Shown piece after piece: positions 1 through 64,000 of a DNA stretch of 64,000 nt (position 1 is the stretch's first letter; every line of letters starts with the position of its first letter). The stretch lies in NCBI GenBank assembly GCA_039800105.1, contig JBDLRI010000098.1, positions 4,427 to 68,426 of the forward strand, read 5' to 3'. A program made the translations under genes and the position numbers. The notes under the pieces were generated by a model. That model was not told where the DNA came from, did no database searches, and was given only the letters and a program-made list of their open reading frames with translations. This stretch comes from Pseudomonadota bacterium (GTDB lineage Bacteria > Myxococcota_A > UBA796 > SXON01).

Positions 1-879
1 CGCCTCCACGCGATGCCCCGCGAGGATCTCCACGCCGTTCTGACGAACCTGCGCCTCGAGCGACGCCGCGAGCTTCGGACCCTCGGTGTACGGCACGGCG
101 ACGAGGTTCTCGATGCCGAGGGTGTCTCCGACCTGCCCGCCGAAGCGCTCCGCGACGAGACCCGTCCGGATTCCCTTGCGCGCGGCGTAGACCGCCGCCG
201 CCGCGCCGGCCGGCCCGCCGCCCACGACGAGCACGTCGTACGGCGCCGTGTCCGCGAGCTTCGCCGCTTCCCGCGCCGCCGCGCCGCTATCGAGGCGACG
301 CACGATCTCCTCGAGCGTCGTGCGCCCCTGGGAGAATGCCGCGCCGTCGAGGAAGACCGCCGGCACGCCCATGATGCGCCGGGACGCGACCTCGTCCTGG
401 AACAGCGCGCCGTCGACCATGACGTGGCGGATGGCGGGGTTCAGCACCGCCAGCGCGTTGAGCGCCTGCACCACCTCCGGGCAGTTGAGGCACGAGAGGG
501 ACACGAACGTCTCGAACACGCGCGGCCCGCGGATGGCGCGGACGGCCTCGGCGAGCGCAGGGTCCACCCGGGGGGGGACGCCGCCCACCTGCAGGATCGC
601 GAGCGCGAGCGAGGTGAACTCGTGCCCGAGCGGCACGCCCGCGAAGGTGATCCGCGCGTCCTCGCCGGGTCGGCCCACGGTGAACGAGGGACGTCGCACG
701 TCGAGGCCCGAGGCCGTCTCCCGCACGGTGAGACGTGGGCTGAGCCGGACCAGCTCGCCGAGGAGCGCACGGAGCTCGACGGCGGCGGGCGATTCGTCGA
801 GGGCCGCGACCAGCTCGACGTCCTGCACGATGCGCGAGAACGCGGTGGACAGCTGCGCGAGGAGGGATGGGTCGAGCAT
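1..879 (-). CDS. ahpF: Alkyl hydroperoxide reductase subunit F (N-terminal ~293 codons; gene continues past the left edge)
   Basis: Absent from the ORF track because it runs off the window. Minus-strand translation from ATG (rc of cat 877-879) reads MLDPSLLAQLSTAFSRIVQDVELVAALDES...FAGVPLGHEFTSLALAILQVGG...SLSCLNCPEVVQALN...YDVLVVGGGPAGAAAAVYAARKGIRTG. It has the CxxC redox motif and the GGGPAG FAD fingerprint, and lies 27 nt downstream of ahpC. Confidence 0.9.
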   Translation of the reverse strand, partial: MLDPSLLAQLSTAFSRIVQDVELVAALDESPAAVELRALLGELVRLSPRLTVRETASGLDVRRPSFTVGRPGEDARITFAGVPLGHEFTSLALAILQVGGVPPRVDPALAEAVRAIRGPRVFETFVSLSCLNCPEVVQALNALAVLNPAIRHVMVDGALFQDEVASRRIMGVPAVFLDGAAFSQGRTTLEEIVRRLDSGAAAREAAKLADTAPYDVLVVGGGPAGAAAAVYAARKGIRTGLVAERFGGQVGDTLGIENLVAVPYTEGPKLAASLEAQVRQNGVEILAGHRVEA

Positions 880-906
880 GGTCGTGGCTCCCTCGGACGT
901 GGGGAT

Positions 907-1470
907 TCAGATCTTTCCGACGAGGTCGAGGGTCGGAGCGAGGGTCGCCGCTCCCGGCGTCCACCTCGCCGGGCAGACCTCGCCGGGGTGCGTGGCGACG
1001 TACTGGGCGGCCTGGATCTTGCGCAGCAGCTCCCGCGCGTCGCGGCCGATGCCGTCGTCGTGGATCTCGGCGACCTTCACGACGCCCTCGGGGTTGAGGA
1101 CGAAGGTGCCGCGCAGGGCCAGCCCGGTCTCCTCGACCATCACGCCGAAGGCGCGGGTCAGGCGGCCGGTGGGATCGCCGATCATCGGGTAGCGCACCTT
1201 GCGGATCGTCTCCGACGCGTCGTGCCAGGCCTTGTGGGTGAAGTGCGTGTCGGTGGACACGGCGTAGACCTCCACGCCCAGGTCGCGCAGGGTGGCGTAG
1301 TGGTCCGCCAGGTCGCCCAGCTCGGTGGGGCAAACGAAGGTGAAGTCGGCCGGGTAGAAGAAGAAGACCGACCAGCGTCCCTTCACGCTGGCGTCGGACA
1401 CGTCGATGAAGGCGCCGTCGTGGAACGCCTTGGCGGTGAACGGGGCGAGGGTGGTGTGGACGATGGACAC
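907..1470 (-). CDS. ahpC: Alkyl hydroperoxide reductase subunit C (typical 2-Cys peroxiredoxin)
   Basis: 187 aa. Has FFFYPADFTFVCPTE (peroxidatic Cys) and GEVCPARW (resolving Cys). Full-length AhpC-like sequence. Confidence 0.97.
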   Translation of the reverse strand: MSIVHTTLAPFTAKAFHDGAFIDVSDASVKGRWSVFFFYPADFTFVCPTELGDLADHYATLRDLGVEVYAVSTDTHFTHKAWHDASETIRKVRYPMIGDPTGRLTRAFGVMVEETGLALRGTFVLNPEGVVKVAEIHDDGIGRDARELLRKIQAAQYVATHPGEVCPARWTPGAATLAPTLDLVGKI

Positions 1471-1574
1471 GTGGCGCTCCTTGGCTGGGTGGATGCGGGC
1501 CGCACCGCGCGACCCGCTCCTCCTTCATGCCCCCGCCGTTCCATCGGGACCAATACAACGATCCGACGCACATG

Positions 1575-1589
1575 ATAGCCAGTGACTAT
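1575..1589. promoter_or_regulatory. Candidate LysR/OxyR-type dyad ATAG-N7-CTAT (T-N11-A) in the ahpC-oxyR divergent region
   Basis: ATAGccagtgaCTAT at 1575-1589 overlaps the predicted oxyR start. Only one dyad was found, not the full four-element OxyR site. Confidence 0.3.
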
Positions 1590-2508
1590 GACGACCGCCC
1601 CGCACCCGTTCACGCTGCGTCAACTGCAGTACGCCCTGGCGATCCACGACCGCGGCAGTTTCCGCGCTGCCGCGGAGGCCTGTCACGTGGCCCAGCCCAG
1701 CCTGAGCGCGCAGGTGGCACAGCTCGAGGATGCGCTCGGCGTGGTGCTCTTCGAGCGGGACCGCCGCGGGGTCCTGCCGACCCCCGCCGGTTCGGTGCTC
1801 CTGGAGCGCATGCGGCGCCTGGTCGTCGACGCCGACGCCCTGCGGGAGGCCGCCCGGCGCGCCGGCGATCCGCTCGACGGGACCTTGCGCCTCGGCGTGA
1901 TCCCGACCATCGCGCCCTACCTGCTGCCCACGCTGGCGCCGCGCCTGCGCGAGGCGTTCCCACGCCTCTCGGCGCTGTGGACGGAGGAGCGCACACCAGT
2001 CCTGGCCGCGCGCCTTGCGTCCGGCGCGCTCGACGCCGCGCTGCTCGCGCAGGAGGCCGACCTGGGGGACGTGACGTGCGCGACCGTCGGACGGGACCCG
2101 TTCGTGCTGGCCGCGCCCCGCGCGCACCGACTCGCCGCGGAGACCGGTCCGGTCGAGGAGGACGCGCTGCGCGACGAAGCCGTGCTGCTGCTCGAGGAGG
2201 GCCACTGCCTGCGGACGCAGGCGCTGGCGTGGTGCGCGCGCACGGCGGTGCACGAGCTGGCCTGGCGCGCCACCAGCCTGGGGACGCTGGCGCAGGTCGT
2301 CGCCAGCGGCGCGGGAATCACCCTGCTGCCGCGCCTCGCCGTCGACACCGAGGTCCGCAGGGCCGATCTGGTCGTGCGCCCGCTCGCCGCGCCGGCGCCG
2401 TTCCGTACCCTCGTGCTGGCCTGGCGCACCCACTCGCCGCTGGCGCCGGCGCTGGAGCGGCTGGCGGGCGTGATGCGCGAGGCCTACGGTTCCCCGTCGT
2501 CGACATAG
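1582..2508 (+). CDS. oxyR: LysR-family hydrogen peroxide sensor/regulator OxyR
   Basis: 308 aa. N-terminal HTH (FRAAAEACHVAQPSLSAQV). Redox Cys pair in LLLEEGHCLRTQALAWC, comparable to OxyR C199/C208. Divergent from ahpCF. Start is GTG 1582 or ATG 1588. Confidence 0.9.
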   Translation: MTMTTAPHPFTLRQLQYALAIHDRGSFRAAAEACHVAQPSLSAQVAQLEDALGVVLFERDRRGVLPTPAGSVLLERMRRLVVDADALREAARRAGDPLDGTLRLGVIPTIAPYLLPTLAPRLREAFPRLSALWTEERTPVLAARLASGALDAALLAQEADLGDVTCATVGRDPFVLAAPRAHRLAAETGPVEEDALRDEAVLLLEEGHCLRTQALAWCARTAVHELAWRATSLGTLAQVVASGAGITLLPRLAVDTEVRRADLVVRPLAAPAPFRTLVLAWRTHSPLAPALERLAGVMREAYGSPSST

Positions 2509-4850
2509 AGCGCGCGCGGATCCTCGGGCCAACGGTGGCGCGGGTAGCGCCGCATCAGCTCCTTGCGGATGGACGGCCAGTGCCGCTCCCAGAACCCGTG
2601 CAAGTCGGTGGTGACCTGCACCGGACGCCGGTTGGGCGCGAGCAGGTGCAGCACCAGCGGACGACCGTCGCCGCCGCGCGGACCCTCGCGAAGCCCGAAG
2701 AAGTCCTGCATGCGGGAGGCGACGCACGGATCCCCGCCGTCCTCGGGGTACGTCACCGGGACCCGCGCGCGGCCCGGGAGGTCCACCGTGACCGGGGCGA
2801 CACGGTCGAGCCGCGCGCCCATGTCCCCGAGAAGGTCGCGGGCCACCGCCACGAGGGAGACCGCGCGCAGATCCTCCAGCGAACGGCACCCCTCGCACCC
2901 CGCCCGCACCAGCGCGTCCACGTCGAGGGCCGGAACCTCCGGCATCGAACGACGCAGCCACGCGACGCGACGGACCATCGCCTCGGCCTGCTCGAAATCC
3001 GGAAACCAACGGTGCGCGACGTCACGGGCGTGGGCGTGCAGGAAGGCCGCCACGGCCCCGGGGTCGCCGGGCATCGGCGTGGCCTCGAGCACGACGGCAC
3101 CGACGCACAGCGCCTCGGTGACCTCCACGCGCGTGCCGGTCCAGACCATCTCGGTGCGCAGCTCGGCGTCGGAGAGCAGCCACGCCTCGGGGATCGCGGC
3201 GCAGGCGCGCGCGCGCACACGCCCCTCGATCCGCTCGGCCTCCGTGACCAGCACGATGCCGTCCCCGCCCGGAAAGCCGCGGTCGAGCTCGGCGCGGCCA
3301 CCCTCCGCGAGCACCACCACACTGCCGCGACGGCGGCCGACGCGGTCCGGAAACGCGACGTACAGCGCGCGCGCGACGGCCTCCTCCGGCGCGCCGGTGC
3401 GCTCGGCGCCGGCCGGCGGCGGCACCGGCCCGCGCGGCAGCTGCCCCTCCAGGTTGCGGCGTTCCCGCGCGAGCCCCCCTGCGCCGTCGAGCGCCAGCGC
3501 GACGGGGTCGACGGTCTCGACGCCACGGCGCCGCGCGTCCATCCAGGCCGCCAGGGTCGTCACGGGTCCCGCCACCCCCTGCGCCACGCCCTCCAGCACC
3601 ATGCGCGCCGCACGCGGATGCAGCGGCAGACGACCCATCGCGCGCCCGAGCGGGGTGACGGCGCCCGTGCCGTCGAGCGCGCCCAGTCGCCGCAGGAGCG
3701 CGACGGCGGAGTCCCAGGCGCGTGCAGGCGGCGGCTCCAGCCAGGGCAGTTCCTCGCGACCCGTCACGCCCATGCACGCGAGATCGAGCACCGTGCCGGA
3801 CAGGTCCGCCCGCTGGAGCTCCGGGGTCCCGAACGCGGGTCGGGGCTCGCTCGCGGGGTAGAGCCGCAGGCACAACCCGGGGCCGAGGCGCCCGGCGCGG
3901 CCCGCGCGCTGGTCCGCGGACGCGCGGGGGATGGGCTGCACCGCCAGCGTGCCCATGCCCGTCCACGGATCCCACGCGGACACGCGCGCCAGGCCGGTGT
4001 CGACGACCGTGTCGACGCCCTCGACCGTGACGCTGGTCTCGGCCACGTTCGTGGAGAGCACCACCCGCGGCCGATCCGCGGACTGGAGCGCGCGCGCCTG
4101 CGTGTCGGGGTCCAGCTCGCCGTGGAGCGGCACCACGAGCCGATCGATGCGACCCAGCACCTCGACGCAACGGGCGATCTCTCCCGCGCCCGGGAGGAAC
4201 ACGAGGATGTCGCCGCGGTGGGCGCACGCCCGCACGGCGTCTGCCACCCGCACCTCCAATGGCCGCGCATCGGCCCGCGCCACGTGCTGGATCTCGACCG
4301 GATGACGCACCGCCTCCACCGTCAGGCGCGGCCATCCGAGCGCACGTTCCAGGGCGGACCCGTCCAGCGTGGCGCTCATCACCACGACGCGCAGGTCGGG
4401 GCGGCGCGCACGAAGGGCGCGCACCAGCGCCAGCGCCACGTCGGCGTGGATGCCGCGCTCGTGGAACTCGTCGAGGACCACCGCGTCGATGCCGGCGAGG
4501 TCCGGATCCTCCGCGGCACGGTGCGCCAGGAGCGCCTCGGTCACGTACAGCAGGCGGGTCCGTGGCCCGGCGCGACGCTCCAGACGCACGGCATACCCGA
4601 CGGTGGCGCCGATGGGCTCGCCCCGCTCCGCCGCGACCCGCGCCGCGGACGCACGCGCGGCGATCCGTCGCGGCTCCAGCACCCACACCTGCCCCGGCAC
4701 CATGTCGAGCAGCGCCGGCGGCACGCGAGTCGTCTTGCCGGTGCCGGGCGGCGCCTCCAGGACGACCGCGCCGTGGGCGTCGAGCAGCGTGCGCAGCTCG
4801 GGGATGACCGCATCGACGGGAAGGGACGGCAGCGTCAACGGGGGCGGCAC
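2484..4850 (-). CDS. hrpB: ATP-dependent RNA helicase HrpB (DEAH-box)
   Basis: 788 aa. Has APPGTGKTTRVP (Walker A), LDEFHERG (DEFH box), STNVAETSVTVEGV and ADQRAGRAGR, plus an HrpB-type C-terminal domain. Its 3' end overlaps oxyR by 25 nt (convergent). Confidence 0.9.
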   Translation of the reverse strand: MPPPLTLPSLPVDAVIPELRTLLDAHGAVVLEAPPGTGKTTRVPPALLDMVPGQVWVLEPRRIAARASAARVAAERGEPIGATVGYAVRLERRAGPRTRLLYVTEALLAHRAAEDPDLAGIDAVVLDEFHERGIHADVALALVRALRARRPDLRVVVMSATLDGSALERALGWPRLTVEAVRHPVEIQHVARADARPLEVRVADAVRACAHRGDILVFLPGAGEIARCVEVLGRIDRLVVPLHGELDPDTQARALQSADRPRVVLSTNVAETSVTVEGVDTVVDTGLARVSAWDPWTGMGTLAVQPIPRASADQRAGRAGRLGPGLCLRLYPASEPRPAFGTPELQRADLSGTVLDLACMGVTGREELPWLEPPPARAWDSAVALLRRLGALDGTGAVTPLGRAMGRLPLHPRAARMVLEGVAQGVAGPVTTLAAWMDARRRGVETVDPVALALDGAGGLARERRNLEGQLPRGPVPPPAGAERTGAPEEAVARALYVAFPDRVGRRRGSVVVLAEGGRAELDRGFPGGDGIVLVTEAERIEGRVRARACAAIPEAWLLSDAELRTEMVWTGTRVEVTEALCVGAVVLEATPMPGDPGAVAAFLHAHARDVAHRWFPDFEQAEAMVRRVAWLRRSMPEVPALDVDALVRAGCEGCRSLEDLRAVSLVAVARDLLGDMGARLDRVAPVTVDLPGRARVPVTYPEDGGDPCVASRMQDFFGLREGPRGGDGRPLVLHLLAPNRRPVQVTTDLHGFWERHWPSIRKELMRRYPRHRWPEDPRALYVDDGEP

Positions 4851-4861
4851 TCCGGCACGAA

Positions 4862-5398
4862 GTGCGCTATCCTTGCCACATGCTGCTCGCCCTCGTCTCC
4901 CTCGCCGCCGCCATGGAACTCCGCCTGTCCGTCACGTCGCCCGAGGGCCACGTGGGGACCGTGACGACGTCGGTCAGCACCGACACCGTGCTGACGAAGT
5001 TCCCGCTTCCCATCACGAACCCGAAGAAGCCCTCGAAGCAGAAGTACACGGCGCTCGTCTCGGCGAACCTGCAGGGCACCGTGTGCAAGGTCGACGTGGA
5101 GATCTACCGGGGCCCCGTCTCCCGCAACAAGCTCGTCACCCGTCCGCAGCTCGTGCTCACCAATTACGAGACGAGCAAGGTGCGCAGCAGCGCCGGGCCC
5201 ACGCCCGATTCGGATGTGTGGGAGGTCAGCGCGGTGATGGCGGAGGATGTCCAGCTCGACACGTCCGGCTTCCAGTCCGCCGTCGTGCCCGTCCAGTCGG
5301 CTGCGCCCGCCCCGGCCGCACCCGCCCCGGCCGCGCCCGTCGAGCCCGCGACGCCCCCCGCCGCGCCACCGGCGACCACCGCGCCCGCGAAGCCGTAG
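4862..5398 (+). CDS. Hypothetical secreted protein with Pro/Ala-rich C-terminal tail
   Basis: 178 aa with a hydrophobic N-terminus (MLLALVSLAAAME; alternative ATG at 4880) and a PAPAAPAPAAP tail. GC is locally lower than in neighbouring genes. No family recognised. Confidence 0.5.
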   Translation: MRYPCHMLLALVSLAAAMELRLSVTSPEGHVGTVTTSVSTDTVLTKFPLPITNPKKPSKQKYTALVSANLQGTVCKVDVEIYRGPVSRNKLVTRPQLVLTNYETSKVRSSAGPTPDSDVWEVSAVMAEDVQLDTSGFQSAVVPVQSAAPAPAAPAPAAPVEPATPPAAPPATTAPAKP

Positions 5399-5465
5399 CC
5401 GCCTGCGGCCCCGCGGCCGTACGTGTCTTGCCGCGCCGGTGCCGGGCGCCTAGGTTGCGCTGCCC

Positions 5466-7217
5466 ATGCATCCCCATCTCACCGCGCTCTCCGACGCACT
5501 CGACCGTGAATGGCGGGCGCGCAGCGACGAGCACGCGCGCAACCGCGCGCTTCCCCTCCCCGCGCGCGCGGCTGCGGGTTTCACCCTGTACCCGCTCGAC
5601 CTCGTCAGCACCGAACACCGTTCGCGCGGCCGGCTGAACGCCCTGCTGCGTGGCCGTGATCTCGGGGAGGCCTTCCAGCCCGGGGATCCCGTCGTGCTGG
5701 CACCCGTCGGTCGTCCCGACGACGGCATCGCGGGATGGATCGAGGGCGTGGACCCCTCGTCCGTCGAGGTGCGCCTCGAGGGTGAGCCGGACGGCGCCGG
5801 GCCATGGGCGGTCAGCCGGCGGCTCGACCCGTCCGTCCACGCACGGCAACGCGCGGCGATGCTCCGCGCGGCCGAGAAGCCGAAGGCGCTCGCCAAGCTG
5901 CTGCTCGGCATGGAATTGCCGTACCCTCCGGACCCGCTGGACCACCCGGAGCTCGCGCGGCTTCACCCCGACCAGCGCGCTGCGGCCGCCCTGGCGCTCG
6001 GGGCGACCGAGATCGGCCTGCTCCACGGCCCGCCCGGCACCGGCAAGACCGAGGTGCTCGTGGCCATGCTGCGGGCGCTCAAGGATCTCGGCGAGAAGCC
6101 GTGGGCGCTGGCGGACAGCAACGCCGCCGTGGACCACCTCGCGCTACGGGCGGGCGCCGCCGGGCTGGACGTCGTCCGCATCGGAGTCAGCGCACGCATC
6201 GGCGGCGACGTCCGTGCGCTCACGCTGGAACACCGCATCCTCCACGGCGCCCGCGCGGCCGTCATCCAGCGGCTCACGCGCGACGCCACGCGCGCCACGG
6301 GAGACGCGCTCCACGAGGTGCGTGCGGCCATCCGCGAGGAATGGTCCGCCGCCAAGCGCGAGATCCTGCAGGGCGCGGACGTGCTCGCCATGACCCTCGG
6401 GACCCTGCTCACGCGCGGCGAGGACCTCCCGGACGTGCGCACCGCCCTCCTCGACGAGGCGGGACAGGTCTCCGAGCCCGCCGCGTGGGGGCTCGTGGGG
6501 CGCGTGCGGCGCGTGCTGATGGCGGGCGACCCCCACCAGCTCGGGCCGGTCGTCGTCGGACGCGACCCCACCCTGGAGACGAGCCTCTTGCAGCGCCTCG
6601 TCGCGGAGGGCTTCCCCTTCCCGATGCTCACCGAGCAGCGAAGGATGCACGGGACCCTGATGGCGCTCATCCAGCCGACCTACGGCGGACGCCTCACGGC
6701 GGCCGCCCACGTCGCCACGCGGTCCCTGCCGGTGGAGAGCCCCTGGAACACCCATCCGGCACGCTTCGTGGACACCGCAGGCATGGGCCACGACGAGGCC
6801 CGGGACGCACACGGGAGCGTCTACAACCTCGGCGAGGCGTCGCTGCTTGCGCGGATCTGGCGCGAGCTGCGCGACGCGGGGGTCCGTCCGGACCAGGTCG
6901 GCGTCGTGGCACCGTACCGCGCGCAGGTGGCCCAGCTCCGACAGGTGCTGCCCGAGCTCGAGGTCGCGACGGTGAACGCGTTCCAGGGCCGCGAGGTCGA
7001 CGTGCTGCTTGCGAGCTTCACGCGCTCCAACCCCGACGGCGAGCTCGGCTTCGTGGCCGACGCCCGCCGGCTGAACGTGACGCTCAGCCGCGCGCGCTCC
7101 CTGTTCATCGGCGTGGGCGACAGCGCCACGCTGGGCACGTCGCCGCTGTTCGCGCGGCTCGTGGAGCGCGTCGGCGACGGCTACCTGAGCGGCTGGGAGT
7201 TGCCCGAGGAGTCCTAG
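5466..7217 (+). CDS. Superfamily-1 helicase of the Upf1/DNA2/IGHMBP2-like (AAA_11/AAA_12) type
   Basis: 583 aa. Has GPPGTGKTEVLVAML (Walker A), LLDEAGQVSEP (Walker B), MAGDPHQLGPVV, TEQRRMH, VNAFQGREVDVLLASFTRSN and RRLNVTLSRAR. Confidence 0.85.
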   Translation: MHPHLTALSDALDREWRARSDEHARNRALPLPARAAAGFTLYPLDLVSTEHRSRGRLNALLRGRDLGEAFQPGDPVVLAPVGRPDDGIAGWIEGVDPSSVEVRLEGEPDGAGPWAVSRRLDPSVHARQRAAMLRAAEKPKALAKLLLGMELPYPPDPLDHPELARLHPDQRAAAALALGATEIGLLHGPPGTGKTEVLVAMLRALKDLGEKPWALADSNAAVDHLALRAGAAGLDVVRIGVSARIGGDVRALTLEHRILHGARAAVIQRLTRDATRATGDALHEVRAAIREEWSAAKREILQGADVLAMTLGTLLTRGEDLPDVRTALLDEAGQVSEPAAWGLVGRVRRVLMAGDPHQLGPVVVGRDPTLETSLLQRLVAEGFPFPMLTEQRRMHGTLMALIQPTYGGRLTAAAHVATRSLPVESPWNTHPARFVDTAGMGHDEARDAHGSVYNLGEASLLARIWRELRDAGVRPDQVGVVAPYRAQVAQLRQVLPELEVATVNAFQGREVDVLLASFTRSNPDGELGFVADARRLNVTLSRARSLFIGVGDSATLGTSPLFARLVERVGDGYLSGWELPEES

Positions 7218-7230
7218 CGCCCGGGCGACG

Positions 7231-7857
7231 CTAGCCGCGGTAGTCCGCGAGGACGTGGAACCCGAAGCCCGCCTCGGCCGCACGTTCCTCCGGCGCGCGG
7301 AACACGCCGACGCCGTCGGGGGGCGTTCCCAGCGCCGCGAGGAAGGCCTCGGTGGCGAGAGTCTCGCGGGGTCGCGCGACGTCCTCGCCCAGCACGAAGG
7401 CGTGGTTGACCTCCGCGCCGAAGACGTCGCGGCCGGGCAGCAGGAGCATCTCCCCGTGCCCGAGGCCGATGCTCGCGTGGATCGGGTCGCGACGGGATCC
7501 GTCGCCCACGTGGCCGTCCCGCCCCTGGTTGAACGCTGCGAGCGCCCGCTGGGCGTCGAGCGCGGCGTGGACCGCGTCCGCGGGCGCCTCGAACAGGACG
7601 AAGATCGTGTCGGCCTCGGAGGTCACGAGCTCGCCGCGGTGGCCCGCAAGCACCGGCTCGAGGGCACGGCGCGCCGCCGCGCACAGGGCGAGCGCGTAGA
7701 CGATGCCGTCGCGCGCGCTGCGGGTGGTCATGCCGGTGAAGTCGCACACGAGCACGGAGCGCACGGCGCCGTGACGCCGCACGATCTCGGCCTCCCGGCC
7801 GGGGTCGTCCAGCACGGGGAGCAGGAGCGCGGTCCAGTCGTCGTGGGAGGTCGCCAC
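7231..7857 (-). CDS. Small stand-alone class III adenylate/guanylate cyclase-like domain protein
   Basis: 208 aa. The segments VLVCDFTGMT...ADTIFVLFE...ASIGLGHGEMLLL..DVFGAEVNHAFVLGE follow the cyclase-homology-domain layout, with some metal/substrate positions divergent. Confidence 0.6.
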   Translation of the reverse strand: MATSHDDWTALLLPVLDDPGREAEIVRRHGAVRSVLVCDFTGMTTRSARDGIVYALALCAAARRALEPVLAGHRGELVTSEADTIFVLFEAPADAVHAALDAQRALAAFNQGRDGHVGDGSRRDPIHASIGLGHGEMLLLPGRDVFGAEVNHAFVLGEDVARPRETLATEAFLAALGTPPDGVGVFRAPEERAAEAGFGFHVLADYRG

Positions 7858-7892
7858 GGGCCGCTCCTACCGCGACGGGCTAGGGTCCGTCC

Positions 7893-9065
7893 ATGCCCGA
7901 AGGCAACCGCATGGCCGGCTTCGGCCCCTCCGTGTTCGCGGAGGTCTCCGCGCGGGCGTCGCAGGTCGGCGCCATCAACCTGGCGCAGGGGTTTCCCGAC
8001 TTCGACGGTCCCGACTTCGTGCGCGAGGCCGCACGCCGGGCCATCGCCGAGGGACACGGGCAATATGCCCGCACCCACGGGCTCCCCGCGCTGAACGAAG
8101 CGATCGCGGCGCGCTGCCACGCGCGCGGCATGGCCTGCGACCCGCACGCCGAGGTCACCGTCACGAGCGGCGCGACGGAGGCGCTCGCCGCCGCGGTTCT
8201 CGGCCTCTGCGAACACGGCGACGAGGTCGTCGTCATCGAACCCGCCTACGACAGCTACCTCGGCAGCCTGCGCATGGCCGGCGCCCGACCCCTCCCCGTG
8301 ACGCTCCGCCCCGCCCGGGGCGCGGCCGGCGGGTGGGCGCTGGACCTGGACGCGCTGCATGCCGCGATGGCGCGCAAGCCGCGCGCCCTGCTGCTCAACA
8401 CCCCGCACAACCCCACGGGCGCGGTGCTCGACCGCACCACGCTCGCCGCCGTGGCGGAAGCGTGCGTGCGCCACGATGTGCTTTGCATCTCCGACGAAGT
8501 CTACGAGGAGCTCGTCTACGAGGGCGAACACATCTCCATCGCGACGATGCCGGGCATGGCGGAGCGCACCGTGACCGTGTCCAGCCTCGGCAAGACCTTC
8601 TCTCTCACCGGTTGGAAGATCGGTTGGGCCGTCGCGCCGTCGCCGCTCACGCGCGCCCTGCGCGCGGTGCACCAGTTCCTCACCTTCTCCACCGCCACCC
8701 CGCTGCAGCACGCGGCCGTGACCGCGCTCCAGGCGGCGCCGGACTACTACGACGGCCTTCGGAGCGCGTTCCGCGCCCGTCGTGACCTGCTGGCGTCGGG
8801 ACTCGCGTCGCTCGGCTTCGAGGTGGAGCCGCCTGCGGGCACCTACTTCATCTGCGCGGGCATCCGGGACTTCGGCATGGATGACCGGGCGATGGTGGAC
8901 CACCTGCTCACCCACGCCGGCGTCGCCGTCATCCCGCCGAGCGCCTTCCACCTCGATCCCGCCCTCGGCCACGACTACGTGCGCGTGGCGTTCTGCAAGC
9001 GCCCCGAGACCCTCGACGCCGCGCTCGCCCGCCTGCGCGACTGGCGGGCCCGGAGACCCGCATGA
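7893..9065 (+). CDS. Class I PLP aminotransferase (YbdL / glutamine transaminase K-like)
   Basis: 390 aa. Has NLAQGFPDF, LNTPHNPTG and SSLGKTFSLTGWKIGW (PLP lysine motif). Confidence 0.9.
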   Translation: MPEGNRMAGFGPSVFAEVSARASQVGAINLAQGFPDFDGPDFVREAARRAIAEGHGQYARTHGLPALNEAIAARCHARGMACDPHAEVTVTSGATEALAAAVLGLCEHGDEVVVIEPAYDSYLGSLRMAGARPLPVTLRPARGAAGGWALDLDALHAAMARKPRALLLNTPHNPTGAVLDRTTLAAVAEACVRHDVLCISDEVYEELVYEGEHISIATMPGMAERTVTVSSLGKTFSLTGWKIGWAVAPSPLTRALRAVHQFLTFSTATPLQHAAVTALQAAPDYYDGLRSAFRARRDLLASGLASLGFEVEPPAGTYFICAGIRDFGMDDRAMVDHLLTHAGVAVIPPSAFHLDPALGHDYVRVAFCKRPETLDAALARLRDWRARRPA

Positions 9066-9883
9066 GCACGCTCCGAATCGCCCTCGCCCAGGTGGACGTC
9101 GCCTGGCACGACCGCCCCGGGAACCTCGCGCGGGCCGAAGCGCTCGTCGCGCGGGCCGCGTCCCGGGGGGCACGCCTCGTCGTCCTCCCGGAGATGTTCG
9201 CCGTGGGGTTCACGATGGACGCGGCGCAGGCCGATCCCCACGACGGTCCCACCGCCGCCTGGGCGCGGGAGGTCGCCGCGCGGCACGACGTCGCGCTGAT
9301 CCTCGGGGTACCGGAAGTGCCGGCTCCTGGGGCGGAGGGGGACACCCCCTCCGCAACGCCTCCCCCGGACCGCGCCCGACCCCTCAACGTCGCGATGCTG
9401 GTGCGACCGGACGGCGGCACGGAGCGCTACGCGAAGACCCACCTGTTCTCCTTCTCCGCGGAGAACGCGCATTACCGGTCCGGCGACCGCATCGTCACCT
9501 GGAACATCGACGGCGTGCGGGTGACGCCCCTCATCTGCTACGACCTGCGCTTCCCCGAGCCGTTCCGCCTCGCGGCCGACGACACCGACCTGTTCGTGGT
9601 CATCGCCAGCTGGCCGGAGCGTCGCGCGGCCCACTGGCGCCTGCTGCTGCGGGCCCGCGCCGTGGAGAACCAGGCATGGGTCGCGGGTGTCAACCGCGTC
9701 GGCACCGGGGATGGCCTCGCATACCGCGGCGACAGCGCGCTCATCGACCCCTGGGGCGAGGTGCACGCCGAGGCGGCGGAGCAGGAGGCCCTCCTGGTCC
9801 TGGACGTGGACGCCTCCGGCGTGACGTCCGCCCGGGCCGCGTTCCCGCCGCTCCGCGATCGCCGCAGCGACCTCCGTCGCTAG
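9062..9883 (+). CDS. Carbon-nitrogen hydrolase (omega-amidase / YafV-like nitrilase superfamily)
   Basis: 273 aa. Has RIALAQVDV, LVVLPEMF (catalytic Glu), KTHLF (Lys) and PLICYDLRFPE (Cys). ATGA overlap with the upstream aminotransferase. Carries repeat copy 1 as an internal insert, PGAEGDTPSATPPP. Confidence 0.85.
   Translation: MSTLRIALAQVDVAWHDRPGNLARAEALVARAASRGARLVVLPEMFAVGFTMDAAQADPHDGPTAAWAREVAARHDVALILGVPEVPAPGAEGDTPSATPPPDRARPLNVAMLVRPDGGTERYAKTHLFSFSAENAHYRSGDRIVTWNIDGVRVTPLICYDLRFPEPFRLAADDTDLFVVIASWPERRAAHWRLLLRARAVENQAWVAGVNRVGTGDGLAYRGDSALIDPWGEVHAEAAEQEALLVLDVDASGVTSARAAFPPLRDRRSDLRR
9328..9366 (+). repeat. GC-rich hairpin repeat, copy 1 (GGAGGGGG/CCCCCTCC subfamily)
   Basis: TGGGGCGGAGGGGGACACCCCCTCCGCAACGCCTCCCCC. 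Lies inside the C-N hydrolase CDS and is read as GAEGDTPSATPPP. Confidence 0.9.
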
Positions 9884-11307
9884 CCGACGGCGAGCGCGCC
9901 CACCCGCGCCGCGAGGTCGGTGCGCAGCACGCCCTCGGGGTCCACGCGCGCTCGGAGGGACGCGAGCGTGGCGAGGCGGTCCTGACCCCACGCGCGGCCG
10001 AAGTCCTGCGGCCGCATGGTCAGGTCCTTGGCGGGGTAGAAACGCCCGCCCGCCTCGCACACGAGGTCGTTGAGGTCGTGGCACAGCCGGAACAGGTCCG
10101 CGCGGTTGGAGGCCGTCACGGGGAAGTCCATGGCGAGGCTGTAGCCATCGAGCGCGTGCGACAGGAGAAAGTCGTCGGGCCGGTGGCGCTTGAGCACCCC
10201 GAGGTAGCTCACGAGGCCCGCGGCCTGCGTCCGCGCCAGGATCGTGCGCAGCGTCTCACGCGCCGTCTCCTTCGGCAGGAAGGGCTGGTACTGGATGAAC
10301 CCGCCCGGCTCGTAGGCGCTGCGAAAGCCCGGCACGTAGTCCAGCAGGAACTGGAACGCGACGTGCGCCTGCAGGTACGGCGCGCGCGGCCCCATCGCCG
10401 ACGCGAGGTACTTGCCGGTGTTGAGCAGCCCCATGCCCGCGTTGAAGCTGAAGAGCCGCAGGATCTTCGGCACCAGCGCCTTGGGCACGCCGAGGATGTG
10501 CCCCGGCAGATCCTGCCGCTCCGGCGCCAACATGGCGGCGCCATCCGGGTCCTCGTCGCCGTGGAGGTACACCGCGCGATGCGCCTGGCCGCGCCCCAGG
10601 CCGCTCCCGCCCGCGATGCAGTCCACCCAGCTCACGAGGTAGTCGCTGTCGCCCGTGTGGCGGTCGAACACCTCGAACTGCGCGTCCAGCGACGGCGCGG
10701 GGATCTGCCAGACGCGCATGCGCCCGGAGCCGATGCGCTTGAGCTGCAGGCGGATGCGCGTGAAGGCGCCGAGCGTGCCGAAGCTGCCCACCGCCGCGCG
10801 GAACAGCGCCGGATCGTCCTCGCGGGAGATCCGACGCACCACGCCGTCCGGGGTGACGAGATCCGCGTCGAGGATGCTGTCCCCGGTGCCGCCGACCTTG
10901 TAGTGATTCTTGCCGTGCACGTTCATCGCGGCGCACCCGGCGAGGGTCGCGTGCATCGTCCCCGGCACCACCGTCGGCCACCAGCCGTGCGGCAGCACGT
11001 GACGCCACAGGTCGCCGATGGTGACGCCGGGCTCCACCTCCACGATCCCACGCTCGCTGTCCAAGGACAGGATCCGGTTCATGCCCATCACGTCCAGCAC
11101 GACGCCGCGCGTGTTCAACGACGCGTCGCCGTAGCTGCGCCCGTTCGCCCGTAGGCCCACCGGGATGCCCTCCGTGCTGGCGCGGCGGAAGACCTCGGCG
11201 ACCTCGGCCGCATCGCGGGGCCGCACGGTCGGCGAGGCGGCACGCACCACGAACCCGTACCCGTCGAACACCTTGCGCGGCGCGAGGCCGAGCGGACGGG
11301 CGGCCAT
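9880..11307 (-). CDS. FAD-linked oxidase (PCMH-type FAD-binding domain), DprE1-like
   Basis: Start moved to ATG at 11307 (MAARPLG), which overlaps the upstream stop as TGATG. Has GLRANGRSYGD, VVPGTMHATLAGCAAMNVHGKNH and FGTLGAFT. By-eye resemblance to decaprenylphosphoryl-ribose oxidase motifs. Confidence 0.8.
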   Translation of the reverse strand: MAARPLGLAPRKVFDGYGFVVRAASPTVRPRDAAEVAEVFRRASTEGIPVGLRANGRSYGDASLNTRGVVLDVMGMNRILSLDSERGIVEVEPGVTIGDLWRHVLPHGWWPTVVPGTMHATLAGCAAMNVHGKNHYKVGGTGDSILDADLVTPDGVVRRISREDDPALFRAAVGSFGTLGAFTRIRLQLKRIGSGRMRVWQIPAPSLDAQFEVFDRHTGDSDYLVSWVDCIAGGSGLGRGQAHRAVYLHGDEDPDGAAMLAPERQDLPGHILGVPKALVPKILRLFSFNAGMGLLNTGKYLASAMGPRAPYLQAHVAFQFLLDYVPGFRSAYEPGGFIQYQPFLPKETARETLRTILARTQAAGLVSYLGVLKRHRPDDFLLSHALDGYSLAMDFPVTASNRADLFRLCHDLNDLVCEAGGRFYPAKDLTMRPQDFGRAWGQDRLATLASLRARVDPEGVLRTDLAARVGALAVG

Positions 11308-12041
11308 CAGATGTTCGTCCGACGGAAGACCACGGAGGGCACCATGCGGATCACCGTCATGATCGGGGCCCAGGTCGCAGGCACGTAGGCCTCCACGGCA
11401 CCGGCGCGCATGTGGGCGAGCGCCTCCCGGGCGCACTGCTCGGCGGGGATGAGCAGCGGCAGCTTCATGCCGCGCGTCATGTCGGTCTCCACCGGGCCGG
11501 GCTTGATGGTGACGACGGTGACGCCGTAGCGCGACAGGCGGTTGCGCAGGCTCTCCAGATACGTCGTGAGCGCCGCCTTGGACGTGTGGTAGCCAGGGTT
11601 CCCGCGACGTCCGCGGTCGCCGGCGACGCTGCTGATGCCCGCGAGCGTGCCCGCGCCGCGCGCCTCCATCCAGGCCCCGGCAAGGCCGAGCCAGCGCATT
11701 GCGCCGAGAAGGTTCACCTCGACCATCTGCCGGTCCTTGTCGAAGTCCACCTCGTGCTCCTCGATGGAGGGCATCACGCCAGCGTTGTATACGACGAGGT
11801 CGAGGCTCCCGAGGTCCTCCGCGATGCGGTCGAAGAGCGCCGGCGCCTCGTCGAAGGCACGGACGTCGTGCACGTACACCCGCACCCGCTCCCCGAGCTC
11901 CTCCGCCAGACGCCGCAGCTCCGCCTCGCGGCGGGCGACCGCGGCCACCCGCGCGCCCCGCGCGACGAGCTGCCGGACCAACTGTTCCCCGATGCCGGAG
12001 CTGGCACCCACCACGAGAGCCGTTTCGAAGTCGCGCGCCAT
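11307..12041 (-). CDS. Short-chain dehydrogenase/reductase, DprE2-like
   Basis: Start at ATG 12041 (MARDFETALVVGASSGIGEQL, the TGxxxGxG motif). Has NAGV and the YHTSKAAL catalytic YxxxK. About 244 aa. The ORF-track extension upstream looks non-coding. Confidence 0.85.
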   Translation of the reverse strand: MARDFETALVVGASSGIGEQLVRQLVARGARVAAVARREAELRRLAEELGERVRVYVHDVRAFDEAPALFDRIAEDLGSLDLVVYNAGVMPSIEEHEVDFDKDRQMVEVNLLGAMRWLGLAGAWMEARGAGTLAGISSVAGDRGRRGNPGYHTSKAALTTYLESLRNRLSRYGVTVVTIKPGPVETDMTRGMKLPLLIPAEQCAREALAHMRAGAVEAYVPATWAPIMTVIRMVPSVVFRRTNI

Positions 12042-12064
12042 GACGGATTCCTCGCGCGGGCGCC

Positions 12065-12871
12065 CTAACCCGTCACCCGACCGTCCGCGTCGACACGGAC
12101 CGGCCCTGGAGGGATCCCCGTGGCGTCGAAGCCCGCGACAGCCTCGTCGAGACGTACCGCACCGTCGATCCCGAGCTGCGGCAGCAGCGTGGCCCACACG
12201 TCCTCGGGGCGCCACCCGGCGTGACGCAGCGCCGCGATGCCCGTGCTGCCGTGGCTCTTTCCCAGCTTTCGACCATCAGGGCCGAGGACCAGCGGCACGT
12301 GGAGGTACGTCGGCACCGACAGTCCCAGCATGCCGTGCAGGATGACCTGCGACGCGGTCGCGTCCACCAGATCGGCGCCCCGGACCACCTCGGTGACCCC
12401 GTCGCGGGCGTCGTCGATCACGACGGCGAGCGGATAGCCCGGCTCGCCGTCCGCCCGCACGAGCACCGGGTCCTCGGTCGGAACGGCCCGCACGACCCCC
12501 CGGGCGCGGTCGATCCAGGAAACCTCCCGACGCGGCGTACGCAACCGCCAGGCCCCGGCGACGCGGGACGCCTCCCGGCAGGCGCACGGACCTTCCCGTC
12601 GTGCCGCGCGGGGGCAATCGCACCGGTAGGCGTCGATGCCGTCGAGGGTGTAGCGGCGGCCGGACTGCCGCGGGGTCTCGGCGTCCCAGTCCAGGCCCAG
12701 CCACCGAAGGTCCGCCCGCTGCTCCCGCTCCACGTCCGGGCGCGACCGGCCCCGGTCGAGGTCCTCCATGCGCAGGAGGAGGCGGCCACCCGCCGCGCGC
12801 GCGCTGAGCCAGGCGGCTCCGAACGCCAGGGCGTTGCCGAGATGAAGCGCGCCGGACGGCGTCGGCGCCAT
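12065..12871 (-). CDS. gluQ: Glutamyl-Q tRNA(Asp) synthetase (GluQRS/YadB)
   Basis: Start at ATG 12871 (MAPTPSGALHLGNAL, HIGH-like motif). Has RMEDLD, a CDC..C..C zinc cluster, VVIDDARDGVTEVVRGADL and KLGKSHG (KMSKS-like). The upstream part of the 469-aa track ORF is spurious. Confidence 0.85.
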   Translation of the reverse strand: MAPTPSGALHLGNALAFGAAWLSARAAGGRLLLRMEDLDRGRSRPDVEREQRADLRWLGLDWDAETPRQSGRRYTLDGIDAYRCDCPRAARREGPCACREASRVAGAWRLRTPRREVSWIDRARGVVRAVPTEDPVLVRADGEPGYPLAVVIDDARDGVTEVVRGADLVDATASQVILHGMLGLSVPTYLHVPLVLGPDGRKLGKSHGSTGIAALRHAGWRPEDVWATLLPQLGIDGAVRLDEAVAGFDATGIPPGPVRVDADGRVTG

Positions 12872-12934
12872 TCTTCCGACAACATTATCCAGCTTGAACT
12901 TTACTTTTTCAGATTCGCGGCCTAGGGTGGCCGC
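12872..12934. promoter_or_regulatory. AT-richer divergent promoter region between gluQ and the ALDH-like gene
   Basis: The only conspicuously low-GC stretch nearby (ttcttccgacaacattatccagcttgaactttactttttcagattcg). A possible -35/-10 pair is TTTACT-N17-TAGGGT on the + strand. Confidence 0.3.
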
Positions 12935-14416
12935 ATGCACGACGCCCTTCCGCTCCTCCTCGCCGGCACCCCCACGCACACACCCCTCCTTGCCCCGGTG
13001 GTCCGCCCGTGGGACGGACAGCCCGTTCACGACGTATCGCGGGCGGGCATGGAGCACGCGGACCGCGCCGTCGCCGCCGCCGTCCACGAAGCGGTGGTCC
13101 TGCGCCGCACGACCCCGCGCACCCGCGCGGCACACCTCGCCGCCGCGGCGCGGCGGCTCGACGCCGACGCCGTCGCGCTCGTGCGCGCGCTCGTCGACGA
13201 GGTGGGCATGCCGATCGACCACGCCCGCATGGAAGCCGCCGAGGCCGTGGCCATCGTACGCGCGTGCGCCGACGCTGCGGCGTCGCTCGATCCGCAGGCG
13301 ACGGGCGGGGCCTGGGACGACCCGGTGGCACCCGCGCGCGTCCTTCGCCGCGGCGTGCCGCGGGGCCCGGTGTTCGCCATGCCCACGCCGCAGGCACCCC
13401 TCGCCTCGTTGGCGCTGCGGCTGGGTGCCTGCCTGGCGGCGGGATGCCCCGCGGTGGCCGCCGTTCCCGCGCACGCGCCCGGGGCCGCACTCCTGCTCGG
13501 TGCGGCGCTCGGGGCCACCGAGGGCACCGGGGCGCTGGCCCGTGCCGTCAGCGTGCTCCCGTGCCGCTCGGACGTGCTGGACGCCCTGGTGACCGACCGA
13601 CGCTTCGCGACGCTGCTCGTGGGACGCGGCGGACGGCTCGTGTCACGCGCGCGCACGGGACGTCGCGAGGTGGTGGTGGAGCCCGGCGAGCAGCACGACG
13701 TGCTCCTCGGCCCGGACGCCGATGTCGTCGATGCCGCCGCACGGATCGCCGCCCGCGCGTGGAGCTGGGCGGGTCAGGCATCCGCCGGCATCCAACGGAT
13801 CCTCGTGCCGCGCGACCGGCTCGTGCCCGCCCGCGACGCGCTGGCAGCCGCGATCGCCGGCCTGCAGCCACGGGACCCGTCGCTCCCGGGGACCGTCTGT
13901 GGCCCGATGGCCGATCCCTGGCGCGCCGCCCGGTATGACAGCTGGCTGCATGCCGCGCTCGGCGTGGGCGCACGGGCCGTGGCGCAGGGGTGCGCCCCGG
14001 ACGCGCCGGTCGGTGCCCGGACGCGGCTCCCGGTCCTGCTGGAAGCGGAACTGCGTCCCGAGGTGCACGGCGCATCGGGTCCCGCGGTGGTGCTCCATCC
14101 GGTGCGTTCGACCGAGGAGGCCCTGGCCCTGCTCGGCCGCGACGCCGGCAGCCCCCACGCCGTCGGTGTGTTCACCCGCAGTGCAGCGCGCCTGTTCCAG
14201 ACGCTCGATCGCCTCGACGGCACCGTGCTCGTGCACGACGATCACCCCGGCACCGCGGGGGGCGTTGCGGGGGGTGGAACCCCCCGCCCCAGCCACGACA
14301 TCCGCACGCCGACCCGGCTCCGCGGCGAGCGGCCCGAAGTCCTGATCGCCTCGCTCCTCGACGTACGGACCCTGGTGTACGGACGCGCGGTCCCCGTCGA
14401 CGTCCGCGTCGCGTAG
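12935..14416 (+). CDS. Aldehyde dehydrogenase superfamily protein, apparently lacking the catalytic Cys
   Basis: 493 aa. Follows the ALDH layout, with VVVEPGE (ELGG-like) and GPDADV. The GQxCxA motif reads GQASAG. Repeat copy 2 is inserted near the C-terminus (GGVAGGGTPRP). Confidence 0.65.
   Translation: MHDALPLLLAGTPTHTPLLAPVVRPWDGQPVHDVSRAGMEHADRAVAAAVHEAVVLRRTTPRTRAAHLAAAARRLDADAVALVRALVDEVGMPIDHARMEAAEAVAIVRACADAAASLDPQATGGAWDDPVAPARVLRRGVPRGPVFAMPTPQAPLASLALRLGACLAAGCPAVAAVPAHAPGAALLLGAALGATEGTGALARAVSVLPCRSDVLDALVTDRRFATLLVGRGGRLVSRARTGRREVVVEPGEQHDVLLGPDADVVDAAARIAARAWSWAGQASAGIQRILVPRDRLVPARDALAAAIAGLQPRDPSLPGTVCGPMADPWRAARYDSWLHAALGVGARAVAQGCAPDAPVGARTRLPVLLEAELRPEVHGASGPAVVLHPVRSTEEALALLGRDAGSPHAVGVFTRSAARLFQTLDRLDGTVLVHDDHPGTAGGVAGGGTPRPSHDIRTPTRLRGERPEVLIASLLDVRTLVYGRAVPVDVRVA
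14257..14291 (-). repeat. GC-rich hairpin repeat, copy 2
   Basis: + strand is GGGGGGCGTTGCGGGGGGTGGAACCCCCCGCCCCA. Lies inside the ALDH-like CDS. Confidence 0.9.
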
Positions 14417-14422
14417 CGACCG

Positions 14423-15598
14423 TCAGGGCTCGTCGGCACCCACCGCGGGGGCGGCCCGGTCCCGCGGATCGCCGTCCACGTCGACGTCGTCAAAGCCGGC
14501 CTCGAGCGCCACGCCGGCACCGCGTGCGGCGGCCCCTGCCGCGAGGTGCAGGTCCCCCCCGTCGGGGTCCACGAAGTCCGATGCCTGCGGTGCACGTCCC
14601 CCGTCATTGCGCGCGGCGCCGCCCCCGTCCTGGGTGTCCGCGAGGTTGTTGACGAGCGCCAGCCCGTCCGCGAAGCTCCAGCTGAGCGTGCCGTTCCACA
14701 CGGTGTTGTGGGAGAGGCGCGTGCCGCACACGTTCTCGACGCGCAGCGCCCCGACGACGAGGTTGTCCCGCACGATGCCGCCGTAGTGCCCGATCATGCC
14801 GCCGTCGCACGCGGCGTCCGGGTAGACGCGTTCCTCGCCCTCGTCGTAGGACACGTCCCCGATCCGCATCGCGACGTCCCGCGCGCGGATGACGTTGCGC
14901 TCCACGCGCGTGCCGCGGGCGCCAGACCACGCACGGATCGCCGGCTGGTCACAGGAGCCGTGATCGAACTCCGACTCCGCGATCGTCCAGCCGTCGGTCT
15001 GGCGCAGCGCCACGCCGGTGCCGCACCCGCCGACCCGGCGCTCCACGATGCAGCGCGCGACGCCTCCGTCCGCGCCCCGTCCATCCGCAGGCGCGGCGAG
15101 GATCGCGTGCTCTCCGGCATCCTCGAGAATCACCCGGTAGAGGGTCGTGCCCTGCGCACCGCGGATGTCGACGCCGCTTCCGAAGGACCGGGTGAGCGTC
15201 AGGTCGGCCACCAGCGCCCCGTCGCCGAGGATGGACACGAGGGTGTCCGTGTCGGCGCGCGCGTCGAGCACCACCCGCGACGGGTCGCCGCTCTCGCCCC
15301 GCAGCCGCACATGGTCGGCCGACCAGCGGAGGGTTCCCACGGCGTCTCCACCGGAGAGATCGTAGGTCCCGTCCGCGAGCAGCACGGTGGTGCCCGGTGT
15401 GGCGTCCGCGAGCAGCGACGGGAGATCGTCCCCCGGCGAGGCGCGCACGAGCGACCCCTCCGCCGCCTCAAGGGGCGCGCAACCATCGGGAATGACCACC
15501 GGCACGACGGCATCGCCGTCCTCGACGTCCTGCCCACGGCACGCGACGAGCGAGACCGCAAGGACCGAGACCGCACCCCACGCCGACCGTTCAGCCAC
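14423..15598 (-). CDS. Right-handed parallel beta-helix repeat lipoprotein
   Basis: 391 aa. GTG start overlaps the upstream stop by 8 nt. Lipobox LAVSLVAC. Contains repeated beta-helix-like segments. The C-terminal FVDPDGGDLHLAAGAAARGAG is typical of the pectin-lyase-fold family. Confidence 0.65.
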   Translation of the reverse strand: MAERSAWGAVSVLAVSLVACRGQDVEDGDAVVPVVIPDGCAPLEAAEGSLVRASPGDDLPSLLADATPGTTVLLADGTYDLSGGDAVGTLRWSADHVRLRGESGDPSRVVLDARADTDTLVSILGDGALVADLTLTRSFGSGVDIRGAQGTTLYRVILEDAGEHAILAAPADGRGADGGVARCIVERRVGGCGTGVALRQTDGWTIAESEFDHGSCDQPAIRAWSGARGTRVERNVIRARDVAMRIGDVSYDEGEERVYPDAACDGGMIGHYGGIVRDNLVVGALRVENVCGTRLSHNTVWNGTLSWSFADGLALVNNLADTQDGGGAARNDGGRAPQASDFVDPDGGDLHLAAGAAARGAGVALEAGFDDVDVDGDPRDRAAPAVGADEP

Positions 15599-16169
15599 CC
15601 CGGATGACCGCCCGGATCGCCTCGTAGTGGTCCTTCTCGAGGGCGCCGCTTCGCACGCAACGCACCTTGCCTTCCGGGTCCGCGAGCACCTGGACCGGCA
15701 CGGTGCTGCCGTCCGAGCCCACCGAGGTCAGCCACGGCGCGACCTTGGCGTACTCCTTCACCCGCATCGTGGGCGGGGCGTCCGGGTGCGACGCCTTCCA
15801 CGTCGCGAGGGTCTCCGCCTTCTCGTCCACCGACAGGAACTGCAGGTTGACGTCGAGGCCCTCCTTGGAGAGGCGACCCTGCCACGCGCGGATCATGGGC
15901 ATCTCCGCGACACACGGGCCGCACCAGGTGGCCCACACGTTGACCCAGGTCCACCCGGTGCCGCTGGCCACCGGCGGTCCGTCCAGCTCGGGGAGCACGA
16001 GCGTCGGCGCGTCGGCGCCGGTCGTGCGGGAGTCGCACCACACCGACAGGTCCACGGCCTTGGCGGGGGCTGCGGCCACCACGTCCACGCGTCCGGCAGG
16101 GGCCGGAGCGGCCGCCGGGGCGCCACCCCCACAGCCGAGCAGGGCGAACAGCAACACGGAGCACCTCAC
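15591..16169 (-). CDS. TlpA/ResA-like thiol:disulfide oxidoreductase lipoprotein
   Basis: Start set to GTG 16169 (GTGA overlap with the upstream stop). Lipobox LFALLGCGG. Thioredoxin-fold active site WATWCGPC. Confidence 0.8.
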   Translation of the reverse strand: MRCSVLLFALLGCGGGAPAAAPAPAGRVDVVAAAPAKAVDLSVWCDSRTTGADAPTLVLPELDGPPVASGTGWTWVNVWATWCGPCVAEMPMIRAWQGRLSKEGLDVNLQFLSVDEKAETLATWKASHPDAPPTMRVKEYAKVAPWLTSVGSDGSTVPVQVLADPEGKVRCVRSGALEKDHYEAIRAVIRGG

Positions 16170-16948
16170 AGGCGGCAGTCGATCCAGGCGATGAAGGCGC
16201 TCCGGTTGAGCTCCTCGGCCGCGCACGCGGGGGCAGCGGAGGCGGGCTCACCGGGGGCGGCCGTCGACGCCGTGCCGTCGGCAGGCGCCGCGGCGGCGTC
16301 CATGGCACCCGAGCGCTTCCAGCCGCAGAACTGGGAGTCGAGCTGCGCGACCTCCTCGCCGAGCCACAGCAGCCCGACCTGCTGGTCGAGCTCACCGTTG
16401 AACGCGGTGGGGTTGTTCGGATCGGCGAACTTCTGGCGGAGGTGCGACAGCACCGCGTCCCCGCGCTTCTGCGACAGGTCACGGTTGAACTCCGCGGACC
16501 CGTCCGGCGAGGCGCGCGAGACCACGAAGAAATAGCTGCCACCGCGCTGGTCGGCGAACGTGGCGTCGAGCAGCGCGAGGTCGCCCGGATCCAGCTCCGC
16601 GCTCTCCTTGTCGAACTGCAGAATCGCGGCGCGATCGGCGAGCGGCATGAAGAGCGCGTTGAAGTCATCCCCCGCCATCGCGGCCACGTTCTTCGCCTCG
16701 AGCGGCTGGCACCCGCGGCCGCCGGCCACGAGACCGCAGCTCTGAAGGACGCGACGGAGCACCTTCTTCAGGTCGGCGCTGCAGTACCCCTCGTCCGCCA
16801 TCGCGGCCGTGGCGACCGCCGGCTTCTCGGTGGGGGCTTCCTTCGCTTCCGCGAGGCGGGCGGCGGCGCCCCCGACCCAGATGGACACGAGCGCGGAGGG
16901 GACGAGCAGGGAGGCCCCCGCGATCCCGACGTGGAGACCGAACTTCAT
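16166..16948 (-). CDS. Membrane-anchored Cys-rich protein with OmpA_C-like domain
   Basis: 260 aa with an N-terminal TM helix. SPDGSAEFNRDLSQKRGDAVLSHL resembles the OmpA/MotB peptidoglycan-binding motif. Seven Cys (my count). ATGA overlap with the upstream gene. Confidence 0.55.
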   Translation of the reverse strand: MKFGLHVGIAGASLLVPSALVSIWVGGAAARLAEAKEAPTEKPAVATAAMADEGYCSADLKKVLRRVLQSCGLVAGGRGCQPLEAKNVAAMAGDDFNALFMPLADRAAILQFDKESAELDPGDLALLDATFADQRGGSYFFVVSRASPDGSAEFNRDLSQKRGDAVLSHLRQKFADPNNPTAFNGELDQQVGLLWLGEEVAQLDSQFCGWKRSGAMDAAAAPADGTASTAAPGEPASAAPACAAEELNRSAFIAWIDCRL

Positions 16949-18228
16949 GGCGTCGCCTCCTTGGAGGGCGTGGCTGCAGCGGACGAGAGCAGGCGGGAGA
17001 GCGCGAAGTCCATGCCGAGGTCGGTGTCCTCGTCACAGAGCTTGCGGCCCTCGATGTAGAGTTGCGGCGTGGTCACCGGGAGCTGGCTGCGGGAGGCCCA
17101 GCGAAGCGCGTCGCCGAGCTTCTTCTTGACGGCTGGCGTGCCGATGCAGGCCTTCAGGTCCGGGAACGCCTTGGAGACATGGTCGGTGACGGCGGCATCG
17201 ACGCGCGCGTTGCGCTCCTTCGCGGGCTCGCCCTCCTTCTCGGGGCCGGCCGCCGCGGTGGCGACGTCCTTGATCTCCGCCTGATGGGCGTAGGACCAGC
17301 TCAGCACATCCCGGGCGCGATCGCCGGCACACAGGACCGCCTCGCTCACCACGCACGCGCCGGGGTGGAGCGCCTGGCCCACGTTCCAGTTGCAGTGGTC
17401 CAGCGGGAACAGCACCATGCTGCGATTCACCTGCGGGCCGAGGCCGGACGCCTCCAGGCGACCCTCGAACGCGCGGCAGGCCGGACACATGGGGTCGAGC
17501 ACCTCCACGGCGGCCTTGGCGCCCGCGTTCTGGTCCAGCGGGACCATGACGCCGGCCGGGGCTTCTAAGCCGGCAAGCTCGCCGCAGGACTGCACGATCT
17601 CGGTCTGATCCGGAGCGATGATCCCGTAGAGCAGCGTCGGAATGAGGACGAAACCGACGCCCTGGCCGACGCTGACCGCGTGCGAGCGGGCAGGATTCGC
17701 ATCCTCCCCCTCCGGCTCCTGACCGAGGGCGGCGGCCGACGGCGCGGTGCGCCACTCGAGCACCGCCGCGACGAGGGCGACGAAGCTGGAGACGTAGATG
17801 CCGATGCACAGCTTGCACGCGGCATCGAGCACGTTCATCGCGATGTAGCCCATCACGAGGGACGTCACGGCGGGAAGCGCCGCGGCCGCGACGAGGAACA
17901 CGCGCGGCGCGCGCGCGGTGGGCGCCTGGTTGACCAGAAGGTCGATGCCGCGGAAGGCCAGGAAGGCGAAGACCGCCATCGCGGGCAGGGAGATCGGCAG
18001 ACCGCCCCAGAGCCAGGTCCGGAACACCGAGGAGTACGGGCTCATCAGGGTGACCTGGCACCCGCTCTCGCCCATGGCGGGGGTCGCGAGACCGGGGAGG
18101 AACGAACAGGTGATGCTGTGCACCTGACGGTCCAGGTGCTGCACGAAATCGTGGGTCGACACGCTCGCGAAGGCGAAACCCGCCAACGACGCTGCGATGA
18201 AGACGAGGTTCCAGGGCGAACGCTTCAT
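16945..18228 (-). CDS. Vitamin K epoxide reductase (VKOR) domain fused to a DsbA/thioredoxin-like domain
   Basis: Start at ATG 18228 (MKRSPWNLVFIAASLAGF). Multiple TM helices. Loop Cys pair (ITCSF...ESGC), CKLC active site, then a periplasmic domain with PMCPAC (CxxC). Confidence 0.8.
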   Translation of the reverse strand: MKRSPWNLVFIAASLAGFAFASVSTHDFVQHLDRQVHSITCSFLPGLATPAMGESGCQVTLMSPYSSVFRTWLWGGLPISLPAMAVFAFLAFRGIDLLVNQAPTARAPRVFLVAAAALPAVTSLVMGYIAMNVLDAACKLCIGIYVSSFVALVAAVLEWRTAPSAAALGQEPEGEDANPARSHAVSVGQGVGFVLIPTLLYGIIAPDQTEIVQSCGELAGLEAPAGVMVPLDQNAGAKAAVEVLDPMCPACRAFEGRLEASGLGPQVNRSMVLFPLDHCNWNVGQALHPGACVVSEAVLCAGDRARDVLSWSYAHQAEIKDVATAAAGPEKEGEPAKERNARVDAAVTDHVSKAFPDLKACIGTPAVKKKLGDALRWASRSQLPVTTPQLYIEGRKLCDEDTDLGMDFALSRLLSSAAATPSKEATP

Positions 18229-18261
18229 GGGTACTCCCGCGGCCATGGCCGTACAGGCGCG

Positions 18262-18290
18262 CTTATGCGCCTCGGGGGGTGTCGTGTCAA
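18262..18290 (-). promoter_or_regulatory. Candidate sigma70-type promoter for the VKOR operon
   Basis: On the minus strand: TTGACA (18285-18290) - 17 nt - CATAAG (18262-18267). GGGAG Shine-Dalgarno lies about 6 nt before the ATG at 18228. Confidence 0.35.
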
Positions 18291-18329
18291 GAGCCGCGCT
18301 CGGAAAAGTTCCAGCATACGGTCCGGACG

Positions 18330-19148
18330 CTAGACTCCGACGGGGGAGAACGGTCGCGGCGTCACCCCGCTCGCCCGCGCGAGCGGCGTGCAATCGACCA
18401 CGTCATCCGTCGCGAAGGCGCGCAGCAGTTCGGGCTGGAATCCGCCCATGCGCCCGGCGGCGCGCGCGGCGACATCGGCCGGCACGCCGACGACCCGACG
18501 GCGCGTGCCCGCGAGCGCCGACACGATGTCCCGCATGGTGAGGGCCTCCGGCCCCCCTGCGTCGAACGCGACGTTCCACGTGTCGCGTCCCACGAGCGCG
18601 AGGGCAGCGGCCGCGAAGTCCTCGACGTGGACGGGCTGACGCCGCACGTCGGGGCTTCCGACGACCGGCACGACCGGGAGACGGCGGGCGAGCCGCGCCA
18701 GGCGGTGGAAGCTCTCCACGTGTCGCGGGCGGTGTGTCGGGTGGACCGGGCCATAGGGCGCGCATGGCCGCAGGATGATCCATGGCGCGCGTCCCGCACG
18801 CAGGCGCGCCTCGTCCTCACGGCGGGATCGGGCGTACGCCGCGTCGGTGTCCCAGTGCACGACGGTGCTCGAGCCGTACACGGTCGGGAGCCCCCAGCCG
18901 AGCACGGCGTCCATCATCGCGCGGTTCCGTGCCTGCGCATCCTCCGACATGACCTTCGCGGCGAGGTGAACGACCACATCGACGTTCACGGGGCGGAACG
19001 CCGTGAGGTCGCTCGTGACCGGGATCACCTCGGGCAACAGCAGCGGCGTGGTGTGCCACAGGCCGAGCACGGTGTGGCCGGCGCGCGCGGCGACCGAGCA
19101 GAACCAGCTTCCCACGAAGCTCGACGCACCGGTGACGAGGATCCGCAT
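18330..19148 (-). CDS. NAD-dependent epimerase/dehydratase family protein
   Basis: Start at ATG 19148 (MRILVTGASSFVGSW, Rossmann GxxGxxG). About 272 aa. The rest of the 485-aa track ORF overlaps trmB out of frame. Confidence 0.75.
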   Translation of the reverse strand: MRILVTGASSFVGSWFCSVAARAGHTVLGLWHTTPLLLPEVIPVTSDLTAFRPVNVDVVVHLAAKVMSEDAQARNRAMMDAVLGWGLPTVYGSSTVVHWDTDAAYARSRREDEARLRAGRAPWIILRPCAPYGPVHPTHRPRHVESFHRLARLARRLPVVPVVGSPDVRRQPVHVEDFAAAALALVGRDTWNVAFDAGGPEALTMRDIVSALAGTRRRVVGVPADVAARAAGRMGGFQPELLRAFATDDVVDCTPLARASGVTPRPFSPVGV

Positions 19149-19167
19149 GCTCCCTCCGTCCTCGCGG

Positions 19168-19848
19168 TTATCCGGCCGGCGCCGGCACGCCCGGTGGCGA
19201 GGCCCACGTTCCGCGATGCACGGGCAGGCCATCGCGCTTGCAGACCCGTTCGCGTCGCGACAGCACCGGCCCGTACCAGGGCGGCCCCTCGACCGCGGTC
19301 CACGACGCGAAGCAAGCGCACGCCCAGCGGAAATAGCCCTCGACGTCGGTGGCGAGGTGGACGACGCCGCCCGGCCGCAACACCCGCGCGAGGTCCGCCA
19401 CGAGGGCCGGCGTGAGCAGGAGGTGACGCGGGTTGCGCGTGGGCGTGGGAAAGAGGATGTAGGCGGCGTCGAGGCAGGCGTCCGGCAGGACCGCCGCCAG
19501 CACCGTGCGGGCGTCCGCGCGCACGAGCATGCAGTTTTCCGGCGCATGCGGCGCGGCGGCGAGCACCCGCGCCTCGCGGATCTCCAGGCCGAGCCACCGC
19601 ACGTCCGGGAAGCGGCGGGCGTGGTCGAGGATGCGCATGCCGTGGTCGAACCCGATCTCCAGCGCCACCCGGGGGGCGTTGCGGGGGGATGCCCCCCCGC
19701 CCCAGGAGGGGTCGACGAAGGACCGCACGGCGTCCCGCGTCGCGCGATGGGCGGGCTGATCGAACAGCAAGCTTCCCTGCAACGCACCGCGCACGCGGTC
19801 GCCGCTGGGATGGTCGAGCAGCGCGGGCGGTTCCCAGGGTTCGGTCAC
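19168..19848 (-). CDS. trmB: tRNA (guanine46-N7)-methyltransferase
   Basis: GTG start at 19848 with AGGAG upstream. Has VALEIGFDHG (SAM motif I), WLGLEIR, ILFPTP and VHLATD. Repeat copy 3 is inserted just before motif I (SWGGGASPRNAPR). Confidence 0.8.
   Translation of the reverse strand: MTEPWEPPALLDHPSGDRVRGALQGSLLFDQPAHRATRDAVRSFVDPSWGGGASPRNAPRVALEIGFDHGMRILDHARRFPDVRWLGLEIREARVLAAAPHAPENCMLVRADARTVLAAVLPDACLDAAYILFPTPTRNPRHLLLTPALVADLARVLRPGGVVHLATDVEGYFRWACACFASWTAVEGPPWYGPVLSRRERVCKRDGLPVHRGTWASPPGVPAPAG
19671..19704 (-). repeat. GC-rich hairpin repeat, copy 3
   Basis: + strand is GGGGGGCGTTGCGGGGGGATGCCCCCCCGCCCCA. Lies inside the trmB CDS. Confidence 0.9.
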
Positions 19849-19897
19849 GGGGCGTCTCCTACCCTGCGGACCCGAGCGCGTCGCGATAGCCGCCGGC

Positions 19898-20725
19898 ATG
19901 CGAAACGCCGAGGTGATCGAGATGGTGGGGCGGCGCGTGCGGGTACGCGCGCCGGACGGCACGGAGGCCGTGCTGCCCGCGAAGGGGGTGCCCGTCGTCG
20001 TCGGCGATCGGGTGTCCGTCGAGGCCGGCGTGGTCGTGGCCCACGCGCCGCGCGAGACCGAGTTGCTGCGAGGCGGTGGACGGACGCGGGTGCTCTGCGC
20101 GAACGCCACGCTGCTCGTGGCGGTCAGCGCCGCCAGCACACCGCCCATGCGCGCCGGACTCGTGGATCGCCTGCTGGTGGCGGCCAGCGCCGCGGGCATG
20201 GACGCGGCCCTGGTGCTCAACAAGTGCGACGAGGGCATGGAGGAACACGACCTGGAGATGCTCGCTCGCTACGAGGCCCTGGGCCACGCGATCTTTCTCG
20301 TGAGCGCAGCGCAGCGCAAGGGCTTCGACGCGCTGAACGCCCACCTGGCCGCGCACACCACCGTGCTCGTCGGCCACTCCGGCGTCGGCAAGACCAGCAT
20401 GCTGCGGGTGCTCGTGCCCGACAGCCAGGATCGACCCGTGGGCGGACTGGACCCGTGGGGACGCGGGCGCCACACGACGACCGGCGCCGTGATGTTCGAT
20501 CTGCCCGGCGGGGGGCGCGTGATCGACGTCCCCGGCGTGCGGGAGTTCGGCGTCGAGTACGTCGATCGCGCGGAGCTGCGCTTGCACTTCCCGGAGCTCG
20601 CCAGCCTGCGCTGCCGCTACCGATCCTGCCTTCACGACGGCGAAGATGGCTGCGTGGCGGAGGACGAGGTCCACCTCGACCGGCTCGACAGCTACCGGAA
20701 GCTCCTCGAGGAGACGGTGAGCTAG
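19898..20725 (+). CDS. rsgA: Ribosome small-subunit-dependent GTPase A
   Basis: 275 aa. Circularly permuted GTPase with LNKCD (G4) before GHSGVGKTS (G1). C-terminal zinc knuckle CRYRSCLHDGEDGC. Confidence 0.9.
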   Translation: MRNAEVIEMVGRRVRVRAPDGTEAVLPAKGVPVVVGDRVSVEAGVVVAHAPRETELLRGGGRTRVLCANATLLVAVSAASTPPMRAGLVDRLLVAASAAGMDAALVLNKCDEGMEEHDLEMLARYEALGHAIFLVSAAQRKGFDALNAHLAAHTTVLVGHSGVGKTSMLRVLVPDSQDRPVGGLDPWGRGRHTTTGAVMFDLPGGGRVIDVPGVREFGVEYVDRAELRLHFPELASLRCRYRSCLHDGEDGCVAEDEVHLDRLDSYRKLLEETVS

Positions 20726-20734
20726 CCGGCGGGC

Positions 20735-21910
20735 TCAGACCTCGAGCAGCATGCGCTCGGGGTTCTCGAGGCACTCCTTGATGCGGACCAGGAAGGTGAC
20801 GGCCTCGCGCCCATCCAGCAGGCGGTGGTCATAGCTCACCGCAAGGTACATCATGGGCCGGATGACGATCGCGTCGTCGACGACCACGGCGCGCTTCTGG
20901 ATGGCGTGCATGCCGAGGATCGCGACCTGCGGCGGGTTGAGGATCGGCGTGCTCATCATGGAGCCGAAAATCCCGCCGTTGGAGACGGTGAACGTGCCGC
21001 CGGTCAGGTCGTCCACGGAGAGCTGGTTGGCGCGCGCACGCTCCCCGAACGTCGCGATGGCCTGCTCGGTCTCCGCGAAGCTGAGGCGGTCGGCGTGACG
21101 GAGCACCGGCACGACGAGGCCGCGTGGCCCGGAGACCGCCACGCCCACGTGATAGTAGTGCTTGTACACGATGTCGGTGCCGCGGATCTCCGCGTTGGCG
21201 GCGGGGACGGCCTTGAGCGCGTCGATGGCGGCCTTCACGAAGAACGACATGAAGCCGAGCTTGATCCCGTACTTCTTCGTGAAGCGGTCCTGATGGCGCT
21301 CGCGCAGCGCCATGATGGCGCTCATGTCGACCTCGTTGAAGGTCGTGAGGATGGCAGCCTCCGACTGCGCCTGCACCAGCCGCTCCGCGATGCGCTTGCG
21401 AAGCGTCGTCATCGGGACGATCTCCTCGACCGCATCGCCCGCGACAACAGCCGGGGCGGCAGCCTTCGGCGGTGCCTGGACGGCGACGGGCTTCTGCGCG
21501 GCCGCTGCGACGTCCGCGCGCGTGACACGTCCGCCCTTGCCCGAACCGGACACGTGGGCGACATCGACACCGGCCTCGTGGGCGGCCTTGCGCACCGACG
21601 GAGACGTCGGCGCACCGCGATCGGACGCGGGCGCGGCCGCAGCCGCGGCGGCCGGGGTGGCCTCGGCGACGGCGCCGGCCTCGACCCGGGCGATCGCCTG
21701 TCCGATGGCGACCTCGGCCCCTTCCGCCACGAGCAGCTCGGCCACCCGCCCCGCGACGGGCGACGGGACCTCGACGCTGGCCTTGTCGGAGTCGAGCTCC
21801 ACGAGCGCCTCGTCCGCGGCCACGACGTCGCCGACCTTCTTCTTCCAGCGCGCGATCGTGGCGGTCGTCACCGACTCGCCCATCGAGGGGACCAGCACAT
21901 CCAGGGCCAT
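20735..21910 (-). CDS. sucB: Dihydrolipoyllysine-residue succinyltransferase (2-oxoacid dehydrogenase E2)
   Basis: Start at ATG 21910 ([22 protein letters not shown]). Lipoyl motif [11 protein letters not shown], a PSBD-like segment, and catalytic [12 protein letters not shown]. No E1 or E3 gene is adjacent. Confidence 0.88.
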
Positions 21911-21933
21911 GGGTGTCTCCGAGCGCCAACCTC

Positions 21934-22518
21934 CTAACGTGTGTCCGCGCGGCTTGCGCGGTGGATCGCGAGGGAAGCCACGTCGCGGAGGATCCACCGG
22001 GCGCGTGCGAGGGGCCGCTCCCATGCGGGGCTCCGGACAGGCCACGGATGCGGTTCGAACCCCTCCTCCCGCGCGATCCGGAGGGCGCGGCCCATGTGGA
22101 ACGGCTCCGTCACGACGAGGATGCGCGGGCACGTCCCCGCGAGAAGCCCCCGTGCGAATCGCAGGTTTCCGAGGGTCGTGCGGCTCTTGTCCTCGCGCAG
22201 GATCGCGTCGGGAGGGACACCGGCCTCGCGGAGGAGGGCGGCGGCCACCACTGCCTCGCCGGGCGGGCGCGCATGGTGCGCCCCCGTGCACACGATCCGG
22301 GGGGCCAGCCCGGCCCGCCAGGCTTCAACGGCACCCAGCGCACGCGCACGGAGGGACTCGGACGCGGTGCCGTCCGGGCGCACCGCCGCCCCGAGGATGA
22401 CGATGGCGTCCACCGGCGACCCGGAACGCGGCACGCGCAGGCCGTCCCGCACCTCGCGCGCGGCCGGCGCCAACTCCGACAACGCGCGTACCGGAACGCC
22501 GACATCCCAACGACGCAT
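21934..22518 (-). CDS. DUF218 (YdcF/ElyC/SanA-like) domain protein
   Basis: 194 aa. [13 protein letters not shown]...[28 protein letters not shown]...[12 protein letters not shown] matches the DUF218 pattern. Confidence 0.75.
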
Positions 22519-22569
22519 GGCACCCCCTATCCGCTCGCCGCGGTCGCGTGCGCGTCATAGAGCGGCGCG

Positions 22570-23589
22570 GTGCGTCCCTCCCGCCTTGCGATCGAGTCCA
22601 TCCACGTCGTGGAGCCACCCGTGACGGTGCCGAGCGCGGCGCTGGAGGACGCCCTCGCCCCGACGCTCGCGCGACTCAAGCTGCCGCCGCGCCCGGTGTC
22701 GCTGCTCACCGGGATCGAGGCCCGGCGCGCATGGCCACCCGGCACGCGCCTCGCCGACGCCGGCGCGGATGCCGTCCGGGGCGCGCTCGCACGGGCCGGG
22801 GTGTCCCCGGCGCGCGTCGGGCTCCTGCTCTCCACGAGCGTCTCCCGGGAGGGCCTGGAGCCCTCTCTCGCCAGCACCATCCACGGGCGCGTGGGCCTCC
22901 CGGATGCTTGCCAGGCCTGGGATCTCGGCAACGCCTGCCTCGGGTTCCTCAACGGCATGGAGGTGGCGGGACACCTCCTCGGGTCTCGCGCGGTCGACGT
23001 CGCCGTCGTCGTCGCCGCCGAGGACGCCGGGCCCGTCGTGGCGCGCACGCTGGCGCGCCTGTCGCAGCCGGACACGACGGCCGCCGACGTGTGGGCGAAC
23101 TTCGCCACCTTGACGCTCGGAAGCATGGCGGTCGCCACGGTGCTGGTGCGCCCGGAGGACAGCCGGACCACCCACCGCGTGCACGGCTCTGTCTCCCTGG
23201 CGGACACCGCGCACAACCACCTCTGCCGGGGAGACCACGACGGCATGGTGACGGACAGCACCGCATTGCTCAAGGCTGGCGTGGCGCTCGCACGCCGCAC
23301 GTGGTCCCGCGCCGCGGAGACCCTGCCGGACTGGTCGCCTTCGACGCTCGACGCGTACGTGTGCCACCAGGTGGGCCGCGCACATCTCGCGAGCCTGGCG
23401 GACGCGCTCGGCATCCCCCTCGACCGCTGCGTTCCCACCTACCCCACGTACGGAAACGTCGGTCCCGCCGCGGTGCCCTTCACGCTCGCGCGCGCGGCGG
23501 ACCTCGGGGCGGTGCGTCCGGGTCACCACGTCGCGCTCATGGGCATCGGTTCCGGCCTCAACGTCTGCATGATGGGGGTCACATGGTGA
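22570..23589 (+). CDS. oleA: OleA, thiolase-fold (FabH-like) acyl-CoA condensing enzyme
   Basis: 339 aa. Active-site Cys in DLGNACLGF. Later VCHQVG and YGNVGPAAVP motifs. First gene of a four-gene oleABCD arrangement. Confidence 0.8.
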   Translation: MRPSRLAIESIHVVEPPVTVPSAALEDALAPTLARLKLPPRPVSLLTGIEARRAWPPGTRLADAGADAVRGALARAGVSPARVGLLLSTSVSREGLEPSLASTIHGRVGLPDACQAWDLGNACLGFLNGMEVAGHLLGSRAVDVAVVVAAEDAGPVVARTLARLSQPDTTAADVWANFATLTLGSMAVATVLVRPEDSRTTHRVHGSVSLADTAHNHLCRGDHDGMVTDSTALLKAGVALARRTWSRAAETLPDWSPSTLDAYVCHQVGRAHLASLADALGIPLDRCVPTYPTYGNVGPAAVPFTLARAADLGAVRPGHHVALMGIGSGLNVCMMGVTW

Positions 23590-24464
23590 TCGAGCCCGCC
23601 TGGCGCGCGGAGTACCCGTTCGCATCGACCTGGGAGTCCGTCGGTGCGCATCGTCAGCACGTCGTCGACGAGGGCCCGCGCGACGCCCCGGTGATGCTCT
23701 TCGTGCACGGCAATCCCACGTGGAGTTTCTACTGGCGCCACCTCATCGCGACCTTCCGCGGGGAAGCCCGCTGCGTGGCACCGGACCACCTCGGCATGGG
23801 CCTCTCCGACAAGCCGCAGGACGGCCCGTACCGACTGGAGGACCGTATCCGCGATCTCGTCGCGCTGATCGAGCGCCGCGACCTGCGGAACATCACGCTC
23901 GTGGTCCACGACTGGGGCGGGGCGATCGGCCTTGGTGCCGCAGGTCGCCTGCCGGAGCGCTTCACCCGGCTCGTCCTCACGAACACCGGGGCGTTCCCGA
24001 GTCCGGACATGCCCCGGCGGATCGCGGCGTGCCGCGTGCCGTTGCTCGGCCCGCTCGCCGTGCGCGGCCTCAACGGCTTCGCCGGCGCCGCGGTGTTCAT
24101 GGCGACGGAGACGGGGTTGTCCCCCGTGGCGCGTGCCGGGTTGCTCGCGCCCTACGGCTCGTGGAGCGACCGCGTGGCCATCCAGCGCTTCGTGGAGGAC
24201 ATCCCGATGGACGCCGCCCACCCGAGCTGGCAGACCCTCGTGGGCGTCGAGGCCGGCCTGGCGCGTCTGGCGCATCTCCCCGTGCTGCTGGCGTGGGGCG
24301 AGCGGGACTGGTGTTTCACCCCGGCGTTCCGTCGCCAGTTCCTTCGACACTTCCCCGACGCGATCGAGCGCGTCCACCCCGAGGCGGGCCACTACCTCTG
24401 CGAGGATGCCCGCGCAGCGCTCGAGGAGGACATCCGGAGCTTCCAAGGGATGCGACCCGCGTGA
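23583..24464 (+). CDS. oleB: OleB, alpha/beta hydrolase (haloalkane-dehalogenase-like beta-lactone decarboxylase)
   Basis: Start at ATG 23583 (MVIEPAWRAEYPF), overlapping the oleA stop. Has FVHGNPTWSFYWR and VVHDWGG (nucleophile Asp). About 293 aa. The upstream part of the 638-aa track ORF is spurious. Confidence 0.8.
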   Translation: MVIEPAWRAEYPFASTWESVGAHRQHVVDEGPRDAPVMLFVHGNPTWSFYWRHLIATFRGEARCVAPDHLGMGLSDKPQDGPYRLEDRIRDLVALIERRDLRNITLVVHDWGGAIGLGAAGRLPERFTRLVLTNTGAFPSPDMPRRIAACRVPLLGPLAVRGLNGFAGAAVFMATETGLSPVARAGLLAPYGSWSDRVAIQRFVEDIPMDAAHPSWQTLVGVEAGLARLAHLPVLLAWGERDWCFTPAFRRQFLRHFPDAIERVHPEAGHYLCEDARAALEEDIRSFQGMRPA

Positions 24465-26041
24465 ACGTCGCGCACTGGCTCGAACGTCGTGCGGAGGAGA
24501 TGCCGCTGGACCTGGCGGTGCTCTCCCGACCGGAGAACCGGGCCATCTCCTTCGAGGACCTGCACGCGCGCAGCACGCGCTGGGGCCACGGGCTGCGACG
24601 CGCGGGAATCGAACCGGGCACGCGCACGCTGGTGATGGTGCGCGCCGGGGTGGACCTCGTCACGCTGACGTGGGCCTGCTTCAAGGCCGGCGTGGTTCCG
24701 GTGCTGCTCGATCCCGGCATGGGAATCCCCGGATTCCTCCGTTGTGTCCGACAGATTCGCCCGGAGGCCTTCGTCGGGATTCCCCTCGCGCACGCCGTGG
24801 CGTGGAGCGCGCCGTCCGCGTTTGAAAGCGTGCGTACCCGCGTCACGGTCGGGGAATGGGCCATCGGCGGACCGACGCTGGAGTCCCTCGCGCGCGAGGA
24901 CGGACGCCTGCTGCACCCGGCGTCCCCCGACGACGAGGCCGCCGTGCTCTTCACCAGCGGCAGCACGGGCCCCGCGAAGGGCGCGGTCTACACCCACCGC
25001 ATCTTCGACGCGCAGGTTCGCGCGCTGCGGGCCATGTACGGCTTCGAACCCGGCGAGGTCGACTGCGCCGCCTTCCCCCTGTTCTCCCTGTTCGACGCGG
25101 CCCTCGGCATGACGAGCCTCATCCCCCCGGTCAACCCGTCACGACCGGGACGATGCGACCCCGAGGAGGTCGCGCGGTGCATCCGCGCGTACCATGCCAC
25201 GACGGCCTTCGGAAGCCCGGCCGTGTGGAACCGCGTCGCGACGTGGTGCCTCGCGAACGCGTTCCGGCTCCCGGATCTCCACCGCATCGTGATCGCAGGG
25301 GCCAGCGTGTCGCCCGACCTCGTCCTCAAGCTGCGCATGATCATGCCGGGCGAGGTGCACACGCCCTACGGCGCCACCGAGGCGCTCCCCGTGGCCAGCA
25401 TCGCCGGCGAGGCGCTGGTGGGACCGCGCGGGGAGGCACCATCCGGGACCTGCGTGGCCACGGCACACGGTGCAGGTACCTGCGTCGGCCGGCCCGCGCC
25501 GGGCACCGACGTCCGGATCCTTCCCATCCACGACGGCCCCATGGCGGACGCCCCGGCCCTCCCGTCCGATGCGATCGGCGAGATCGTGGTCGCCGGGGAT
25601 GTCGTGACCCGCAGCTACGCGGGCCTTCCGGACGCGACGGCGCGCGCGAAAATCGTGGATGCGGACGGCCGCACCTGGCATCGCATGGGGGACCTCGGCC
25701 GTGTGGACGACGCGGGACGCCTGTGGTTCATGGGGCGTTTGGCGGAACGGCTGGAGACGACGGAGGGCCTGCTCTGCACCGACTCGGTGGAGGGCACCGC
25801 CAACGCCGTGTCCGGGCGACGCTGCGCCCTCGTGGGCGTGGGTACCCGCCCGAACCAGCGCGCGGTGCTCGTCGTCGAGGGCCGCACCGACGGGGCGCTG
25901 GCCACGCGGTTGCGCGCGGCACTCCCGCGCGTGGAAGCCATCCTGTTTCGGCGCTCCATGCCGGTCGATCCGCGGCACAATGCGAAGATCCACCGCCTTG
26001 ACCTGGGCCGCTGGGCGAGCGGTCGCGTTCGTTTGCCATGA
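24461..26041 (+). CDS. oleC: OleC, AMP-dependent synthetase/ligase family (beta-lactone synthetase)
   Basis: GTG start at 24461 (GTGA overlap with the oleB stop). Has FTSGSTGPAKG (AMP-binding motif), YGATE and the MGDLGRVDDAGRLWFMGR hinge. About 526 aa. Confidence 0.8.
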   Translation: MNVAHWLERRAEEMPLDLAVLSRPENRAISFEDLHARSTRWGHGLRRAGIEPGTRTLVMVRAGVDLVTLTWACFKAGVVPVLLDPGMGIPGFLRCVRQIRPEAFVGIPLAHAVAWSAPSAFESVRTRVTVGEWAIGGPTLESLAREDGRLLHPASPDDEAAVLFTSGSTGPAKGAVYTHRIFDAQVRALRAMYGFEPGEVDCAAFPLFSLFDAALGMTSLIPPVNPSRPGRCDPEEVARCIRAYHATTAFGSPAVWNRVATWCLANAFRLPDLHRIVIAGASVSPDLVLKLRMIMPGEVHTPYGATEALPVASIAGEALVGPRGEAPSGTCVATAHGAGTCVGRPAPGTDVRILPIHDGPMADAPALPSDAIGEIVVAGDVVTRSYAGLPDATARAKIVDADGRTWHRMGDLGRVDDAGRLWFMGRLAERLETTEGLLCTDSVEGTANAVSGRRCALVGVGTRPNQRAVLVVEGRTDGALATRLRAALPRVEAILFRRSMPVDPRHNAKIHRLDLGRWASGRVRLP

Positions 26042-27057
26042 GCGGAACGATGCGGGACGTGCTCGTCACGGGGGGCGGCGGCTTCCTCGGGCAGGCCGTC
26101 GTCCTGCGCCTGCTGGCGCGCGGGGTGGCCGTGCGCGTGTTCGCGCGTGGGGCCTACCCGCGGCTGGAGGCCGCCGGCTGCACCGTGGTACGGGGGGATC
26201 TCGGGGACGCCGACGCGCTCCGGAGCGCGACGGAGGGTTGCGACACGGTGTTCCACGTGGCCGCCCGCGCGGGGGTGTGGGGTCCCGCCGACGCCTTCGA
26301 GGCCACGAACGTACGCGGCACCCGCAACGTGCTCGATGCCTGCCGCGCGACGGGCGTGCGCCGGCTCGTGCACACGTCGAGCCCCAGCGTCACCTTCGAC
26401 GGAACGGACCAGATCGACGTCGGCGAAGCCCCCTACCCCACGACGTGGCTGGCGGACTACCCGCGCACCAAGGCGCGCGCCGAGCAGGACGTGCTGGCCG
26501 CGGCCAGCGCGACGCTGCACGTCGTGGCACTGCGACCCCACCTCATCTACGGGCCCGGCGATCCGCACCTGCTGCCCCGGCTGCTCGCACGCGCGCGTGC
26601 CGGGCGCCTTCGCATCGTCGGAGACGGCTCGAACCGCGTCAGCCTCACCTACGTCGACAACGCCGCTGCGGCACACCTCGCAGCCGCGGACGCCCTGACC
26701 CGGGACGGCGCACGGAGCCCGGCCCAAGGGCGCGCCTTCTTCGTCAACGACCCCGAGACGGTGGTGCTGTGGGCGTGGCTGAACCGCCTGTTCGCCGAGC
26801 TGGGCATCCCGACGGTGACCCGGCGGGTCCCTGCCGGTGTGGCCGTGGCGGTCGGGGCGGCCTGCGAGACCCTCTGGAGGGTGCTCGCACGGGAGGACGA
26901 GCCGCCCATGACGCGCTTCGTGGCGCGCCAGCTGTCGACGCACCACACCTACGACCTGTCGCCCGCCCGGGACGCCTTCGCCTACGCGCCCGAGGTCGAT
27001 GGCGAGGAAGCCTTCGCGCGCACCGTGGCCTGGGCGCGCTCTGTCGGCGGCGGCTGA
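26038..27057 (+). CDS. oleD: OleD, NAD(P)H-dependent 3-beta-HSD/extended-SDR reductase
   Basis: 339 aa. ATGA overlap with oleC. Has VTGGGGFLG and YPRTKARAE (YxxxK). Confidence 0.8.
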   Translation: MSGTMRDVLVTGGGGFLGQAVVLRLLARGVAVRVFARGAYPRLEAAGCTVVRGDLGDADALRSATEGCDTVFHVAARAGVWGPADAFEATNVRGTRNVLDACRATGVRRLVHTSSPSVTFDGTDQIDVGEAPYPTTWLADYPRTKARAEQDVLAAASATLHVVALRPHLIYGPGDPHLLPRLLARARAGRLRIVGDGSNRVSLTYVDNAAAAHLAAADALTRDGARSPAQGRAFFVNDPETVVLWAWLNRLFAELGIPTVTRRVPAGVAVAVGAACETLWRVLAREDEPPMTRFVARQLSTHHTYDLSPARDAFAYAPEVDGEEAFARTVAWARSVGGG

Positions 27058-27620
27058 ACGCAGGCGGTCCAGCCCTCCTCCGTGACGACGGCGTGGACAC
27101 GCTGATCGTGGGCCTCGACGGGAAGCTGCGGCACGACCTGGAATGCCCAGCCCGCGCCGACGCGCCAGGCGTCCGGGCGCAATCGGGCCAGGAGCCGGTC
27201 GTAGTGCCCCCCACCCTGACCGAGCCGATGTCCCGCCGGATCGAACGCCAACCCAGGCACCATCACGAGGTCCACGTCGGCAGGCGACACGACGTCCCAG
27301 GCGCGGGCGGGTTCTCCGATGCCGAAGGCCCCACGCGAGAGCTCCCCGCCCTCCGGCCACGCGTGGAGCACCAGGTCGGCACCCTCGACGCGCGGCAGTG
27401 CCACACGCACCCCGGCGGCGCGTGCCTGCGCAACGAGGCCCGCCAGGGGCGGCTCGCCGACGGTTGCAGCGTAGACGAGCAGCGTGCGCGGACCCGCGGA
27501 CCACGCGGGACTGGCGAGGACGTGCCCGAGGAGGGGCTCCGCACGACGCTGCCGCTCCGCGAGCGAGAGGCTCGCCCGGCGCACGCGCATCGCGACGCGG
27601 AGATGCTCCTTGGTCACCAC
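26982..27620 (-). CDS. 5-formyltetrahydrofolate cyclo-ligase
   Basis: 212 aa. Has LLVYAATVGEP, DLVMVPGLAFDPAGHRLGQGGGHYDRLL and VPQLPVEAHDQRV. The C-terminal ~25 codons overlap the 3' end of oleD (convergent). Confidence 0.8.
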   Translation of the reverse strand: MVTKEHLRVAMRVRRASLSLAERQRRAEPLLGHVLASPAWSAGPRTLLVYAATVGEPPLAGLVAQARAAGVRVALPRVEGADLVLHAWPEGGELSRGAFGIGEPARAWDVVSPADVDLVMVPGLAFDPAGHRLGQGGGHYDRLLARLRPDAWRVGAGWAFQVVPQLPVEAHDQRVHAVVTEEGWTACVQPPPTERAQATVRAKASSPSTSGA

Positions 27621-27624
27621 GCGG

Positions 27625-28545
27625 CTACGCGGACCCGGCGGACCGGGGCGTCGCGGGCACGCCGCGGGAGTCTCCGCCCGACCGCAGCCGCGAAGGGTCG
27701 CCCCCAGGCACCGCCCCGGACTCCGACGGAGACGCGGGCTCCGCGACGTCCTCGGGCCCCTCGGGCGGGGTCTCGACGCGGACCCAGGACGCGCCTGCGG
27801 ACGGTTCGGCGTCCAGCGGCCTCACGTGGCGCTCGTGGGGATGGTAGCCGGTCTTGTAGCGAAGGGCGCTGCAGCCGCCGACCCAGAGGCCCAGGTAGTA
27901 CCAGCGCATGCCGAGCGATCGGCACAGTTCCATCTCCTTCATGACCGAGTACACGCCGAGGCCGAGGCGGGCGTGCTCGGGGTCGAAGTAGTGGTAGGCC
28001 GAGTTCGCGGACGTCCGGCCGAGGTCGAGCAGACTCACCGCGACGAGTCGCTCGCCGAGCAGGTAGCGGACTTCGACGGTGGGCGCGCAGCTGCGCACCA
28101 GCCAGTCCTCGTAGCCCACCGGATCCCGGCGGGAGGTCTCGCGAAGGAGGCCGCGCTCACGCCGGTGGCGATTCCACAGGGACACGCGGCGACGTGTCAG
28201 CTCGGGCGTCCCCAGCTCCACGCGGACGACGCCCTCGTTGCGGACCCAGGTGCGGCGCTGCGCGCGGGTCGGCCGGAAGGCGTCCATGTCGATCCGGACG
28301 GGCTCGCAGGCGTTGCAGGCCGGACACTCCGGCCGGAACACGGTGCGGCCGACGCGCTGATCGCCCTGCTCGAGGGCCAGGTCCAGCTGTTCCGGCGTGA
28401 GCGCCTCCAGCGGAGAACGGGCCGGACACCGCGCGATCTCGCCGGGAAGGTAGACGCACTCCTCGAGCCGGTCCTGAAGGACCCGTGCCGGGGGCAAGGC
28501 ATGCACGAGAGGCTCGCCGCGCATACCGCTCCCTACCACGTTCAC
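27625..28545 (-). CDS. bpt: Arginyl/leucyl-tRNA--protein transferase family (Bpt-like Asp/Glu leucyltransferase)
   Basis: 306 aa. Has CPACNACEPVRI, YHYFDPE, YYLGLWV and RYKTGYHPHE (ATE_N/ATE_C pattern). GTG 28545 overlaps the upstream stop (GTGA). The alternative start is ATG 28524. Long low-complexity C-terminal tail. Confidence 0.8.
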   Translation of the reverse strand: MNVVGSGMRGEPLVHALPPARVLQDRLEECVYLPGEIARCPARSPLEALTPEQLDLALEQGDQRVGRTVFRPECPACNACEPVRIDMDAFRPTRAQRRTWVRNEGVVRVELGTPELTRRRVSLWNRHRRERGLLRETSRRDPVGYEDWLVRSCAPTVEVRYLLGERLVAVSLLDLGRTSANSAYHYFDPEHARLGLGVYSVMKEMELCRSLGMRWYYLGLWVGGCSALRYKTGYHPHERHVRPLDAEPSAGASWVRVETPPEGPEDVAEPASPSESGAVPGGDPSRLRSGGDSRGVPATPRSAGSA

Positions 28546-28997
28546 GCGGGGCGCGCGGACGGCTTGTGCACGTTGTAGACGCCCTTGCCTTCGGCGATCA
28601 GGGCGTCGCGATCGCCATGATGCACGAGGACGCGTGAGACCCCCACGCGGTTGCCCACCCGCACCACCTCGGCCTCGGCGACCAGGTCCTCCATCCGGGC
28701 GGGGGCGTAGTAGTCCACGCGCAGGTCGACGGTGCTGACGCGCGCCTCGATGCGACCCACCGCGCCGTAGACGGCAAGTCCACCCGCCGTGTCCGCCAGC
28801 GCGCTGGTGACGCCGCCGTGCAGCGCCGGCCGGAACGGGTCACCCACGAGCTCCGGGCGGAACGGGACACGGCAGACGCAGCGCCCCTCCCCGATGCTCT
28901 CCACGCGAAGGCCGAGCCACCGGTTGAACGCCACCTCGCGCTCGAAGAAGTCGGCGATGCGACGGATGTCCTCCGGGCGTACCGGCCCGTGGCTCAT
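28542..28997 (-). CDS. PaaI-type hotdog-fold thioesterase
   Basis: 151 aa. Has NRWLGLRVE...G.C.CRVPFRPEL....ALHGGVTSALADTAGG. Confidence 0.8.
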   Translation of the reverse strand: MSHGPVRPEDIRRIADFFEREVAFNRWLGLRVESIGEGRCVCRVPFRPELVGDPFRPALHGGVTSALADTAGGLAVYGAVGRIEARVSTVDLRVDYYAPARMEDLVAEAEVVRVGNRVGVSRVLVHHGDRDALIAEGKGVYNVHKPSARPA

Positions 28998-30457
28998 GGG
29001 GGATCCACCACCCGGTGCGGTCCCAGTCCCGCCTGGGTGATCGCCGGCTCGACGACGGACGGGTCCCCGACGAGCACCAGCACGCCCCGCGCGGGATCGT
29101 AGGCCTGCATCGCGGTCCGGACCGCCTCTGCGCCGACCGAGGCGCCGGACTGGAGCGCGCGGTCCAGCTCGCCGGGCGGAAGCCGCGCGACGTGCAGCTC
29201 CGCGAAGAGCTGCGCGATGCTCTCCCGGCCCTCCAGCGCCTCCACGAGATCCTGACGGTACGACGCGCGCGCCTTGCGCAGCTCCTCGGAGGTGATGCCC
29301 TTGCGGATGCCCGCGAGCTCGCCGACGAGATCGACGAGCGCCGGGCCGGTCGCGTCGGCCCGCACGCGCGTGGTGATCGCCAATGCGCCGCCGCCCGGGA
29401 GCGACAGGGGCGCCGCCCGCACGCCGTAGGTGTAGCCTCGCTTCTCGCGGAGCAGCGCGTTGAGGCGCGAGGTGAAGGTGCCGCCGAGGACGACGGTGCC
29501 GATTCGCGCGGCGTCGGCCTCGGGCGCCCCGAGCGCGTGCCCGGGGAAGTACCAGGCGATCATGGTCTGCGCGGCGCCGGGCTTCGGCACGACGAGGGTC
29601 CGGATGGCCTCCGGGGTCGGCGGCGGCACCGCGGGGCGCGGACGTGTGCCCACGGCCCAGGGCGAACCGAGGCGCGGTTCGAGCAGGGCCACGATCTCCT
29701 CGCGGGCGACGTCACCGGCCACGGTGACCGTGGCGCCGTCGGCGTTCCAGGATTGCTTCCATCGGCCGCGCACGCTGGCCGCGTCCGCCGTCGAGAGACC
29801 GGACACCGTCCCGTCCGTGGGCCGGCCGTAGGGATGCGTGGCCCCGAAGGCGGCCGACCAGACGGTGCGCGTCGCGACGGAGACCGGCTCGTCGCGGTCG
29901 GCCACCAGTGCCGAGACGGCGAGCCCGCGCTCCCGGGCCACGTCCTTCCTGCCGAAGGCCGGGCGCAGGATCATGTCCGCGACACGGTCGAGCGCCTCCG
30001 GCAGGCTGGACTTCCGGACGGTGAGGGTCAGGGTCGAGGCACTCCGCCCCGTCTCGACCTCGACCGTGGCGCCGAGCCGCTCGAGCGCCGCGGTGAAGGC
30101 GGCGGCGTCCAGCGCGCCCGCCCCCTGCGTGAGCATGCGATCCGTGAGCCACTGGAGGCCCTCTCCGCCGGACGCGTCGAGCGACGAGCCGCCGGGAACC
30201 GCGACGACGACCGACACGAGCGGAAGGGACGGCCGAGGGACCACCCAGACGTCCACACCGTTGGAAAGCCGGGCCACCTCGGGCGTCGGCGCAGAGAACG
30301 GCGCCGCGGGGCGCACGGCCGGACGATCCGGAAACGCGGGCGCCTCGACGGGCAACGGGGGGGGCGTTGCGGAGGGGGTGCCCCCCTCCGCCCCGGAGGC
30401 CGGACCCAACGCAGGTTCGGCGTGGACGAGCGACGCGAGCAGGACGAGCAGGATCAC
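28994..30457 (-). CDS. M16-family peptidase subunit lacking the HxxEH motif (likely non-catalytic partner), secreted
   Basis: 487 aa. GTG start with a GTGA overlap. Signal-like N-terminus [14 protein letters not shown]16 C-terminal-type domains, but no HxxEH seen. Repeat copy 4 follows directly after the signal peptide (SGAEGGTPSATPPP). Confidence 0.8.
   Translation of the reverse strand: MILLVLLASLVHAEPALGPASGAEGGTPSATPPPLPVEAPAFPDRPAVRPAAPFSAPTPEVARLSNGVDVWVVPRPSLPLVSVVVAVPGGSSLDASGGEGLQWLTDRMLTQGAGALDAAAFTAALERLGATVEVETGRSASTLTLTVRKSSLPEALDRVADMILRPAFGRKDVARERGLAVSALVADRDEPVSVATRTVWSAAFGATHPYGRPTDGTVSGLSTADAASVRGRWKQSWNADGATVTVAGDVAREEIVALLEPRLGSPWAVGTRPRPAVPPPTPEAIRTLVVPKPGAAQTMIAWYFPGHALGAPEADAARIGTVVLGGTFTSRLNALLREKRGYTYGVRAAPLSLPGGGALAITTRVRADATGPALVDLVGELAGIRKGITSEELRKARASYRQDLVEALEGRESIAQLFAELHVARLPPGELDRALQSGASVGAEAVRTAMQAYDPARGVLVLVGDPSVVEPAITQAGLGPHRVVDPP
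30357..30395 (-). repeat. GC-rich hairpin repeat, copy 4 (GGAGGGGG/CCCCCTCC subfamily)
   Basis: + strand is GGGGGGGGCGTTGCGGAGGGGGTGCCCCCCTCCGCCCCG. Lies inside the M16 partner CDS. Confidence 0.9.
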
Positions 30458-31782
30458 GGCTTGGACTCCTTGCCGGCGGCCGGCTTCGCCTCGGGCAGGA
30501 CCACGATCCGCGCGGCGTCGTCGGGAACGAGGTAGGTCGCGGTGACGCGCGAGAGCTGCGCGGCGTCGACCTCTCGGAAACGGGCCAGGTCCTTGGAGAG
30601 GAACCCCGGGTCGCCCGTGTAGGCCCAGTACTGGTTGAGCCGCGTGGCGCGCGCCAGCAGCCCCTCCAGCTCCGCCAACAGTCCCAGCTCGAACTGCGCC
30701 TGCACGCGGGACAGCTCCTCCGCGGAGGGTGGCGTGTCCGCGAGCGCCTCGACCTCGGACCGGAGCGCGCGCTCGAGACGCGGCAGCGGCACGCCGTCCA
30801 TCGCGGTGGCGGTGATGACGAAGGCGCTGCCGAGCTGGGTCGGCATCTGCTGCACCTCGACCTCCTGCGCGAGCCCCGTGGCGACGAGCGCGCGGTACAG
30901 GCGGCTGCTCTCCCCGTCGCCGAGCAGGGACGCCACGAGCTGGAGCGCCGCGTCATCCGCCGAGAACGCGGCGGGCGTGTGCCACACGTAGTCGACCTGC
31001 GGGAACTGCACGTCGTCCTTGAGCTCCACGGACGCCTGCTGGACCCGCGTGACCGGGAGGACCGCGGGGCGCGTCGGGAGCGTGCGCGCGGGAATCGCCC
31101 CGAAATAGCGCGCGATCATGGGCTTCACCGCTTCCGGGTCGAAGTCGCCGGCGACCACCAACGACGCGTTGTTCGGCACGTACCAGGTGGCGAAGAAGTC
31201 CTTCACGTCCGCCACGCTGGCGTTCTGGAGGTCCTCGTGCGTCCCGATCACCGTGTGCGCGTACGGGTGGCCCTTCGGGTAGAGCAGCTCGGGCATGGCG
31301 AGCCACGCGACGCCGTAGGGCTGGTCCTCGTAGGACTGCCGACGCTCGTTGCGCACCACGTCACGCTGCAGATCGAGCTTATCGCGGGTCATGGCCCGTC
31401 CGAGGCCGTCCATGCGGTCGGCCTCCATCCACAGGAAAGTCTCCAGCAGGTTCGGGGGACCGCTCTCGTGGTAGTTCGTGGCGTCCTCCATGGTCCACGC
31501 GTTGTTGGAGCCGCCGTAGGCCTCCATCACCGCGTCGAACCCGTTGCCCGGGAGGCGCTCGGTGCCCATGAACATGAGGTGCTCGAAGAGGTGCGCGAAG
31601 CCCGAGCGTCCGGGTGCCTCGTCCTTGGACCCGACCCGGTACCAGACGTCCACGACGACCTGGGGCAGCGAACGGTCGGGGTGAAGCACCACCTGGAGCC
31701 CGTTGGGGAGCGCGTAGTGCTGGAAGGAAATCGCCTCCCCGGCGCGGGCGCCCGCGACGAGGGCCAGCAGCGCCGCGATCAC
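30454..31782 (-). CDS. M16-family zinc metallopeptidase (pitrilysin-like), secreted
   Basis: GTG start at 31782 (GTGA overlap with the trxB stop), [14 protein letters not shown]. Zinc motif [13 protein letters not shown] (HxxEH), with the downstream E in [11 protein letters not shown]. Confidence 0.85.
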
Positions 31783-32735
31783 GCGTGACCCCCGCCGTGC
31801 GCCTGGTCCTCGAGCCAGCGCTCGGCCTCGATCGCCGCCGCGCACCCACTGCCGGCCGCGGTGATCGCCTGCCGGTAGACGTGGTCCTGCGCGTCCCCGC
31901 ACGCGAAGACGCCCGGCACGTTGGTCGCGGTGCGGCCGGGCTTCGTGACGAGGTAGCCGATCTCGTCGTGGTCGATCCACGGCCGGAACGGCGCCGTGTT
32001 CGGCTGGTGGCCGATGCCAAGGAACATGCCGGTGACCGCCAGCTCGCGCTCGGCGCCGTCCCGCACGTCCCGCACGCGGACGCCGCGCACGGAGGTGTCG
32101 CCGAGGACCTCCACGACCTCGTGGTGCCAGAGGAAGGAGATCTTGGGGTTCGCCATCGCGCGGGCCTGCATGGCCTTGCTTGCACGGAGCGTGTCGCGCC
32201 GGTGGACGATGGTGACGCTGCGCGCGAACTTGGTGAGGAACGTCGCCTCCTCGAGCGCGGTGTCCCCGCCCCCGACGACCACGATGTCCTTGTCGCGGAA
32301 GAAGAAGCCGTCGCAGGTGGCGCAGGCGCTGACCCCGTGGCCGCGCAGGCGCGTCTCGCTCTCCAGCCCGAGGTACTTCGCGCTCGCGCCCGTCGCGATG
32401 ATGAGCACGTCGGTCGTCATCGTCTCACCATTGGCGGTGCTGAGGCGCAGCGGCCGGGTCGAGAGGTCGCACGCGGTGACCTCGTCGAACGCGAAGCGCG
32501 TGCCGAAGCGCTCGACCTGCGCGCGCATGCGCTCCATCAGCTCGGGCCCCATCACGCCCTCGGGGAAGCCGGGGAAGTTGTCGACCTCGGTGGTGATGGT
32601 GAGCTGGCCGCCCGGCTGCATGCCCTCGAGCACCAGCGGCGAGAGGTTGGCGCGCGCCGTGTACAGCGCGGCGGTGAGCCCGGCGGGACCGGAACCGAGG
32701 ATGACCACCTTCTCGTGACGCACGCGAACCTCCAC
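31779..32735 (-). CDS. trxB: Thioredoxin-disulfide reductase
   Basis: 318 aa. Has [14 protein letters not shown], redox-active [18 protein letters not shown] and GVFACGD. Confidence 0.95.
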
Positions 32736-32776
32736 GACGGCCGGTACTATCGCGCCGGCCGGGCTAGGGGAACGGG

Positions 32777-33811
32777 GTGGACGCCCTCCGTCGCACGCTG
32801 GAGCTGGAAGCGGCCCGCCACGGGTTCACCGACGTGCGCGTGGCCGCCGCCGGACCCGCGCCCGCCGCCGCCCGGTACGACGCGATGCTCCGCGAAGGGC
32901 GCCACGCCGGCATGACGTGGCTCGAAGCCCAGCGGGACGTGCGCCTGGATCCACGCCTTCACCGGGCGGGGGCACGTTCGGTCGTCGTGATGGCGTTCCG
33001 CTACGCCCAGGTGCAGCCGCCCGATCCCGGCGGGCTCACCGGCCGCGTGGCCAGCTACGCCTGGGGCCGCGACTACCACAACCTCGTCGGGTTGCGCCTG
33101 CGCGACCTCGCGCGGACGTTGGACGCCGCCCGGCCCGGCCTCGTGTGCTGGCACGGAATCGACAGTGGCCCGGCGTGGGAGCGTGGCTGGGCGGACGCCG
33201 CGGGGCTGGGGTTCGCCGGTCGCAACGGCATGATGATCCTGCCGGGCGACACGTCGTACTTCTTCCTCGCCACGCTCTTCCTGTCCGCCGAGGTGGAGAC
33301 GGACGCCCCCCTCCCGGAGCACTGCGGGCGCTGCCGGCGTTGCGTCGACGCCTGTCCGACCGGGGCGCTGCGCGGCGACGGCGCGATGGACGCGGCGCGG
33401 TGCATCTCGTACCTCACCATCGAGCACCGCGGCCCCATCGACCCTGCGTTCCATCCGCGCATGGGCCGGTGGGTGTTCGGGTGCGATGACTGCCAGGAGG
33501 CCTGTCCGCACGTGCGCAACGACCGGCGCACGGCGGACGTGCCGCAGGACTTCCTCGCGCGCCACGCCTGGCTTCCCCTCCCCGCACTGATCACCGCGGA
33601 CGACGACGCACTGCTCGCGGCCTTCGAGGGCACGCCGCTTCGCCGGGCCGGTCCCGCGCGGCTGCGCCGCAATGCCGCAATCGCGCTCGGCAACATCGGG
33701 TCCGTTGCCGCCCGGGACAGCCTCCACGCAGGTCTGCGAGAGGCACGCGCCCGCCACGACGAATCGCTCGCAGCGACCGTCACCGGGATTCTGGAACGCA
33801 CACCGGGATGA
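32777..33811 (+). CDS. queG: tRNA epoxyqueuosine(34) reductase
   Basis: 344 aa. Has [28 protein letters not shown] and [10 protein letters not shown] (two 4Fe-4S clusters), plus a C-terminal HEAT-like segment ([10 protein letters not shown]). Confidence 0.85.
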
Positions 33812-33815
33812 GCGG

Positions 33816-35894
33816 CTAGCCTGCGCGCGCCGCCTGCATCGCGTCGGCCAGCAGGACCTCCTGGGCCCGCACCGCCGGCTCGGTCCGTGCGACGCGGACG
33901 CTGCCGCCGTCGCCGGTCACGCGGCGCGCCTTCACGGAGTCCATGAGCTGCACGTCGACCATCGACTCGACCTGCGCCCGCAGGGCCCCGTCGAGGATGG
34001 GAAACGCCGTTTCCACGCGTCCGTCCAGATTGCGACCCATCCAGTCGGCGCTGCTGAGCCAGAACTCGGGCTCGCCGCCGTTGTCGAAGATCACGACACG
34101 GGCGTGCTCGAGGAAGCGATCCACCAGGCTGATGACACGGATCGTCTCGCTGATGCCGGGAACCCCGGGGCGGAGACAGCACACGCCCCGGATGACGAGG
34201 TCGATGCGGACGCCGGCCTGGCTGGCGGCGTACAGCTCCTGGATCATGTCCGGGTCGGCGAGCGCGTTGAGCTTGGCTCGGATTCGGGCCGGGCGACCGG
34301 CGCGCGCGTGCTCGGCCTCGCGGCGGATCCGCGCCACCAGCTCGGCGCGGAGGTCCAACGGCGCGACGAGAAGATGATTCATCGAAGGAGGCCGGACATA
34401 TCCGGTAAGAAAGTTGAACAGGTGCGTGAGGTCCTCTCCGAACCCTTCGCGGCAGGTGAACAGGGCCAGGTCGGTGTAGACGCGCGCGGTCTGGTGATTG
34501 TAGTTGCCCGTCGACAAGTGGGTGTAGCGCCGGATTCCGTCCGGCTCGCGCCGCACGACCAGCGTGGCCTTGCAGTGGGTCTTTTTGCCCACCAGCCCGT
34601 ACACGACGTGCGCGCCAGCCGCCTCCAGCTTGCGCGCCCATCCGATGTTGGCCTCCTCGTTGAACCGTGCGCGCAGTTCGACGAGGACCGCGACCTCCTT
34701 GCCGTTGCGCGCCGCGCGCAGGAGGGCGCGGGCGATCGGAGAGTCCGTGCTCATGCGGTACAGCGTCATCTTGATGGCGAGGACGTCAGGGTCCTCCGCG
34801 GCCTGGCGCACGAAGCGATGGACGTAGTCGAAGTCCTGGTACGGATGGTGGACGAGGACGTCCCCCGCACGGATGGCGGCGAAGATGTCGGGCGTGGCCT
34901 CCAGCGCGGGCACGGGCTGCGGCACGTGGGGCGGGAACTTGAGGTGCGGCACGTCGACGGCGGCGCAGAGCTGCACGAGATCGGTGAGCGCCGTCATGCC
35001 GTCGGTGGGGAACAGGTCGGCGGGGTCCAGCTCGAGCGCGCGCACGAGGATCTGCAGCTGCTCGTCGGGCAGACCGCGTTCGTACTGCAGCCGCACCGCC
35101 GCACCCATGCGCCGATTGCGCACGGCCTCCTCGATGGTGGACAGCAGGTCGTCCGCCGTGTCCGGTTGAAAATCGAGCTCCGCGTCGCGGGTCACGCGGA
35201 TCGCGCGGGCGCTCTTCACGCGGGCGCCCGCGAAGAGGGTCTCGAGGTGCATCCGGATGACGTCCTCGAGCAGGACGAACGCGTGCACCCCCTCGTCCGC
35301 GGGGACCTGGATGAACCGCGGCAACCGCCCGGCAGGGAGGTGCAGGATGCACTGGCGGGGCACGGGCAGGTCGCTCGGCCGGCCGCCCGGCTCGAGCTGC
35401 ACGAAGAGACCGAGGGCGCGGTTGGCGAGCCACGGGAACGGATGCGCGGGGTCGATCGCCACCGGTGTCAGCACCGGCAGGATCTCCGCGCGGAACACGG
35501 CCGCGAGATGGTCCCGCTGCGCGCCCGAGAGGTCGCGCGGGCGGAGCACCCGCACGCCGTGCTCCGCCAGCTCGGGAAGGAGCGCGCGGAGCGTGCGGTG
35601 CTGCAAGGCGACGAGCGCGTGCACGCGGGCACTGACCAGCTCCAGCACGCGACGCGGCGACAGGCCATCGGGCCCCGGCACGGTGACGCCGGCGTCGATC
35701 TGGCGCCAGATCCCGGCGTACCGGACCATGAAGAACTCGTCGAGATTGCTGCTGAAGATGCCCAGGAAGCGCACGCGCTCCAGGAGCGGCACGGTGGGGT
35801 CCTGCGCTTCCTCCAGCACACGACCGTTGAACGCGAGCCACGAGAGCTCGCGGTTCACCAGGAGGGGGACGGGTTCGGCGGCGGGAGAAAGCAC
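33816..35894 (-). CDS. ppk1: Polyphosphate kinase 1
   Basis: 692 aa. Has NRELSWLAFNGRVLEEA and LDEFFMVR, plus two PLD-like domains, with THCKATLVVR and TGNYN. Confidence 0.95.
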   Translation of the reverse strand: MLSPAAEPVPLLVNRELSWLAFNGRVLEEAQDPTVPLLERVRFLGIFSSNLDEFFMVRYAGIWRQIDAGVTVPGPDGLSPRRVLELVSARVHALVALQHRTLRALLPELAEHGVRVLRPRDLSGAQRDHLAAVFRAEILPVLTPVAIDPAHPFPWLANRALGLFVQLEPGGRPSDLPVPRQCILHLPAGRLPRFIQVPADEGVHAFVLLEDVIRMHLETLFAGARVKSARAIRVTRDAELDFQPDTADDLLSTIEEAVRNRRMGAAVRLQYERGLPDEQLQILVRALELDPADLFPTDGMTALTDLVQLCAAVDVPHLKFPPHVPQPVPALEATPDIFAAIRAGDVLVHHPYQDFDYVHRFVRQAAEDPDVLAIKMTLYRMSTDSPIARALLRAARNGKEVAVLVELRARFNEEANIGWARKLEAAGAHVVYGLVGKKTHCKATLVVRREPDGIRRYTHLSTGNYNHQTARVYTDLALFTCREGFGEDLTHLFNFLTGYVRPPSMNHLLVAPLDLRAELVARIRREAEHARAGRPARIRAKLNALADPDMIQELYAASQAGVRIDLVIRGVCCLRPGVPGISETIRVISLVDRFLEHARVVIFDNGGEPEFWLSSADWMGRNLDGRVETAFPILDGALRAQVESMVDVQLMDSVKARRVTGDGGSVRVARTEPAVRAQEVLLADAMQAARAG

Positions 35895-35906
35895 GCGACG
35901 GGTCTA

Positions 35907-36563
35907 TCAGGCTTCCGCGACAACGCCCCCTCGACCCTCGGCGGCCAGCGTCAGCACGGCCTCCTCGACCTGGTGCGCACGCGTCAGCGGGCTGTCCTGG
36001 GCGAGGAAGCGCTGGCGGGCGTCCTCGTCGCGAAGCACGAGCGTCGCCACGGCCTCGGCGAGTCGCCCGTCGGGAACCATGCGGAGTGCCCGCGTGAGGC
36101 CCGCGGTCGACGCCCCCATCGCCCCGAGCATGGGCAGCACGAGCGCCCGGACACGTGCGCCCACCGCACCGAGAGCCGCCGCATCCACGGGAAGATCGTC
36201 GAGCGGCACTGCCCGGACCGCACGGTAGGGCGTGTCGACGTCCCGTTCCTCGACGATGCGCACCCGGGCGACCGGCTGCACGAGGATGTTGGAGCGCCCG
36301 TCCTGCAAGGGCTGATGCGCCGCGAGCACACCCACCACGGCGTACGGGTGCACTGCGGGCGGGCCTGCGCCGTCGTCGCGGCGAACCGACACGAGCTGCG
36401 GCACGCAAAGCGGTGTCTGATCGCGCACGCAGTCCGCCACGAGCTGGCGGTAGCGTGGCTCGAAGACGTGCAGCGGAAGCAGCGCGCCGGGCATCAGCTG
36501 CACGCCGGGCAGCGGGAAGATGGGGAGGGTTGCGCAGGCGCGGGCGAGCGCGACACGGTCCAT
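35907..36563 (-). CDS. LON N-terminal (substrate-binding, PUA-like) domain protein
   Basis: Start at ATG 36563 (MDRVAL). LPIFPLPGVQLMPGALLPLHVFEPRYRQLV is the canonical LON_substr_bdg opening. About 218 aa. No ATPase or protease domain. Confidence 0.75.
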   Translation of the reverse strand: MDRVALARACATLPIFPLPGVQLMPGALLPLHVFEPRYRQLVADCVRDQTPLCVPQLVSVRRDDGAGPPAVHPYAVVGVLAAHQPLQDGRSNILVQPVARVRIVEERDVDTPYRAVRAVPLDDLPVDAAALGAVGARVRALVLPMLGAMGASTAGLTRALRMVPDGRLAEAVATLVLRDEDARQRFLAQDSPLTRAHQVEEAVLTLAAEGRGGVVAEA

Positions 36564-36654
36564 GGGCGTTCTCCGAGGGGATTGCGGGGATACGTTCTCC
36601 CAAACGGTAGACACGGTGCTCATCCACGTCCATGCCGGCGGCGAACGACGCGCC

Positions 36655-38295
36655 ATGTCCCTCGCGGAGTTCGAGGAGGAGGTATGCGCGGGCACCATCG
36701 GCCCGGAGACGCCCGTGGACGCAGGCGCCGAGGTACTCCCCGCGCGGGAGCTCGCCGCCTGGCGCGCCGCCTGGGACAGCCCTGCCGCACGCGTGCGCCG
36801 CGCACTCGCGAACCCGGCGGTCCCCTGGGCCACGGCGCTCGTCGTCGGCATCCCGTGGCGCATCCACGCGTGGGTGATCGGCCGCGGACGTGAGGCGTGG
36901 GAGACGGCGCTGGTGAAGCTCCCCGCCGCCATCACCGAACGCGGGGAGGCCTGGCGGGTGGTGTCCTACGCGCTGCTGCACGGGGACGTGGGACATGCGC
37001 TCAGCAACCTCCTCTTCCTGGCGCTGTGCGGGGTCGTGCTGGAGACCATCGTGGGGCCGTGGGCCCTGCTCGGGCTGTTCACGGTGAGCGTGGCGGCCGG
37101 CGGACTGCTCTCGACGCTCGGCAGCGACACCCCGGCACTCGGCGCCTCGGCCGCCGATTTCGGCTTCCTCGCGGCGACCGCGATCGCCGGGTGGCGGTAC
37201 GGCGATCTCGCGCCACGCCGGCTGCGGCCGCTGCTCGGCGGAATCATGGCGGTGTACCTCATCCAGGCGCTCTGGAACGGGCTTCACGACACGCACGTGG
37301 ACAACCTCGCGCACCTGGGCGGCGCGTTGGCGGGCGGCGCGCTCATGGCGGCGCTGCGTCCCGCGGCGCTGCCGGAATGGCGTCGCCGGAACCGGGTCGC
37401 GGTCGCGACGGCGCTCGCGGTGTGCGCCGTGACGACGTGGGCCGTGGTGCGCTGGCCCACGCCGCGGGTGGCGGTCGACGAGGACGGCCTCGTCGCGGAG
37501 CGTCCGGCCCGGTGGGGCGTGGGCTACGCGCCGAGCGGCGCACGCGCCTGGGCCTCCCCGCTCGGGGATGCGTGGATGGTCGTGACCACGCGCGACGCCG
37601 GACGTCTCCCCACGCCGGACGAGGACCTCGTGCAGGAGACGCTGCGCCCGTTCAAGGACGCGCGCGTCACGACGTCGACCGGCCGCGCGGATTCACCGGA
37701 GGGCGTGCGCGTCGTGGCCCGCTACACGCGGCGCGACGGCCCGCGGCGGCTGGTGCTGCGCGCGTGGACGCGCGGGCACCTGCGGCACGAGGTCTCGCTC
37801 GACCTGCCGGCCGACGACTCGCACCGGGCCCATCTCGCCGCCCTGGTGGACGCCGCGCGGCTGGTGCCGCCGGACGCGGTGACCGAGGCCGCCACGGCGC
37901 CGGACACCGCGCGCGGGGACGTGGCGCGCGCGCGGGCCGCGTCGAACGCCGGCGACCTCCCGGCCGCGGTGCGGTCCCTCGATGCGGCGCGCACCCGGGC
38001 GCCGGGCGACGTGGTCGCGTGGGTCGCCACCCTCGAGGTGCTCGGCGAATGGCGGGATCCCCGGGCACTGGCGATGGCGGACGACGCGATCGCGCGGTTC
38101 CCCGACGACCGACGCGTGACGGTGGCGGCCACATCCGCGCTGCACGCGCTGGGCCACGCCGACCGCGCCGCCACGCTGCTCCGGGAGGCCTGGGCCGCGC
38201 ACACGGGCGACGCCGACCTCGCGGCGGCCGCGGAGGCGCTGGACGTCGACCTCGCCCGGACGGGGGCGTTGCGGGGGATGTCCCCCGCCCCATGA
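36655..38295 (+). CDS. Rhomboid-family intramembrane serine protease fused to a TPR-like C-terminal region
   Basis: Start at ATG 36655 (MSLAEFEEE). Has WRVVSYALLHGDVGHALSNLLFL, GASAADFG (GxSxxxF catalytic Ser) and AHLGGALAG (catalytic His). Ends with repeat copy 5 (GALRGMSPAP-stop). Confidence 0.75.
   Translation: MSLAEFEEEVCAGTIGPETPVDAGAEVLPARELAAWRAAWDSPAARVRRALANPAVPWATALVVGIPWRIHAWVIGRGREAWETALVKLPAAITERGEAWRVVSYALLHGDVGHALSNLLFLALCGVVLETIVGPWALLGLFTVSVAAGGLLSTLGSDTPALGASAADFGFLAATAIAGWRYGDLAPRRLRPLLGGIMAVYLIQALWNGLHDTHVDNLAHLGGALAGGALMAALRPAALPEWRRRNRVAVATALAVCAVTTWAVVRWPTPRVAVDEDGLVAERPARWGVGYAPSGARAWASPLGDAWMVVTTRDAGRLPTPDEDLVQETLRPFKDARVTTSTGRADSPEGVRVVARYTRRDGPRRLVLRAWTRGHLRHEVSLDLPADDSHRAHLAALVDAARLVPPDAVTEAATAPDTARGDVARARAASNAGDLPAAVRSLDAARTRAPGDVVAWVATLEVLGEWRDPRALAMADDAIARFPDDRRVTVAATSALHALGHADRAATLLREAWAAHTGDADLAAAAEALDVDLARTGALRGMSPAP
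38262..38292 (-). repeat. GC-rich hairpin repeat, copy 5
   Basis: + strand is GGGGGCGTTGCGGGGGATGTCCCCCGCCCCA, overlapping the TGA of the rhomboid gene by one base. Confidence 0.9.
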
Positions 38296-38314
38296 CACGA
38301 CGAAGAAGCGCCGG

Positions 38315-39007
38315 TCAGCGTCCCTCGTCGCCGGAGAGTCCGTGGCGCACGTCCAGCGCGTCCACCAGGAACACCGTCTGCTCCGCGACGTTGACCGCGT
38401 GATCGGCGATGCGCTCGAGGTAGCGGCAGATGCTGGTGAGCGCCAGCGCCCGGTCGAACTGGCCCGGCTGCTCGCGCGCGAGCTGCAGCAGCGTCGCGAA
38501 GGCGGTGCGGTTGAGCGCGTCCACCGTGCGATCGGCGCCGACCACGGCACGGGCGGCGTCGGCGTCGCGGGCCTGCCAGGCGGCGAAGGCGTCCCCCACC
38601 TCCCGGAGCGCGGCGTCGGCGAGCTGCTCGACCTCCGGCCCCGGTCCGAGGCCGACGGGATCCTGCATCAGCTCCAGCGCGCGCTGCGCGAGGTTGCACG
38701 CAAGGTCGCCCATGCGCTCGAGGTCGGTCACCACCTTCACGCAGGCCATCACCAGCCGGAGGTCCTCGCCGAACGGCGCCCGGCGCGCGAGGGTGCGGAG
38801 CGCCATGGCGTCGCACTCGATCTCGAGGCGGTCCAGCTCGGGGTCCGACGCGACCACGGCGCGGGCGAGCGCCCCGTCGCGGGTCCGCAGCGCCGTGACG
38901 GCGTCGCGGGCCATGCGCTCGGAGAGCGCGGTCATCCGCGCGACGTGCGTTCCCAGGCGCCGCAGCTCCTCCTCGTAGGACGCATCGGTGTGACGGGTTC
39001 CCAGCAT
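38315..39007 (-). CDS. phoU: Phosphate signalling complex protein PhoU
   Basis: Start at ATG 39007 ([15 protein letters not shown]). Two PhoU repeats (DLERMGDLACN and YLERIADHAVN). About 230 aa. Confidence 0.9.
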   Translation of the reverse strand: MLGTRHTDASYEEELRRLGTHVARMTALSERMARDAVTALRTRDGALARAVVASDPELDRLEIECDAMALRTLARRAPFGEDLRLVMACVKVVTDLERMGDLACNLAQRALELMQDPVGLGPGPEVEQLADAALREVGDAFAAWQARDADAARAVVGADRTVDALNRTAFATLLQLAREQPGQFDRALALTSICRYLERIADHAVNVAEQTVFLVDALDVRHGLSGDEGR

Positions 39008-39762
39008 CAGCCGAACCTCCCCGTGATGTATTCCTCGGTCTCCTTGACGCGCGGGCGCGTGAACAGGACCTCCGTGGGCGCCGTCTCGACGACCCTCCCG
39101 TGGAGAAAGAACGCGGTGTGGTCCGACACGCGCGCGGCCTGCTGCAGGTTGTGCGTCACGATGACGAGGGTGTAACGCTCGCGGAGCGACTGGAGGAGCG
39201 CCTCGACCCGCGCGGTGGCGACGGGATCGAGCGCGCTGGTCGGCTCGTCCAGCAGGAGGACCTCCGGCTCCACCGCGAGCGCCCGGGCGATGCACAGGCG
39301 CTGCTGCTGCCCGCCCGAGAGCATCGTGGCGCTGGTGGCGAGGCGATCCCGCACCTCCTCCCACAACGCGGCGCCGCGCAGCGCGGCCTCCACGCGCCCC
39401 TCCAGCTCCGCGCGTGGCACGCGGGCGCCGAGACGCAGCCCGAACGCCACGTTCTCGAAGATGCTCTTGGGGAACGGCGTCGGCTTCTGGAACACCATCC
39501 CCACCCGCCGACGGAGCGCGACGACGTCGACGTCCGGCCCGTAGAGCTCCTCCCCGTCGAGGGTCAGCGAGCCGCGCACGCGCACCCCGTCCACCGTGTC
39601 GTTCATGCGGTTGAGGCAGCGCAGGAAGGTGCTCTTGCCACAGCCGGAGGGTCCGATGAGCGCGAGCACCGCGTGGGCCGGCACGTCGAGGCGGACCCCG
39701 TGCAGCGCCTGGCGCTCGCCGTAGAACACGTCCAGGTCGCGGGCGACGATGGTGGCGGTCAC
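39007..39762 (-). CDS. pstB: Phosphate ABC transporter ATP-binding protein
   Basis: GTG start at 39762 (GTGA overlap with the pstA stop). Has [33 protein letters not shown] and [11 protein letters not shown]. Confidence 0.95.
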
Positions 39763-40622
39763 GCGGAACCTCCGAGGGAACGGCGCATCCGCGCGCGCAG
39801 CCACGCCGCGGTGCCGTTGAGAAGGGCGACGCATCCAAGGAGCACCGCGGCCGTGCCGAACGCCACGGGGCGGGCGCGGGCAAGGTCCTGGTGCTGCGTC
39901 GCGAGGACGTACAGGTGGTACGGCAGGGCCATGAATGGCTCCCGCACGCTGCCGGGAAGGAACGGCAGGAAGAAGCTCACGCCGGTGAACAGGATCGGTG
40001 CGGTCTCGCCGGCCGCGCGGGCCATGGCGAGGATGACGCCGGTCAGGATGCCCGGCAGCGCGGCCGGAAGCGGCACCCGCCACACGGCCTGCCATCGCGT
40101 GGCGCCGAGGGCCAGCGCGTTGTCACGCCAGGCGCGCGGCACCGTGCGGAGGGCCTCCTCCGCCGCGGTGATGACCGTGGGCAGCGTGAGCAACCCGAGC
40201 GTGAGACCCGACGCGAGCATCGAGAGCCCGAGGTTCATCCCGCGCACGAACAAGCCCACGCCGAACAGCCCGAACACCACGCTGGGGACGCCGGCGAGGT
40301 TGCGCACGGAGACGCGGATCACGCGCACGAGCGGGCCGTCGCTGGCGTACTCCACGAGCCACGTCGCGGTGGCGACCCCGAGCGGCACCGCGACGAGCGC
40401 GGTGAGCAGCGTGACGCCGAACGTGCCCAGGATGGCGGGGAGGATGCCGCCCTCGAGCATGCCCTGCCGGGGCGACTGCGTGAGGAAGTCCCACCCGAGG
40501 ACGGAGGCGCCGCGCCAGACGACGTAGCCGACGAGCGCCAGGACGCCGGCGACGACCGAGCCGCTCACGGCGGCGAGCACGCCGAAGCCCACGCTCTCCC
40601 GGCGGGTGGACACGGACGTCAC
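39759..40622 (-). CDS. pstA: Phosphate ABC transporter permease PstA
   Basis: GTG start at 40622 (GTGA overlap with the pstC stop). Has [24 protein letters not shown] (EAA loop) and ARAAGETAP. Confidence 0.9.
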
Positions 40623-41662
40623 GCGCGGCCTCCGCGGACGAATCGCTCCGCGAGCACGTTCACCACGAGGGTGATGAGGAACAGCACCAGCCCCACCACG
40701 AACAGCATGCGGTAATGCGTGGAGCCGACGGTCACCTCGCCGAGCTCGATGGCCACCGTGGCGGTGAGCGTGCGGACGCTGTCGAACGGCCCATGCGGCA
40801 GCGCCACCGCGTTGCCGGTGGCCATGAGCACGGTCATGGTCTCCCCGATCGCCCGCCCGACGCCGAGCATGCACGCCGCGAGCACGCCACCCCGGGCTGC
40901 CGGGAGCACCACGCGCACGAGCGTCTGCCATCGGTCCGCCCCCAGGGCGAGCGAGGCGCGCACGTAGTCGTGCGGCACGGCGCGCAGCGCGTCCTCCGAC
41001 ACCGCGACGATGGTGGGCAACGCCATCCACGCGAGCAGAATCGCGCCGTGCAGCGCGTTGAGGCCGTTCGGAAGCCCGAAGACGCGGGCGATGACAGGCC
41101 CGATGAGCACGAGGCCCACGAAGCCCACCACGACCGACGGCACGCCCGCCAACAGCTCCAGCACCGGCTTGAAGGCCTCACGTGCCCAGGCGGGCGCCAC
41201 CCACGCGAGCCACAAGGCGATGCCGACACCCACCGGGATGGCGATGCCCATGGCCAGCGCCGTGACGCCGAGCGTGGAAACGACCATCGCGAGCACGCCC
41301 CAGGCGGGCGCATGGGTCGACGTCGGGTTCCACGACGCGGACGCGAACACCCGGCCCAGCGTCGGCCGTGCCGCCTCGACGCGGGCGAGCTGGGCGAGCT
41401 CGCGCTCGTGAAGCAGCGCGCGCTCCGCGTCGGTGAGGCTCCCCACGGCGATGTCGCCCGCGCCGGTGAACGCCCCGACACCGTTGTCCATCAGCACGAG
41501 CAGGATGCCCGCCAGCACGAGCAGGGTCACCGTGGCGACGGCCCGCAGCGCACCGGCGATCCACACATCCCCGTCCCGGCGCCCCGTGCGACGCAACGTC
41601 CGACGCGGCCGGGGCGCGGCAGGCGTCTCAGCCGCCGAGGAGGGCGTGGTTGGCACGCGCAT
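40619..41662 (-). CDS. pstC: Phosphate ABC transporter permease PstC
   Basis: Has SEDALRAVPHDYVRASLALGADRWQ and GRAIGETM. The start is uncertain. ATG 41662 overlaps pstS by 35 nt. TTG 41596 is an alternative start after the pstS stop. Confidence 0.85.
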   Translation of the reverse strand: MRVPTTPSSAAETPAAPRPRRTLRRTGRRDGDVWIAGALRAVATVTLLVLAGILLVLMDNGVGAFTGAGDIAVGSLTDAERALLHERELAQLARVEAARPTLGRVFASASWNPTSTHAPAWGVLAMVVSTLGVTALAMGIAIPVGVGIALWLAWVAPAWAREAFKPVLELLAGVPSVVVGFVGLVLIGPVIARVFGLPNGLNALHGAILLAWMALPTIVAVSEDALRAVPHDYVRASLALGADRWQTLVRVVLPAARGGVLAACMLGVGRAIGETMTVLMATGNAVALPHGPFDSVRTLTATVAIELGEVTVGSTHYRMLFVVGLVLFLITLVVNVLAERFVRGGRA

Positions 41663-42491
41663 CCTCCTCGGAGACGGGGAAGAACCCGTTGCGCGCCACG
41701 ATGGCCTGTCCCTCGGGGCTGTCCTCGAACGCGAGGAAGGCCCGGACGCCCGCGCCGACCGGCGAAGCCACGAACTGGTGGAGCGGCCGTGCGAGCGGAT
41801 ACCGCCGCGCGCGCACGGCGTCGGCGTCACGGGGGGACAGCACCGCACCGTCCCGCGGCGACACGAGCGGCACCACCCGGAGCCCCGCGGCGCGCTCCCC
41901 CTCGACGTAGCCGGCGGCGACGTAGCCGATGCCGCCGCGGTCCTGTCGCACGGCCTCGACGATCTGGGCGGACCCGTTCATCTGCCGGAGCGACGCCGCG
42001 TACTCCCCCTTCACCGCGACCTCCCGGAAGTACGCGTACGTGCCCGAATTGCTCTGACGCCCGTAGAGGCTCACGGCGGCACCGTGCGGCCAGCGCGGGG
42101 TCTCCCCGCGGTACAGCGCGCCGAGGGCCGGGAGATCGAGCTCGGCCACGGGGTTGTCGGCGTGGACCACCACCGCGAGCGCGTCCGTGGCGAAGACGAA
42201 ACCGGAGAGCGTCATGCCCTCGCGTCGGCTGCGGAGGATCTCGATCCCCGTGAGCGGCCGCGAGCTGTTCGCGACGTGCGCGGTACGGTCGAGGATCGCG
42301 GCGATGCCGGTGCCCGAGCCGCCTCCGCCCACGGAGACGAAAACGCCCGGATTCCGGGCCATGTAGGCCTCCGCCAGCTGCTGGACGACGTTCACCTCGC
42401 TGTCGGAGCCCTTCACGGCCAGGATGGTGCGTGCCGGCCCGCCGCACCCCGCGAGCGCCAGCGACGCGAGGACGAGGAGGCGCAGCGACAT
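41628..42491 (-). CDS. pstS: Phosphate-binding lipoprotein PstS
   Basis: Start at ATG 42491 (MSLRLLVLASLALAGCGG lipobox). Has GSDSE, GGGSGTGI and SNSGTYAYF, a PBP-like phosphate-binding pattern. Confidence 0.85.
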   Translation of the reverse strand: MSLRLLVLASLALAGCGGPARTILAVKGSDSEVNVVQQLAEAYMARNPGVFVSVGGGGSGTGIAAILDRTAHVANSSRPLTGIEILRSRREGMTLSGFVFATDALAVVVHADNPVAELDLPALGALYRGETPRWPHGAAVSLYGRQSNSGTYAYFREVAVKGEYAASLRQMNGSAQIVEAVRQDRGGIGYVAAGYVEGERAAGLRVVPLVSPRDGAVLSPRDADAVRARRYPLARPLHQFVASPVGAGVRAFLAFEDSPEGQAIVARNGFFPVSEEDARANHALLGG

Positions 42492-42534
42492 GGGCAGGCG
42501 GGGTGACCACACGTCCTCCACCTACGCCGCGTGC

Positions 42535-42556
42535 GTGACGGCCCGGTGACGACCGC
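42535..42556 (-). promoter_or_regulatory. Candidate Pho-box-like direct repeat upstream of pstS
   Basis: GTGACGGcccgGTGACGAccgc is a 7-bp direct repeat with 11-bp periodicity, the spacing typical of PhoB/OmpR-family sites. It lies 44-65 nt upstream of the pstS ATG. The sequence differs from the E. coli CTGTCAT consensus. Confidence 0.3.
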
Positions 42557-42593
42557 GCGACGTCTCGCGACCCGGCCGGATACCGTGCGGCGC

Positions 42594-45500
42594 ATGCGGC
42601 GCGTCTCCGTCCTCCTCGGCCTCCTGCTCGCGCGTGCCGCGGCGGCCGCCGACTACGACCCCGGGCTGCGCTGGAGGACCCTGCAGACCGAGCACTTCCG
42701 CGTGCTGTTCCACGACGGCGAGGCTGCGCTGGCGCGGGACATGGCCACCCGGGCCGAGCAGGCCTTCGCGGCCCTCGCACCGACGGTCGGCGACGTCCCC
42801 GCGGAGCGCGTGGAGCTCGTGCTGGTCGACTGGACCGACGATGCCAACGGCTACGCCACGGTGGTCCCTCGCAACACGATCGTGGTGTTCGTCACCGCAC
42901 CGACCCCCGACTCGTCGCTCGGTTTCTACGAGAACTGGAACGAGGGCATCGTCACGCACGAGCTGACGCACATCCTGCACATCGACACGGTCGGCGGCCT
43001 GCCCCGGCTGGCCCGCACGCTGCTGGGACGAATCGTCAGTACGCACCAGGCCTCGCCGGGCTGGATCGTGGAGGGCTACGCCACCTTCGAGGAGACGCGC
43101 TTCACCAACGCCGGACGCGGACGGTCCGCGGTCGTGGACATGCTCAAGCGCGCCGCGGTGCTCGAGGACCGCTTTCCCCCGCTGGGCAACCTCGACGGGT
43201 TCCAGTCGAGGCCTCCCGGCGGACAGCTGCGGTACCTGTGGGGCCAGGACTTCCTGCGCTGGATCGCCGACCACGCCGGGGAAGACGCGTGGCGGGCCTG
43301 GGTCGACGCCTACGGCAGAGGCCTTCCCTACCTGCTGCCCGCACGGCGCCTGTTCGGCGGGTCGTTCGCGGAGCTCCACGCCGCATGGCGCGCCGACGCC
43401 GAGGCGACCGCCCGCGCGCAGGCCGACGCCATCCGGGCCGAGGGGACCACGGAGCCGCGCTGGTTGACTCCGCCCGGCCGGGCGTGCGGCAACGCCGCGT
43501 GGAAGCCGGGGACGTCCACCACCCTCGCGGTCGGGTGCAGCGATCCGCGGGAGGGCACCCACACCTGGGAGATCCACACCGACGCGACCCCCTCCCGGCG
43601 GCTCGTGAAGGGACTGACCGCGCGCCGCGTGGCCTGGCGCCCGGACGGAAAAGCGCTGGCCGTCGTGCGCACGCACGCCGTGCGGGTCTACAACCGCTTC
43701 GACGACGTGTACCTCTACGACCTCGCCGCACGGTCGCTCCGGCCCCTCACGCGCGACGCGCGGGCGACCGATCCCGCGTTCAGCGCCGACGGCGAGCGGG
43801 TCTACGTCGTGCAGAACGCCCTGCAGGACACGCGGGTTGCGCGCGTGTCCGCCGACCAGCGCCTCCTGCCGGTCCTCGGCAACCCCGACTTCGGCGCCCC
43901 CCGGGAGGACCAGGCGCCGCGGCCGATCCACCTCGCGGGTCCCGCGCCCAGTCCGGACGGCCGCCTGCTGGCCGTGAGCGCGTGGCGCGACGGCCTGCGC
44001 GATCTCTGGCTCACCACGGCCGACGGGGCGCCCGTGGCGCGCCTGACCGCCGACGCCGCGATCGACCGCGACCCCGCGTGGTCTGCCGACGGCGCCTGGC
44101 TCTACTTTTCCAGCGATCGCGGCGGAAAGCCCGACATCTACGCGCTGGAGGTGGCCACGCGCGACCTGTGGCGGGTCACGAACGTGCTGACCGGCGCGTG
44201 GGGACCGGCTCCCAGTCCCGACGGCACGCAGCTCGCGCTCACGGTGCACGGGACGGACGGGGCGCGCGTGGGGGTGCTTCCGATCGACCGCAGCAGGTGG
44301 ACCCCGCAGGGTCGGCTCCCGGACCTCGCCGGGGACACGCCGCTCCCCTCCCCGGCCGCGGACGCCGCACGGCCCGCGCCCGGCGTCGTGGCCGCGGACT
44401 CCGGCGGGGGCGTTGCGGGGGCAGCCGCCCCCGCCCCAGAGGACTACACCCCCTGGTCCACGCTGTTCCCGCCCCGGTGGTGGATGCCGGGCACCTTCCT
44501 GACCACCACCGGCGAGACGCAGGGCCTCTACGCGACGGCCTCCACCGGCGCGCGCGACACGCTCGGCTGGCTGGGCTACGGCGGCACCCTGACCTACCGC
44601 ACCGATGCCCGCTTCCTGGGCGGCAGCGGCTCGGTGAGCGTCAACCGCTGGCGCACCGTCGGCGCCGTGGGCGCCAGCACGGCGGCCTGGCCCTTCGGCG
44701 ACATCGTGCGGGCCGTGCCCGACCCGCCCGGTGGCGGCACCACGCTCCCCGGCATCGAGACGACGCGGCGCCGGTACTGGGAGCGTCGCACGCGCGCCTG
44801 GGCCAGCGTGGGCGCACCGCTGGACGAGACACGCGCGTGGTCGGCGGGGTGGTCGGGCACCTGGCGCAGCCCCCTCGATCCCCTGCCCGCGGACGCGTAC
44901 CATCCCGCGGTCCCGACGCGCGGCTACTTTTCGAGCGTGACGGCGGGCTGGCGCAGCGGCATCGCCATCTCCGCGCCACTGGCCATCTCCCCGGAGGACG
45001 GCCGCAGCCTCGCCGTCGGCGTGCAGGCGACGTCCTCGCTGCTGGGCAGCCGCACCTTCGACGATACCGGCGCCACGGTCCCCTTCGACCAGCTCCAGGC
45101 CACCGCGGAGGGCCGCTGGTTCACGCCGGTTCCCCGCCTTCCCAACCACGTGATCGCCGCGCGGCTCGCGGGCGGCGCGTCCCTCGGGGACCGCTTCCGC
45201 TACGGCAGCTTCCGGCTCGGCGGCAGCTTCACGGAGGGCGGGCTCACGGTGGTGCCCACCGAGTGGCGCATGCTGCGCGGCTTTCGGCCCGCCACGGCGA
45301 GCGGCGAATGGTACTGGCTGGGCTCCGGGGAGTACCGCTTTCCCCTCGCGCGTCCGGACCGCGGCTTCGGCATCCTGCCCGCGTTCCTGCGCAACGTGAG
45401 CGGGGCGGCGTGGGTCGACGCGGGCGATGCCTTCAACGCGCCCGACGAGGCCAGCGCGGCGTCCACCCTCGTCGGCGTCGGCATGGAGCTGCGCGCGCAG

Positions 45501-45623
45501 GTGATCGTGGGCTGGGGCGTGGGCCTGCTGGGGCGCCTCGGCTACGGCTTCGCGGCGCACGGACCCGGCATCCCCGCCGGAAGCCCCGAAGGCGCCTACG
45601 CCACGCTGGGCTCGAGCTTCTGA
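42594..45623 (+). CDS. Large outer-membrane protein: HExxH metallopeptidase-like N-domain + TolB-like PD40 beta-propeller + Omp85/surface-antigen-like C-terminal barrel
   Basis: Start at ATG 42594 (MRRVSVLLGLLLARAAAAA signal). Has HELTHILH. PD40-like repeats (PAFSADGERVYVV, PSPDGRLLAVS, PAWSADGAWLYFSSDRGGKPDIYAL, PSPDGTQLALT). Gly/aromatic-rich C-terminal strands end in a terminal Phe (LGSSF). Repeat copy 6 is inserted between the propeller and the barrel. Confidence 0.7.
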   Translation: MRRVSVLLGLLLARAAAAADYDPGLRWRTLQTEHFRVLFHDGEAALARDMATRAEQAFAALAPTVGDVPAERVELVLVDWTDDANGYATVVPRNTIVVFVTAPTPDSSLGFYENWNEGIVTHELTHILHIDTVGGLPRLARTLLGRIVSTHQASPGWIVEGYATFEETRFTNAGRGRSAVVDMLKRAAVLEDRFPPLGNLDGFQSRPPGGQLRYLWGQDFLRWIADHAGEDAWRAWVDAYGRGLPYLLPARRLFGGSFAELHAAWRADAEATARAQADAIRAEGTTEPRWLTPPGRACGNAAWKPGTSTTLAVGCSDPREGTHTWEIHTDATPSRRLVKGLTARRVAWRPDGKALAVVRTHAVRVYNRFDDVYLYDLAARSLRPLTRDARATDPAFSADGERVYVVQNALQDTRVARVSADQRLLPVLGNPDFGAPREDQAPRPIHLAGPAPSPDGRLLAVSAWRDGLRDLWLTTADGAPVARLTADAAIDRDPAWSADGAWLYFSSDRGGKPDIYALEVATRDLWRVTNVLTGAWGPAPSPDGTQLALTVHGTDGARVGVLPIDRSRWTPQGRLPDLAGDTPLPSPAADAARPAPGVVAADSGGGVAGAAAPAPEDYTPWSTLFPPRWWMPGTFLTTTGETQGLYATASTGARDTLGWLGYGGTLTYRTDARFLGGSGSVSVNRWRTVGAVGASTAAWPFGDIVRAVPDPPGGGTTLPGIETTRRRYWERRTRAWASVGAPLDETRAWSAGWSGTWRSPLDPLPADAYHPAVPTRGYFSSVTAGWRSGIAISAPLAISPEDGRSLAVGVQATSSLLGSRTFDDTGATVPFDQLQATAEGRWFTPVPRLPNHVIAARLAGGASLGDRFRYGSFRLGGSFTEGGLTVVPTEWRMLRGFRPATASGEWYWLGSGEYRFPLARPDRGFGILPAFLRNVSGAAWVDAGDAFNAPDEASAASTLVGVGMELRAQVIVGWGVGLLGRLGYGFAAHGPGIPAGSPEGAYATLGSSF
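44406..44438 (-). repeat. GC-rich hairpin repeat, copy 6
   Basis: + strand is GGGGGCGTTGCGGGGGCAGCCGCCCCCGCCCCA. Lies inside the OMP CDS and is read as GGGVAGAAAPAP. Confidence 0.9.
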
Positions 45624-45630
45624 GGCCCCG

Positions 45631-47664
45631 ATGCACATGTTGACCCTGCTGTTCCTGCTCGGACTGCCTCCTGGGGCGGAGGGGGCCACCCCCTCCGCAA
45701 CGCCTCCCCCGCTCGCATGGCAGGACGCCAACGCCGCGGGGGACTGCACCGGCGTCCTTGCGGCCCTGCCCGCTCCGGGCACCGTCCTGGAACGCCTCGC
45801 CGCCGGCGACTGCCTCGCGCGGACCGGGCATCCGGCCCGTGCCCTCGCCCTGCTCGGCGACCCCGCGGGGCCGGCGGGAGTCTTCCGGCCGTGGGTGCGC
45901 CTCGCCCGCGCCCGGGCCCTCCTGGCGCTGGAGCGCCCGGCGGACGCGGTGGCCGCGCTCGACGGAGTGACCCTCGCCGGCTCGGAAGCCACGCTGCTGC
46001 GCGGCGAGGCCCTGGTCCGCGCCGGACGCGGAGGCGAGGCCCGGGAACCGCTGCGCGCCCTGCTCGACGGCCCCGATGCCGCCCCGGCGCGGGCGTGGCT
46101 CGCGGAGGGGGCCGCCCGACGCGGGGACACCGAGGCCGCCGTGGCCGCCTGGCGTGCCGTGTGGACGCGGCATCCCACCTCGCCGTGGTCCGCACGTGCC
46201 GAGTCGGCCCTCAAGGCACTGGGCGCGCCCGTGCCGGACACCGCGACGGACGCCGGCCGCGCCCTCGTGCGGGCACGGGCGGACGCGCTGCTCGCGCAGC
46301 GGCAGGCCAGCCTCGCGCTGCCGCTGCTGCGGGAGTTGGACGCGCGCGTGCCGTTCACCACGGACGCCGACGCACGCACGATGGCCCAGGCCTGCGCGGA
46401 CGCCCGCCAGCACGCCGACGCGCTCGCGTGGCACGCCCGCGCCGGTTCCGCCACGCGTTCGGCCGCGCAGGCCTTCGCCGAGGCGCTCGCGACCGCGCGT
46501 TCCGGCGACTATGCCGCGGCAGCCGCGCGCTACCGCGCCCTCGCCGCGCGATGGCCCGACTCGCCCCAGGCCGACGAGGCCACGTGGAAGATCCCGTGGA
46601 TGGACTACGACGCCGGTCGCTTCGCCGACGCCGAGGCGGGCATGGACTCCTACCTCGCGGCGCGGCCCGGCGGCCGCTTCGCCAGCGACGCCCGGTGGTT
46701 CCGGGCCTGGGCCGCGTGGCGGCGCGGAGACGTCGCGGCGGCGCTTCCCCGCCTGGAGGCCGTCCGCGCGGCGGAACCGGGCTCCGAACGCGCCACCGCC
46801 GCCGCCTACTGGATCGCCCGCGCGCGGGAGGACCGTGCGAGCCTCCGGGCGCTCGTCGCGACCGACACGCTCTACGGCTACCTCGCGGCGGAGCAGCTCG
46901 GGGTGCGCTTCCCCGTCCCGCCCGAGGCCCGTGCGCCCGCGGTGCCGGAGGCGTTCCTGGCGGCGCGGCCGGAGCTGCGCACCGGGATCGCCCTCGCCGA
47001 CGCCGGTTTCGCGGCATGGTCGCGGCCCCTGCTCGCCCGGCACGTGGACGCCGCGCGCGCGGCCGGGGAGACCACCGCCGTCGCGCTGGCGCACGCGCTC
47101 CTGCGCGCGGAGGACTTCAAGGGAGCACAGGCGCTCGCGCGTCCGTACTGTTCCCGCTCCCGTGCGGCCGCCACCGCCTGCCTGCCCCGGCCGCACGGGG
47201 GCGCCGTCGCGGCGATGGCGGCCCGCACGGGCCTCCCGCCGCTGCTCCCCTACGCCATCATGACGGTGGAGAGCGGGCTGGACCCGGGCGTCACCTCCCC
47301 GGTGGGGGCGCGCGGCCTCATGCAGCTCATGCCAGAGCTGGGCGAGCGCCTGGCGACGGACGAGATCGCCGGGTTCGGCATCGATGACCTCTACCGCGCG
47401 GGCGTGAGCGCGCGCCTCGGCACCAAGGAGCTCGGGCGCATGTACGCGGAGCGCCGTGACGGCCCCGTGCGACCGGTGCTCCCGCTCGTCGTCGCCGGCT
47501 ACAACGGCGGCCCGCCGGCGGTGGAGCGCTGGCTGCGCGGCTACGCGGAGCCACCCGCCGCCGACCGCTTCGCCGAGGACATCGCCTTCACCGAGACCCG
47601 CCGCTACGTGCGTCGCGTGCTCGGCGTCTACATGCAGTACCGGCGCACCTACGGCGATCCCTGA
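45631..47664 (+). CDS. slt: Soluble lytic murein transglycosylase (Slt70-like: superhelical N-domain + SLT domain)
   Basis: 677 aa with a signal-like N-terminus. SLT catalytic region IMTVESGLDP...ARGLMQLMP...AGYNGGP. Repeat copy 7 follows directly after the signal peptide (PGAEGATPSATPPP). Confidence 0.85.
   Translation: MHMLTLLFLLGLPPGAEGATPSATPPPLAWQDANAAGDCTGVLAALPAPGTVLERLAAGDCLARTGHPARALALLGDPAGPAGVFRPWVRLARARALLALERPADAVAALDGVTLAGSEATLLRGEALVRAGRGGEAREPLRALLDGPDAAPARAWLAEGAARRGDTEAAVAAWRAVWTRHPTSPWSARAESALKALGAPVPDTATDAGRALVRARADALLAQRQASLALPLLRELDARVPFTTDADARTMAQACADARQHADALAWHARAGSATRSAAQAFAEALATARSGDYAAAAARYRALAARWPDSPQADEATWKIPWMDYDAGRFADAEAGMDSYLAARPGGRFASDARWFRAWAAWRRGDVAAALPRLEAVRAAEPGSERATAAAYWIARAREDRASLRALVATDTLYGYLAAEQLGVRFPVPPEARAPAVPEAFLAARPELRTGIALADAGFAAWSRPLLARHVDAARAAGETTAVALAHALLRAEDFKGAQALARPYCSRSRAAATACLPRPHGGAVAAMAARTGLPPLLPYAIMTVESGLDPGVTSPVGARGLMQLMPELGERLATDEIAGFGIDDLYRAGVSARLGTKELGRMYAERRDGPVRPVLPLVVAGYNGGPPAVERWLRGYAEPPAADRFAEDIAFTETRRYVRRVLGVYMQYRRTYGDP
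45672..45710 (+). repeat. GC-rich hairpin repeat, copy 7 (GGAGGGGG/CCCCCTCC subfamily)
   Basis: TGGGGCGGAGGGGGCCACCCCCTCCGCAACGCCTCCCCC. Differs from copy 1 only in the loop. Confidence 0.9.
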
Positions 47665-47674
47665 CCGGACACCG

Positions 47675-48418
47675 TCACGCGCCGCGCGACAGCGACCGTC
47701 GCGCCAGCACCCGCTCCGTTCCATCCCACGCGCACAGCGCAACGCCGTCCGCGTCGACGGTTCCGTACGTGCGGTGGAGGACCCAGTCGCCCAGGTTGAG
47801 CCAAACCCCGCCGCCGACGGCCTCCAGGCACGGGGCGTGCGTGTGCCCGTGCACGACGAGCGACGCCCCAGCGGCCAGGTCCGACGATGCGCGCGCACGC
47901 TGCGCCCGGACCAGCCGCGCGCCCGGCGACGCCGGTGCCGAGGGGCGAGGCGACGACGCGCCCCCGCCGAGCCACCGCCAGACGCGATCGCGACCGGCGG
48001 CGCGGACGCACGCGTCGAGCGCCACGCGCACCCCGCCGCTTCGCAGGACGGCCGACAGGAGCCGATAGCCCGCGGTGTCGTCCGCCGAATCTCCGTGGGA
48101 GACCACCACGCGATGCCCGCAGAGCGTCGCGTCCAGCACCGGCGCGCACAGCACGCCGGTCCGCCCGGCCGCCCAGCGGGAGAGCAGGAAGTCGTGGTTG
48201 CCCGGGGTGAGCCAGAGCACCGGGACGCGCGCGAGGGCCTCCATCACCGGTGCGAGCGGCGCCGGAACGCCGTCGGCGTCGGCCAGGCCGCACGCGAACA
48301 GATCCCCCGCCACGACGAGGTGGGACGGCCGCACGGCGTCAAGGAAGGAGAGCAACGCCGCCTGACGCGGACAGTCCAGCCCGTCGGCGTGTACGTCGGA
48401 GAGCAGGACCGCCCGCAT
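47675..48418 (-). CDS. lpxH: UDP-2,3-diacylglucosamine diphosphatase-like metallophosphoesterase
   Basis: Start at ATG 48418 (MRAVLLSDVHADG). Has AGDLF, PGNHDFLL, SHGDS and VHGHTHAP, matching the LpxH motif order. The remainder of the 661-aa track ORF is spurious. Confidence 0.72.
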   Translation of the reverse strand: MRAVLLSDVHADGLDCPRQAALLSFLDAVRPSHLVVAGDLFACGLADADGVPAPLAPVMEALARVPVLWLTPGNHDFLLSRWAAGRTGVLCAPVLDATLCGHRVVVSHGDSADDTAGYRLLSAVLRSGGVRVALDACVRAAGRDRVWRWLGGGASSPRPSAPASPGARLVRAQRARASSDLAAGASLVVHGHTHAPCLEAVGGGVWLNLGDWVLHRTYGTVDADGVALCAWDGTERVLARRSLSRGA

Positions 48419-48436
48419 GCGGCTAGAACCTAGCGC

Positions 48437-49705
48437 ATGGGTCCCGGCTCCCGCATCCCCCTCGCCGAGCGCATGCGCCCACGGACGCTCGACGACATCG
48501 TCGGGCAGGATGCCCTGCTCGCGACCGGGCGCCCCTTCCGCGTGGCGCTCTCGCACGGCGCCCTGCGCTCCTGCATCCTGTGGGGACCCCCGGGAACCGG
48601 CAAGACCACGCTCGCGCGCGTGCTCGCCGACGCCGGAGGGTTTCGCCTCGTGACCCTCAGCGCCGTGCTCGCGGGGGTGAAGGAGCTTCGCGAGCTGCTG
48701 GAGGTGCCCGCCGGCTTCGACGCGCGCCCGCTGTTGCTGTTCATCGACGAGATCCACCGATGGAACAAGGCCCAGCAGGACGCGCTGCTGCCCAACGTCG
48801 AGAGCGGTCGCCTGACGCTGGTCGGCGCGACGACCGAGAACCCCGCGTTCCACCTCGTGCCGGCGCTTCGCAGCCGCGCGGAGATCGTGCCGCTCGCGCC
48901 ACTCGGCCCCGACGCCCTTCGGACGCTGCTGCGGCGTGCCGTGGAGGCACCCCACGGACTCGCACGCCCCCTCGACGACCTGGAGCCCGGCCTGCTCGAT
49001 GCGGTCATCGCCGTCAGCGACGGGGACGCCCGCCGCGCGCTCGGCATGCTCGAGCGGCTCTCGGACCGCGACGCGCTCACGCTCCAGGGGCTTCGCGACC
49101 TGGGAGTGTCCCTGCTGCACGACCGCGACGGAGATGCCCACTACGATGTCGTGAGCGCCTTCGTCAAATCGATGCGCGGCAGCGACCCGGACGCCGCGCT
49201 CTACTGGCTGGCGCGCATGCTGGAGGGCGGCGAGGACCCGCTGTTCTGTGCCCGCCGCATGGTGATCCTCGCGAGCGAGGACGTCGGAAACGCAGACCCC
49301 GCGGCGCTCCCCCTCGCGGTCGCCGCGCTGGAGGGGTGCGCCCGCATCGGGATGCCGGAAGCCCGCATCCTGCTCGGACAGTGCGCGGCCTACCTCGCGA
49401 CCGCACCCAAGAGCGACGCGGCCTACCGCGGCATCGACGCCGCCATCGAGGCGGTCCGGCGCACCGGCGCGCTGCCGGTGCCGCTGCACCTGCGCAACGC
49501 GCCGACCGGCCTCGCACGCAGCCTGGGCCACGGGGCGGACTACCGGAACCCCCACGCCTTCCCCGATCACGTCGTGGCGCAGGCGTACCTGCCGGACGGG
49601 CTCCAGGACGCGCGCTTCTACGTGCCGGTGGACCACGGACACGAAAAAGTCATCGGCCAACGTCTCGCCTGGTGGGACCGCCGGCTCCGCGGGCGCGACG
49701 GGTAG
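48437..49705 (+). CDS. rarA: Replication-associated recombination protein A (AAA+ ATPase)
   Basis: 422 aa. Has GPPGTGKTTLARVLA, LFIDEIHRWNKAQQDALLP, GATTENP and the MgsA C-terminal domain (DAALYWLARMLEGGEDP). Confidence 0.95.
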   Translation: MGPGSRIPLAERMRPRTLDDIVGQDALLATGRPFRVALSHGALRSCILWGPPGTGKTTLARVLADAGGFRLVTLSAVLAGVKELRELLEVPAGFDARPLLLFIDEIHRWNKAQQDALLPNVESGRLTLVGATTENPAFHLVPALRSRAEIVPLAPLGPDALRTLLRRAVEAPHGLARPLDDLEPGLLDAVIAVSDGDARRALGMLERLSDRDALTLQGLRDLGVSLLHDRDGDAHYDVVSAFVKSMRGSDPDAALYWLARMLEGGEDPLFCARRMVILASEDVGNADPAALPLAVAALEGCARIGMPEARILLGQCAAYLATAPKSDAAYRGIDAAIEAVRRTGALPVPLHLRNAPTGLARSLGHGADYRNPHAFPDHVVAQAYLPDGLQDARFYVPVDHGHEKVIGQRLAWWDRRLRGRDG

Positions 49706-49711
49706 ACGGGG

Positions 49712-50143
49712 TCAGACGTCGACCGGCTGCTCCTCGTGGGCCGCCGCGAACCGCACGGCGTCGCAGACCTCCGCGGCCGTGGCGCAGGCGCGTTCCAGCG
49801 TCGCGAACAGAAAGACGAAGTTCGAGTCCGCGGACATGTCCTCCACGTCGACGAGGCTCCACCCGGCGGCCTCCCATCGCGGGAGATGCTCCGCCTCGAA
49901 GGCGTCGTCGGCCTCGTCCACGAACGTGTCCAGCGCCTCGTCCGGGTCCTCCGCGCGCGACAGGATGCGCGAGCGCGGCGCGAAGGCCACGCGGCACGTC
50001 GCGACGACCACGCCCTCTTCGGCATCGTACGAGGCGCAGGGGTTCCCGTTGGGCGCCACGAACTCCGTCCATCCGGCGGGGCCGCCGGAGCCGACCTCGA
50101 TCCCCTCGGCGCGCAGACTGGCCAGTTCAGCCTCTCCGATCAT
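49712..50143 (-). CDS. Hypothetical acidic protein (143 aa)
   Basis: ATGA overlap with the upstream aminotransferase suggests co-translation. [17 protein letters not shown]... No family recognised. Confidence 0.5.
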   Translation of the reverse strand: MIGEAELASLRAEGIEVGSGGPAGWTEFVAPNGNPCASYDAEEGVVVATCRVAFAPRSRILSRAEDPDEALDTFVDEADDAFEAEHLPRWEAAGWSLVDVEDMSADSNFVFLFATLERACATAAEVCDAVRFAAAHEEQPVDV

Positions 50144-51381
50144 CGAATCCCCCTCGCGATACGGGCGACGAGGTCGGGGATGTCCTCCGCCTCGATGGAA
50201 CAGAACGCCACGCGGAGCGCGTTGACCTGCGGCACGGCGATGACCCCGACCGAATGCTCGCGGATCAGTCTCTGCCGCGTCGCCTCGCACTCCAGGTGGC
50301 GAGGAAGCTTCAGGAGCGCGAAGCAGCCGCTGTTGTAGGGCCAGGCCTCCAGGCCGTGCGCGTCCAACGCCGCCCGCAGCACCGCGTAGCGGGACGCCAG
50401 CACGTCGTGCACGGCGGCGCGCTCCTGCGCCAGCGTCGGCGAACGCAACGCGTCCAGCACGGCAGCCTGGCTGGGCGCGCTCACGGTGGAGATCGCCGCG
50501 CGGATGAGCGTCGCCGCCTTCTCCTCGAGCGCGTCGGCCGCGGGACCCTCCGCCGAGAAGGTCACGAACCCGACGCGACCGCCGAAGAACACCAGCTCCT
50601 TCGTGGCGCCGTCGACCTTGCAGACCACGCCGCGCGCCGGGTCGATGGCCCGCGCGAGCGCGCCGTACAGGCTGCGTCCGTAGGAGTCCGGCTCGAAGTA
50701 CAGTCCGTTGTACGCGTCGTCGCACACGACGGCCACGGGGTGCGGGAGGTCCGCCAATGCCGTCGCGAGCGCATCGACCTCGTCGGGGTACGGGGAGTAT
50801 CCGGTGGGGTTGCTCGGGAAGTTCAGCAGGATGCAGGCCGGTCCGTTCACCGTCCGCACCGCCGCGACGAGGGCGGAGACGTTGAAGCGCCCGTCCTCGC
50901 CGAAGAAAGGGTACGTCACGATCGGACACCCCGTCTTCAGGCTGAAGATCAGCTCGTAGTTGTCCCAGTACGGCACACCGACGACGAGCGGCACCTTCGG
51001 ACCGGTGAACAGCTCCGCGCAGATGGACAACGCGTGCGTGATGCCCGACGTGACGACCGGCATGCTGACCGGCGTGCCCGGCTCGGCGATCTGGTCACGC
51101 CACGCGGACCTCAGCTCCGAAAATCCGTACTGCGGCGGGTACAGCAACGCCTGACGCGGATCCAGCGTCGCGAAGTGGCGCGAGAGCGACGGAATCGTCA
51201 ACGGCTCGCCGCCGCCATCGGTGATCTCCCCGATCGTGGCGCGGCGGTCGACGTGGCGCGCCTGCGCCGCCTGCTGCGGAATGCCCAGGGGCAGGAAGGC
51301 CCGGCGCCCCAGGTCGGACAGCATCGTCCACGCGCCCGGGTGGGCGGCCGAGAGACGCTCGTTGAGCTGGACCACGGGCAT
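50140..51381 (-). CDS. Class I/II PLP-dependent aminotransferase
   Basis: Start preferred at ATG 51381 ([10 protein letters not shown]), to avoid overlapping the divergent cbbQ-like start. Has [13 protein letters not shown], the DDAYNGLYF motif and [15 protein letters not shown] (PLP Lys). Confidence 0.8.
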
Positions 51382-51427
51382 GCGGCTCCGGGTGGCGGTG
51401 GCGCGGGGCGTCGCATACGGGAGCACC

Positions 51428-52240
51428 GTGCGCGTGATCACCCCGCCAGTAGAGGAATTCGTGGTAACCCGCGAACCGTTCTACGTGCCGCAGGGAGACG
51501 AGGCGGAGGTGTTCGCGCACGCGGCACGCGCCGCCCTGCCGGTGTTGCTCAAGGGGCCCACCGGCGTCGGCAAGACCCGCTTCGTCACGGCGATGGCGCA
51601 TCGCCTCGGTCGCCCCCTCGTGACCGTCGCGTGTCACGAGGACCTCTCCGCAAGCGACCTGGTCGGCCGATTCCTGCTCGACGGCGACGAGACCGTCTGG
51701 GTCGACGGGCCGCTCACGGCGGCGGTGCGGCACGGCGCCGTGCTGTACCTCGACGAGGTCGTCGAGGCGCGCAAGGACACGCTCGTCGTCATCCATCCCC
51801 TCTCCGACGACCGCCGGATGCTTCCCGTGGACCGCCTCGGAACGGTGCTTCACGCACCTCCGGGGTTCCTGCTCGTGATGAGCTACAACCCCGGCTACCA
51901 GTCGGTGCTGAAGGACCTCAAGCCCAGCACGCGCCAGCGCTTCGTGTCCATCGACCTGGGCTACCCGGGCGCCGAGGTCGAGGCGCGCGTCCTGGTGGCC
52001 GAAGGCGGCGTGGACGCCGCCATGGCCCAGCGGCTGGTGCGCATCGCGGGCAACCTGCGCAACCTCGCGGACCGCGGGCTGGAGGACGGACCCGGGACGC
52101 GCACGCTCGTCCACGCGGCGCGCCTCATCGCGTCCGGGCTGACACCGCGCGCCGCCTGCGAGGCCGCGCTGGTGCGCACGCTCACGGACTCGCACGACCT
52201 CCAGGACACGCTCCGGGCGCTCGTGCACGACGTGGTCTGA
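51428..52240 (+). CDS. CbbQ/NirQ/NorQ/GvpN-family MoxR-like AAA+ ATPase
   Basis: GTG start at 51428 or 51434, with GGGGAG upstream. Has [28 protein letters not shown] (Walker A), [10 protein letters not shown] (Walker B) and VMSYNPGYQ. About 270 aa. Confidence 0.85.
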
Positions 52241-52246
52241 GCGCCC

Positions 52247-54502
52247 ATGGCGCCGTCGCCGCTGCACGCGCGCGCCCATGCACGGCGACTGGCCACGCGG
52301 CGCATCCTCGCGCGGGTTCTCGGTTCCACCGCCGCGGGCGCGTGGGACGACGCGCTCGCATACGCCACCACGTCCCGCCCGAATCTCGCGGAGCGCGTGG
52401 AGCGGGGGCTGCCCGGCATGCTCGCGCGCTTCCCGCCGGCGCGACACGTCGAGGCCGGCGCGCTGCTCCGGGAGGTCCTCGCGTCGCGGCCCGATCTGCT
52501 CGACGTGGCGCTCGAGGAGCTCCCGGAGCTGGCGCTCGGGATGGACCCGCCGGCGCTGGGGCGTTTCGTGCGCCACGCGCTCCGCCAGCGTGACGCGGGC
52601 GCCTGCCTGGCGCGGGCCACGTCGCGCGCGGTCGCGTCCGCCCACGCAGCGACCGGAACCGTGCCGCTCGAGGCGCTGCGGCCGATGCTCGCGCGCTACA
52701 TCGCGGCGCATGCCGGGGTGCCCGTGCGCCTCGAGGAGGGGGCCCCCGGCCTGCCGCGCCCCACCCACGTGGCGCTGCCGGCGCACATCGAACTGGGCCC
52801 GGGCCGGGAGGAGGAGGCGCGCGCGCACTACCTCGGCCTCGCGCTGCTCGCGGCGGCGCACCTCGAGTTCGGCAGCCGCACCCTGAGGCTCGACACCCTG
52901 GGCCCGCCCGACGGCGGTGCCTGGCCCGACGCCCACGACGGCGAGGACACGCTCGACGTGTTCCTGCGGGCCTTTCCGATGCCCTCGCTGGCGCGGGATC
53001 TCTACGAGGCGGTGGAAGGTGCGCGCGTGCTCCGTGCCGTGCGGCAGCGGTACCCCGCCGCGGCCGAGCGCACGGCCGCCGCACGTGCGTGGGCGCTCGC
53101 CCGGCGTGCTCCGTCGCCCCTCACCCCGCGACTGGATGCGCTGGTTCGTGGGGCGGGGGGGCATCCCCCCGCAACGCCCCCCGCGTCGGGATCCGACGAT
53201 GTCGCGGTGCAGGCCTGGGTCGCGCGCTGGGGTCCCGGGTTCCATGCGGCGCGCGACGGTACCGCGGAGGACTCGGCACGCTGGACCGCACGCGTCTACG
53301 CGGAGGCGCAGGCCAGCCTCCCACGCGCCCCGCACCGCGCGACGCCGGCCCCTCCCCCAACGGCCACGCCTCGTCCGGGCCGACCCGCCGCGCCGCGGGA
53401 CCTGCGGCACCCCGCGCCCCCGGCCGCGCCGCACGTGCCCCACGCACCACGCAGCACCGCCGGGGACGCTGACGCCATCGACGCGGAGGACGGGCGAGGC
53501 GCGTTCGTGGAGCGCCACCGTGACCCCGCGGCGACGCGCACCGCGACGCGTGCGCCCGGCTCCGAGCCGCTCCGGGAGCTTCCGACGGTCGGAGAGGCGG
53601 TGGTGACGATGCTCCCGGAGTGGGATTGCGAACTCGGGGACCACCGTCCCGACTGGGTGCGCGTCGTGGAGCGCCGCGTGGCGCCGGGTCCCCGCGCGTT
53701 CGCCGACGACGTGCGCCATCGGGAGGCCGCACGGATCGACCGGCTCCGTCGTGCCTTCGAGGCGCTCCGACCGGACGCACGCGCCCGTCGGCGGCACGAA
53801 CCCGACGGGGACGACCTCGACGTCGACCGCGCCGTCGAGGAGGCCCTCGGACGGCGCGCGGGCGCGCCGCTGCCGTCGCGCGCCCACGTCCGCACCGTGC
53901 GGCTCACCCGGGACGTCGCCATCGGCTTCCTGCTCGACGTCAGCAGCTCGACGAACGAGAGCCCCGACGGCTCGGGCGCGCGCGTCATCGACGTGCAGCG
54001 CACGGCCCTGATCGTGGCGGGGGACGCGCTCGCGGCCTCGGGGGACCCGTTCGCCGCGTGGGCCTACTCGGGCGCGGGCCGCGGCCGCGTGGACGTGTAC
54101 GTCGCGAAGGACTTCCACGATCCCTGGGACGACCTCGCCGCCCGCCGCGTCGGCGCCCTTCGCCCGAGCATGGAGAATCGAGACGGCGCCGCAATCCGCC
54201 ACGCCGCGCGACGCATGGCCGCGGCACCCGCCCGCCACCGACTGCTCGTGGTGCTCTCCGACGGGCGGCCGCTCGACTGCGCCTGCCCCGTGTACCGCGA
54301 CCGCTACGCGGTGGAGGACACCCGCGCCGCCCTCCGAGAGGCGCGGGCCATGGGCGTGCATCCCTTCTGTGTGACGGTCGACGCGCAGGCGCGCAGCTAC
54401 CTGGCGGACATGGCGGGCACGGTGTCCTACACGGTGATCGAGCGCGCCGATCAGCTCCCGGAGCGCCTGGTCGACGTGGTGCGGCGGCTCACCGCGCGCT
54501 GA
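52247..54502 (+). CDS. CbbO/NorD-like protein with C-terminal von Willebrand factor A domain
   Basis: 751 aa. Has LPEWDCELGDHRPDWVRVVE, the CbbO/NorD signature. The VWA domain has the MIDAS-like motif LLDVSSSTNES and later LVVLSDGRPLD. Repeat copy 8 lies in the N-terminal region (RGAGGHPPATPPA). Confidence 0.8.
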   Translation: MAPSPLHARAHARRLATRRILARVLGSTAAGAWDDALAYATTSRPNLAERVERGLPGMLARFPPARHVEAGALLREVLASRPDLLDVALEELPELALGMDPPALGRFVRHALRQRDAGACLARATSRAVASAHAATGTVPLEALRPMLARYIAAHAGVPVRLEEGAPGLPRPTHVALPAHIELGPGREEEARAHYLGLALLAAAHLEFGSRTLRLDTLGPPDGGAWPDAHDGEDTLDVFLRAFPMPSLARDLYEAVEGARVLRAVRQRYPAAAERTAAARAWALARRAPSPLTPRLDALVRGAGGHPPATPPASGSDDVAVQAWVARWGPGFHAARDGTAEDSARWTARVYAEAQASLPRAPHRATPAPPPTATPRPGRPAAPRDLRHPAPPAAPHVPHAPRSTAGDADAIDAEDGRGAFVERHRDPAATRTATRAPGSEPLRELPTVGEAVVTMLPEWDCELGDHRPDWVRVVERRVAPGPRAFADDVRHREAARIDRLRRAFEALRPDARARRRHEPDGDDLDVDRAVEEALGRRAGAPLPSRAHVRTVRLTRDVAIGFLLDVSSSTNESPDGSGARVIDVQRTALIVAGDALAASGDPFAAWAYSGAGRGRVDVYVAKDFHDPWDDLAARRVGALRPSMENRDGAAIRHAARRMAAAPARHRLLVVLSDGRPLDCACPVYRDRYAVEDTRAALREARAMGVHPFCVTVDAQARSYLADMAGTVSYTVIERADQLPERLVDVVRRLTAR
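53149..53182 (+). repeat. GC-rich hairpin repeat, copy 8
   Basis: TGGGGCGGGGGGGCATCCCCCCGCAACGCCCCCC. Lies inside the CbbO/NorD-like CDS. Confidence 0.9.
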
Positions 54503-54523
54503 GCGAGACGTTGCGGCAGACCC

Positions 54524-55135
54524 GTGCGTGACGTAGGGCATCCCGTGGCCACGCCGGACCCTCCCACCTTCCCCGGCGCCCCGGCGGGGGGCGGGATCGT
54601 CCTGCTCACGGACATGCAGCACCAGGACACGGCACGGATGCGCGCCGCAGAACTGGCGCGGGACGGGTGGACGGTTCAGGTGGTTCACGGTCCGTTCGAC
54701 GCCGACGCGCACGCGCTCGCTGCCCTGGTCACGGCACGGCGCTCGCTCCCCGGGAGCGGCCCACGGGTGGCACTCGGCCTCGGACCCGACGCCGGGCTGG
54801 CGTCGCGGCTCGCGGGCAGCGTCTCCGTCGGCTGGGCGGCGGTCGTGGAGTTCCACGGCCGCATCCTCCACGCCACCCTGCGGCCGGAGCGCCCCGCGCA
54901 ACCGCTGGACCTGTTCACCGGGTTGGCCTGTCCGTGGCTCGGCCACTTCGCGGAGGCGGACGCCGAGGTGCCGAACAGCCACGTGGCGGTGCTCGCGGAG
55001 AAGCTCTCGGGTCTGCCGGCCTCGACGCTCCTGTTCACGTACCCGGGCCTGGACGCCGCGGGCGTGGGCGCGGACGCCTGCGCATGGGCGCGGACGAGGA
55101 CGTTCCTTGGGCACATCCGCGCGGCCGCGGGATAG
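54524..55135 (+). CDS. Dienelactone-hydrolase-fold-like protein, catalytic triad not recognisable
   Basis: 203 aa with a GTG start. The overall pattern (GIVLLTD...ELARDGW.V...VALGLG...EFHG) resembles the DLH family. I cannot find the nucleophile (GxCxG) or the terminal His. Confidence 0.45.
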   Translation: MRDVGHPVATPDPPTFPGAPAGGGIVLLTDMQHQDTARMRAAELARDGWTVQVVHGPFDADAHALAALVTARRSLPGSGPRVALGLGPDAGLASRLAGSVSVGWAAVVEFHGRILHATLRPERPAQPLDLFTGLACPWLGHFAEADAEVPNSHVAVLAEKLSGLPASTLLFTYPGLDAAGVGADACAWARTRTFLGHIRAAAG

Positions 55136-55145
55136 ATGAAGCCGC

Positions 55146-55457
55146 ATGACGACGGACCTTCTCGACCTTCGACCGATCTCCCTGCTGGCGACCCCGTCCG
55201 ACGATGCGTTCGACGACGACCCCGCCGACGACGAGGAGGTCTTCGACGACGACGACTTCGATGACGACGATGTCTTCGAGGATGACGAGGAGGACGACTG
55301 GGACGCGGAGGAGGACGGCGACTCCGACGACGACCCGGAGTCGGAGGACGACGACGACGACGACGAGGACGACGAGGACGACGAGGACGACGAAGGGGAC
55401 GAGGACGACGACGACGATTGGGAGGACGAGGACGACTGGATCGTCGAGGGCGGGTAG
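55146..55457 (+). CDS. Hyper-acidic low-complexity protein (about 65 of 103 residues Asp/Glu)
   Basis: MTTDLLDLRPISLLATPSDDAFDDD...DDEDDEDDEGDEDDDDDWEDEDDWIVEGG. It has an ordinary N-terminal 20 aa, ATG start, GC-rich GAC/GAG codons, and same-strand position 10 nt after the preceding gene. The antisense frame is a poly-Ser artefact. Confidence 0.5.
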   Translation: MTTDLLDLRPISLLATPSDDAFDDDPADDEEVFDDDDFDDDDVFEDDEEDDWDAEEDGDSDDDPESEDDDDDDEDDEDDEDDEGDEDDDDDWEDEDDWIVEGG

Positions 55458-55482
55458 GGCCGTGTCGCGCCGACCGGGCCCT

Positions 55483-58400
55483 TCATCGGAAATCCCGGCT
55501 CCGCGCAGGTAGCCGGGGAATCTGCGGCACGGCCCGAATGCCCTGCGCGAGCACGCTGACCGCCGCCCCCTGGCGCTGGACGATGCCGGAGATCCGGAGG
55601 TACGGCTCGCCGCGGACCACGCTTCGGCGGCGCTCGTAGAGCGTCGGCCACACCACCACGTTGGCCGTGCCGGTCTCATCCTCCAGCCCGAGGAACACCA
55701 CCCCCGAGGCCGTTCCGGGTCGCTGCCGGTGCGCCACGAGGCCGGCGATCTCCACGCGCGTGCCGTGCGCGAGCCCGGAGAGGCCGGCCAGGGAGATGAC
55801 CCCCTCGTGCGTGAGTTGCGCGCGTACGATCCCGAGCGGATGCTCCCCGACGTCAAGGCCCACGGCGCCGTAGGCCTCCCGGAGCGCCTCGAACGGTGCC
55901 ATGGGCGGAAGCTCCACGTCGCAGGACGGCTCGATCCCCGCGAACAGCCCGGCGTCGAGCGCCCCGACCGCCCACGCCGCCGTACGCGACGAGGGAGCTT
56001 CCAGCAGGCCGTCGAGCGCCCCGGCGCGGGCCAGCCGACGCAGGACTCCCCGCCCGAGGCCGGTCCGACGCGCGAGGTCCGCGAGGCCCGAGAAGTCGCG
56101 GACGTGCCGTGCGGCCACCACCCGCTGCCCGTCCTCCGCCCCCAGGCCGCGGACCATCCGCAGCCCGAGCCGCAACGCGGGGCCGTCCACGCCCCCCTCC
56201 AGGGAGCAGTCCCACGACGACGCCCGCACGTCGACCGGCCGCACCTCGACCCCGTGGCGCTGGGCATCCGCGACGAGGGAGCGCGGGGCGTAGAACCCCA
56301 TCGGCTGGCTGTCGAGCAGGGCCGCGCAGAACGCCGCCGGATGGTGCGTGCGAAGCCACGCGGACACGTAGACCAGATGGGCGAAGGAGGCGGCGTGGGA
56401 CTCCGGGAATCCGTACTCCGCGAACCCCTGGATCTGGGCGAAGATCTGGGCGGCATAGTCCTCGGGGATCCCGTTCGCCCGCAGACCGGCCTGGAGCCGC
56501 TCCCCGATGGGACCGAGCGCGCCGCGGCGTCGCCAGGCGCCCATGGCACGACGGAGCTGGTCCGCCTCTCCCGGCGTGAAGCCACCCACCGCCACGGCCA
56601 TCGCCATGACCTGCTCCTGGAAGATCGGGACCCCGAGCGTGCGTGCCAGAATCGGCTCCAGGCGGGGATCCACGTAGGAAACCTCCTCCTCCCCGGCGCG
56701 GCGGCGCAGGTAGGGGTGGACCATGCCGCCCTGGATCGGGCCCGGCCGCACGATCGCCGTCTCCACGACGAGATCGTAGAAGCACCGGGGTTTCAGTCGC
56801 GGCAGCATGCCCTGCTGGGCCCGGCTCTCGACCTGGAACACACCCGTCGAATCGGCCGCGCAGAGCAGCTCGTAGACCGCCGGGTCCTCGCGCGGGATGG
56901 ACGCGAGATCGAGCTGGACGCCGTGAAAGGCGCGCACGTGGTCGAAGGCGCGCCGGATCGCCGTGAGCATCCCGAGCGACAGGAGGTCCACCTTCACGAA
57001 CCCGAGCGCGTCCACGTCGTCCTTGTCCCACTGCAGCACCGTGCGCCCCTCCATGCGGGCGGGCTCGATGGGCGCGCGGTCGCACAGGGGCGGGTCGGAG
57101 ATCACGAAGCCGCCCACGTGGACGGAGGTGTGCCGGGGCGCCCCCTGCAGCTGCGCGCACATGGTGTGGACATGGACCACGCGCGGATCGTCGGGATCGA
57201 AACCGGCCTCGCGCAGCCGCACGGGATCGGGGGGGCCGCGGCGTCCGTGGTCGAGCAGTCCGGCCAGGTGCTCCACGCGCTCGGCGTCGAGGCCCATCGC
57301 GCGCCCGACGTCCCGCACCGCCGAACGCCCCCGCCAGCGGATCACCTCGTTCACCATGGCGGCGCGGTCGCGCCCGTAGCGTTCGTAGACGTACTGGAGC
57401 ACCTCCTCCCGCCGCTCGTGCTCGAAGTCGATGTCGATGTCGGGCGGCTCCCCCCGCTCCTCCGAGATGAACCGCTCGAAGAGCAGGGACTGATGCGCAG
57501 GATCGACGGAGGTGACCCCCAGGACGAAGCACACCGCGGAGTTGGCCGCGCTGCCCCGTCCCTGGCACAGGATCCCGCGTTCGCGCGCGAACCGGACGAT
57601 GTCGTGCACGGTCAGGAAGTAGGACGCGAACCCGAGGCGCTCGATGATCCCAAGCTCGTACGCGACCTGCCGCGCCACCGACGCGGGCGGTCGACCGGCA
57701 TAGCGGGCATGCATCCCGCGACGGCACAGCTCCCGAAGCCAGCCCGACGGGGTGTAGCCGCCCTCCCCTCCCCCGCCGGGGACCACCTCCTGCGGGTACA
57801 CGTAGGAGAGCGCCTCCATCGAGAACGTGCACTGCTCCGCGATCCCGACCGTGCGTTCAAGGAGGGCGGGCCAGGCGTGGAACAGCCGCGCCATCTCCTC
57901 CGGCGACTTCAGGTACCGCTCGGCGTTCGGGGCGAGGAGCCTTCCTGCGCGGGCCAGGGTGGTCCCGCGACGGATGCAGGTGAGCACGTCGAGCAGATCC
58001 CCGCGGGATGCGTCGTGGGCCAGCACGTCTCCGACCGCGACCGCGGGGATGCCCAGCGCTTCGGCCTCCTCCACCAGGGCGCCGACCCGCGCCTCCTCCC
58101 CGGGGGCGAGGCTGCGCGACACCGCGCGGTAGACCCGTTCCGGCGCGGCCTCCCGCAGCTCCGCGAGGCGGGACGCGGGCCAGTCGCCGCGCGGCAGCAG
58201 GATCAGCCCGTCCGCGTCCTCGCGTACCCGCGCGTAGGAGAGCGAAGGGTGGTCGCGGTCGGCGGCCCTCGCCTCCCCGATCCAGCGGCACAGGCGCGCC
58301 CAGCCCCCCGCATCGCGCACCAGCACGCCGAGGGAGCGCAGCGTCCCGGGTGCCTCCCCCTCCGGCATCCGCACGGCGACGAGCGCCCCGTGGAGGGCCC

Positions 58401-58584
58401 GGAATCCCGGCCCTCCCGCGCGCACGGCCTTGTGGAAGGCGACGCTTCCGTAGAGCCCGTCCCGATCGGTGAGCGCCATCCCCGCGAGACCCAGCGCCCG
58501 CGCCTGCGTCACCAACTCCTCGGGCGACGACGCCCCCTCGCGGAAGCTGAAGTGCGACCGCGCGAGCAGCTCCACGTGGGCCAC
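55483..58584 (-). CDS. dnaE2: Error-prone DNA polymerase III alpha-like subunit DnaE2
   Basis: The C-terminal 1033 codons of the 1680-aa track ORF. Begins VAHVELLARSHFSFREGASSPEELV...LTDRDGLYG (PHP domain). Has the polymerase core (GRGSAANSAVCFVLGVT, DIDIDFEH) and an OB-fold C-terminus. The start at GTG 58584 is inferred, because the frame is open upstream into imuB. Confidence 0.88.
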   Translation of the reverse strand: MAHVELLARSHFSFREGASSPEELVTQARALGLAGMALTDRDGLYGSVAFHKAVRAGGPGFRALHGALVAVRMPEGEAPGTLRSLGVLVRDAGGWARLCRWIGEARAADRDHPSLSYARVREDADGLILLPRGDWPASRLAELREAAPERVYRAVSRSLAPGEEARVGALVEEAEALGIPAVAVGDVLAHDASRGDLLDVLTCIRRGTTLARAGRLLAPNAERYLKSPEEMARLFHAWPALLERTVGIAEQCTFSMEALSYVYPQEVVPGGGGEGGYTPSGWLRELCRRGMHARYAGRPPASVARQVAYELGIIERLGFASYFLTVHDIVRFARERGILCQGRGSAANSAVCFVLGVTSVDPAHQSLLFERFISEERGEPPDIDIDFEHERREEVLQYVYERYGRDRAAMVNEVIRWRGRSAVRDVGRAMGLDAERVEHLAGLLDHGRRGPPDPVRLREAGFDPDDPRVVHVHTMCAQLQGAPRHTSVHVGGFVISDPPLCDRAPIEPARMEGRTVLQWDKDDVDALGFVKVDLLSLGMLTAIRRAFDHVRAFHGVQLDLASIPREDPAVYELLCAADSTGVFQVESRAQQGMLPRLKPRCFYDLVVETAIVRPGPIQGGMVHPYLRRRAGEEEVSYVDPRLEPILARTLGVPIFQEQVMAMAVAVGGFTPGEADQLRRAMGAWRRRGALGPIGERLQAGLRANGIPEDYAAQIFAQIQGFAEYGFPESHAASFAHLVYVSAWLRTHHPAAFCAALLDSQPMGFYAPRSLVADAQRHGVEVRPVDVRASSWDCSLEGGVDGPALRLGLRMVRGLGAEDGQRVVAARHVRDFSGLADLARRTGLGRGVLRRLARAGALDGLLEAPSSRTAAWAVGALDAGLFAGIEPSCDVELPPMAPFEALREAYGAVGLDVGEHPLGIVRAQLTHEGVISLAGLSGLAHGTRVEIAGLVAHRQRPGTASGVVFLGLEDETGTANVVVWPTLYERRRSVVRGEPYLRISGIVQRQGAAVSVLAQGIRAVPQIPRLPARSRDFR

Positions 58585-60171
58585 GGGGGCTCCGGCATGC
58601 CGCGATCGCTTCTGGGGCGGGGGCTCGGGCCGCCCCCGCAACGCCCCGGCCACCCCGGCGTCGAACCATCCGTGCAGGAACCAGGCTTCTCCCGAGCGGA
58701 AGACCCACGCGCGGCGCTCTCCCACCGCAACACACCAGTAATCGCGGGTCCAGCCCGGGAGACCGTCGCGCCCCTCGCGCCCGCCCACCAGGCGCTCGGG
58801 CCCGTCGGCGCGCAGGATCCCCAGCCAGGCACCTCCGAGCTGGATCGCCACGGGTCGCTCCTGCGGATCGCGGCGCACCCGCACCACGACGGGCTCCCGA
58901 CACAGGACCGCCGGGCGCGGGCGTGCCTCCGCCGGCGCGAGATGCGCCTCCGCGGGGTCGGGCCGCAGGGGGGACTCCCCGGTCTCCTCCGGGGGTGCAT
59001 CGGCCGAGGCCCACGGGCGGAAGCGCCATTCGGCGTCCGGGGTCCAGCTGCTGCAGGGCTCCCACACGCCCACCGCGTCGGTCCCGAGGGCATCCTGAAG
59101 GCGCGCGCACACCTCCGGGAGCGGCTCCTGCGCCTCCGGGCGGTCCAGGAGGCCGAGCTGCACGGGCGCGTGGGCCACGTCACCACACAACCCGACCTCC
59201 ACGGCCACGACCGGTGCCTGGAGCCGCACATGCTCCAGGCGGGCGCGGACCAGCGGAAACAACCGCTCCACGCTGCGTGCGGGGCGTCCGAGCCGCACGG
59301 CGACGTGGACGGTCGGCGACGCTCCCTCCAGCTCCAGGGCGAGCTCGAGCCGCACGGCGGAGCGTCCGGCGCGGACGAGATCCCGCGCCAGGTCCCGCAG
59401 GAGGGCGTGCACCACGAAGATCACCGCGTCGAGCTGCTCCACGGGCTCCAGGAGATCCGTGCGGTGGCGGAGCGCCTCCACCGGCCGCACCACGAGAGGA
59501 GCGACCGGGAGCCGTGGCCCCGGGTCCCCCCGCGCGCGGGCGTGCAGCGCCACGACGGCGGCGCCGTGGCGTCGCACCAGCACCGCGGCGGGCAGCCGCG
59601 CAAAGGCGCCACAGGTCCGGACCCCGGCCAGCTCGAGGTCCGCACGCAGCTCCGCGGGCAGATCGAGCACCTCGACCGGCAGCGGTGCCAGGACCCCGGG
59701 GAGCGCCTCCGCCGACACCACCGCGTCGGCGTCCAGGCTCCGCGCGAGCAGGAGGGCCTCGTCCGGACCGGGAGCGTGCACGATCCGGGCGCGATGCCCG
59801 AAACCCTCCAGCTCCGCACGCACCGCCGGGCCGACCTCCGGACCCGCGTCGAGGCAGAGCCCGTCCGGGGGTTCGACCCGCACGACGGGGCCATGACGCT
59901 CGAGCAACCTCCCGAGCGCGCGCAGGTCCTCGCGGACGCCCTCCGGATCCAACGTTTCCACATGCACGTCCGGCACCAGCGCGCGGGCGGTGGCGAGGCT
60001 CATGCCCGGCGCCAGCCCCGATGCGCCCGCGCGCAGGCTCGTCGCAAGGACCCGGGGAGCCCCGCGCGTCATCGCCACGACCACGACCGGCGCATCGGGA
60101 AGCCAACCGCCCCGCTCCAGCACGAACCCCGGCAGGTGGATGCCGAGACAGCCGCCGCGTCCCTGCGTCAC
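58585..60171 (-). CDS. imuB: ImuB, Y-family-polymerase-like protein; no stop codon of its own, reads through into dnaE2
   Basis: GTG start at 60171 (GTGA overlap with the imuA stop). Has CLGIHLPGFVLERG...VVVVA....RVLATSLRAGASGLAPGMSLATARAL (Y-family palm-like N-terminus without obvious catalytic acidic residues) and ends ...GEAWFLHGWFD. A 25-codon linker containing repeat copy 9 follows. Confidence 0.78.
58613..58647 (+). repeat. GC-rich hairpin repeat, copy 9 (at the imuB/dnaE2 junction)
   Basis: TGGGGCGGGGGCTCGGGCCGCCCCCGCAACGCCCC. On the coding (minus) strand it is read as GVAGALRGRPEPPPQ. Confidence 0.9.
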
Positions 60172-60827
60172 GCACGGCCTCCCCGGGGGAAGGCGAGCAC
60201 GCGCGGCGCGGCCGGTTCCTCCGCGTGGAGCGCCACGACGCGTTGCTCCCCGGCACGCCCGCGCCGGTGCTGCACGCAATGGACCCGCACCCCCGACTCC
60301 CCGGCCCAGCCCTCCACGAGGAGTCGACAGGTTGCGGGCAGCGCCGGATCTCCACCCTCGACGACCGAGAACACCGTGCAACGACCGGCCTCGGCCGCGC
60401 GGGCGAGCCGCAACCCCGCGCGCCCGAGGCGCGGCATCCCGACGAGCAGTACGGCACCGACGGCACCGGAGCGCGCCACCTGTTCCGCGGACCATGCGGC
60501 CCGCATCCCGCCAGGACGCACCCACACGACGTGCGCGTCCGCGCAGCCGGAAACACAGCCCGGATGCAACTCTCCGGAGGCGTCCACGACACAGGCGGCC
60601 TCACCGCTCCGCCGCAGGGCCGCGAGTGCGGGAAGGACGAGTGCCAACCGGCCGCTGCCGGGCGCGCCCGCGATCTCGATCAGCCCCGGACGCGCCCACG
60701 GCCCGAGCCATCGCTCCAGCGCGGGCAGTCCGCAGTCCAGGCCCGCGTCCCGGAACCGCGAGGAATCCAGGGCGGCCGCACCGTAGCGCTCCCGCAACGC
60801 ATCCAACGACAGGGGTTGTCGACCCAT
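60168..60827 (-). CDS. imuA: ImuA (RecA/SulA-like induced-mutagenesis protein)
   Basis: 219 aa. LIEIAGAPGSGRLALVLPALA is a degenerate RecA-like P-loop. First gene of the imuA-imuB-dnaE2 cassette. Confidence 0.75.
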   Translation of the reverse strand: MGRQPLSLDALRERYGAAALDSSRFRDAGLDCGLPALERWLGPWARPGLIEIAGAPGSGRLALVLPALAALRRSGEAACVVDASGELHPGCVSGCADAHVVWVRPGGMRAAWSAEQVARSGAVGAVLLVGMPRLGRAGLRLARAAEAGRCTVFSVVEGGDPALPATCRLLVEGWAGESGVRVHCVQHRRGRAGEQRVVALHAEEPAAPRVLAFPRGGRA

Positions 60828-60829
60828 GA

Positions 60830-60846
60830 CCTGAACATACGTCCAG
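60830..60846 (-). promoter_or_regulatory. Candidate LexA (SOS) box immediately upstream of imuA
   Basis: The minus strand reads CTGGACGTATGTTCAGG. It matches 15 of 17 positions of the Myxococcus xanthus LexA motif CTRHAMRYBYGTTCAGS (recalled from memory). It also fits the CTG-N10-CAG imperfect palindrome. Confidence 0.45.
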
Positions 60847-60862
60847 CCATGCCGGGCGACAA
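60834..60862 (-). promoter_or_regulatory. Candidate imuA promoter overlapped by the LexA box
   Basis: On the minus strand: TTGTCG (60857-60862) - 17 nt - TATGTT (60834-60839). The -10 lies inside the LexA-like box. The ATG lies 6 nt after the -10, so the transcript would be leaderless or nearly so. Confidence 0.3.
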
Positions 60863-60869
60863 GCCCGAA

Positions 60870-60888
60870 CCGGACATAATCTGTCCGG
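60870..60888 (-). terminator. Perfect 7-bp inverted repeat (CCGGACA-taatc-TGTCCGG) downstream of the GAF gene
   Basis: On the minus strand the hairpin is followed by TTCGGGCTT, a weak U-tract. It could be a terminator for the GAF gene or a protein-binding palindrome. Confidence 0.3.
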
Positions 60889-60909
60889 TCGAATCAAACC
60901 GCGTTCAGG

Positions 60910-61725
60910 TCACAGCATGGCCGTCTGCAGCCACGCCCCCAGCGCGTTGCTCACCGTCTCCGCGACTTCCAGGTCCTCGGCCCCGAAGCGGCGAGGCGGG
61001 TTCAGCAGCTGCATGCAGCCGTAGGAGGCCCCGTCCGGCGTCCGCACCGGTACGGACAGGATCCCCTTCGTCTGGTACTTGGTCTGCTTGTCGACCTGGC
61101 TGTAGTGTCGCTCGTCCGCACGGGCATCCTCGATGACCACGCCCATGATGAAGTCGTGCGAGAAGCCCGCGATCCCGTCGCGCGCGGGAATCGTGGTGTC
61201 CAGGACGCGGGACGCGGCCGGGCCGACGGCGGAGGCGAACCGAAGGTGCTCGCCGCTGCGCGTCTGCAGGAGCACGGCGCCCGCATCGGCGGGCACCAGC
61301 TCGTGCAGCACCTTGAGCGCCTGGTCGCACGCGCCACGGATGTCCGTGGCGGCGGAGATCTCCGCGCACCGCTCGAACAGCTCCACCATGCGGTCGATAT
61401 CCGCCTCGCGCACCGGGGGGGGAGGAGGACGCGGCGCGTCACCCGCATCCGCCACGAGCTCGCTGACGGCGCGATCACTGCCGAGCACGTCATCCGTGGA
61501 CGAGGGCGTGGCGGACGCCGCACCCGCGGGGACGATCCGAACCTTCGTGCCCGTGACGGGATCCTCGGCCTCGGCGCCGCCACCGTCGAGGATGGAGCAG
61601 ACGAGCCGACCGAGGGACCCCTGCGGGAGCCCGAGCTGCGGCAATGCCGCGCTGAGCGCCCCGAGCCAGTTCCCGGCCTCCACGGTGACACTCTTGCCGC
61701 TGCTGCTGACGTTCCACGAAGCCAT
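60910..61725 (-). CDS. GAF domain-containing protein
   Basis: Start at ATG 61725 (MASWNVSSSG). Small N-domain, a Pro-rich linker (PRPPPPPV), then a GAF-like domain (LHELVPADAGAVLL...LRFASAVGP...GIAGF...DERHYSQVD...ILSVPV). Confidence 0.7.
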   Translation of the reverse strand: MASWNVSSSGKSVTVEAGNWLGALSAALPQLGLPQGSLGRLVCSILDGGGAEAEDPVTGTKVRIVPAGAASATPSSTDDVLGSDRAVSELVADAGDAPRPPPPPVREADIDRMVELFERCAEISAATDIRGACDQALKVLHELVPADAGAVLLQTRSGEHLRFASAVGPAASRVLDTTIPARDGIAGFSHDFIMGVVIEDARADERHYSQVDKQTKYQTKGILSVPVRTPDGASYGCMQLLNPPRRFGAEDLEVAETVSNALGAWLQTAML

Positions 61726-61800
61726 GACGCGCTCCCTCGAGACGCCGCAACGTATGCCGTGCGAGGGGGGCACCGCAACCCGCACACGTTAGCGGACGGC

Positions 61801-62172
61801 ATGGTCCGCGACACCCCTGCCCCCGGCCTGGCGTTCGCCGGCGTCCTCGGCGCCGTGGGTGTCGCCACCGCCGCGTTCGGCACCCATGCCCTGCGCGACC
61901 GGATCCCGGCCGCCCGCCTGGCCACGTGGGAAACGGCGAGCCGCATGCACCTGCTCCACGCGGTCGTGCTGCTCGCGCTCGCGCTCGCGGGGGATCCCGC
62001 GCCCGGCGCACGGCGGGCGCTCACCGTCGGCACGCTGATCTTCGCCGGCAGCTTGTACCTGCTCGTCCTCCTCGAACTCCCCGTGCTCGGCGCGGTCACG
62101 CCGCTCGGCGGTCTGGCGCTGATCACCGGCTGGTCGATGCTGGCGTGGCACGGGTTACGACGCCGCCCATGA
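61801..62172 (+). CDS. DUF423 (YgdD-like) small membrane protein
   Basis: 123 aa. GVLGAVGVATAAFGTHAL....WETASRMHLLHAVVLLAL...GTLIFAGSLYLL is the typical DUF423 pattern. Confidence 0.75.
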   Translation: MVRDTPAPGLAFAGVLGAVGVATAAFGTHALRDRIPAARLATWETASRMHLLHAVVLLALALAGDPAPGARRALTVGTLIFAGSLYLLVLLELPVLGAVTPLGGLALITGWSMLAWHGLRRRP

Positions 62173-62732
62173 TGATGCTGTGGTTCCACGTCGCGGCGCT
62201 CACCCTCGGGGGGGCGCTGCTGGTGTTCTCCGCCGCCGGGCTCGACAAGGACGTGGACGCCCACCACGCGGAGCCGGGCGACCTCGCGCACGGTGTCGAT
62301 TCCTCCGCCGCGCTCGCCGTCCTCGGCTCGCTGCGCTTCTGGACGTTCTTCCTCGCCGCGTTCGGCGCCGCGGGCCTGCTGCTCCACGCCGTCGGGCTGT
62401 CCGTGTGGTGGCGGCTGCCGCTGTCGCTCGCCACCGGCGTCGTCATCGGCGTGGGCGCATGGTGGGCCTTCCGCGTGCTCGCGATCGGCACGGTCAACAG
62501 CGCCCTCGACACCCGCTCGCTGGCCGGCAAGGAGGGCGACGTCGTGCTCGCCGTCGCGCCGGACCGCCCGGGGAAGGTCCGTATCGCCCACCAGGGCCAG
62601 CACATCGAGATGTTCGCCTCGACCCGCGAGCCCGTCACGATCGCCCGAGGTGCCCGCGTTCTCGTCGTCGAGGTGCGCGACGGGTGCGCCGACGTCACGC
62701 CGCTCGCCCCGTCCCATCCCTCCCCCCACTGA
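62169..62732 (+). CDS. NfeD-family membrane protein (OB-fold C-terminus)
   Basis: Start at ATG 62169 (ATGA overlap). TM helices, then GKEGDVVLAV..PGKVRI...QHIEMFAST...IARGARVLVVEV. Lies directly upstream of a flotillin/SPFH gene. Confidence 0.75.
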   Translation: MMMLWFHVAALTLGGALLVFSAAGLDKDVDAHHAEPGDLAHGVDSSAALAVLGSLRFWTFFLAAFGAAGLLLHAVGLSVWWRLPLSLATGVVIGVGAWWAFRVLAIGTVNSALDTRSLAGKEGDVVLAVAPDRPGKVRIAHQGQHIEMFASTREPVTIARGARVLVVEVRDGCADVTPLAPSHPSPH

Positions 62733-62746
62733 CCCCCGGAGTGCCC

Positions 62747-64000
<1,254 letters not shown>

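Follow-up and report, generated by a model that had tools for sequence, protein, structure and literature searches.

Does the G+C-rich palindrome repeated along this 64-kb window (the whole stretch of DNA analysed, 64,000 nucleotides) represent a specifically intragenic element, as the original prediction proposed, or a repeat family that merely has copies in genes? All nine predicted copies were present (plus strand at 9328, 45672, 53149 and 58613; minus strand at 14257, 19671, 30357, 38262 and 44406; forward orientation defined as TGGGGCGG...CCGCAACGCC), a density of 9 per 64 kb. The window contains the 10-mer CCGCAACGCC exactly nine times, each time within an element, and the pattern GGGGCGGRGN{4,26}CYCCGCAACGCC yielded nine matches compared to 0.00 expected from 100 dinucleotide-preserving shuffles of the window, which bears out the claim that the motif does not recur by chance. 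Degenerate extra copies in the window were at chance level (five extra matches in a two-mismatch search, 4.55 expected). The copies are located as follows.

r1: 9328..9366, plus strand; A-type, 10-bp stem, 39 nt; within the C-N hydrolase gene 9062-9883(+)
r2: 14256..14291, minus strand; within the ALDH-like gene 12935-14416(+), 125 nt upstream of its stop
r3: 19671..19704, minus strand; in trmB 19168-19848(-), directly N-terminal of the methyltransferase core
r4: 30357..30395, minus strand; A-type stem, tail without T; in the M16 peptidase-like gene 28994-30457(-)
r5: 38262..38292, minus strand; 7-bp stem; last 11 codons of the rhomboid-family gene 36616-38295(+)
r6: 44405..44438, minus strand; in the gene of a 1030-aa outer-membrane protein, 42531-45623(+)
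r7: 45672..45710, plus strand; A-type, 39 nt; codons 14-27 of slt 45631-47664(+)
r8: 53149..53182, plus strand; residues ~301-312 of a 751-aa VWA/CbbO-like protein, 52247-54502(+)
r9: 58613..58649, plus strand; imuB-dnaE2 junction, in one continuous minus-strand ORF 55483-60525

All nine copies lie within the best-supported ORFs of a codon-usage/GC3 gene model. Public gene calls on the same contig concur for the hosts of r1, r2, r7, r8 and r9, and r4 is part of the NCBI call. These models were produced with a home-made caller based on codon usage, and on short contigs some assignments of a copy to an ORF may be wrong. The host ORFs do stay open across the elements as predicted, but this is automatic, because the element contains no stop codon in any frame. 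The informative point about the window copies is that the reading frame downstream of the element is kept.

The question of an intragenic habit was addressed in relatives. In loci from metagenome-assembled genomes (MAGs), representing more distant relatives, 61 of 77 copies were intergenic; 32 of 59 intergenic copies lay between convergent genes, and the element head was found ~13-16 nt past a stop (median ~15 nt from the head-side stop). Among metagenome loci of closer relatives, 82 of 148 sites were inside ORFs and 66 were intergenic, the latter with the same pattern of placement 3' of genes. Placement is far from random in either set (P = 4e-54 and P = 4e-36, respectively), because the coding fractions of the loci, 0.905 and 0.929, exceed the observed in-ORF shares. 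An 8-kb locus typically holds one copy, as a single unit. These data show that the hairpin family is not intrinsically intragenic and that its default site is the short spacer following a gene, in many cases one flanked by convergent genes. The window, with nine of nine copies in ORFs, is an exception to the mainly extragenic placement of the family. The claim of a specifically intragenic element was thus not upheld, and the mostly intergenic distribution that had been named in advance as speaking against it was found in part.

Given this default, the window copies could in truth be intergenic as well, with ORFs and longest-start calls merely running across them, stop codons being scarce at a GC content of 74%. 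Such a gene-model artefact fits several copies. The copy r5 (peptide TGALRGMSPAP) lies beside a convergent gene whose end is 20 nt off, and the stop TGA of its host adjoins the element head; locus L042 shows the same "CCCCATGA" arrangement. The site of r9 is normally the imuB-dnaE2 spacer: r9, translated as GALRGRPEPPPQ (residues 627-638), has an IMS domain upstream and a PHP domain downstream, position 4 of the error-prone polymerase profile NF004225 aligns to residue 648, and public calls give either a fused ORF of 1562 aa or one of 1030 aa beginning VELLARSHF. Depending on the start, r4 either follows an N-terminus resembling a signal peptide or belongs to the 5' leader. A predicted signal peptide precedes it only with the GTG at 30457 as start, where the gene has a GTGA overlap with an upstream stop (30454-30457); the NCBI call (487 aa) includes r4, and the competing JGI call (P0038, 453 aa) begins immediately downstream of the element. 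These three copies, r4, r5 and r9, are gene-boundary cases and not loop or linker inserts. In trmB, a GTG immediately 3' of r3 offers an alternative start. The r3 translation is WGGGASPRNAPR; the Pfam Methyltransf_4 match begins one residue past the element, the TIGR00091 match begins at profile position 18, and the encoded RNAPRVALEIGF aligns with E. coli TrmB "REAP-VTLEIGF". In addition, 21 of 43 intragenic copies of the metagenome set fall within 10% of the ORF length from one of its ends.

As an account of all copies, we nevertheless consider the artefact unlikely. A gene end needs a real stop, and none precedes the elements in these frames. The copy r1, translated as PGAEGDTPSATPP, occupies residues 89-102 of a Pfam CN_hydrolase match that runs as one stretch from residue 5 to 258, and alignment with the PDB homologues 2e11 and 2w1v leaves a ~15-residue gap exactly at the element; judged by these homologues, r1 is a genuine ~15-residue in-frame insertion inside the domain. 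Translated in reverse orientation as AGGVAGGGTPRPS, r2 adds ~10 residues relative to the closest homologue (P0002), and 40 conserved residues follow the element, including a C-terminal LLDVRTLV common to both proteins; empty-site DNA for r2 is present in L092. Both r6 and r8 have homologous sequence on either side in one frame. According to Pfam, r6 lies in a Pro/Ala linker between a PD40 propeller and an Omp85-like barrel, a linker that is hypervariable in an alignment of 15 homologues. The copy r7 sits just past the short hydrophobic N-terminus of Slt, and there is no alternative in-frame slt start near it within 85 codons. For r8, translated as RGAGGHPPATPP, extra length is undemonstrated because distant homologues (35-39% identity) carry a poorly conserved segment of about equal length there.

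A Pfam scan of 10 metagenome hosts, 9 of which had matches, points in the same direction. Domains flank the element on both sides in seven of the nine (an M28-PDZ-PD40 peptidase, RecC, an NtrC-type regulator and four two-domain enzyme fusions), and in one, an AhpF-like protein, the element lies within a domain match; in a MutS host it is placed after domain V. Across the predicted proteins, alignments and domain matches thereby show genuine in-frame insertion for r1, r2, r6 and r7 and for multidomain proteins of relatives (MutS, RecC, AhpF-like, NtrC-type). Intragenic copies cluster at linkers and protein termini, and the sites used in the window's lineage are permissive ones, namely surface loops, inter-domain linkers, positions behind signal peptides, and termini.

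The unit is translated in at least five frame/orientation combinations, and therefore represents a palindromic repeat at the DNA level, as had been proposed, and not a protein motif. Tabulation of the frames, which had been suggested as a check, revealed a bias: forward copies use GAEG/GAGG in 22 cases, GGGG/WGGG in 10 and GRRG in 3. One peptide frame recurs in r1, r4, r7 and r8, and it is the one found in 22 of 35 forward high-confidence copies, as would be expected if a Gly/Ala/Pro-rich peptide (e.g. GAEGxxPSATPPP, a flexible linker) were the selected unit and the DNA similarity secondary. The intergenic copies, comprising nearly half of the metagenome and most of the MAG copies, together with the multiple frames effectively refute this protein-level reading. 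Moreover, nucleotide identity extends to synonymous positions, and hairpin and mirror symmetry (see below) would be meaningless for a peptide. Among intragenic copies, 80% have a hairpin length of 2 mod 3, compared to 60% of intergenic copies (P = 0.003). These biases in frame and in hairpin length (mod 3) point to purifying selection acting on copies within genes.

The unit spans ~34-44 nt. Its head tTCyT-GGG is followed by a G-rich arm GCGG(R)G3-7 and, beyond the loop, by the complementary C-rich arm; AA then leads into a C-rich tail (tail consensus AACGCC(Y)C(n)G). Across the family the stem is 7-12 bp and the loop 2-10 nt, and both stem arms co-vary. The stems of the window copies, predicted as perfect G:C stems of 8-10 bp, are real but measure 7-10 bp, and those of r1, r4 and r7 contain one A:T pair each. 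What had been described as an asymmetric tail in fact repeats the 3' arm as its mirror image, varying in step with the stem. Tail and arm match as mirrors at 328 of 365 positions (283 +/- 5 after permutation), the lengths of their runs correlate (r = 0.64), and the modal tail equals the mirror in nearly every arm class. In independent subfamilies, an A at arm position 5, 6 or 7 goes along with a T at tail position 5, 6 or 7; opposite an arm A, the tail carries T in 123 cases, A in 9 and another base in 3. A mirror tail co-varying with the stem is the signature of an intrastrand triplex, here a putative one deduced from covariation. Three blocks, allowing a hairpin plus a mirror third strand with G.G:C and A.A:T / T.A:T triads, are the layout of triplex motifs, and the present unit shares this layout. 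As any G/C-rich shuffle also folds well, the hairpins reach modest thermodynamic z-scores (-2.9 to +0.4). An intrinsic (Rho-independent) terminator has a T-run behind its G+C-rich hairpin on the transcribed strand. No T-run lies 3' of the hairpin on either strand (forward AACGCC..., reverse CCCA(R)GAA), and the T-rich tTCyT precedes it, which rules out a canonical terminator.

The mirror tail is conserved in intragenic copies, too, many of which lie in inter-domain linkers, and orientation is biased both within genes (54 forward, 28 reverse relative to the gene) and in co-directional intergenic contexts (24 to 7 and 12 to 7). A selected cis function, in which the intragenic hairpin or triplex makes ribosomes or RNA polymerase pause or lends stability to parts of the transcript, would account for these features. 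Simple tolerance, however, also predicts linker and terminal sites, the orientation bias could reflect a replication-strand bias of single-strand transposition, and orthologous genes of relatives have no copy or have it elsewhere. We therefore regard an adaptive role within genes as unlikely.

Instead, we propose that the nine copies quite probably belong to a high-copy, REP-type, non-coding stem-loop family of an uncultured high-GC Myxococcota-like lineage, with the intragenic copies as passengers. Intergenic copies would behave as other REPs do, providing a stem-loop at the transcript 3' end. Copies inserted into genes would persist where the frame is kept and the 10-15 encoded residues (Gly/Ala/Pro/Ser/Thr) are innocuous, and the survivors would be translated as passenger inserts. 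Spread may proceed via a trans-acting enzyme that reads the folded single strand, possibly hairpin plus third strand.

The family has the general properties of REPs, being a high-copy imperfect palindrome in the 20-40 nt class, mainly extragenic and near gene 3' ends. We compared it with several known systems. MITEs are 70-300 bp long, with terminal inverted repeats and a target-site duplication; the present unit is shorter than 45 nt, and its flanks show no complementarity or duplication above chance, which excludes this class. GTAG REPs carry an unpaired GTAG at one end of the palindrome, and they typically flank a RAYT gene (IS200/IS605-like Y1). Like GTAG-tagged REPs and REPINs, the present elements are high-copy extragenic palindromes 3' of genes that are gained and lost between relatives, with a single-strand hairpin as the presumed active form in both, but they form no doublets and have no GTAG tag; TAG triplets upstream of MAG copies lie at variable distance and are predicted stop codons.

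RPE-1 (Ogata et al. 2000) of Rickettsia, an obligate intracellular alphaproteobacterium, is reportedly ~100-150 bp long and AT-rich. The two share in-frame placement in many unrelated genes, a large share of copies in ORFs, and translation as extra segments at tolerant surface positions. The present unit, with ~34-44 nt, a G+C content above 85% and only 10-15 encoded residues, is nevertheless not an RPE-1-type element in length.

The closest layout is that of the CGTC-tagged REPs, which consist of CGTC (variants TGTC, CCTC), an 8-9 bp stem starting with A/T pairs, a 4-5 nt loop, the stem and CCA, occur predominantly as head-to-head dimers, and include Rickettsia conorii RPE-4/RPE-6 and Neisseria dRS3 (Di Nocera et al. 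2013, PMC3733652). The G-rich strand of our elements reads G-run, CGTT, stem, loop, stem, CCCA, so that the predicted analogy with Rickettsia palindromes was apt. Both are short stem-loops (~30-40 nt) that carry an unpaired tag on one side and a short tail on the other, and both mainly occupy sites behind genes, where the neighbouring ORFs converge or run in the same direction. In each family some units are in-frame in ORFs, DNA repair genes and dnaE2 included. The CGTC-tagged REPs have no associated transposase gene, and none was found for the present family in the loci searched (see below). The tag here is CGTT, which has three of its four bases in common with CGTC but is neither CGTC nor TGTC nor CCTC; the search pattern itself fixes this motif, and every window copy carries it. 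Our stems also start with G:C and C:G pairs and measure 7-12 bp, the loops measure 2-10 nt, the copies are single units instead of head-to-head dimers, and an additional G-run, mirroring the stem, precedes the tag on its 5' side; the hosts differ in phylum and GC content as well. In our elements the tail CCCA leads into RGAA, and only the CCA-like part of the tail and the overall layout agree. With the CGTC tag absent and stem start, loop range and dimer arrangement deviating, we exclude membership. The claim that no equivalent has been described was too strong, because in-frame REPs are known from several phyla, including in dnaE2 (PMC3733652); the translated hairpins in genes are real, but this type of event is not new.

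The TMECO/BoxC/PIT repeats of Enterobacteria, with the consensus CCCTCNCCC-N3-6-GGGNGAGGG-N3-GGGNGAGGG, fold as a triplex in vitro and have not been reported as translated inserts (Holder et al. 2015, PMC4666352). They resemble our family as dispersed, G/C-rich, mostly intergenic repeats with three blocks in succession, a pyrimidine arm and then two purine blocks of which the second mirrors the first, so that a hairpin plus a purine-motif third strand can form. The sequences are unrelated and the blocks follow one another in the opposite order here, the third strand lying 5' of the hairpin when the G-rich strand is read, which rules out the TMECO/BoxC consensus; the TMECO triplex was demonstrated physically, whereas the putative one here is deduced from covariation.

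In the window and ~1.3 Mb of element-bearing loci, a crude tblastn search with three approximate Y1/RAYT-like queries found no RAYT/IS200-like gene; the sole match was in the chance locus L037. Mobility, the inserted unit and any target duplication are inferred from presence and absence between relatives at ~70% nucleotide identity. In L102 and L093, copies occupy spacers where the window has none. Conversely, r6 and r7 of the window are absent from L093 and L094: the Slt orthologue of L093 lacks the element and starts with an ordinary signal peptide, and the linker orthologous to that of r6 is without a copy in L094 and carries an independent A-type copy elsewhere in the linker in L093.

The nine copies of a GC-rich hairpin repeat claimed in the original prediction, r1 to r9, are all present in the window, which has a G+C content of 73.7%. 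Gene models were obtained with a codon-usage/GC3 caller trained on the window and compared with public calls, and placed the copies as follows.

9328-9366, + strand (r1): inside a CN_hydrolase domain, at a gap of ~15 residues relative to solved homologues
14256-14291, - strand (r2): in an ALDH-like protein, 40 codons before its end; the closest homologue (49% identity) is without ~10 residues there, and the downstream sequence is common to both
19671-19704, - strand (r3): immediately N-terminal of the TrmB methyltransferase core; an alternative GTG start lies right behind the element
30357-30395, - strand (r4): behind a signal-peptide-like N-terminus, provided that translation starts at the GTG that overlaps the stop of the preceding ORF; a JGI call begins just past the element
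38262-38292, - strand (r5): the last 11 codons of the host; the stop adjoins the element
44405-44438, - strand (r6): in a hypervariable linker of a PD40/Omp85-like protein; one relative is without a copy
45672-45710, + strand (r7): codons 14-27 of Slt; in a relative, Slt is without the element and starts with an ordinary signal peptide
53149-53182, + strand (r8): in the middle of the protein; in distant homologues this place is taken by a variable segment of similar length, so that extra length is not demonstrated
58613-58649, + strand (r9): between ImuB and DnaE2 (55483-60525, - strand); the DnaE2 profile starts 10 residues past the element

The sequence CCGCAACGCC occurs nine times in the window, each time within an element, and the pattern GGGGCGGRGN{4,26}CYCCGCAACGCC gave nine matches compared to 0.00 expected from shuffles. 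A loose 2-mismatch search of the window for further degenerate copies returned extra matches at chance level only, and the Rfam scan of the window at gathering threshold gave no match; there is no Rfam family for the element. A suspected partner of r3 at 19775 was examined, and no element is located there. Read in the orientation TGGGGCGG...CCGCAACGCC, the element consists of a conserved head (tTCyT-GGG), the G-rich arm GCGG(R)G(n), 2-10 nt of loop, the second, complementary arm, AA and the tail CGCC(Y)C(n), mostly with a G behind it. Between the two stem arms, run length co-varies and so does a G-to-A change, and the A-type unit, which carries an A in the arm (r1, r4 and r7), has a length of 39 or 42 nt, i.e., a multiple of three. 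Positions upstream in the head are equally conserved in genic and intergenic copies, and complementarity between the element flanks did not exceed chance. GTAG or TAG is found upstream of many copies from metagenome-assembled genomes (MAGs), and was rejected as a tag because its distance is variable and it coincides with stop codons. A conserved 'KKxxPY' protein motif on the opposite strand of the flanks was also dropped, as gene models showed these flanks to be 3' ends of unrelated genes.

The original prediction had interpreted the copies as RPE-like palindromic elements residing within genes. As in-frame translated inserts they can be upheld at r1, r2, r6 and r7, and alignment of hosts with homologues revealed extra residues at r1 and r2, but not at r8. 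At r3, the element-encoded 'RNAPR' aligns with 'REAP' of Escherichia coli TrmB, just ahead of the LEIGFG motif, and from this alignment the insert appears to replace native residues rather than purely adding to them. The r6 linker is also occupied in L093, a relative locus with ~70% nucleotide identity to the window and copies at 3012-3046 and 6610-6643. This relative (65% amino-acid identity) carries an independent A-type copy at a different position of the linker and in opposite orientation, and a second copy in the spacer between the convergent slt and RNase III genes, a spacer that has no element in the window. At r5 (38290-38295) and near position 5790 of the locus L042, CA before the head (CATGGGG) results in CCCCATGA on the reverse strand, one frame of which gives the TGA ending the ORF, while in several MAG copies the CATGGGG edge gives an ATG and the gene starts exactly at the element border.

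The location of all nine copies in ORFs is, within the window alone, close to random placement, and we agree with the caveat of the original prediction on this point. The window is ~92-97% coding, and its convergent gene pairs (14416/14423, 38295/38315, 47664/47675 and 7217/7231) are separated by merely 6-19 nt, leaving almost no room for an intergenic copy. The same junctions in relatives have spacers of 80-170 nt (e.g., 82 nt in L093 and 172 nt in a further relative locus, L092).

Scanning MAGs with one genome per species identified at least 91 loci, mostly in about 12 high-GC MAGs labelled Myxococcota, Polyangiaceae, 'Pseudomonadota' and others, and including a few chance matches; synteny with the window was seen for one locus, at ~70% identity. 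Loci with the prefix CAYWGD01 (L001, L003, L005 and others) derive from an element-rich MAG of ~73% G+C named 'uncultured Enterobacteriaceae bacterium binchicken_co286_100', in which 'Enterobacteriaceae' is almost certainly an erroneous taxonomic assignment. Using the same gene caller, we found 61 of 77 MAG copies to be intergenic, 12 in ORFs and 4 partial, with 32 of 59 intergenic copies between convergent genes and the head ~13-16 nt behind the stop (all among the matches listed). A metagenome scan queried with the A-containing sub-type yielded at least 120 contigs, of which all but a few belong to four NCBI metagenome assemblies. Among the matches listed, 82 of 148 unique metagenome sites are in ORFs and 66 are intergenic, the latter likewise behind gene 3' ends and with an orientation bias in co-directional contexts (24 versus 7). 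Given coding fractions of 0.905 for the MAG loci and 0.929 for the metagenome loci, copies of either set are strongly enriched in spacers (P = 4e-54 for MAGs and 4e-36 for metagenomes, among the matches listed). The coding-to-intergenic tally in relatives thus speaks against a specifically intragenic element. The observation of the original prediction is confirmed, and its interpretation is partly supported.

The intragenic share varies widely across related genomes for this one element family, from ~16% in MAGs to ~55% in metagenomes and nine of nine in the window, a difference from either set (Fisher P = 6e-7 for MAGs and 0.011 for metagenomes; all among the matches listed). On the same metagenome contigs, by our own count among the matches listed, ~58% of A-type copies are intragenic versus 38% of non-A copies. 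The intragenic share tracks the multiple-of-three sub-type of 39 or 42 nt, which suggests a simple rule for gene invasion by a selfish repeat.

Copies within ORFs are also biased in frame. In a sample of 55 high-confidence intragenic copies among the matches listed, forward frames encoded GAEG/GAGG (22), GGGG/WGGG (10) or GRRG (3), and in reverse frames GGVA(E)G was commonest, (E)ALR(R)G rarer and RRCGG found once. Intragenic frame use is biased toward Gly/Ala/Pro/Ser/Thr peptides. A hairpin length of 2 mod 3 was found for 80% of intragenic versus 60% of intergenic copies (P = 0.003), and half of the intragenic copies lie within a tenth of the ORF length from either end (both among the matches listed). 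Total length mod 3, measured so as to include both the head G-run and the whole tail C-run, did not distinguish intragenic from intergenic copies (P = 0.30), probably due to ill-defined element ends. A Pfam scan of ten metagenome hosts gave matches for nine, and in seven of these nine, domains flank the element on both sides (RecC, an NtrC-type regulator, an M28-PDZ-PD40 peptidase, a DEAD_2 helicase, an epimerase-cytidylyltransferase, a homocysteine methyltransferase-MTHFR and a flavin monooxygenase-OYE). The element lies within the domain match in an AhpF-like reductase and C-terminal to domain V in MutS. DNA repair and replication genes recur as hosts, namely MutS, RecC and the DEAD_2 (DinG-like) helicase (metagenome contigs L106, L168 and L190) together with ImuB/DnaE2 (r9). 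They seem to echo the enrichment of intragenic REPs in such genes reported in PMC3733652.

The element is most likely of REP type. REPs tagged with GTAG or CGTC occur in more than 80 species, mostly behind genes, between convergent or co-directional ORFs; in several species units are found in frame within genes, many of them repair genes and dnaE2, and RPE-4 and RPE-6 of Rickettsia conorii are CGTC REPs, which have no dedicated transposase (Di Nocera et al., PMC3733652). On its G-rich strand, the present element has the same layout as CGTC REPs (CGTT tag, stem, loop, stem, CCCA), but it falls outside that group by the tag, A/T stem base and dimer criteria. Its usual niche would be the 3' spacer, where an intergenic copy would probably act as a stem-loop at the 3' end of the transcript, a role proposed for other REPs (PMC3733652). 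The hairpin is not followed by a T-run, hence the element is no canonical terminator. Gains within genes would persist as passengers where they preserve the frame and encode an innocuous peptide. The gene-relative orientation bias fits an RNA-level role and a replication-strand bias of single-strand transposition alike. A crude tblastn for Y1/RAYT proteins found no match in the window or in ~1.3 Mb of element-bearing loci. Gain and loss between relatives were seen solely at ~70% identity; members of 90%-identity clusters all share the same inserts, with no presence/absence polymorphism, and aligning the window with the relative loci L102 and L093 did not give exact empty-site boundaries owing to excessive divergence of the spacers.

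The tail mirrors the 3' arm, which amounts to the complement of the 5' arm in the same reading direction. Arm G-run and tail C-run lengths are correlated (r = 0.64, permutation P < 2e-4; 86 copies among the matches listed), and beyond the fixed CGCC, 328 of 365 positions are mirrored, compared to 283 ± 5 with tails shuffled among copies. The modal tail is the mirror for almost every arm class (234 copies, among the matches listed). Opposite an arm A, the tail has T in 123 copies, A in 9 and another base in 3 (among the matches listed), and as the arm A moves between positions 5, 6 and 7 by subfamily, the tail T shifts along to 5, 6 or 7 (A/T mirrored, e.g., at 9328-9366 in the window and in L020, L043, L151 and L152). 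The mirror is imperfect in the sub-family with a short, 8-bp stem, which retains a 10-nt tail. Hairpin energies alone are unremarkable relative to shuffles. An outer helix, pairing the head GGGGCG with the tail CGCCCC or flank with flank, is sometimes drawn in MFE folds, and leaves both the mirrored T positions and the run-length correlation unexplained. A mirror relation has no bearing on Watson-Crick pairing and cannot arise by templated copying; an intrastrand triple helix requires one.

From this covariation we infer a triplex, which on the C-rich strand would use C+.G:C and T.A:T triads. G.G:C triads with A.A:T or T.A:T on the G-rich strand would also leave room for T and A to alternate at the mirrored position, and the ~9 copies with A replacing the tail T fit such a purine-motif triplex. 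Selection would hold the third segment mirror-matched to the stem across independent subfamilies; the triple helix would form on single-stranded DNA or on a transcript, and a mobilizing or processing machinery would recognize the fold. The joint reading, in which a selected three-stranded fold is recognized by such machinery as a triplex in vivo and has colonized coding sequences on a large scale in one Myxococcota-like lineage, strikes us as possible, if rather doubtful as a whole. If true, the covariation would be natural evidence for an intrastrand triple helix in vivo, in a lineage with more than half of sampled sites, and nine of nine in the window, inside coding sequence. It would also mean that the element is a steady source of lineage-specific peptides at linkers and termini, and that even a gene fusion (imuB-dnaE2) stems from it. 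With 5' arm, 3' arm and mirror tail all co-varying, the comparative signal for a nucleic-acid triple helix is unusually clean. Dispersed intrastrand triplex motifs that fold as triplexes in vitro are known as TMECO/BoxC (Holder et al., PMC4666352); they share this logic with the present element, but the sequence is unrelated, the block order is reversed and the triplex is here suggested by covariation.

Both halves, in-frame REPs and dispersed triplex motifs, already have precedents. What is new is their combination, as are the lineage of the host, its extreme GC content, an intragenic share this high and the evidence from covariation. In-frame REP/RPE-like insertion is hereby extended to a very high-GC, uncultured Myxococcota-like lineage. 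For annotation, the elements obscure gene starts, stops and fusions in such genomes, as illustrated by the competing starts at r4 and by the imuB-dnaE2 ORF. For the latter, either a fusion protein is made or dnaE2 has an additional internal start. The two genes form a single uninterrupted ORF of 1562-1680 aa, and the 28 codons from the ImuB-like end (...WFLHGWFD) to the DnaE2 start (VELLARSHFSF) contain r9 and no stop.

Follow-up and report, generated by a model that had tools for sequence, protein, structure and literature searches.

An in-frame imuB-dnaE2 gene fusion shared by a clade of uncultured bacteria, with a hairpin repeat in the linker of one lineage

The closest described relative of the locus reported here is the SOS cassette imuA-imuB-dnaE2, or "mutasome", of Mycobacterium, Caulobacter, Pseudomonas and Myxococcus. 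To our knowledge, what is known of its architecture comes solely from genetics, two-hybrid experiments and AlphaFold modelling, and we know of no experimental structure reported for the ImuB-DnaE2 complex. The most extensive interface predicted between both proteins lies between the C-terminal domain of ImuB (ImuB-C) and the PHP domain of DnaE2 (PMC12926913; PMC6511836). ImuB itself is proposed to have arisen by fusion of a Y-family polymerase (PolY) with ImuB-C, and split variants of the system are known (inactive or active PolY with a standalone ImuB-C and DnaE2; Kyrpidia-type and "DnaE2X" modules) (PMC6511836, PMC12926913). A text search of these two systematic surveys (PMC6511836, PMC12926913) found no ImuB-DnaE2 fusion, in agreement with the first-pass annotation of this DNA, according to which described cassettes keep imuB and dnaE2 separate.

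The window, that is the whole stretch of 64,000 nucleotides that was analyzed, comes from an uncultured freshwater bacterium. Direct reading of its minus strand gave a single open frame from the imuB GTG at 60171 to the dnaE2 stop at 55483 (stop-to-stop ORF 60600..55483), and the junction between both genes is free of stop codons, as the first-pass annotation had claimed. The 1562-residue product that it had expected from GTG 60171 was confirmed as well: the frame computes to 1562 codons and 168.6 kDa, and the gene caller predicted the same product in two assemblies. Across the junction the translation reads ...RSGEAWFLHGWFD / AGVAGALRGRPEPPPQKRSRHAGAP / VAHVELLARSHFSFREGASSPEELV..., with ...FLHGWFDAGVAGALR and HAGAPVAHVELLAR among the junction peptides expected from a fused chain. 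At a GC content of about 74% many frames are open in the ORF analysis, so an open frame by itself is weak evidence. The fusion is credible because the homology to ImuB and the homology to DnaE2 share one frame, and because this is repeated in independent assemblies and in relatives; in place of separate polypeptides, one in-frame ORF was found here and in 11 related lineages. The ImuB-DnaE2 fusion is a genuine in-frame gene fusion. Its features are compiled in Table 1.

Table 1. Features of the imuA - imuB::dnaE2 locus, in positions of the window.
Feature	Position	Strand	Remark
Operator candidate, LexA-box-like, CTGGACGTATGTTCAGG	60830..60846	(-)	ends 2 nt before the imuA ATG
imuA	60168..60827	(-)	219 aa, putative RecA-like accessory protein; NF033429 match below cutoff
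ImuB portion (fusion residues 1-504)	58660..60171	(-)	inactive Y-family polymerase homologue, ends ...FLHGWFD
Clamp-motif-like QLGLLD	59160-59143	(-)	by inspection
RecA-NT-like segment	59121-59065	(-)	by inspection
ImuB-C beta domain	~58923-58660	(-)	predicted
25-codon linker AGVAGALRGRPEPPPQKRSRHAGAP	58585..58659	(-)	takes the place of the ancestral stop codon and spacer of imuB
Dispersed GC-rich hairpin repeat, copy 9, GGGGCGTTGCGGGGGC-loop-GCCCCCGCCCCAG	58613..58651	(-)	translated ..GALRGRPEPPPQ
Candidate internal ribosome-binding site and start, GGAG-N5-GTG	58582..58593	(-)	GGAG 58593-58590, 5 nt upstream of GTG 58584
DnaE2 portion, including the stop codon	55483..58584	(-)	PHP, polymerase core, fingers, HhH, OB

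The ImuB part gave a weak match to the Pfam family IMS (E 5e-4), and a PDB sequence search with it returned no match. Its homologues at E<=1e-3 numbered 3960, mostly ImuB proteins of 500-550 aa, dozens of which stop exactly at HGWFD; over 100 ImuB proteins with this ending have a C-terminal domain homologous to its own. The end that had been assigned to the ImuB segment, ...HGWFD, is therefore the exact stop point of unfused ImuB proteins. In a MAFFT alignment with E. coli DinB as reference, the catalytic motifs are absent, DMD being replaced or gapped (HLPGF) and DE changed to DG (PPDGLCLD). A putative clamp motif, QLGLLD, of which the clade as a whole conserves Qxx L[LF]D, is followed by LPEVCARLQDALGTDAV and then by ImuB-C, which AF2 predicts as all-beta with a pLDDT of 80-95 from a shallow alignment of 8 sequences.

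The DnaE2 part scored 1281 bits against the NCBIfam model of the error-prone polymerase, NF004225 (cutoff 939), position 4 of which aligns to the Val of GTG 58584. Against the DnaE1 equivalog NF004226 it reached 640 bits, below the cutoff of 1002, and Pfam matched PHP, DNA_pol3_alpha, DNA_pol3_finger, HHH_6 and tRNA_anti-codon. The C-family polymerase of the fusion is of the error-prone DnaE2 type.

Upstream, the imuA ORF matched NF033429 (ImuA_translesion) with E 2e-17 and 63.7 bits, under the curated cutoff of 150 bits, besides a faint RecA match. Its TGA stop overlaps the GTG start of imuB (GTGA), and the same 4-nt overlap between imuA and the fusion gene is present in L001, in L085 and on the 13.9-kb contig of a second strain (listed under JGI sample 3300059473 and GCA_041443065.1). 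The palindromic CTGRACGTAYGTTCAG directly precedes the imuA ATG both in the window and in L001, where the equivalent position is occupied by a perfect palindrome, CTGAACGTACGTTCAG; no comparable palindromic site was found in L002 or L004. The operator candidate resembles, at 15/17 positions, the sequence CTRHAMRYBYGTTCAGS, which we take to be the Myxococcus LexA box. The arrangement suggests a two-gene operon imuA - imuB::dnaE2, probably behind a LexA-type operator with this candidate site.

A comparison of orthologous junctions, proposed by the first-pass annotation, revealed the same in-frame fusion in eleven other lineages, at identities of 43-47% for ImuB and 52-62% for DnaE2. P0002-P0008, P0106, L002 and L004 are fused in frame, and the sequence of P0105 ends within the linker; all members of the fused clade are metagenome-assembled. 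The linkers of these relatives are Pro-rich, 19-66 residues long (the shortest of the fused clade has 19) and unrelated to their counterpart in the window. In neighbor-joining trees built separately for the DnaE2 half and the ImuB half, without support values, the fused lineages are monophyletic and show the same internal topology, and 52% is the upper limit of identity between the query and any unfused DnaE2. Outside the fused clade ImuB ends exactly with ...HGWFD-stop. If other loci with imuB at most 200 nt upstream of dnaE2 are considered, a stop lies between the genes in 31/31, and both genes share the frame in 10 of these 31, that is the third or so expected by chance.

A further aspect is the dispersed repeat within the linker. 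The window contains 9 copies of its core GGCGTTGCGGRGG compared to 1.25 expected copies and a maximum of 6 in 100 shuffles, the ninth copy of the core lying at 58633-58645 (-), and the family matches at least 120 metagenome stretches. At the junction, contig depth climbs from about 25 to 1500-2650 in the repeat, 60-100 times the value of the flanks. In a strict two-flank GC3 test, 13 of 116 copies were coding-through compared to 325 of 605 random positions; for several copies GC by codon position and stop-to-stop ORFs left the coding status ambiguous, since many frames are open, and domain matches, translations and GC3 were used. In an aldehyde dehydrogenase that carries a copy, the PDB alignments end just before the element. 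At such a GC content shuffled sequences fold as well as the hairpin does, so that folding energy by itself does not speak for it, and the compensatory G-C to A-T variants in the stems of different copies are more informative. An Rfam scan of the whole window matched no family, and the repeat is by this measure not a described RNA. Neither a transposase nor a target duplication was found for it, and we infer its mobility from its distribution. No closely related "empty site" genome was found either, and its insertion is the most parsimonious reading across relatives at about 60% identity. The many dispersed hairpin copies, most of them intergenic, are REP-like.

The first-pass annotation had suggested that this repeat replaced the imuB stop and the spacer and so caused the fusion, which would mean that a mobile hairpin hit the imuB-dnaE2 spacer, deleted the stop and joined the frames. 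The intergenic preference of the family speaks for such a course, as do the absence of stop codons from the element in all six frames and its share of the linker, about half: copy 9 does lie inside the linker, but with some 13 of 25 codons it does not make up "largely" the whole, as had been stated. However, the eleven other lineages are fused as well, none of the five junctions read as DNA (in L001-L004 and L085/P0002) contains the repeat, and the linkers of the other relatives bear no resemblance to the repeat-encoded peptide. Both halves of the protein group the fused lineages into one clade, and the closest distinct relative, the sister lineage P0002/L085, carries the same repeat family elsewhere (one of these copies lies in the part of its gene that codes for DnaE2) and yet is fused with no repeat at the junction. 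Since other lineages are fused and the five junctions read are repeat-free, the fusion predates the repeat, and an origin of the fusion through the repeat appears very improbable to us. Another concern is that a real stop or frameshift is hidden in the high-copy repeat by an assembly or sequencing artefact, and that imuB and dnaE2 are separate. Short-read de Bruijn contigs give some reason for it: in 8 freshwater metagenome runs every Logan contig of the junction stops within the repeat and none spans the whole of it, and in run X6 one low-depth contig diverges beyond 58651. Against this, contigs from either side overlap at 58622-58641 with 0 mismatches and 0 indels and thereby tile the repeat, and no indel or stop was seen at the junction in the contigs of these 8 runs, each of them ending within the repeat. 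The contig of the second strain carries an identical in-frame linker (its whole protein differs from that of the window at 5 residues, 0 of them in the linker), and a third one, from assembly JGI 3300043427 (L082), which ends within the repeat, is identical over the dnaE2-side half of the repeat and all sequence downstream of it. The check for an assembly error that had been called for thus turned up neither a stop nor an indel, relatives without the repeat are fused too, and we give an artefact next to no weight.

A fused ORF could nevertheless yield separate proteins, if DnaE2 were made mostly from GTG 58584 or from a second in-frame GTG at 58575-58573 (-), or were released by cleavage of the linker, with the read-through chain as a minor product. 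AF2 output, read as pLDDT, pTM and secondary structure, predicts the linker as disordered (pLDDT 34-38, no secondary structure), and such a linker could be protease-sensitive. The GGAG-N5-GTG stands at the canonical DnaE2 N-terminus, and the JGI gene caller chose GTG 58575, although only on a truncated contig that starts inside the repeat. The two GTG codons to which the first-pass annotation pointed do exist in frame, and in this strain DnaE2 could plausibly be started at GTG 58584, so that some free DnaE2 may be made; the start is not conserved, however. In most fused relatives the codon before RYAEL is P, A, R or G and not ATG, GTG or TTG, and the DnaE2 N-terminus has no nearby start codon in P0004, P0006, P0007, P0008/L003 and L004. 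GTG and GGAG are both frequent by chance at 74% GC, and a promoter and terminator scan of 58200-59200 found nothing, the tool being uninformative at this GC content and for this taxon. In addition, the frame has been kept through many changes in linker length, which would be needless if only separate products counted. A search for RNA runs with this region gave none, and translation as one chain is deduced from conservation. Since DnaE2 has no start codon of its own in most relatives, it is probably the single chain that functions, and mainly separate proteins are in our judgement unlikely.

We are therefore largely confident that imuB::dnaE2 is one gene for one chain of 168.6 kDa, that the fusion happened a single time, in the common ancestor of this uncultured bacterial clade, and that the repeat in the linker came later. 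The stop after ...HGWFD was lost in this ancestor, the short spacer became the linker, and the fusion has been maintained in frame ever since. In the lineage of the window a hairpin repeat of a REP-like family would then have inserted into the linker, in frame and specific to this lineage; it may have been tolerated because the linker is unstructured and the element stop-free in six frames.

A hint towards a mechanistic role arises from the predicted structure. The PHP domain behind the disordered linker is predicted as folded (pLDDT about 90), and together with the predicted beta structure of ImuB-C this is consistent with the model in which ImuB-C binds the PHP domain (PMC12926913). That a covalent fusion is plausible, as had been argued from the sequence, fits this published prediction (PMC12926913). 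The fusion protein may be seen as a catalytically dead Y-family scaffold, ImuB, tethered by a short disordered linker to the N-terminal PHP domain of DnaE2. The tether would fix ImuB and DnaE2 at 1:1, would keep ImuB-C beside the PHP surface predicted to bind it, and would let the DnaE2 polymerase always travel with its clamp and ImuA adaptor.

Somewhat more cautiously, we favor the wider reading that the whole clade uses an obligate single-chain mutasome core without free DnaE2, the linker of which was colonized in frame by a coding-tolerant hairpin repeat family. If so, the predicted contact between ImuB-C and PHP would gain independent support from a "Rosetta-stone" fusion made by nature, and a ready-made 1:1 construct of the ImuB-DnaE2 complex would be at hand; we suggest this naturally linked construct for biochemistry or cryo-EM. 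Conserved over deep divergence, the fusion is independent evolutionary evidence that ImuB and DnaE2 work together at 1:1, that the C-terminus of ImuB-C sits within a short tether (19 residues in the shortest linker) of the N-terminal PHP domain of DnaE2, and that free DnaE2 is dispensable. Interacting partners often become fused genes in evolution, and since, in addition, the finding is confined to uncultured lineages, we regard it as useful more than startling.

Among known repeats, MIRUs (mycobacterial interspersed repetitive units) are tandem units of 40-100 bp with small ORFs that overlap the flanking stop and start codons. The element found here shares with them its location at a junction within an operon, but it is a single, non-tandem dispersed hairpin of about 39 nt whose ends carry neither a stop nor a start, and the genes on both sides were already fused; with neither tandem units of 40-100 bp nor such overlapping ORFs present, the analogy to MIRU drawn by the first-pass annotation does not hold. 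REP- and MITE-like palindromes come closer. Ogata et al. are said to have described in 2000 that Rickettsia palindromic elements occur inside genes. These are likewise short, dispersed, hairpin-forming and mostly intergenic, with a minority read through in frame inside coding genes, at linkers or termini, and a repeat family living inside coding sequence would resemble them. The likeness drawn here is one of features; with about 31-39 nt the repeat of the window is by far the shorter element, and its GC content is extremely high.

With regard to the proteins, a parallel is offered by the DnaQ exonuclease, which is found embedded within PolC, or as a fusion with some DnaE1 (PMC12926913; PMC3919608). 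There, as here, a PHP-binding partner is separate in some lineages and covalently joined in others; the partner is a proofreading exonuclease in the one case and, in the other, a translesion synthesis scaffold that acts as adaptor to the clamp and ImuA. The canonical cassette has the same three components in the same order as our locus, with imuA (a putative one here) translationally coupled to imuB and a LexA-box-like site upstream (a candidate here), an inactive Y-family ImuB with clamp motif, RecA-NT-like segment and an ImuB-C ending in HGWFD, and a DnaE2 above the NCBIfam cutoff. It differs in that ImuB and DnaE2 are separate there, contiguous or split, whereas here they form one chain with a disordered linker. 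The split variants contain the same modules, PolY core, ImuB-C and DnaE2, in other covalent arrangements. While they are more split than the canonical cassette, the fusion lies one step further along the same series, which it would extend from PolY + ImuB-C giving ImuB to ImuB + DnaE2 giving a single chain.

The minus strand was read across 58800-58400 and translated over 60525-55483, where the frame passes from RSGEAWFLHGWFD through AGVAGALRGRPEPPPQKRSRHAGAP into VAHVELLARSHFSFREGASSPEELV with zero stops. This reproduces letter for letter the sequence text of the first-pass annotation, which had noticed the missing stop between imuB and dnaE2, and the predicted product from GTG 60171 indeed comprises 1562 codons (168.6 kDa). 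The last 1033 residues make up a complete DnaE2 with all of PHP, DNA_pol3_alpha, finger, HHH_6 and OB (Pfam), scoring 1281 bits against NCBIfam NF004225 ("error-prone DNA polymerase", cutoff 939). Position 4 of this model is aligned with the Val of GTG 58584. The N-terminal 504 residues match Pfam weakly and by the Y-family (IMS) alone, and thousands of ImuB homologues were found for them by HMMER. While one must keep in mind that open frames are common and cheap at the 74% GC of the window, the observation gains weight because the ImuB and DnaE2 homologies share one frame. The TGA of an upstream imuA-like ORF overlaps the imuB GTG; all defining components of an ImuA-ImuB-DnaE2 cassette are present, imuA as a candidate, and the covalent linkage of ImuB to DnaE2 is the sole departure.

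Features of the fused cassette and its surroundings (window positions unless stated)
Feature	Position	Strand	Remarks
imuA-like ORF	60827-60168	minus	219 aa; NF033429 ImuA, E 2e-17, under curated cutoff
ImuB-C	fusion residues 425-504		AlphaFold2: six-stranded all-beta, pLDDT 80-95
Linker	fusion residues 505-525		AlphaFold2: unstructured, pLDDT 34-38
PHP domain	fusion residues from ~533		AlphaFold2: well folded, pLDDT ~90
GGAG-N5-GTG	58593-58582		coincides with canonical DnaE2 N-terminus
Repeat copy at junction	~58613-58651		core 58633-58645 on coding strand
Other repeat copies, first four	9326-9364, 14257-14295, 19671-19709, 30359-30397
Other repeat copies, last four	38261-38299, 44405-44443, 45670-45708, 53144-53182
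Half-site-like sequence	60909-60893	minus	CCTGAACGCGGTTTGAT, 5' of LexA-like box
Separate palindrome	60888-60870	minus	CCGGACAGATTATGTCCGG, upstream of LexA-like box
Acidic ORF	55146-55457	plus	103 aa; overlaps periodic repeat 55193-55473

A LexA-box-like palindrome immediately 5' of the imuA ATG (CTGGACGTATGTTCAGG in the window, CTGAACGTACGTTCAG in the related locus L001) suggests putative SOS control of the cassette. Together with named neighbours, this operator motif hints at Myxococcota as the taxon. L001 also carries CCTGAACGAGGTTCGGAT at a distance comparable to that of the half-site-like sequence. Convergent with the dnaE2 stop lies an extremely acidic (Asp/Glu-rich) ORF, which explains the periodic repeat family D1 (9/18 nt) and is called as a gene at the same place on two further contigs (L082 and a 13.9-kb contig).

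As the window stems from a freshwater metagenome, an erroneous junction sequence has to be considered. Every short-read Logan contig, also in runs of lower coverage, ends within the repeat, where the depth rises from ~25 to 1500-2650. Logan contigs from both sides overlap at 58622-58641 with 0 mismatches and 0 indels. In the protein cluster table the exact 1562-aa protein is found on a 71.5-kb contig, and a second 1562-aa protein on the 13.9-kb contig, which is entered for a JGI sample as well as for an NCBI assembly, differs in five residues, none of them in the linker. A third assembly (L082) starts within the repeat and matches the window without a difference beyond that point; owing to this start the gene caller began a 1030-aa "DnaE2" at GTG 58575. 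The contigs of the cluster table and L082 make an artefact very unlikely.

The fusion is shared by relatives. Querying with the whole fusion yielded seven more proteins of 1546-1709 aa (P0002-P0008) with 54-65% identity spanning both halves, while all separate DnaE2 matches stayed at or below 52%. In every one, W[FWYM]L[HR]GW[FL][DE] is followed by a variable, mostly Pro-rich linker of 23-66 aa and then by (R)YAELVCRSNYSF. A scan of GTDB species representatives, followed by tblastn and an ORF check of imuB/dnaE2 loci, found the fusion in four loci: L001 (= P0003), L002 (a Lake Erken MAG with only 63% GC and a 19-aa linker), L003 (= P0008) and L004. The latter (CALQBK020000018.1) is a 70%-GC contig that was submitted under the name "Bifidobacterium breve" (MAG), and either its binning or its label is almost certainly wrong. 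All 31 other loci with imuB at most 200 nt 5' of dnaE2 have an intervening stop, and both genes share a frame in only 10 of them, as expected by chance.

The ImuB half was searched by HMMER against 1.84 billion cluster representatives. Dozens of ImuB proteins of 500-550 aa (35-42% identity) terminate exactly at ...HGWFD, which by this comparison is clearly the ancestral state; the only longer matches were P0106 (fused, 1627 aa) and P0105 (cut off in the linker). Neighbour-joining trees, calculated separately for both halves and without support values, place every fused sequence in one clade with identical internal branching, L002 being basal and the window pairing with P0002; the closest sequence outside this clade, P0009, comes from an unfused dnaE2 of a split cassette. 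This single clade indicates that the fusion arose once and was passed on to each of the 12 lineages sampled (the species of the window and 11 others). A frame kept through many changes in linker length is the signature of selection on translation across the junction.

It is possible that the window strain also makes a separate DnaE2 by internal initiation at GTG 58584, as the first-pass annotation had considered. The GGAG-preceded GTG does exist at the DnaE2 N-terminus, but five relatives (P0004, P0006, P0007, P0008/L003 and L004) have P, A, R or G before YAEL and no ATG, GTG or TTG, so that DnaE2 would be available there only as fusion. No promoter- or terminator-like sites were found around the junction by a scan tool poorly suited to this GC content and taxon. 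Given the relatives that lack a DnaE2 start codon, we take the single chain, on grounds of conservation, as the probable functional product.

The repeat core GGCGTTGCGGRGG is present in nine copies across the window compared to 1.25 expected, and the ninth copy does lie at the junction. The proposal that its insertion caused the fusion does not hold: orthologous junctions of L001, L003, L004 and L085 (the P0002 locus) contain 0 repeat copies and are nevertheless fused, with no imuB stop. The repeat is absent throughout L001-L004, and fused relatives known only as protein have linkers unlike the repeat-encoded peptide. L085, the closest distinct relative, has two copies, one downstream and one within its DnaE2 coding region, translated as VWGGGSTPATPPEP and bordering a ~95-aa surface insertion found in no other DnaE2 of the alignment. 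This lineage-specific insertion (L085:5393-5690) lies between the HhH and OB regions and starts with the antisense repeat copy. Most parsimoniously, the fusion would have arisen first, the repeat family would then have expanded in the window/P0002 subclade, and one copy would finally have inserted into the linker of the window lineage. The linker, predicted to be disordered, is an obvious site for tolerating such an insertion, and from its distribution we infer that the repeat may be mobile.

In a set of metagenome assemblies the repeat family is plentiful, at least 120 stretches (L086-L165 and further loci) matching it. Its copies are mostly intergenic: 13 of 116 on metagenome contigs are coding-through by a strict two-flank GC3 test, compared to 325 of 605 random positions. 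None of the six frames of the element contains a stop codon. Nine of the 13 share one antisense frame (..GAEG..PSATPPP / GAGGHPPATPP), which in this small sample hints at a preferred tolerated frame. Several window copies are located in ORFs or at ORF ends: copy 2 close to the C-terminus of an aldehyde dehydrogenase, copy 5 giving the final codons and TGA of a rhomboid-domain ORF (..TGALRGMSPAP-stop), copy 6 separating a PD40 from an Omp85-like part within a 1038-codon ORF, copy 7 following what resembles a signal peptide at the beginning of an SLT-domain ORF, and copy 8 within a 751-aa ORF that is gene-called on L082 too.

A hint towards a mechanistic aspect arises from the domain structure. 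In an alignment with DinB as reference, the catalytic motifs of the Y-family, DxD and DE, are missing from the ImuB half, which retains QLGLLD (similar to a clamp motif), a segment resembling RecA-NT, and ImuB-C. AlphaFold2, run on ImuB-C, linker and PHP with a 19-sequence alignment, predicts an unstructured linker between the ImuB-C end and the start of PHP; such a flexible tether would be expected where domains predicted to be in contact are fused. A 2019 study (PMC6511836) regarded ImuB-C as the prime candidate for DnaE2 binding. The covalent fusion, called mechanistically plausible in the first-pass annotation, agrees with the interface between ImuB-C and the PHP domain predicted in PMC12926913. 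The fusion would enforce a 1:1 ImuB:DnaE2 stoichiometry, and it would couple the polymerase permanently to the clamp and the ImuA adaptor.

Other fusions exist. An unrelated type of ~1300-1460 aa (P0087-P0099, P0092, P0103; one member labelled Verrucomicrobiae) joins a ~410-aa Y-family polymerase (Pfam IMS + IMS_C) straight to DnaE2, without ImuB-C and without similarity to the ImuB of the window. In contrast to ImuB these proteins keep catalytic motifs (HLDADAFF, SIDEGY) and may therefore carry two active polymerases per chain. P0016 (L084:4001-8476, Logan SRR22383272) is an apparent 1491-aa ImuB-DnaE2 fusion from another DnaE2 lineage, preceded by a 214-aa RecA_N-like imuA; its ImuB ends differently (…GAWHV), followed by a helical-looking linker. 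It is apparently an independent fusion, seen in a single assembly, so that an error is possible.

The text of two systematic surveys (PMC6511836, PMC12926913) makes no mention of an ImuB-DnaE2 fusion; both cover complete or reference genomes, and the fused clade is known from MAGs only. Full-text literature searches on imuB and dnaE2 fusion, together with the two surveys, yielded only DnaQ-DnaE1 fusions and the proposed PolY + ImuB-C fusion, the latter being ImuB itself (PMC6511836). The locus in the window resembles the canonical ImuA-ImuB-DnaE2 cassette in its components, with imuA as a candidate, and differs from it by the covalent ImuB-DnaE2 linkage, the new feature in an otherwise known cassette.
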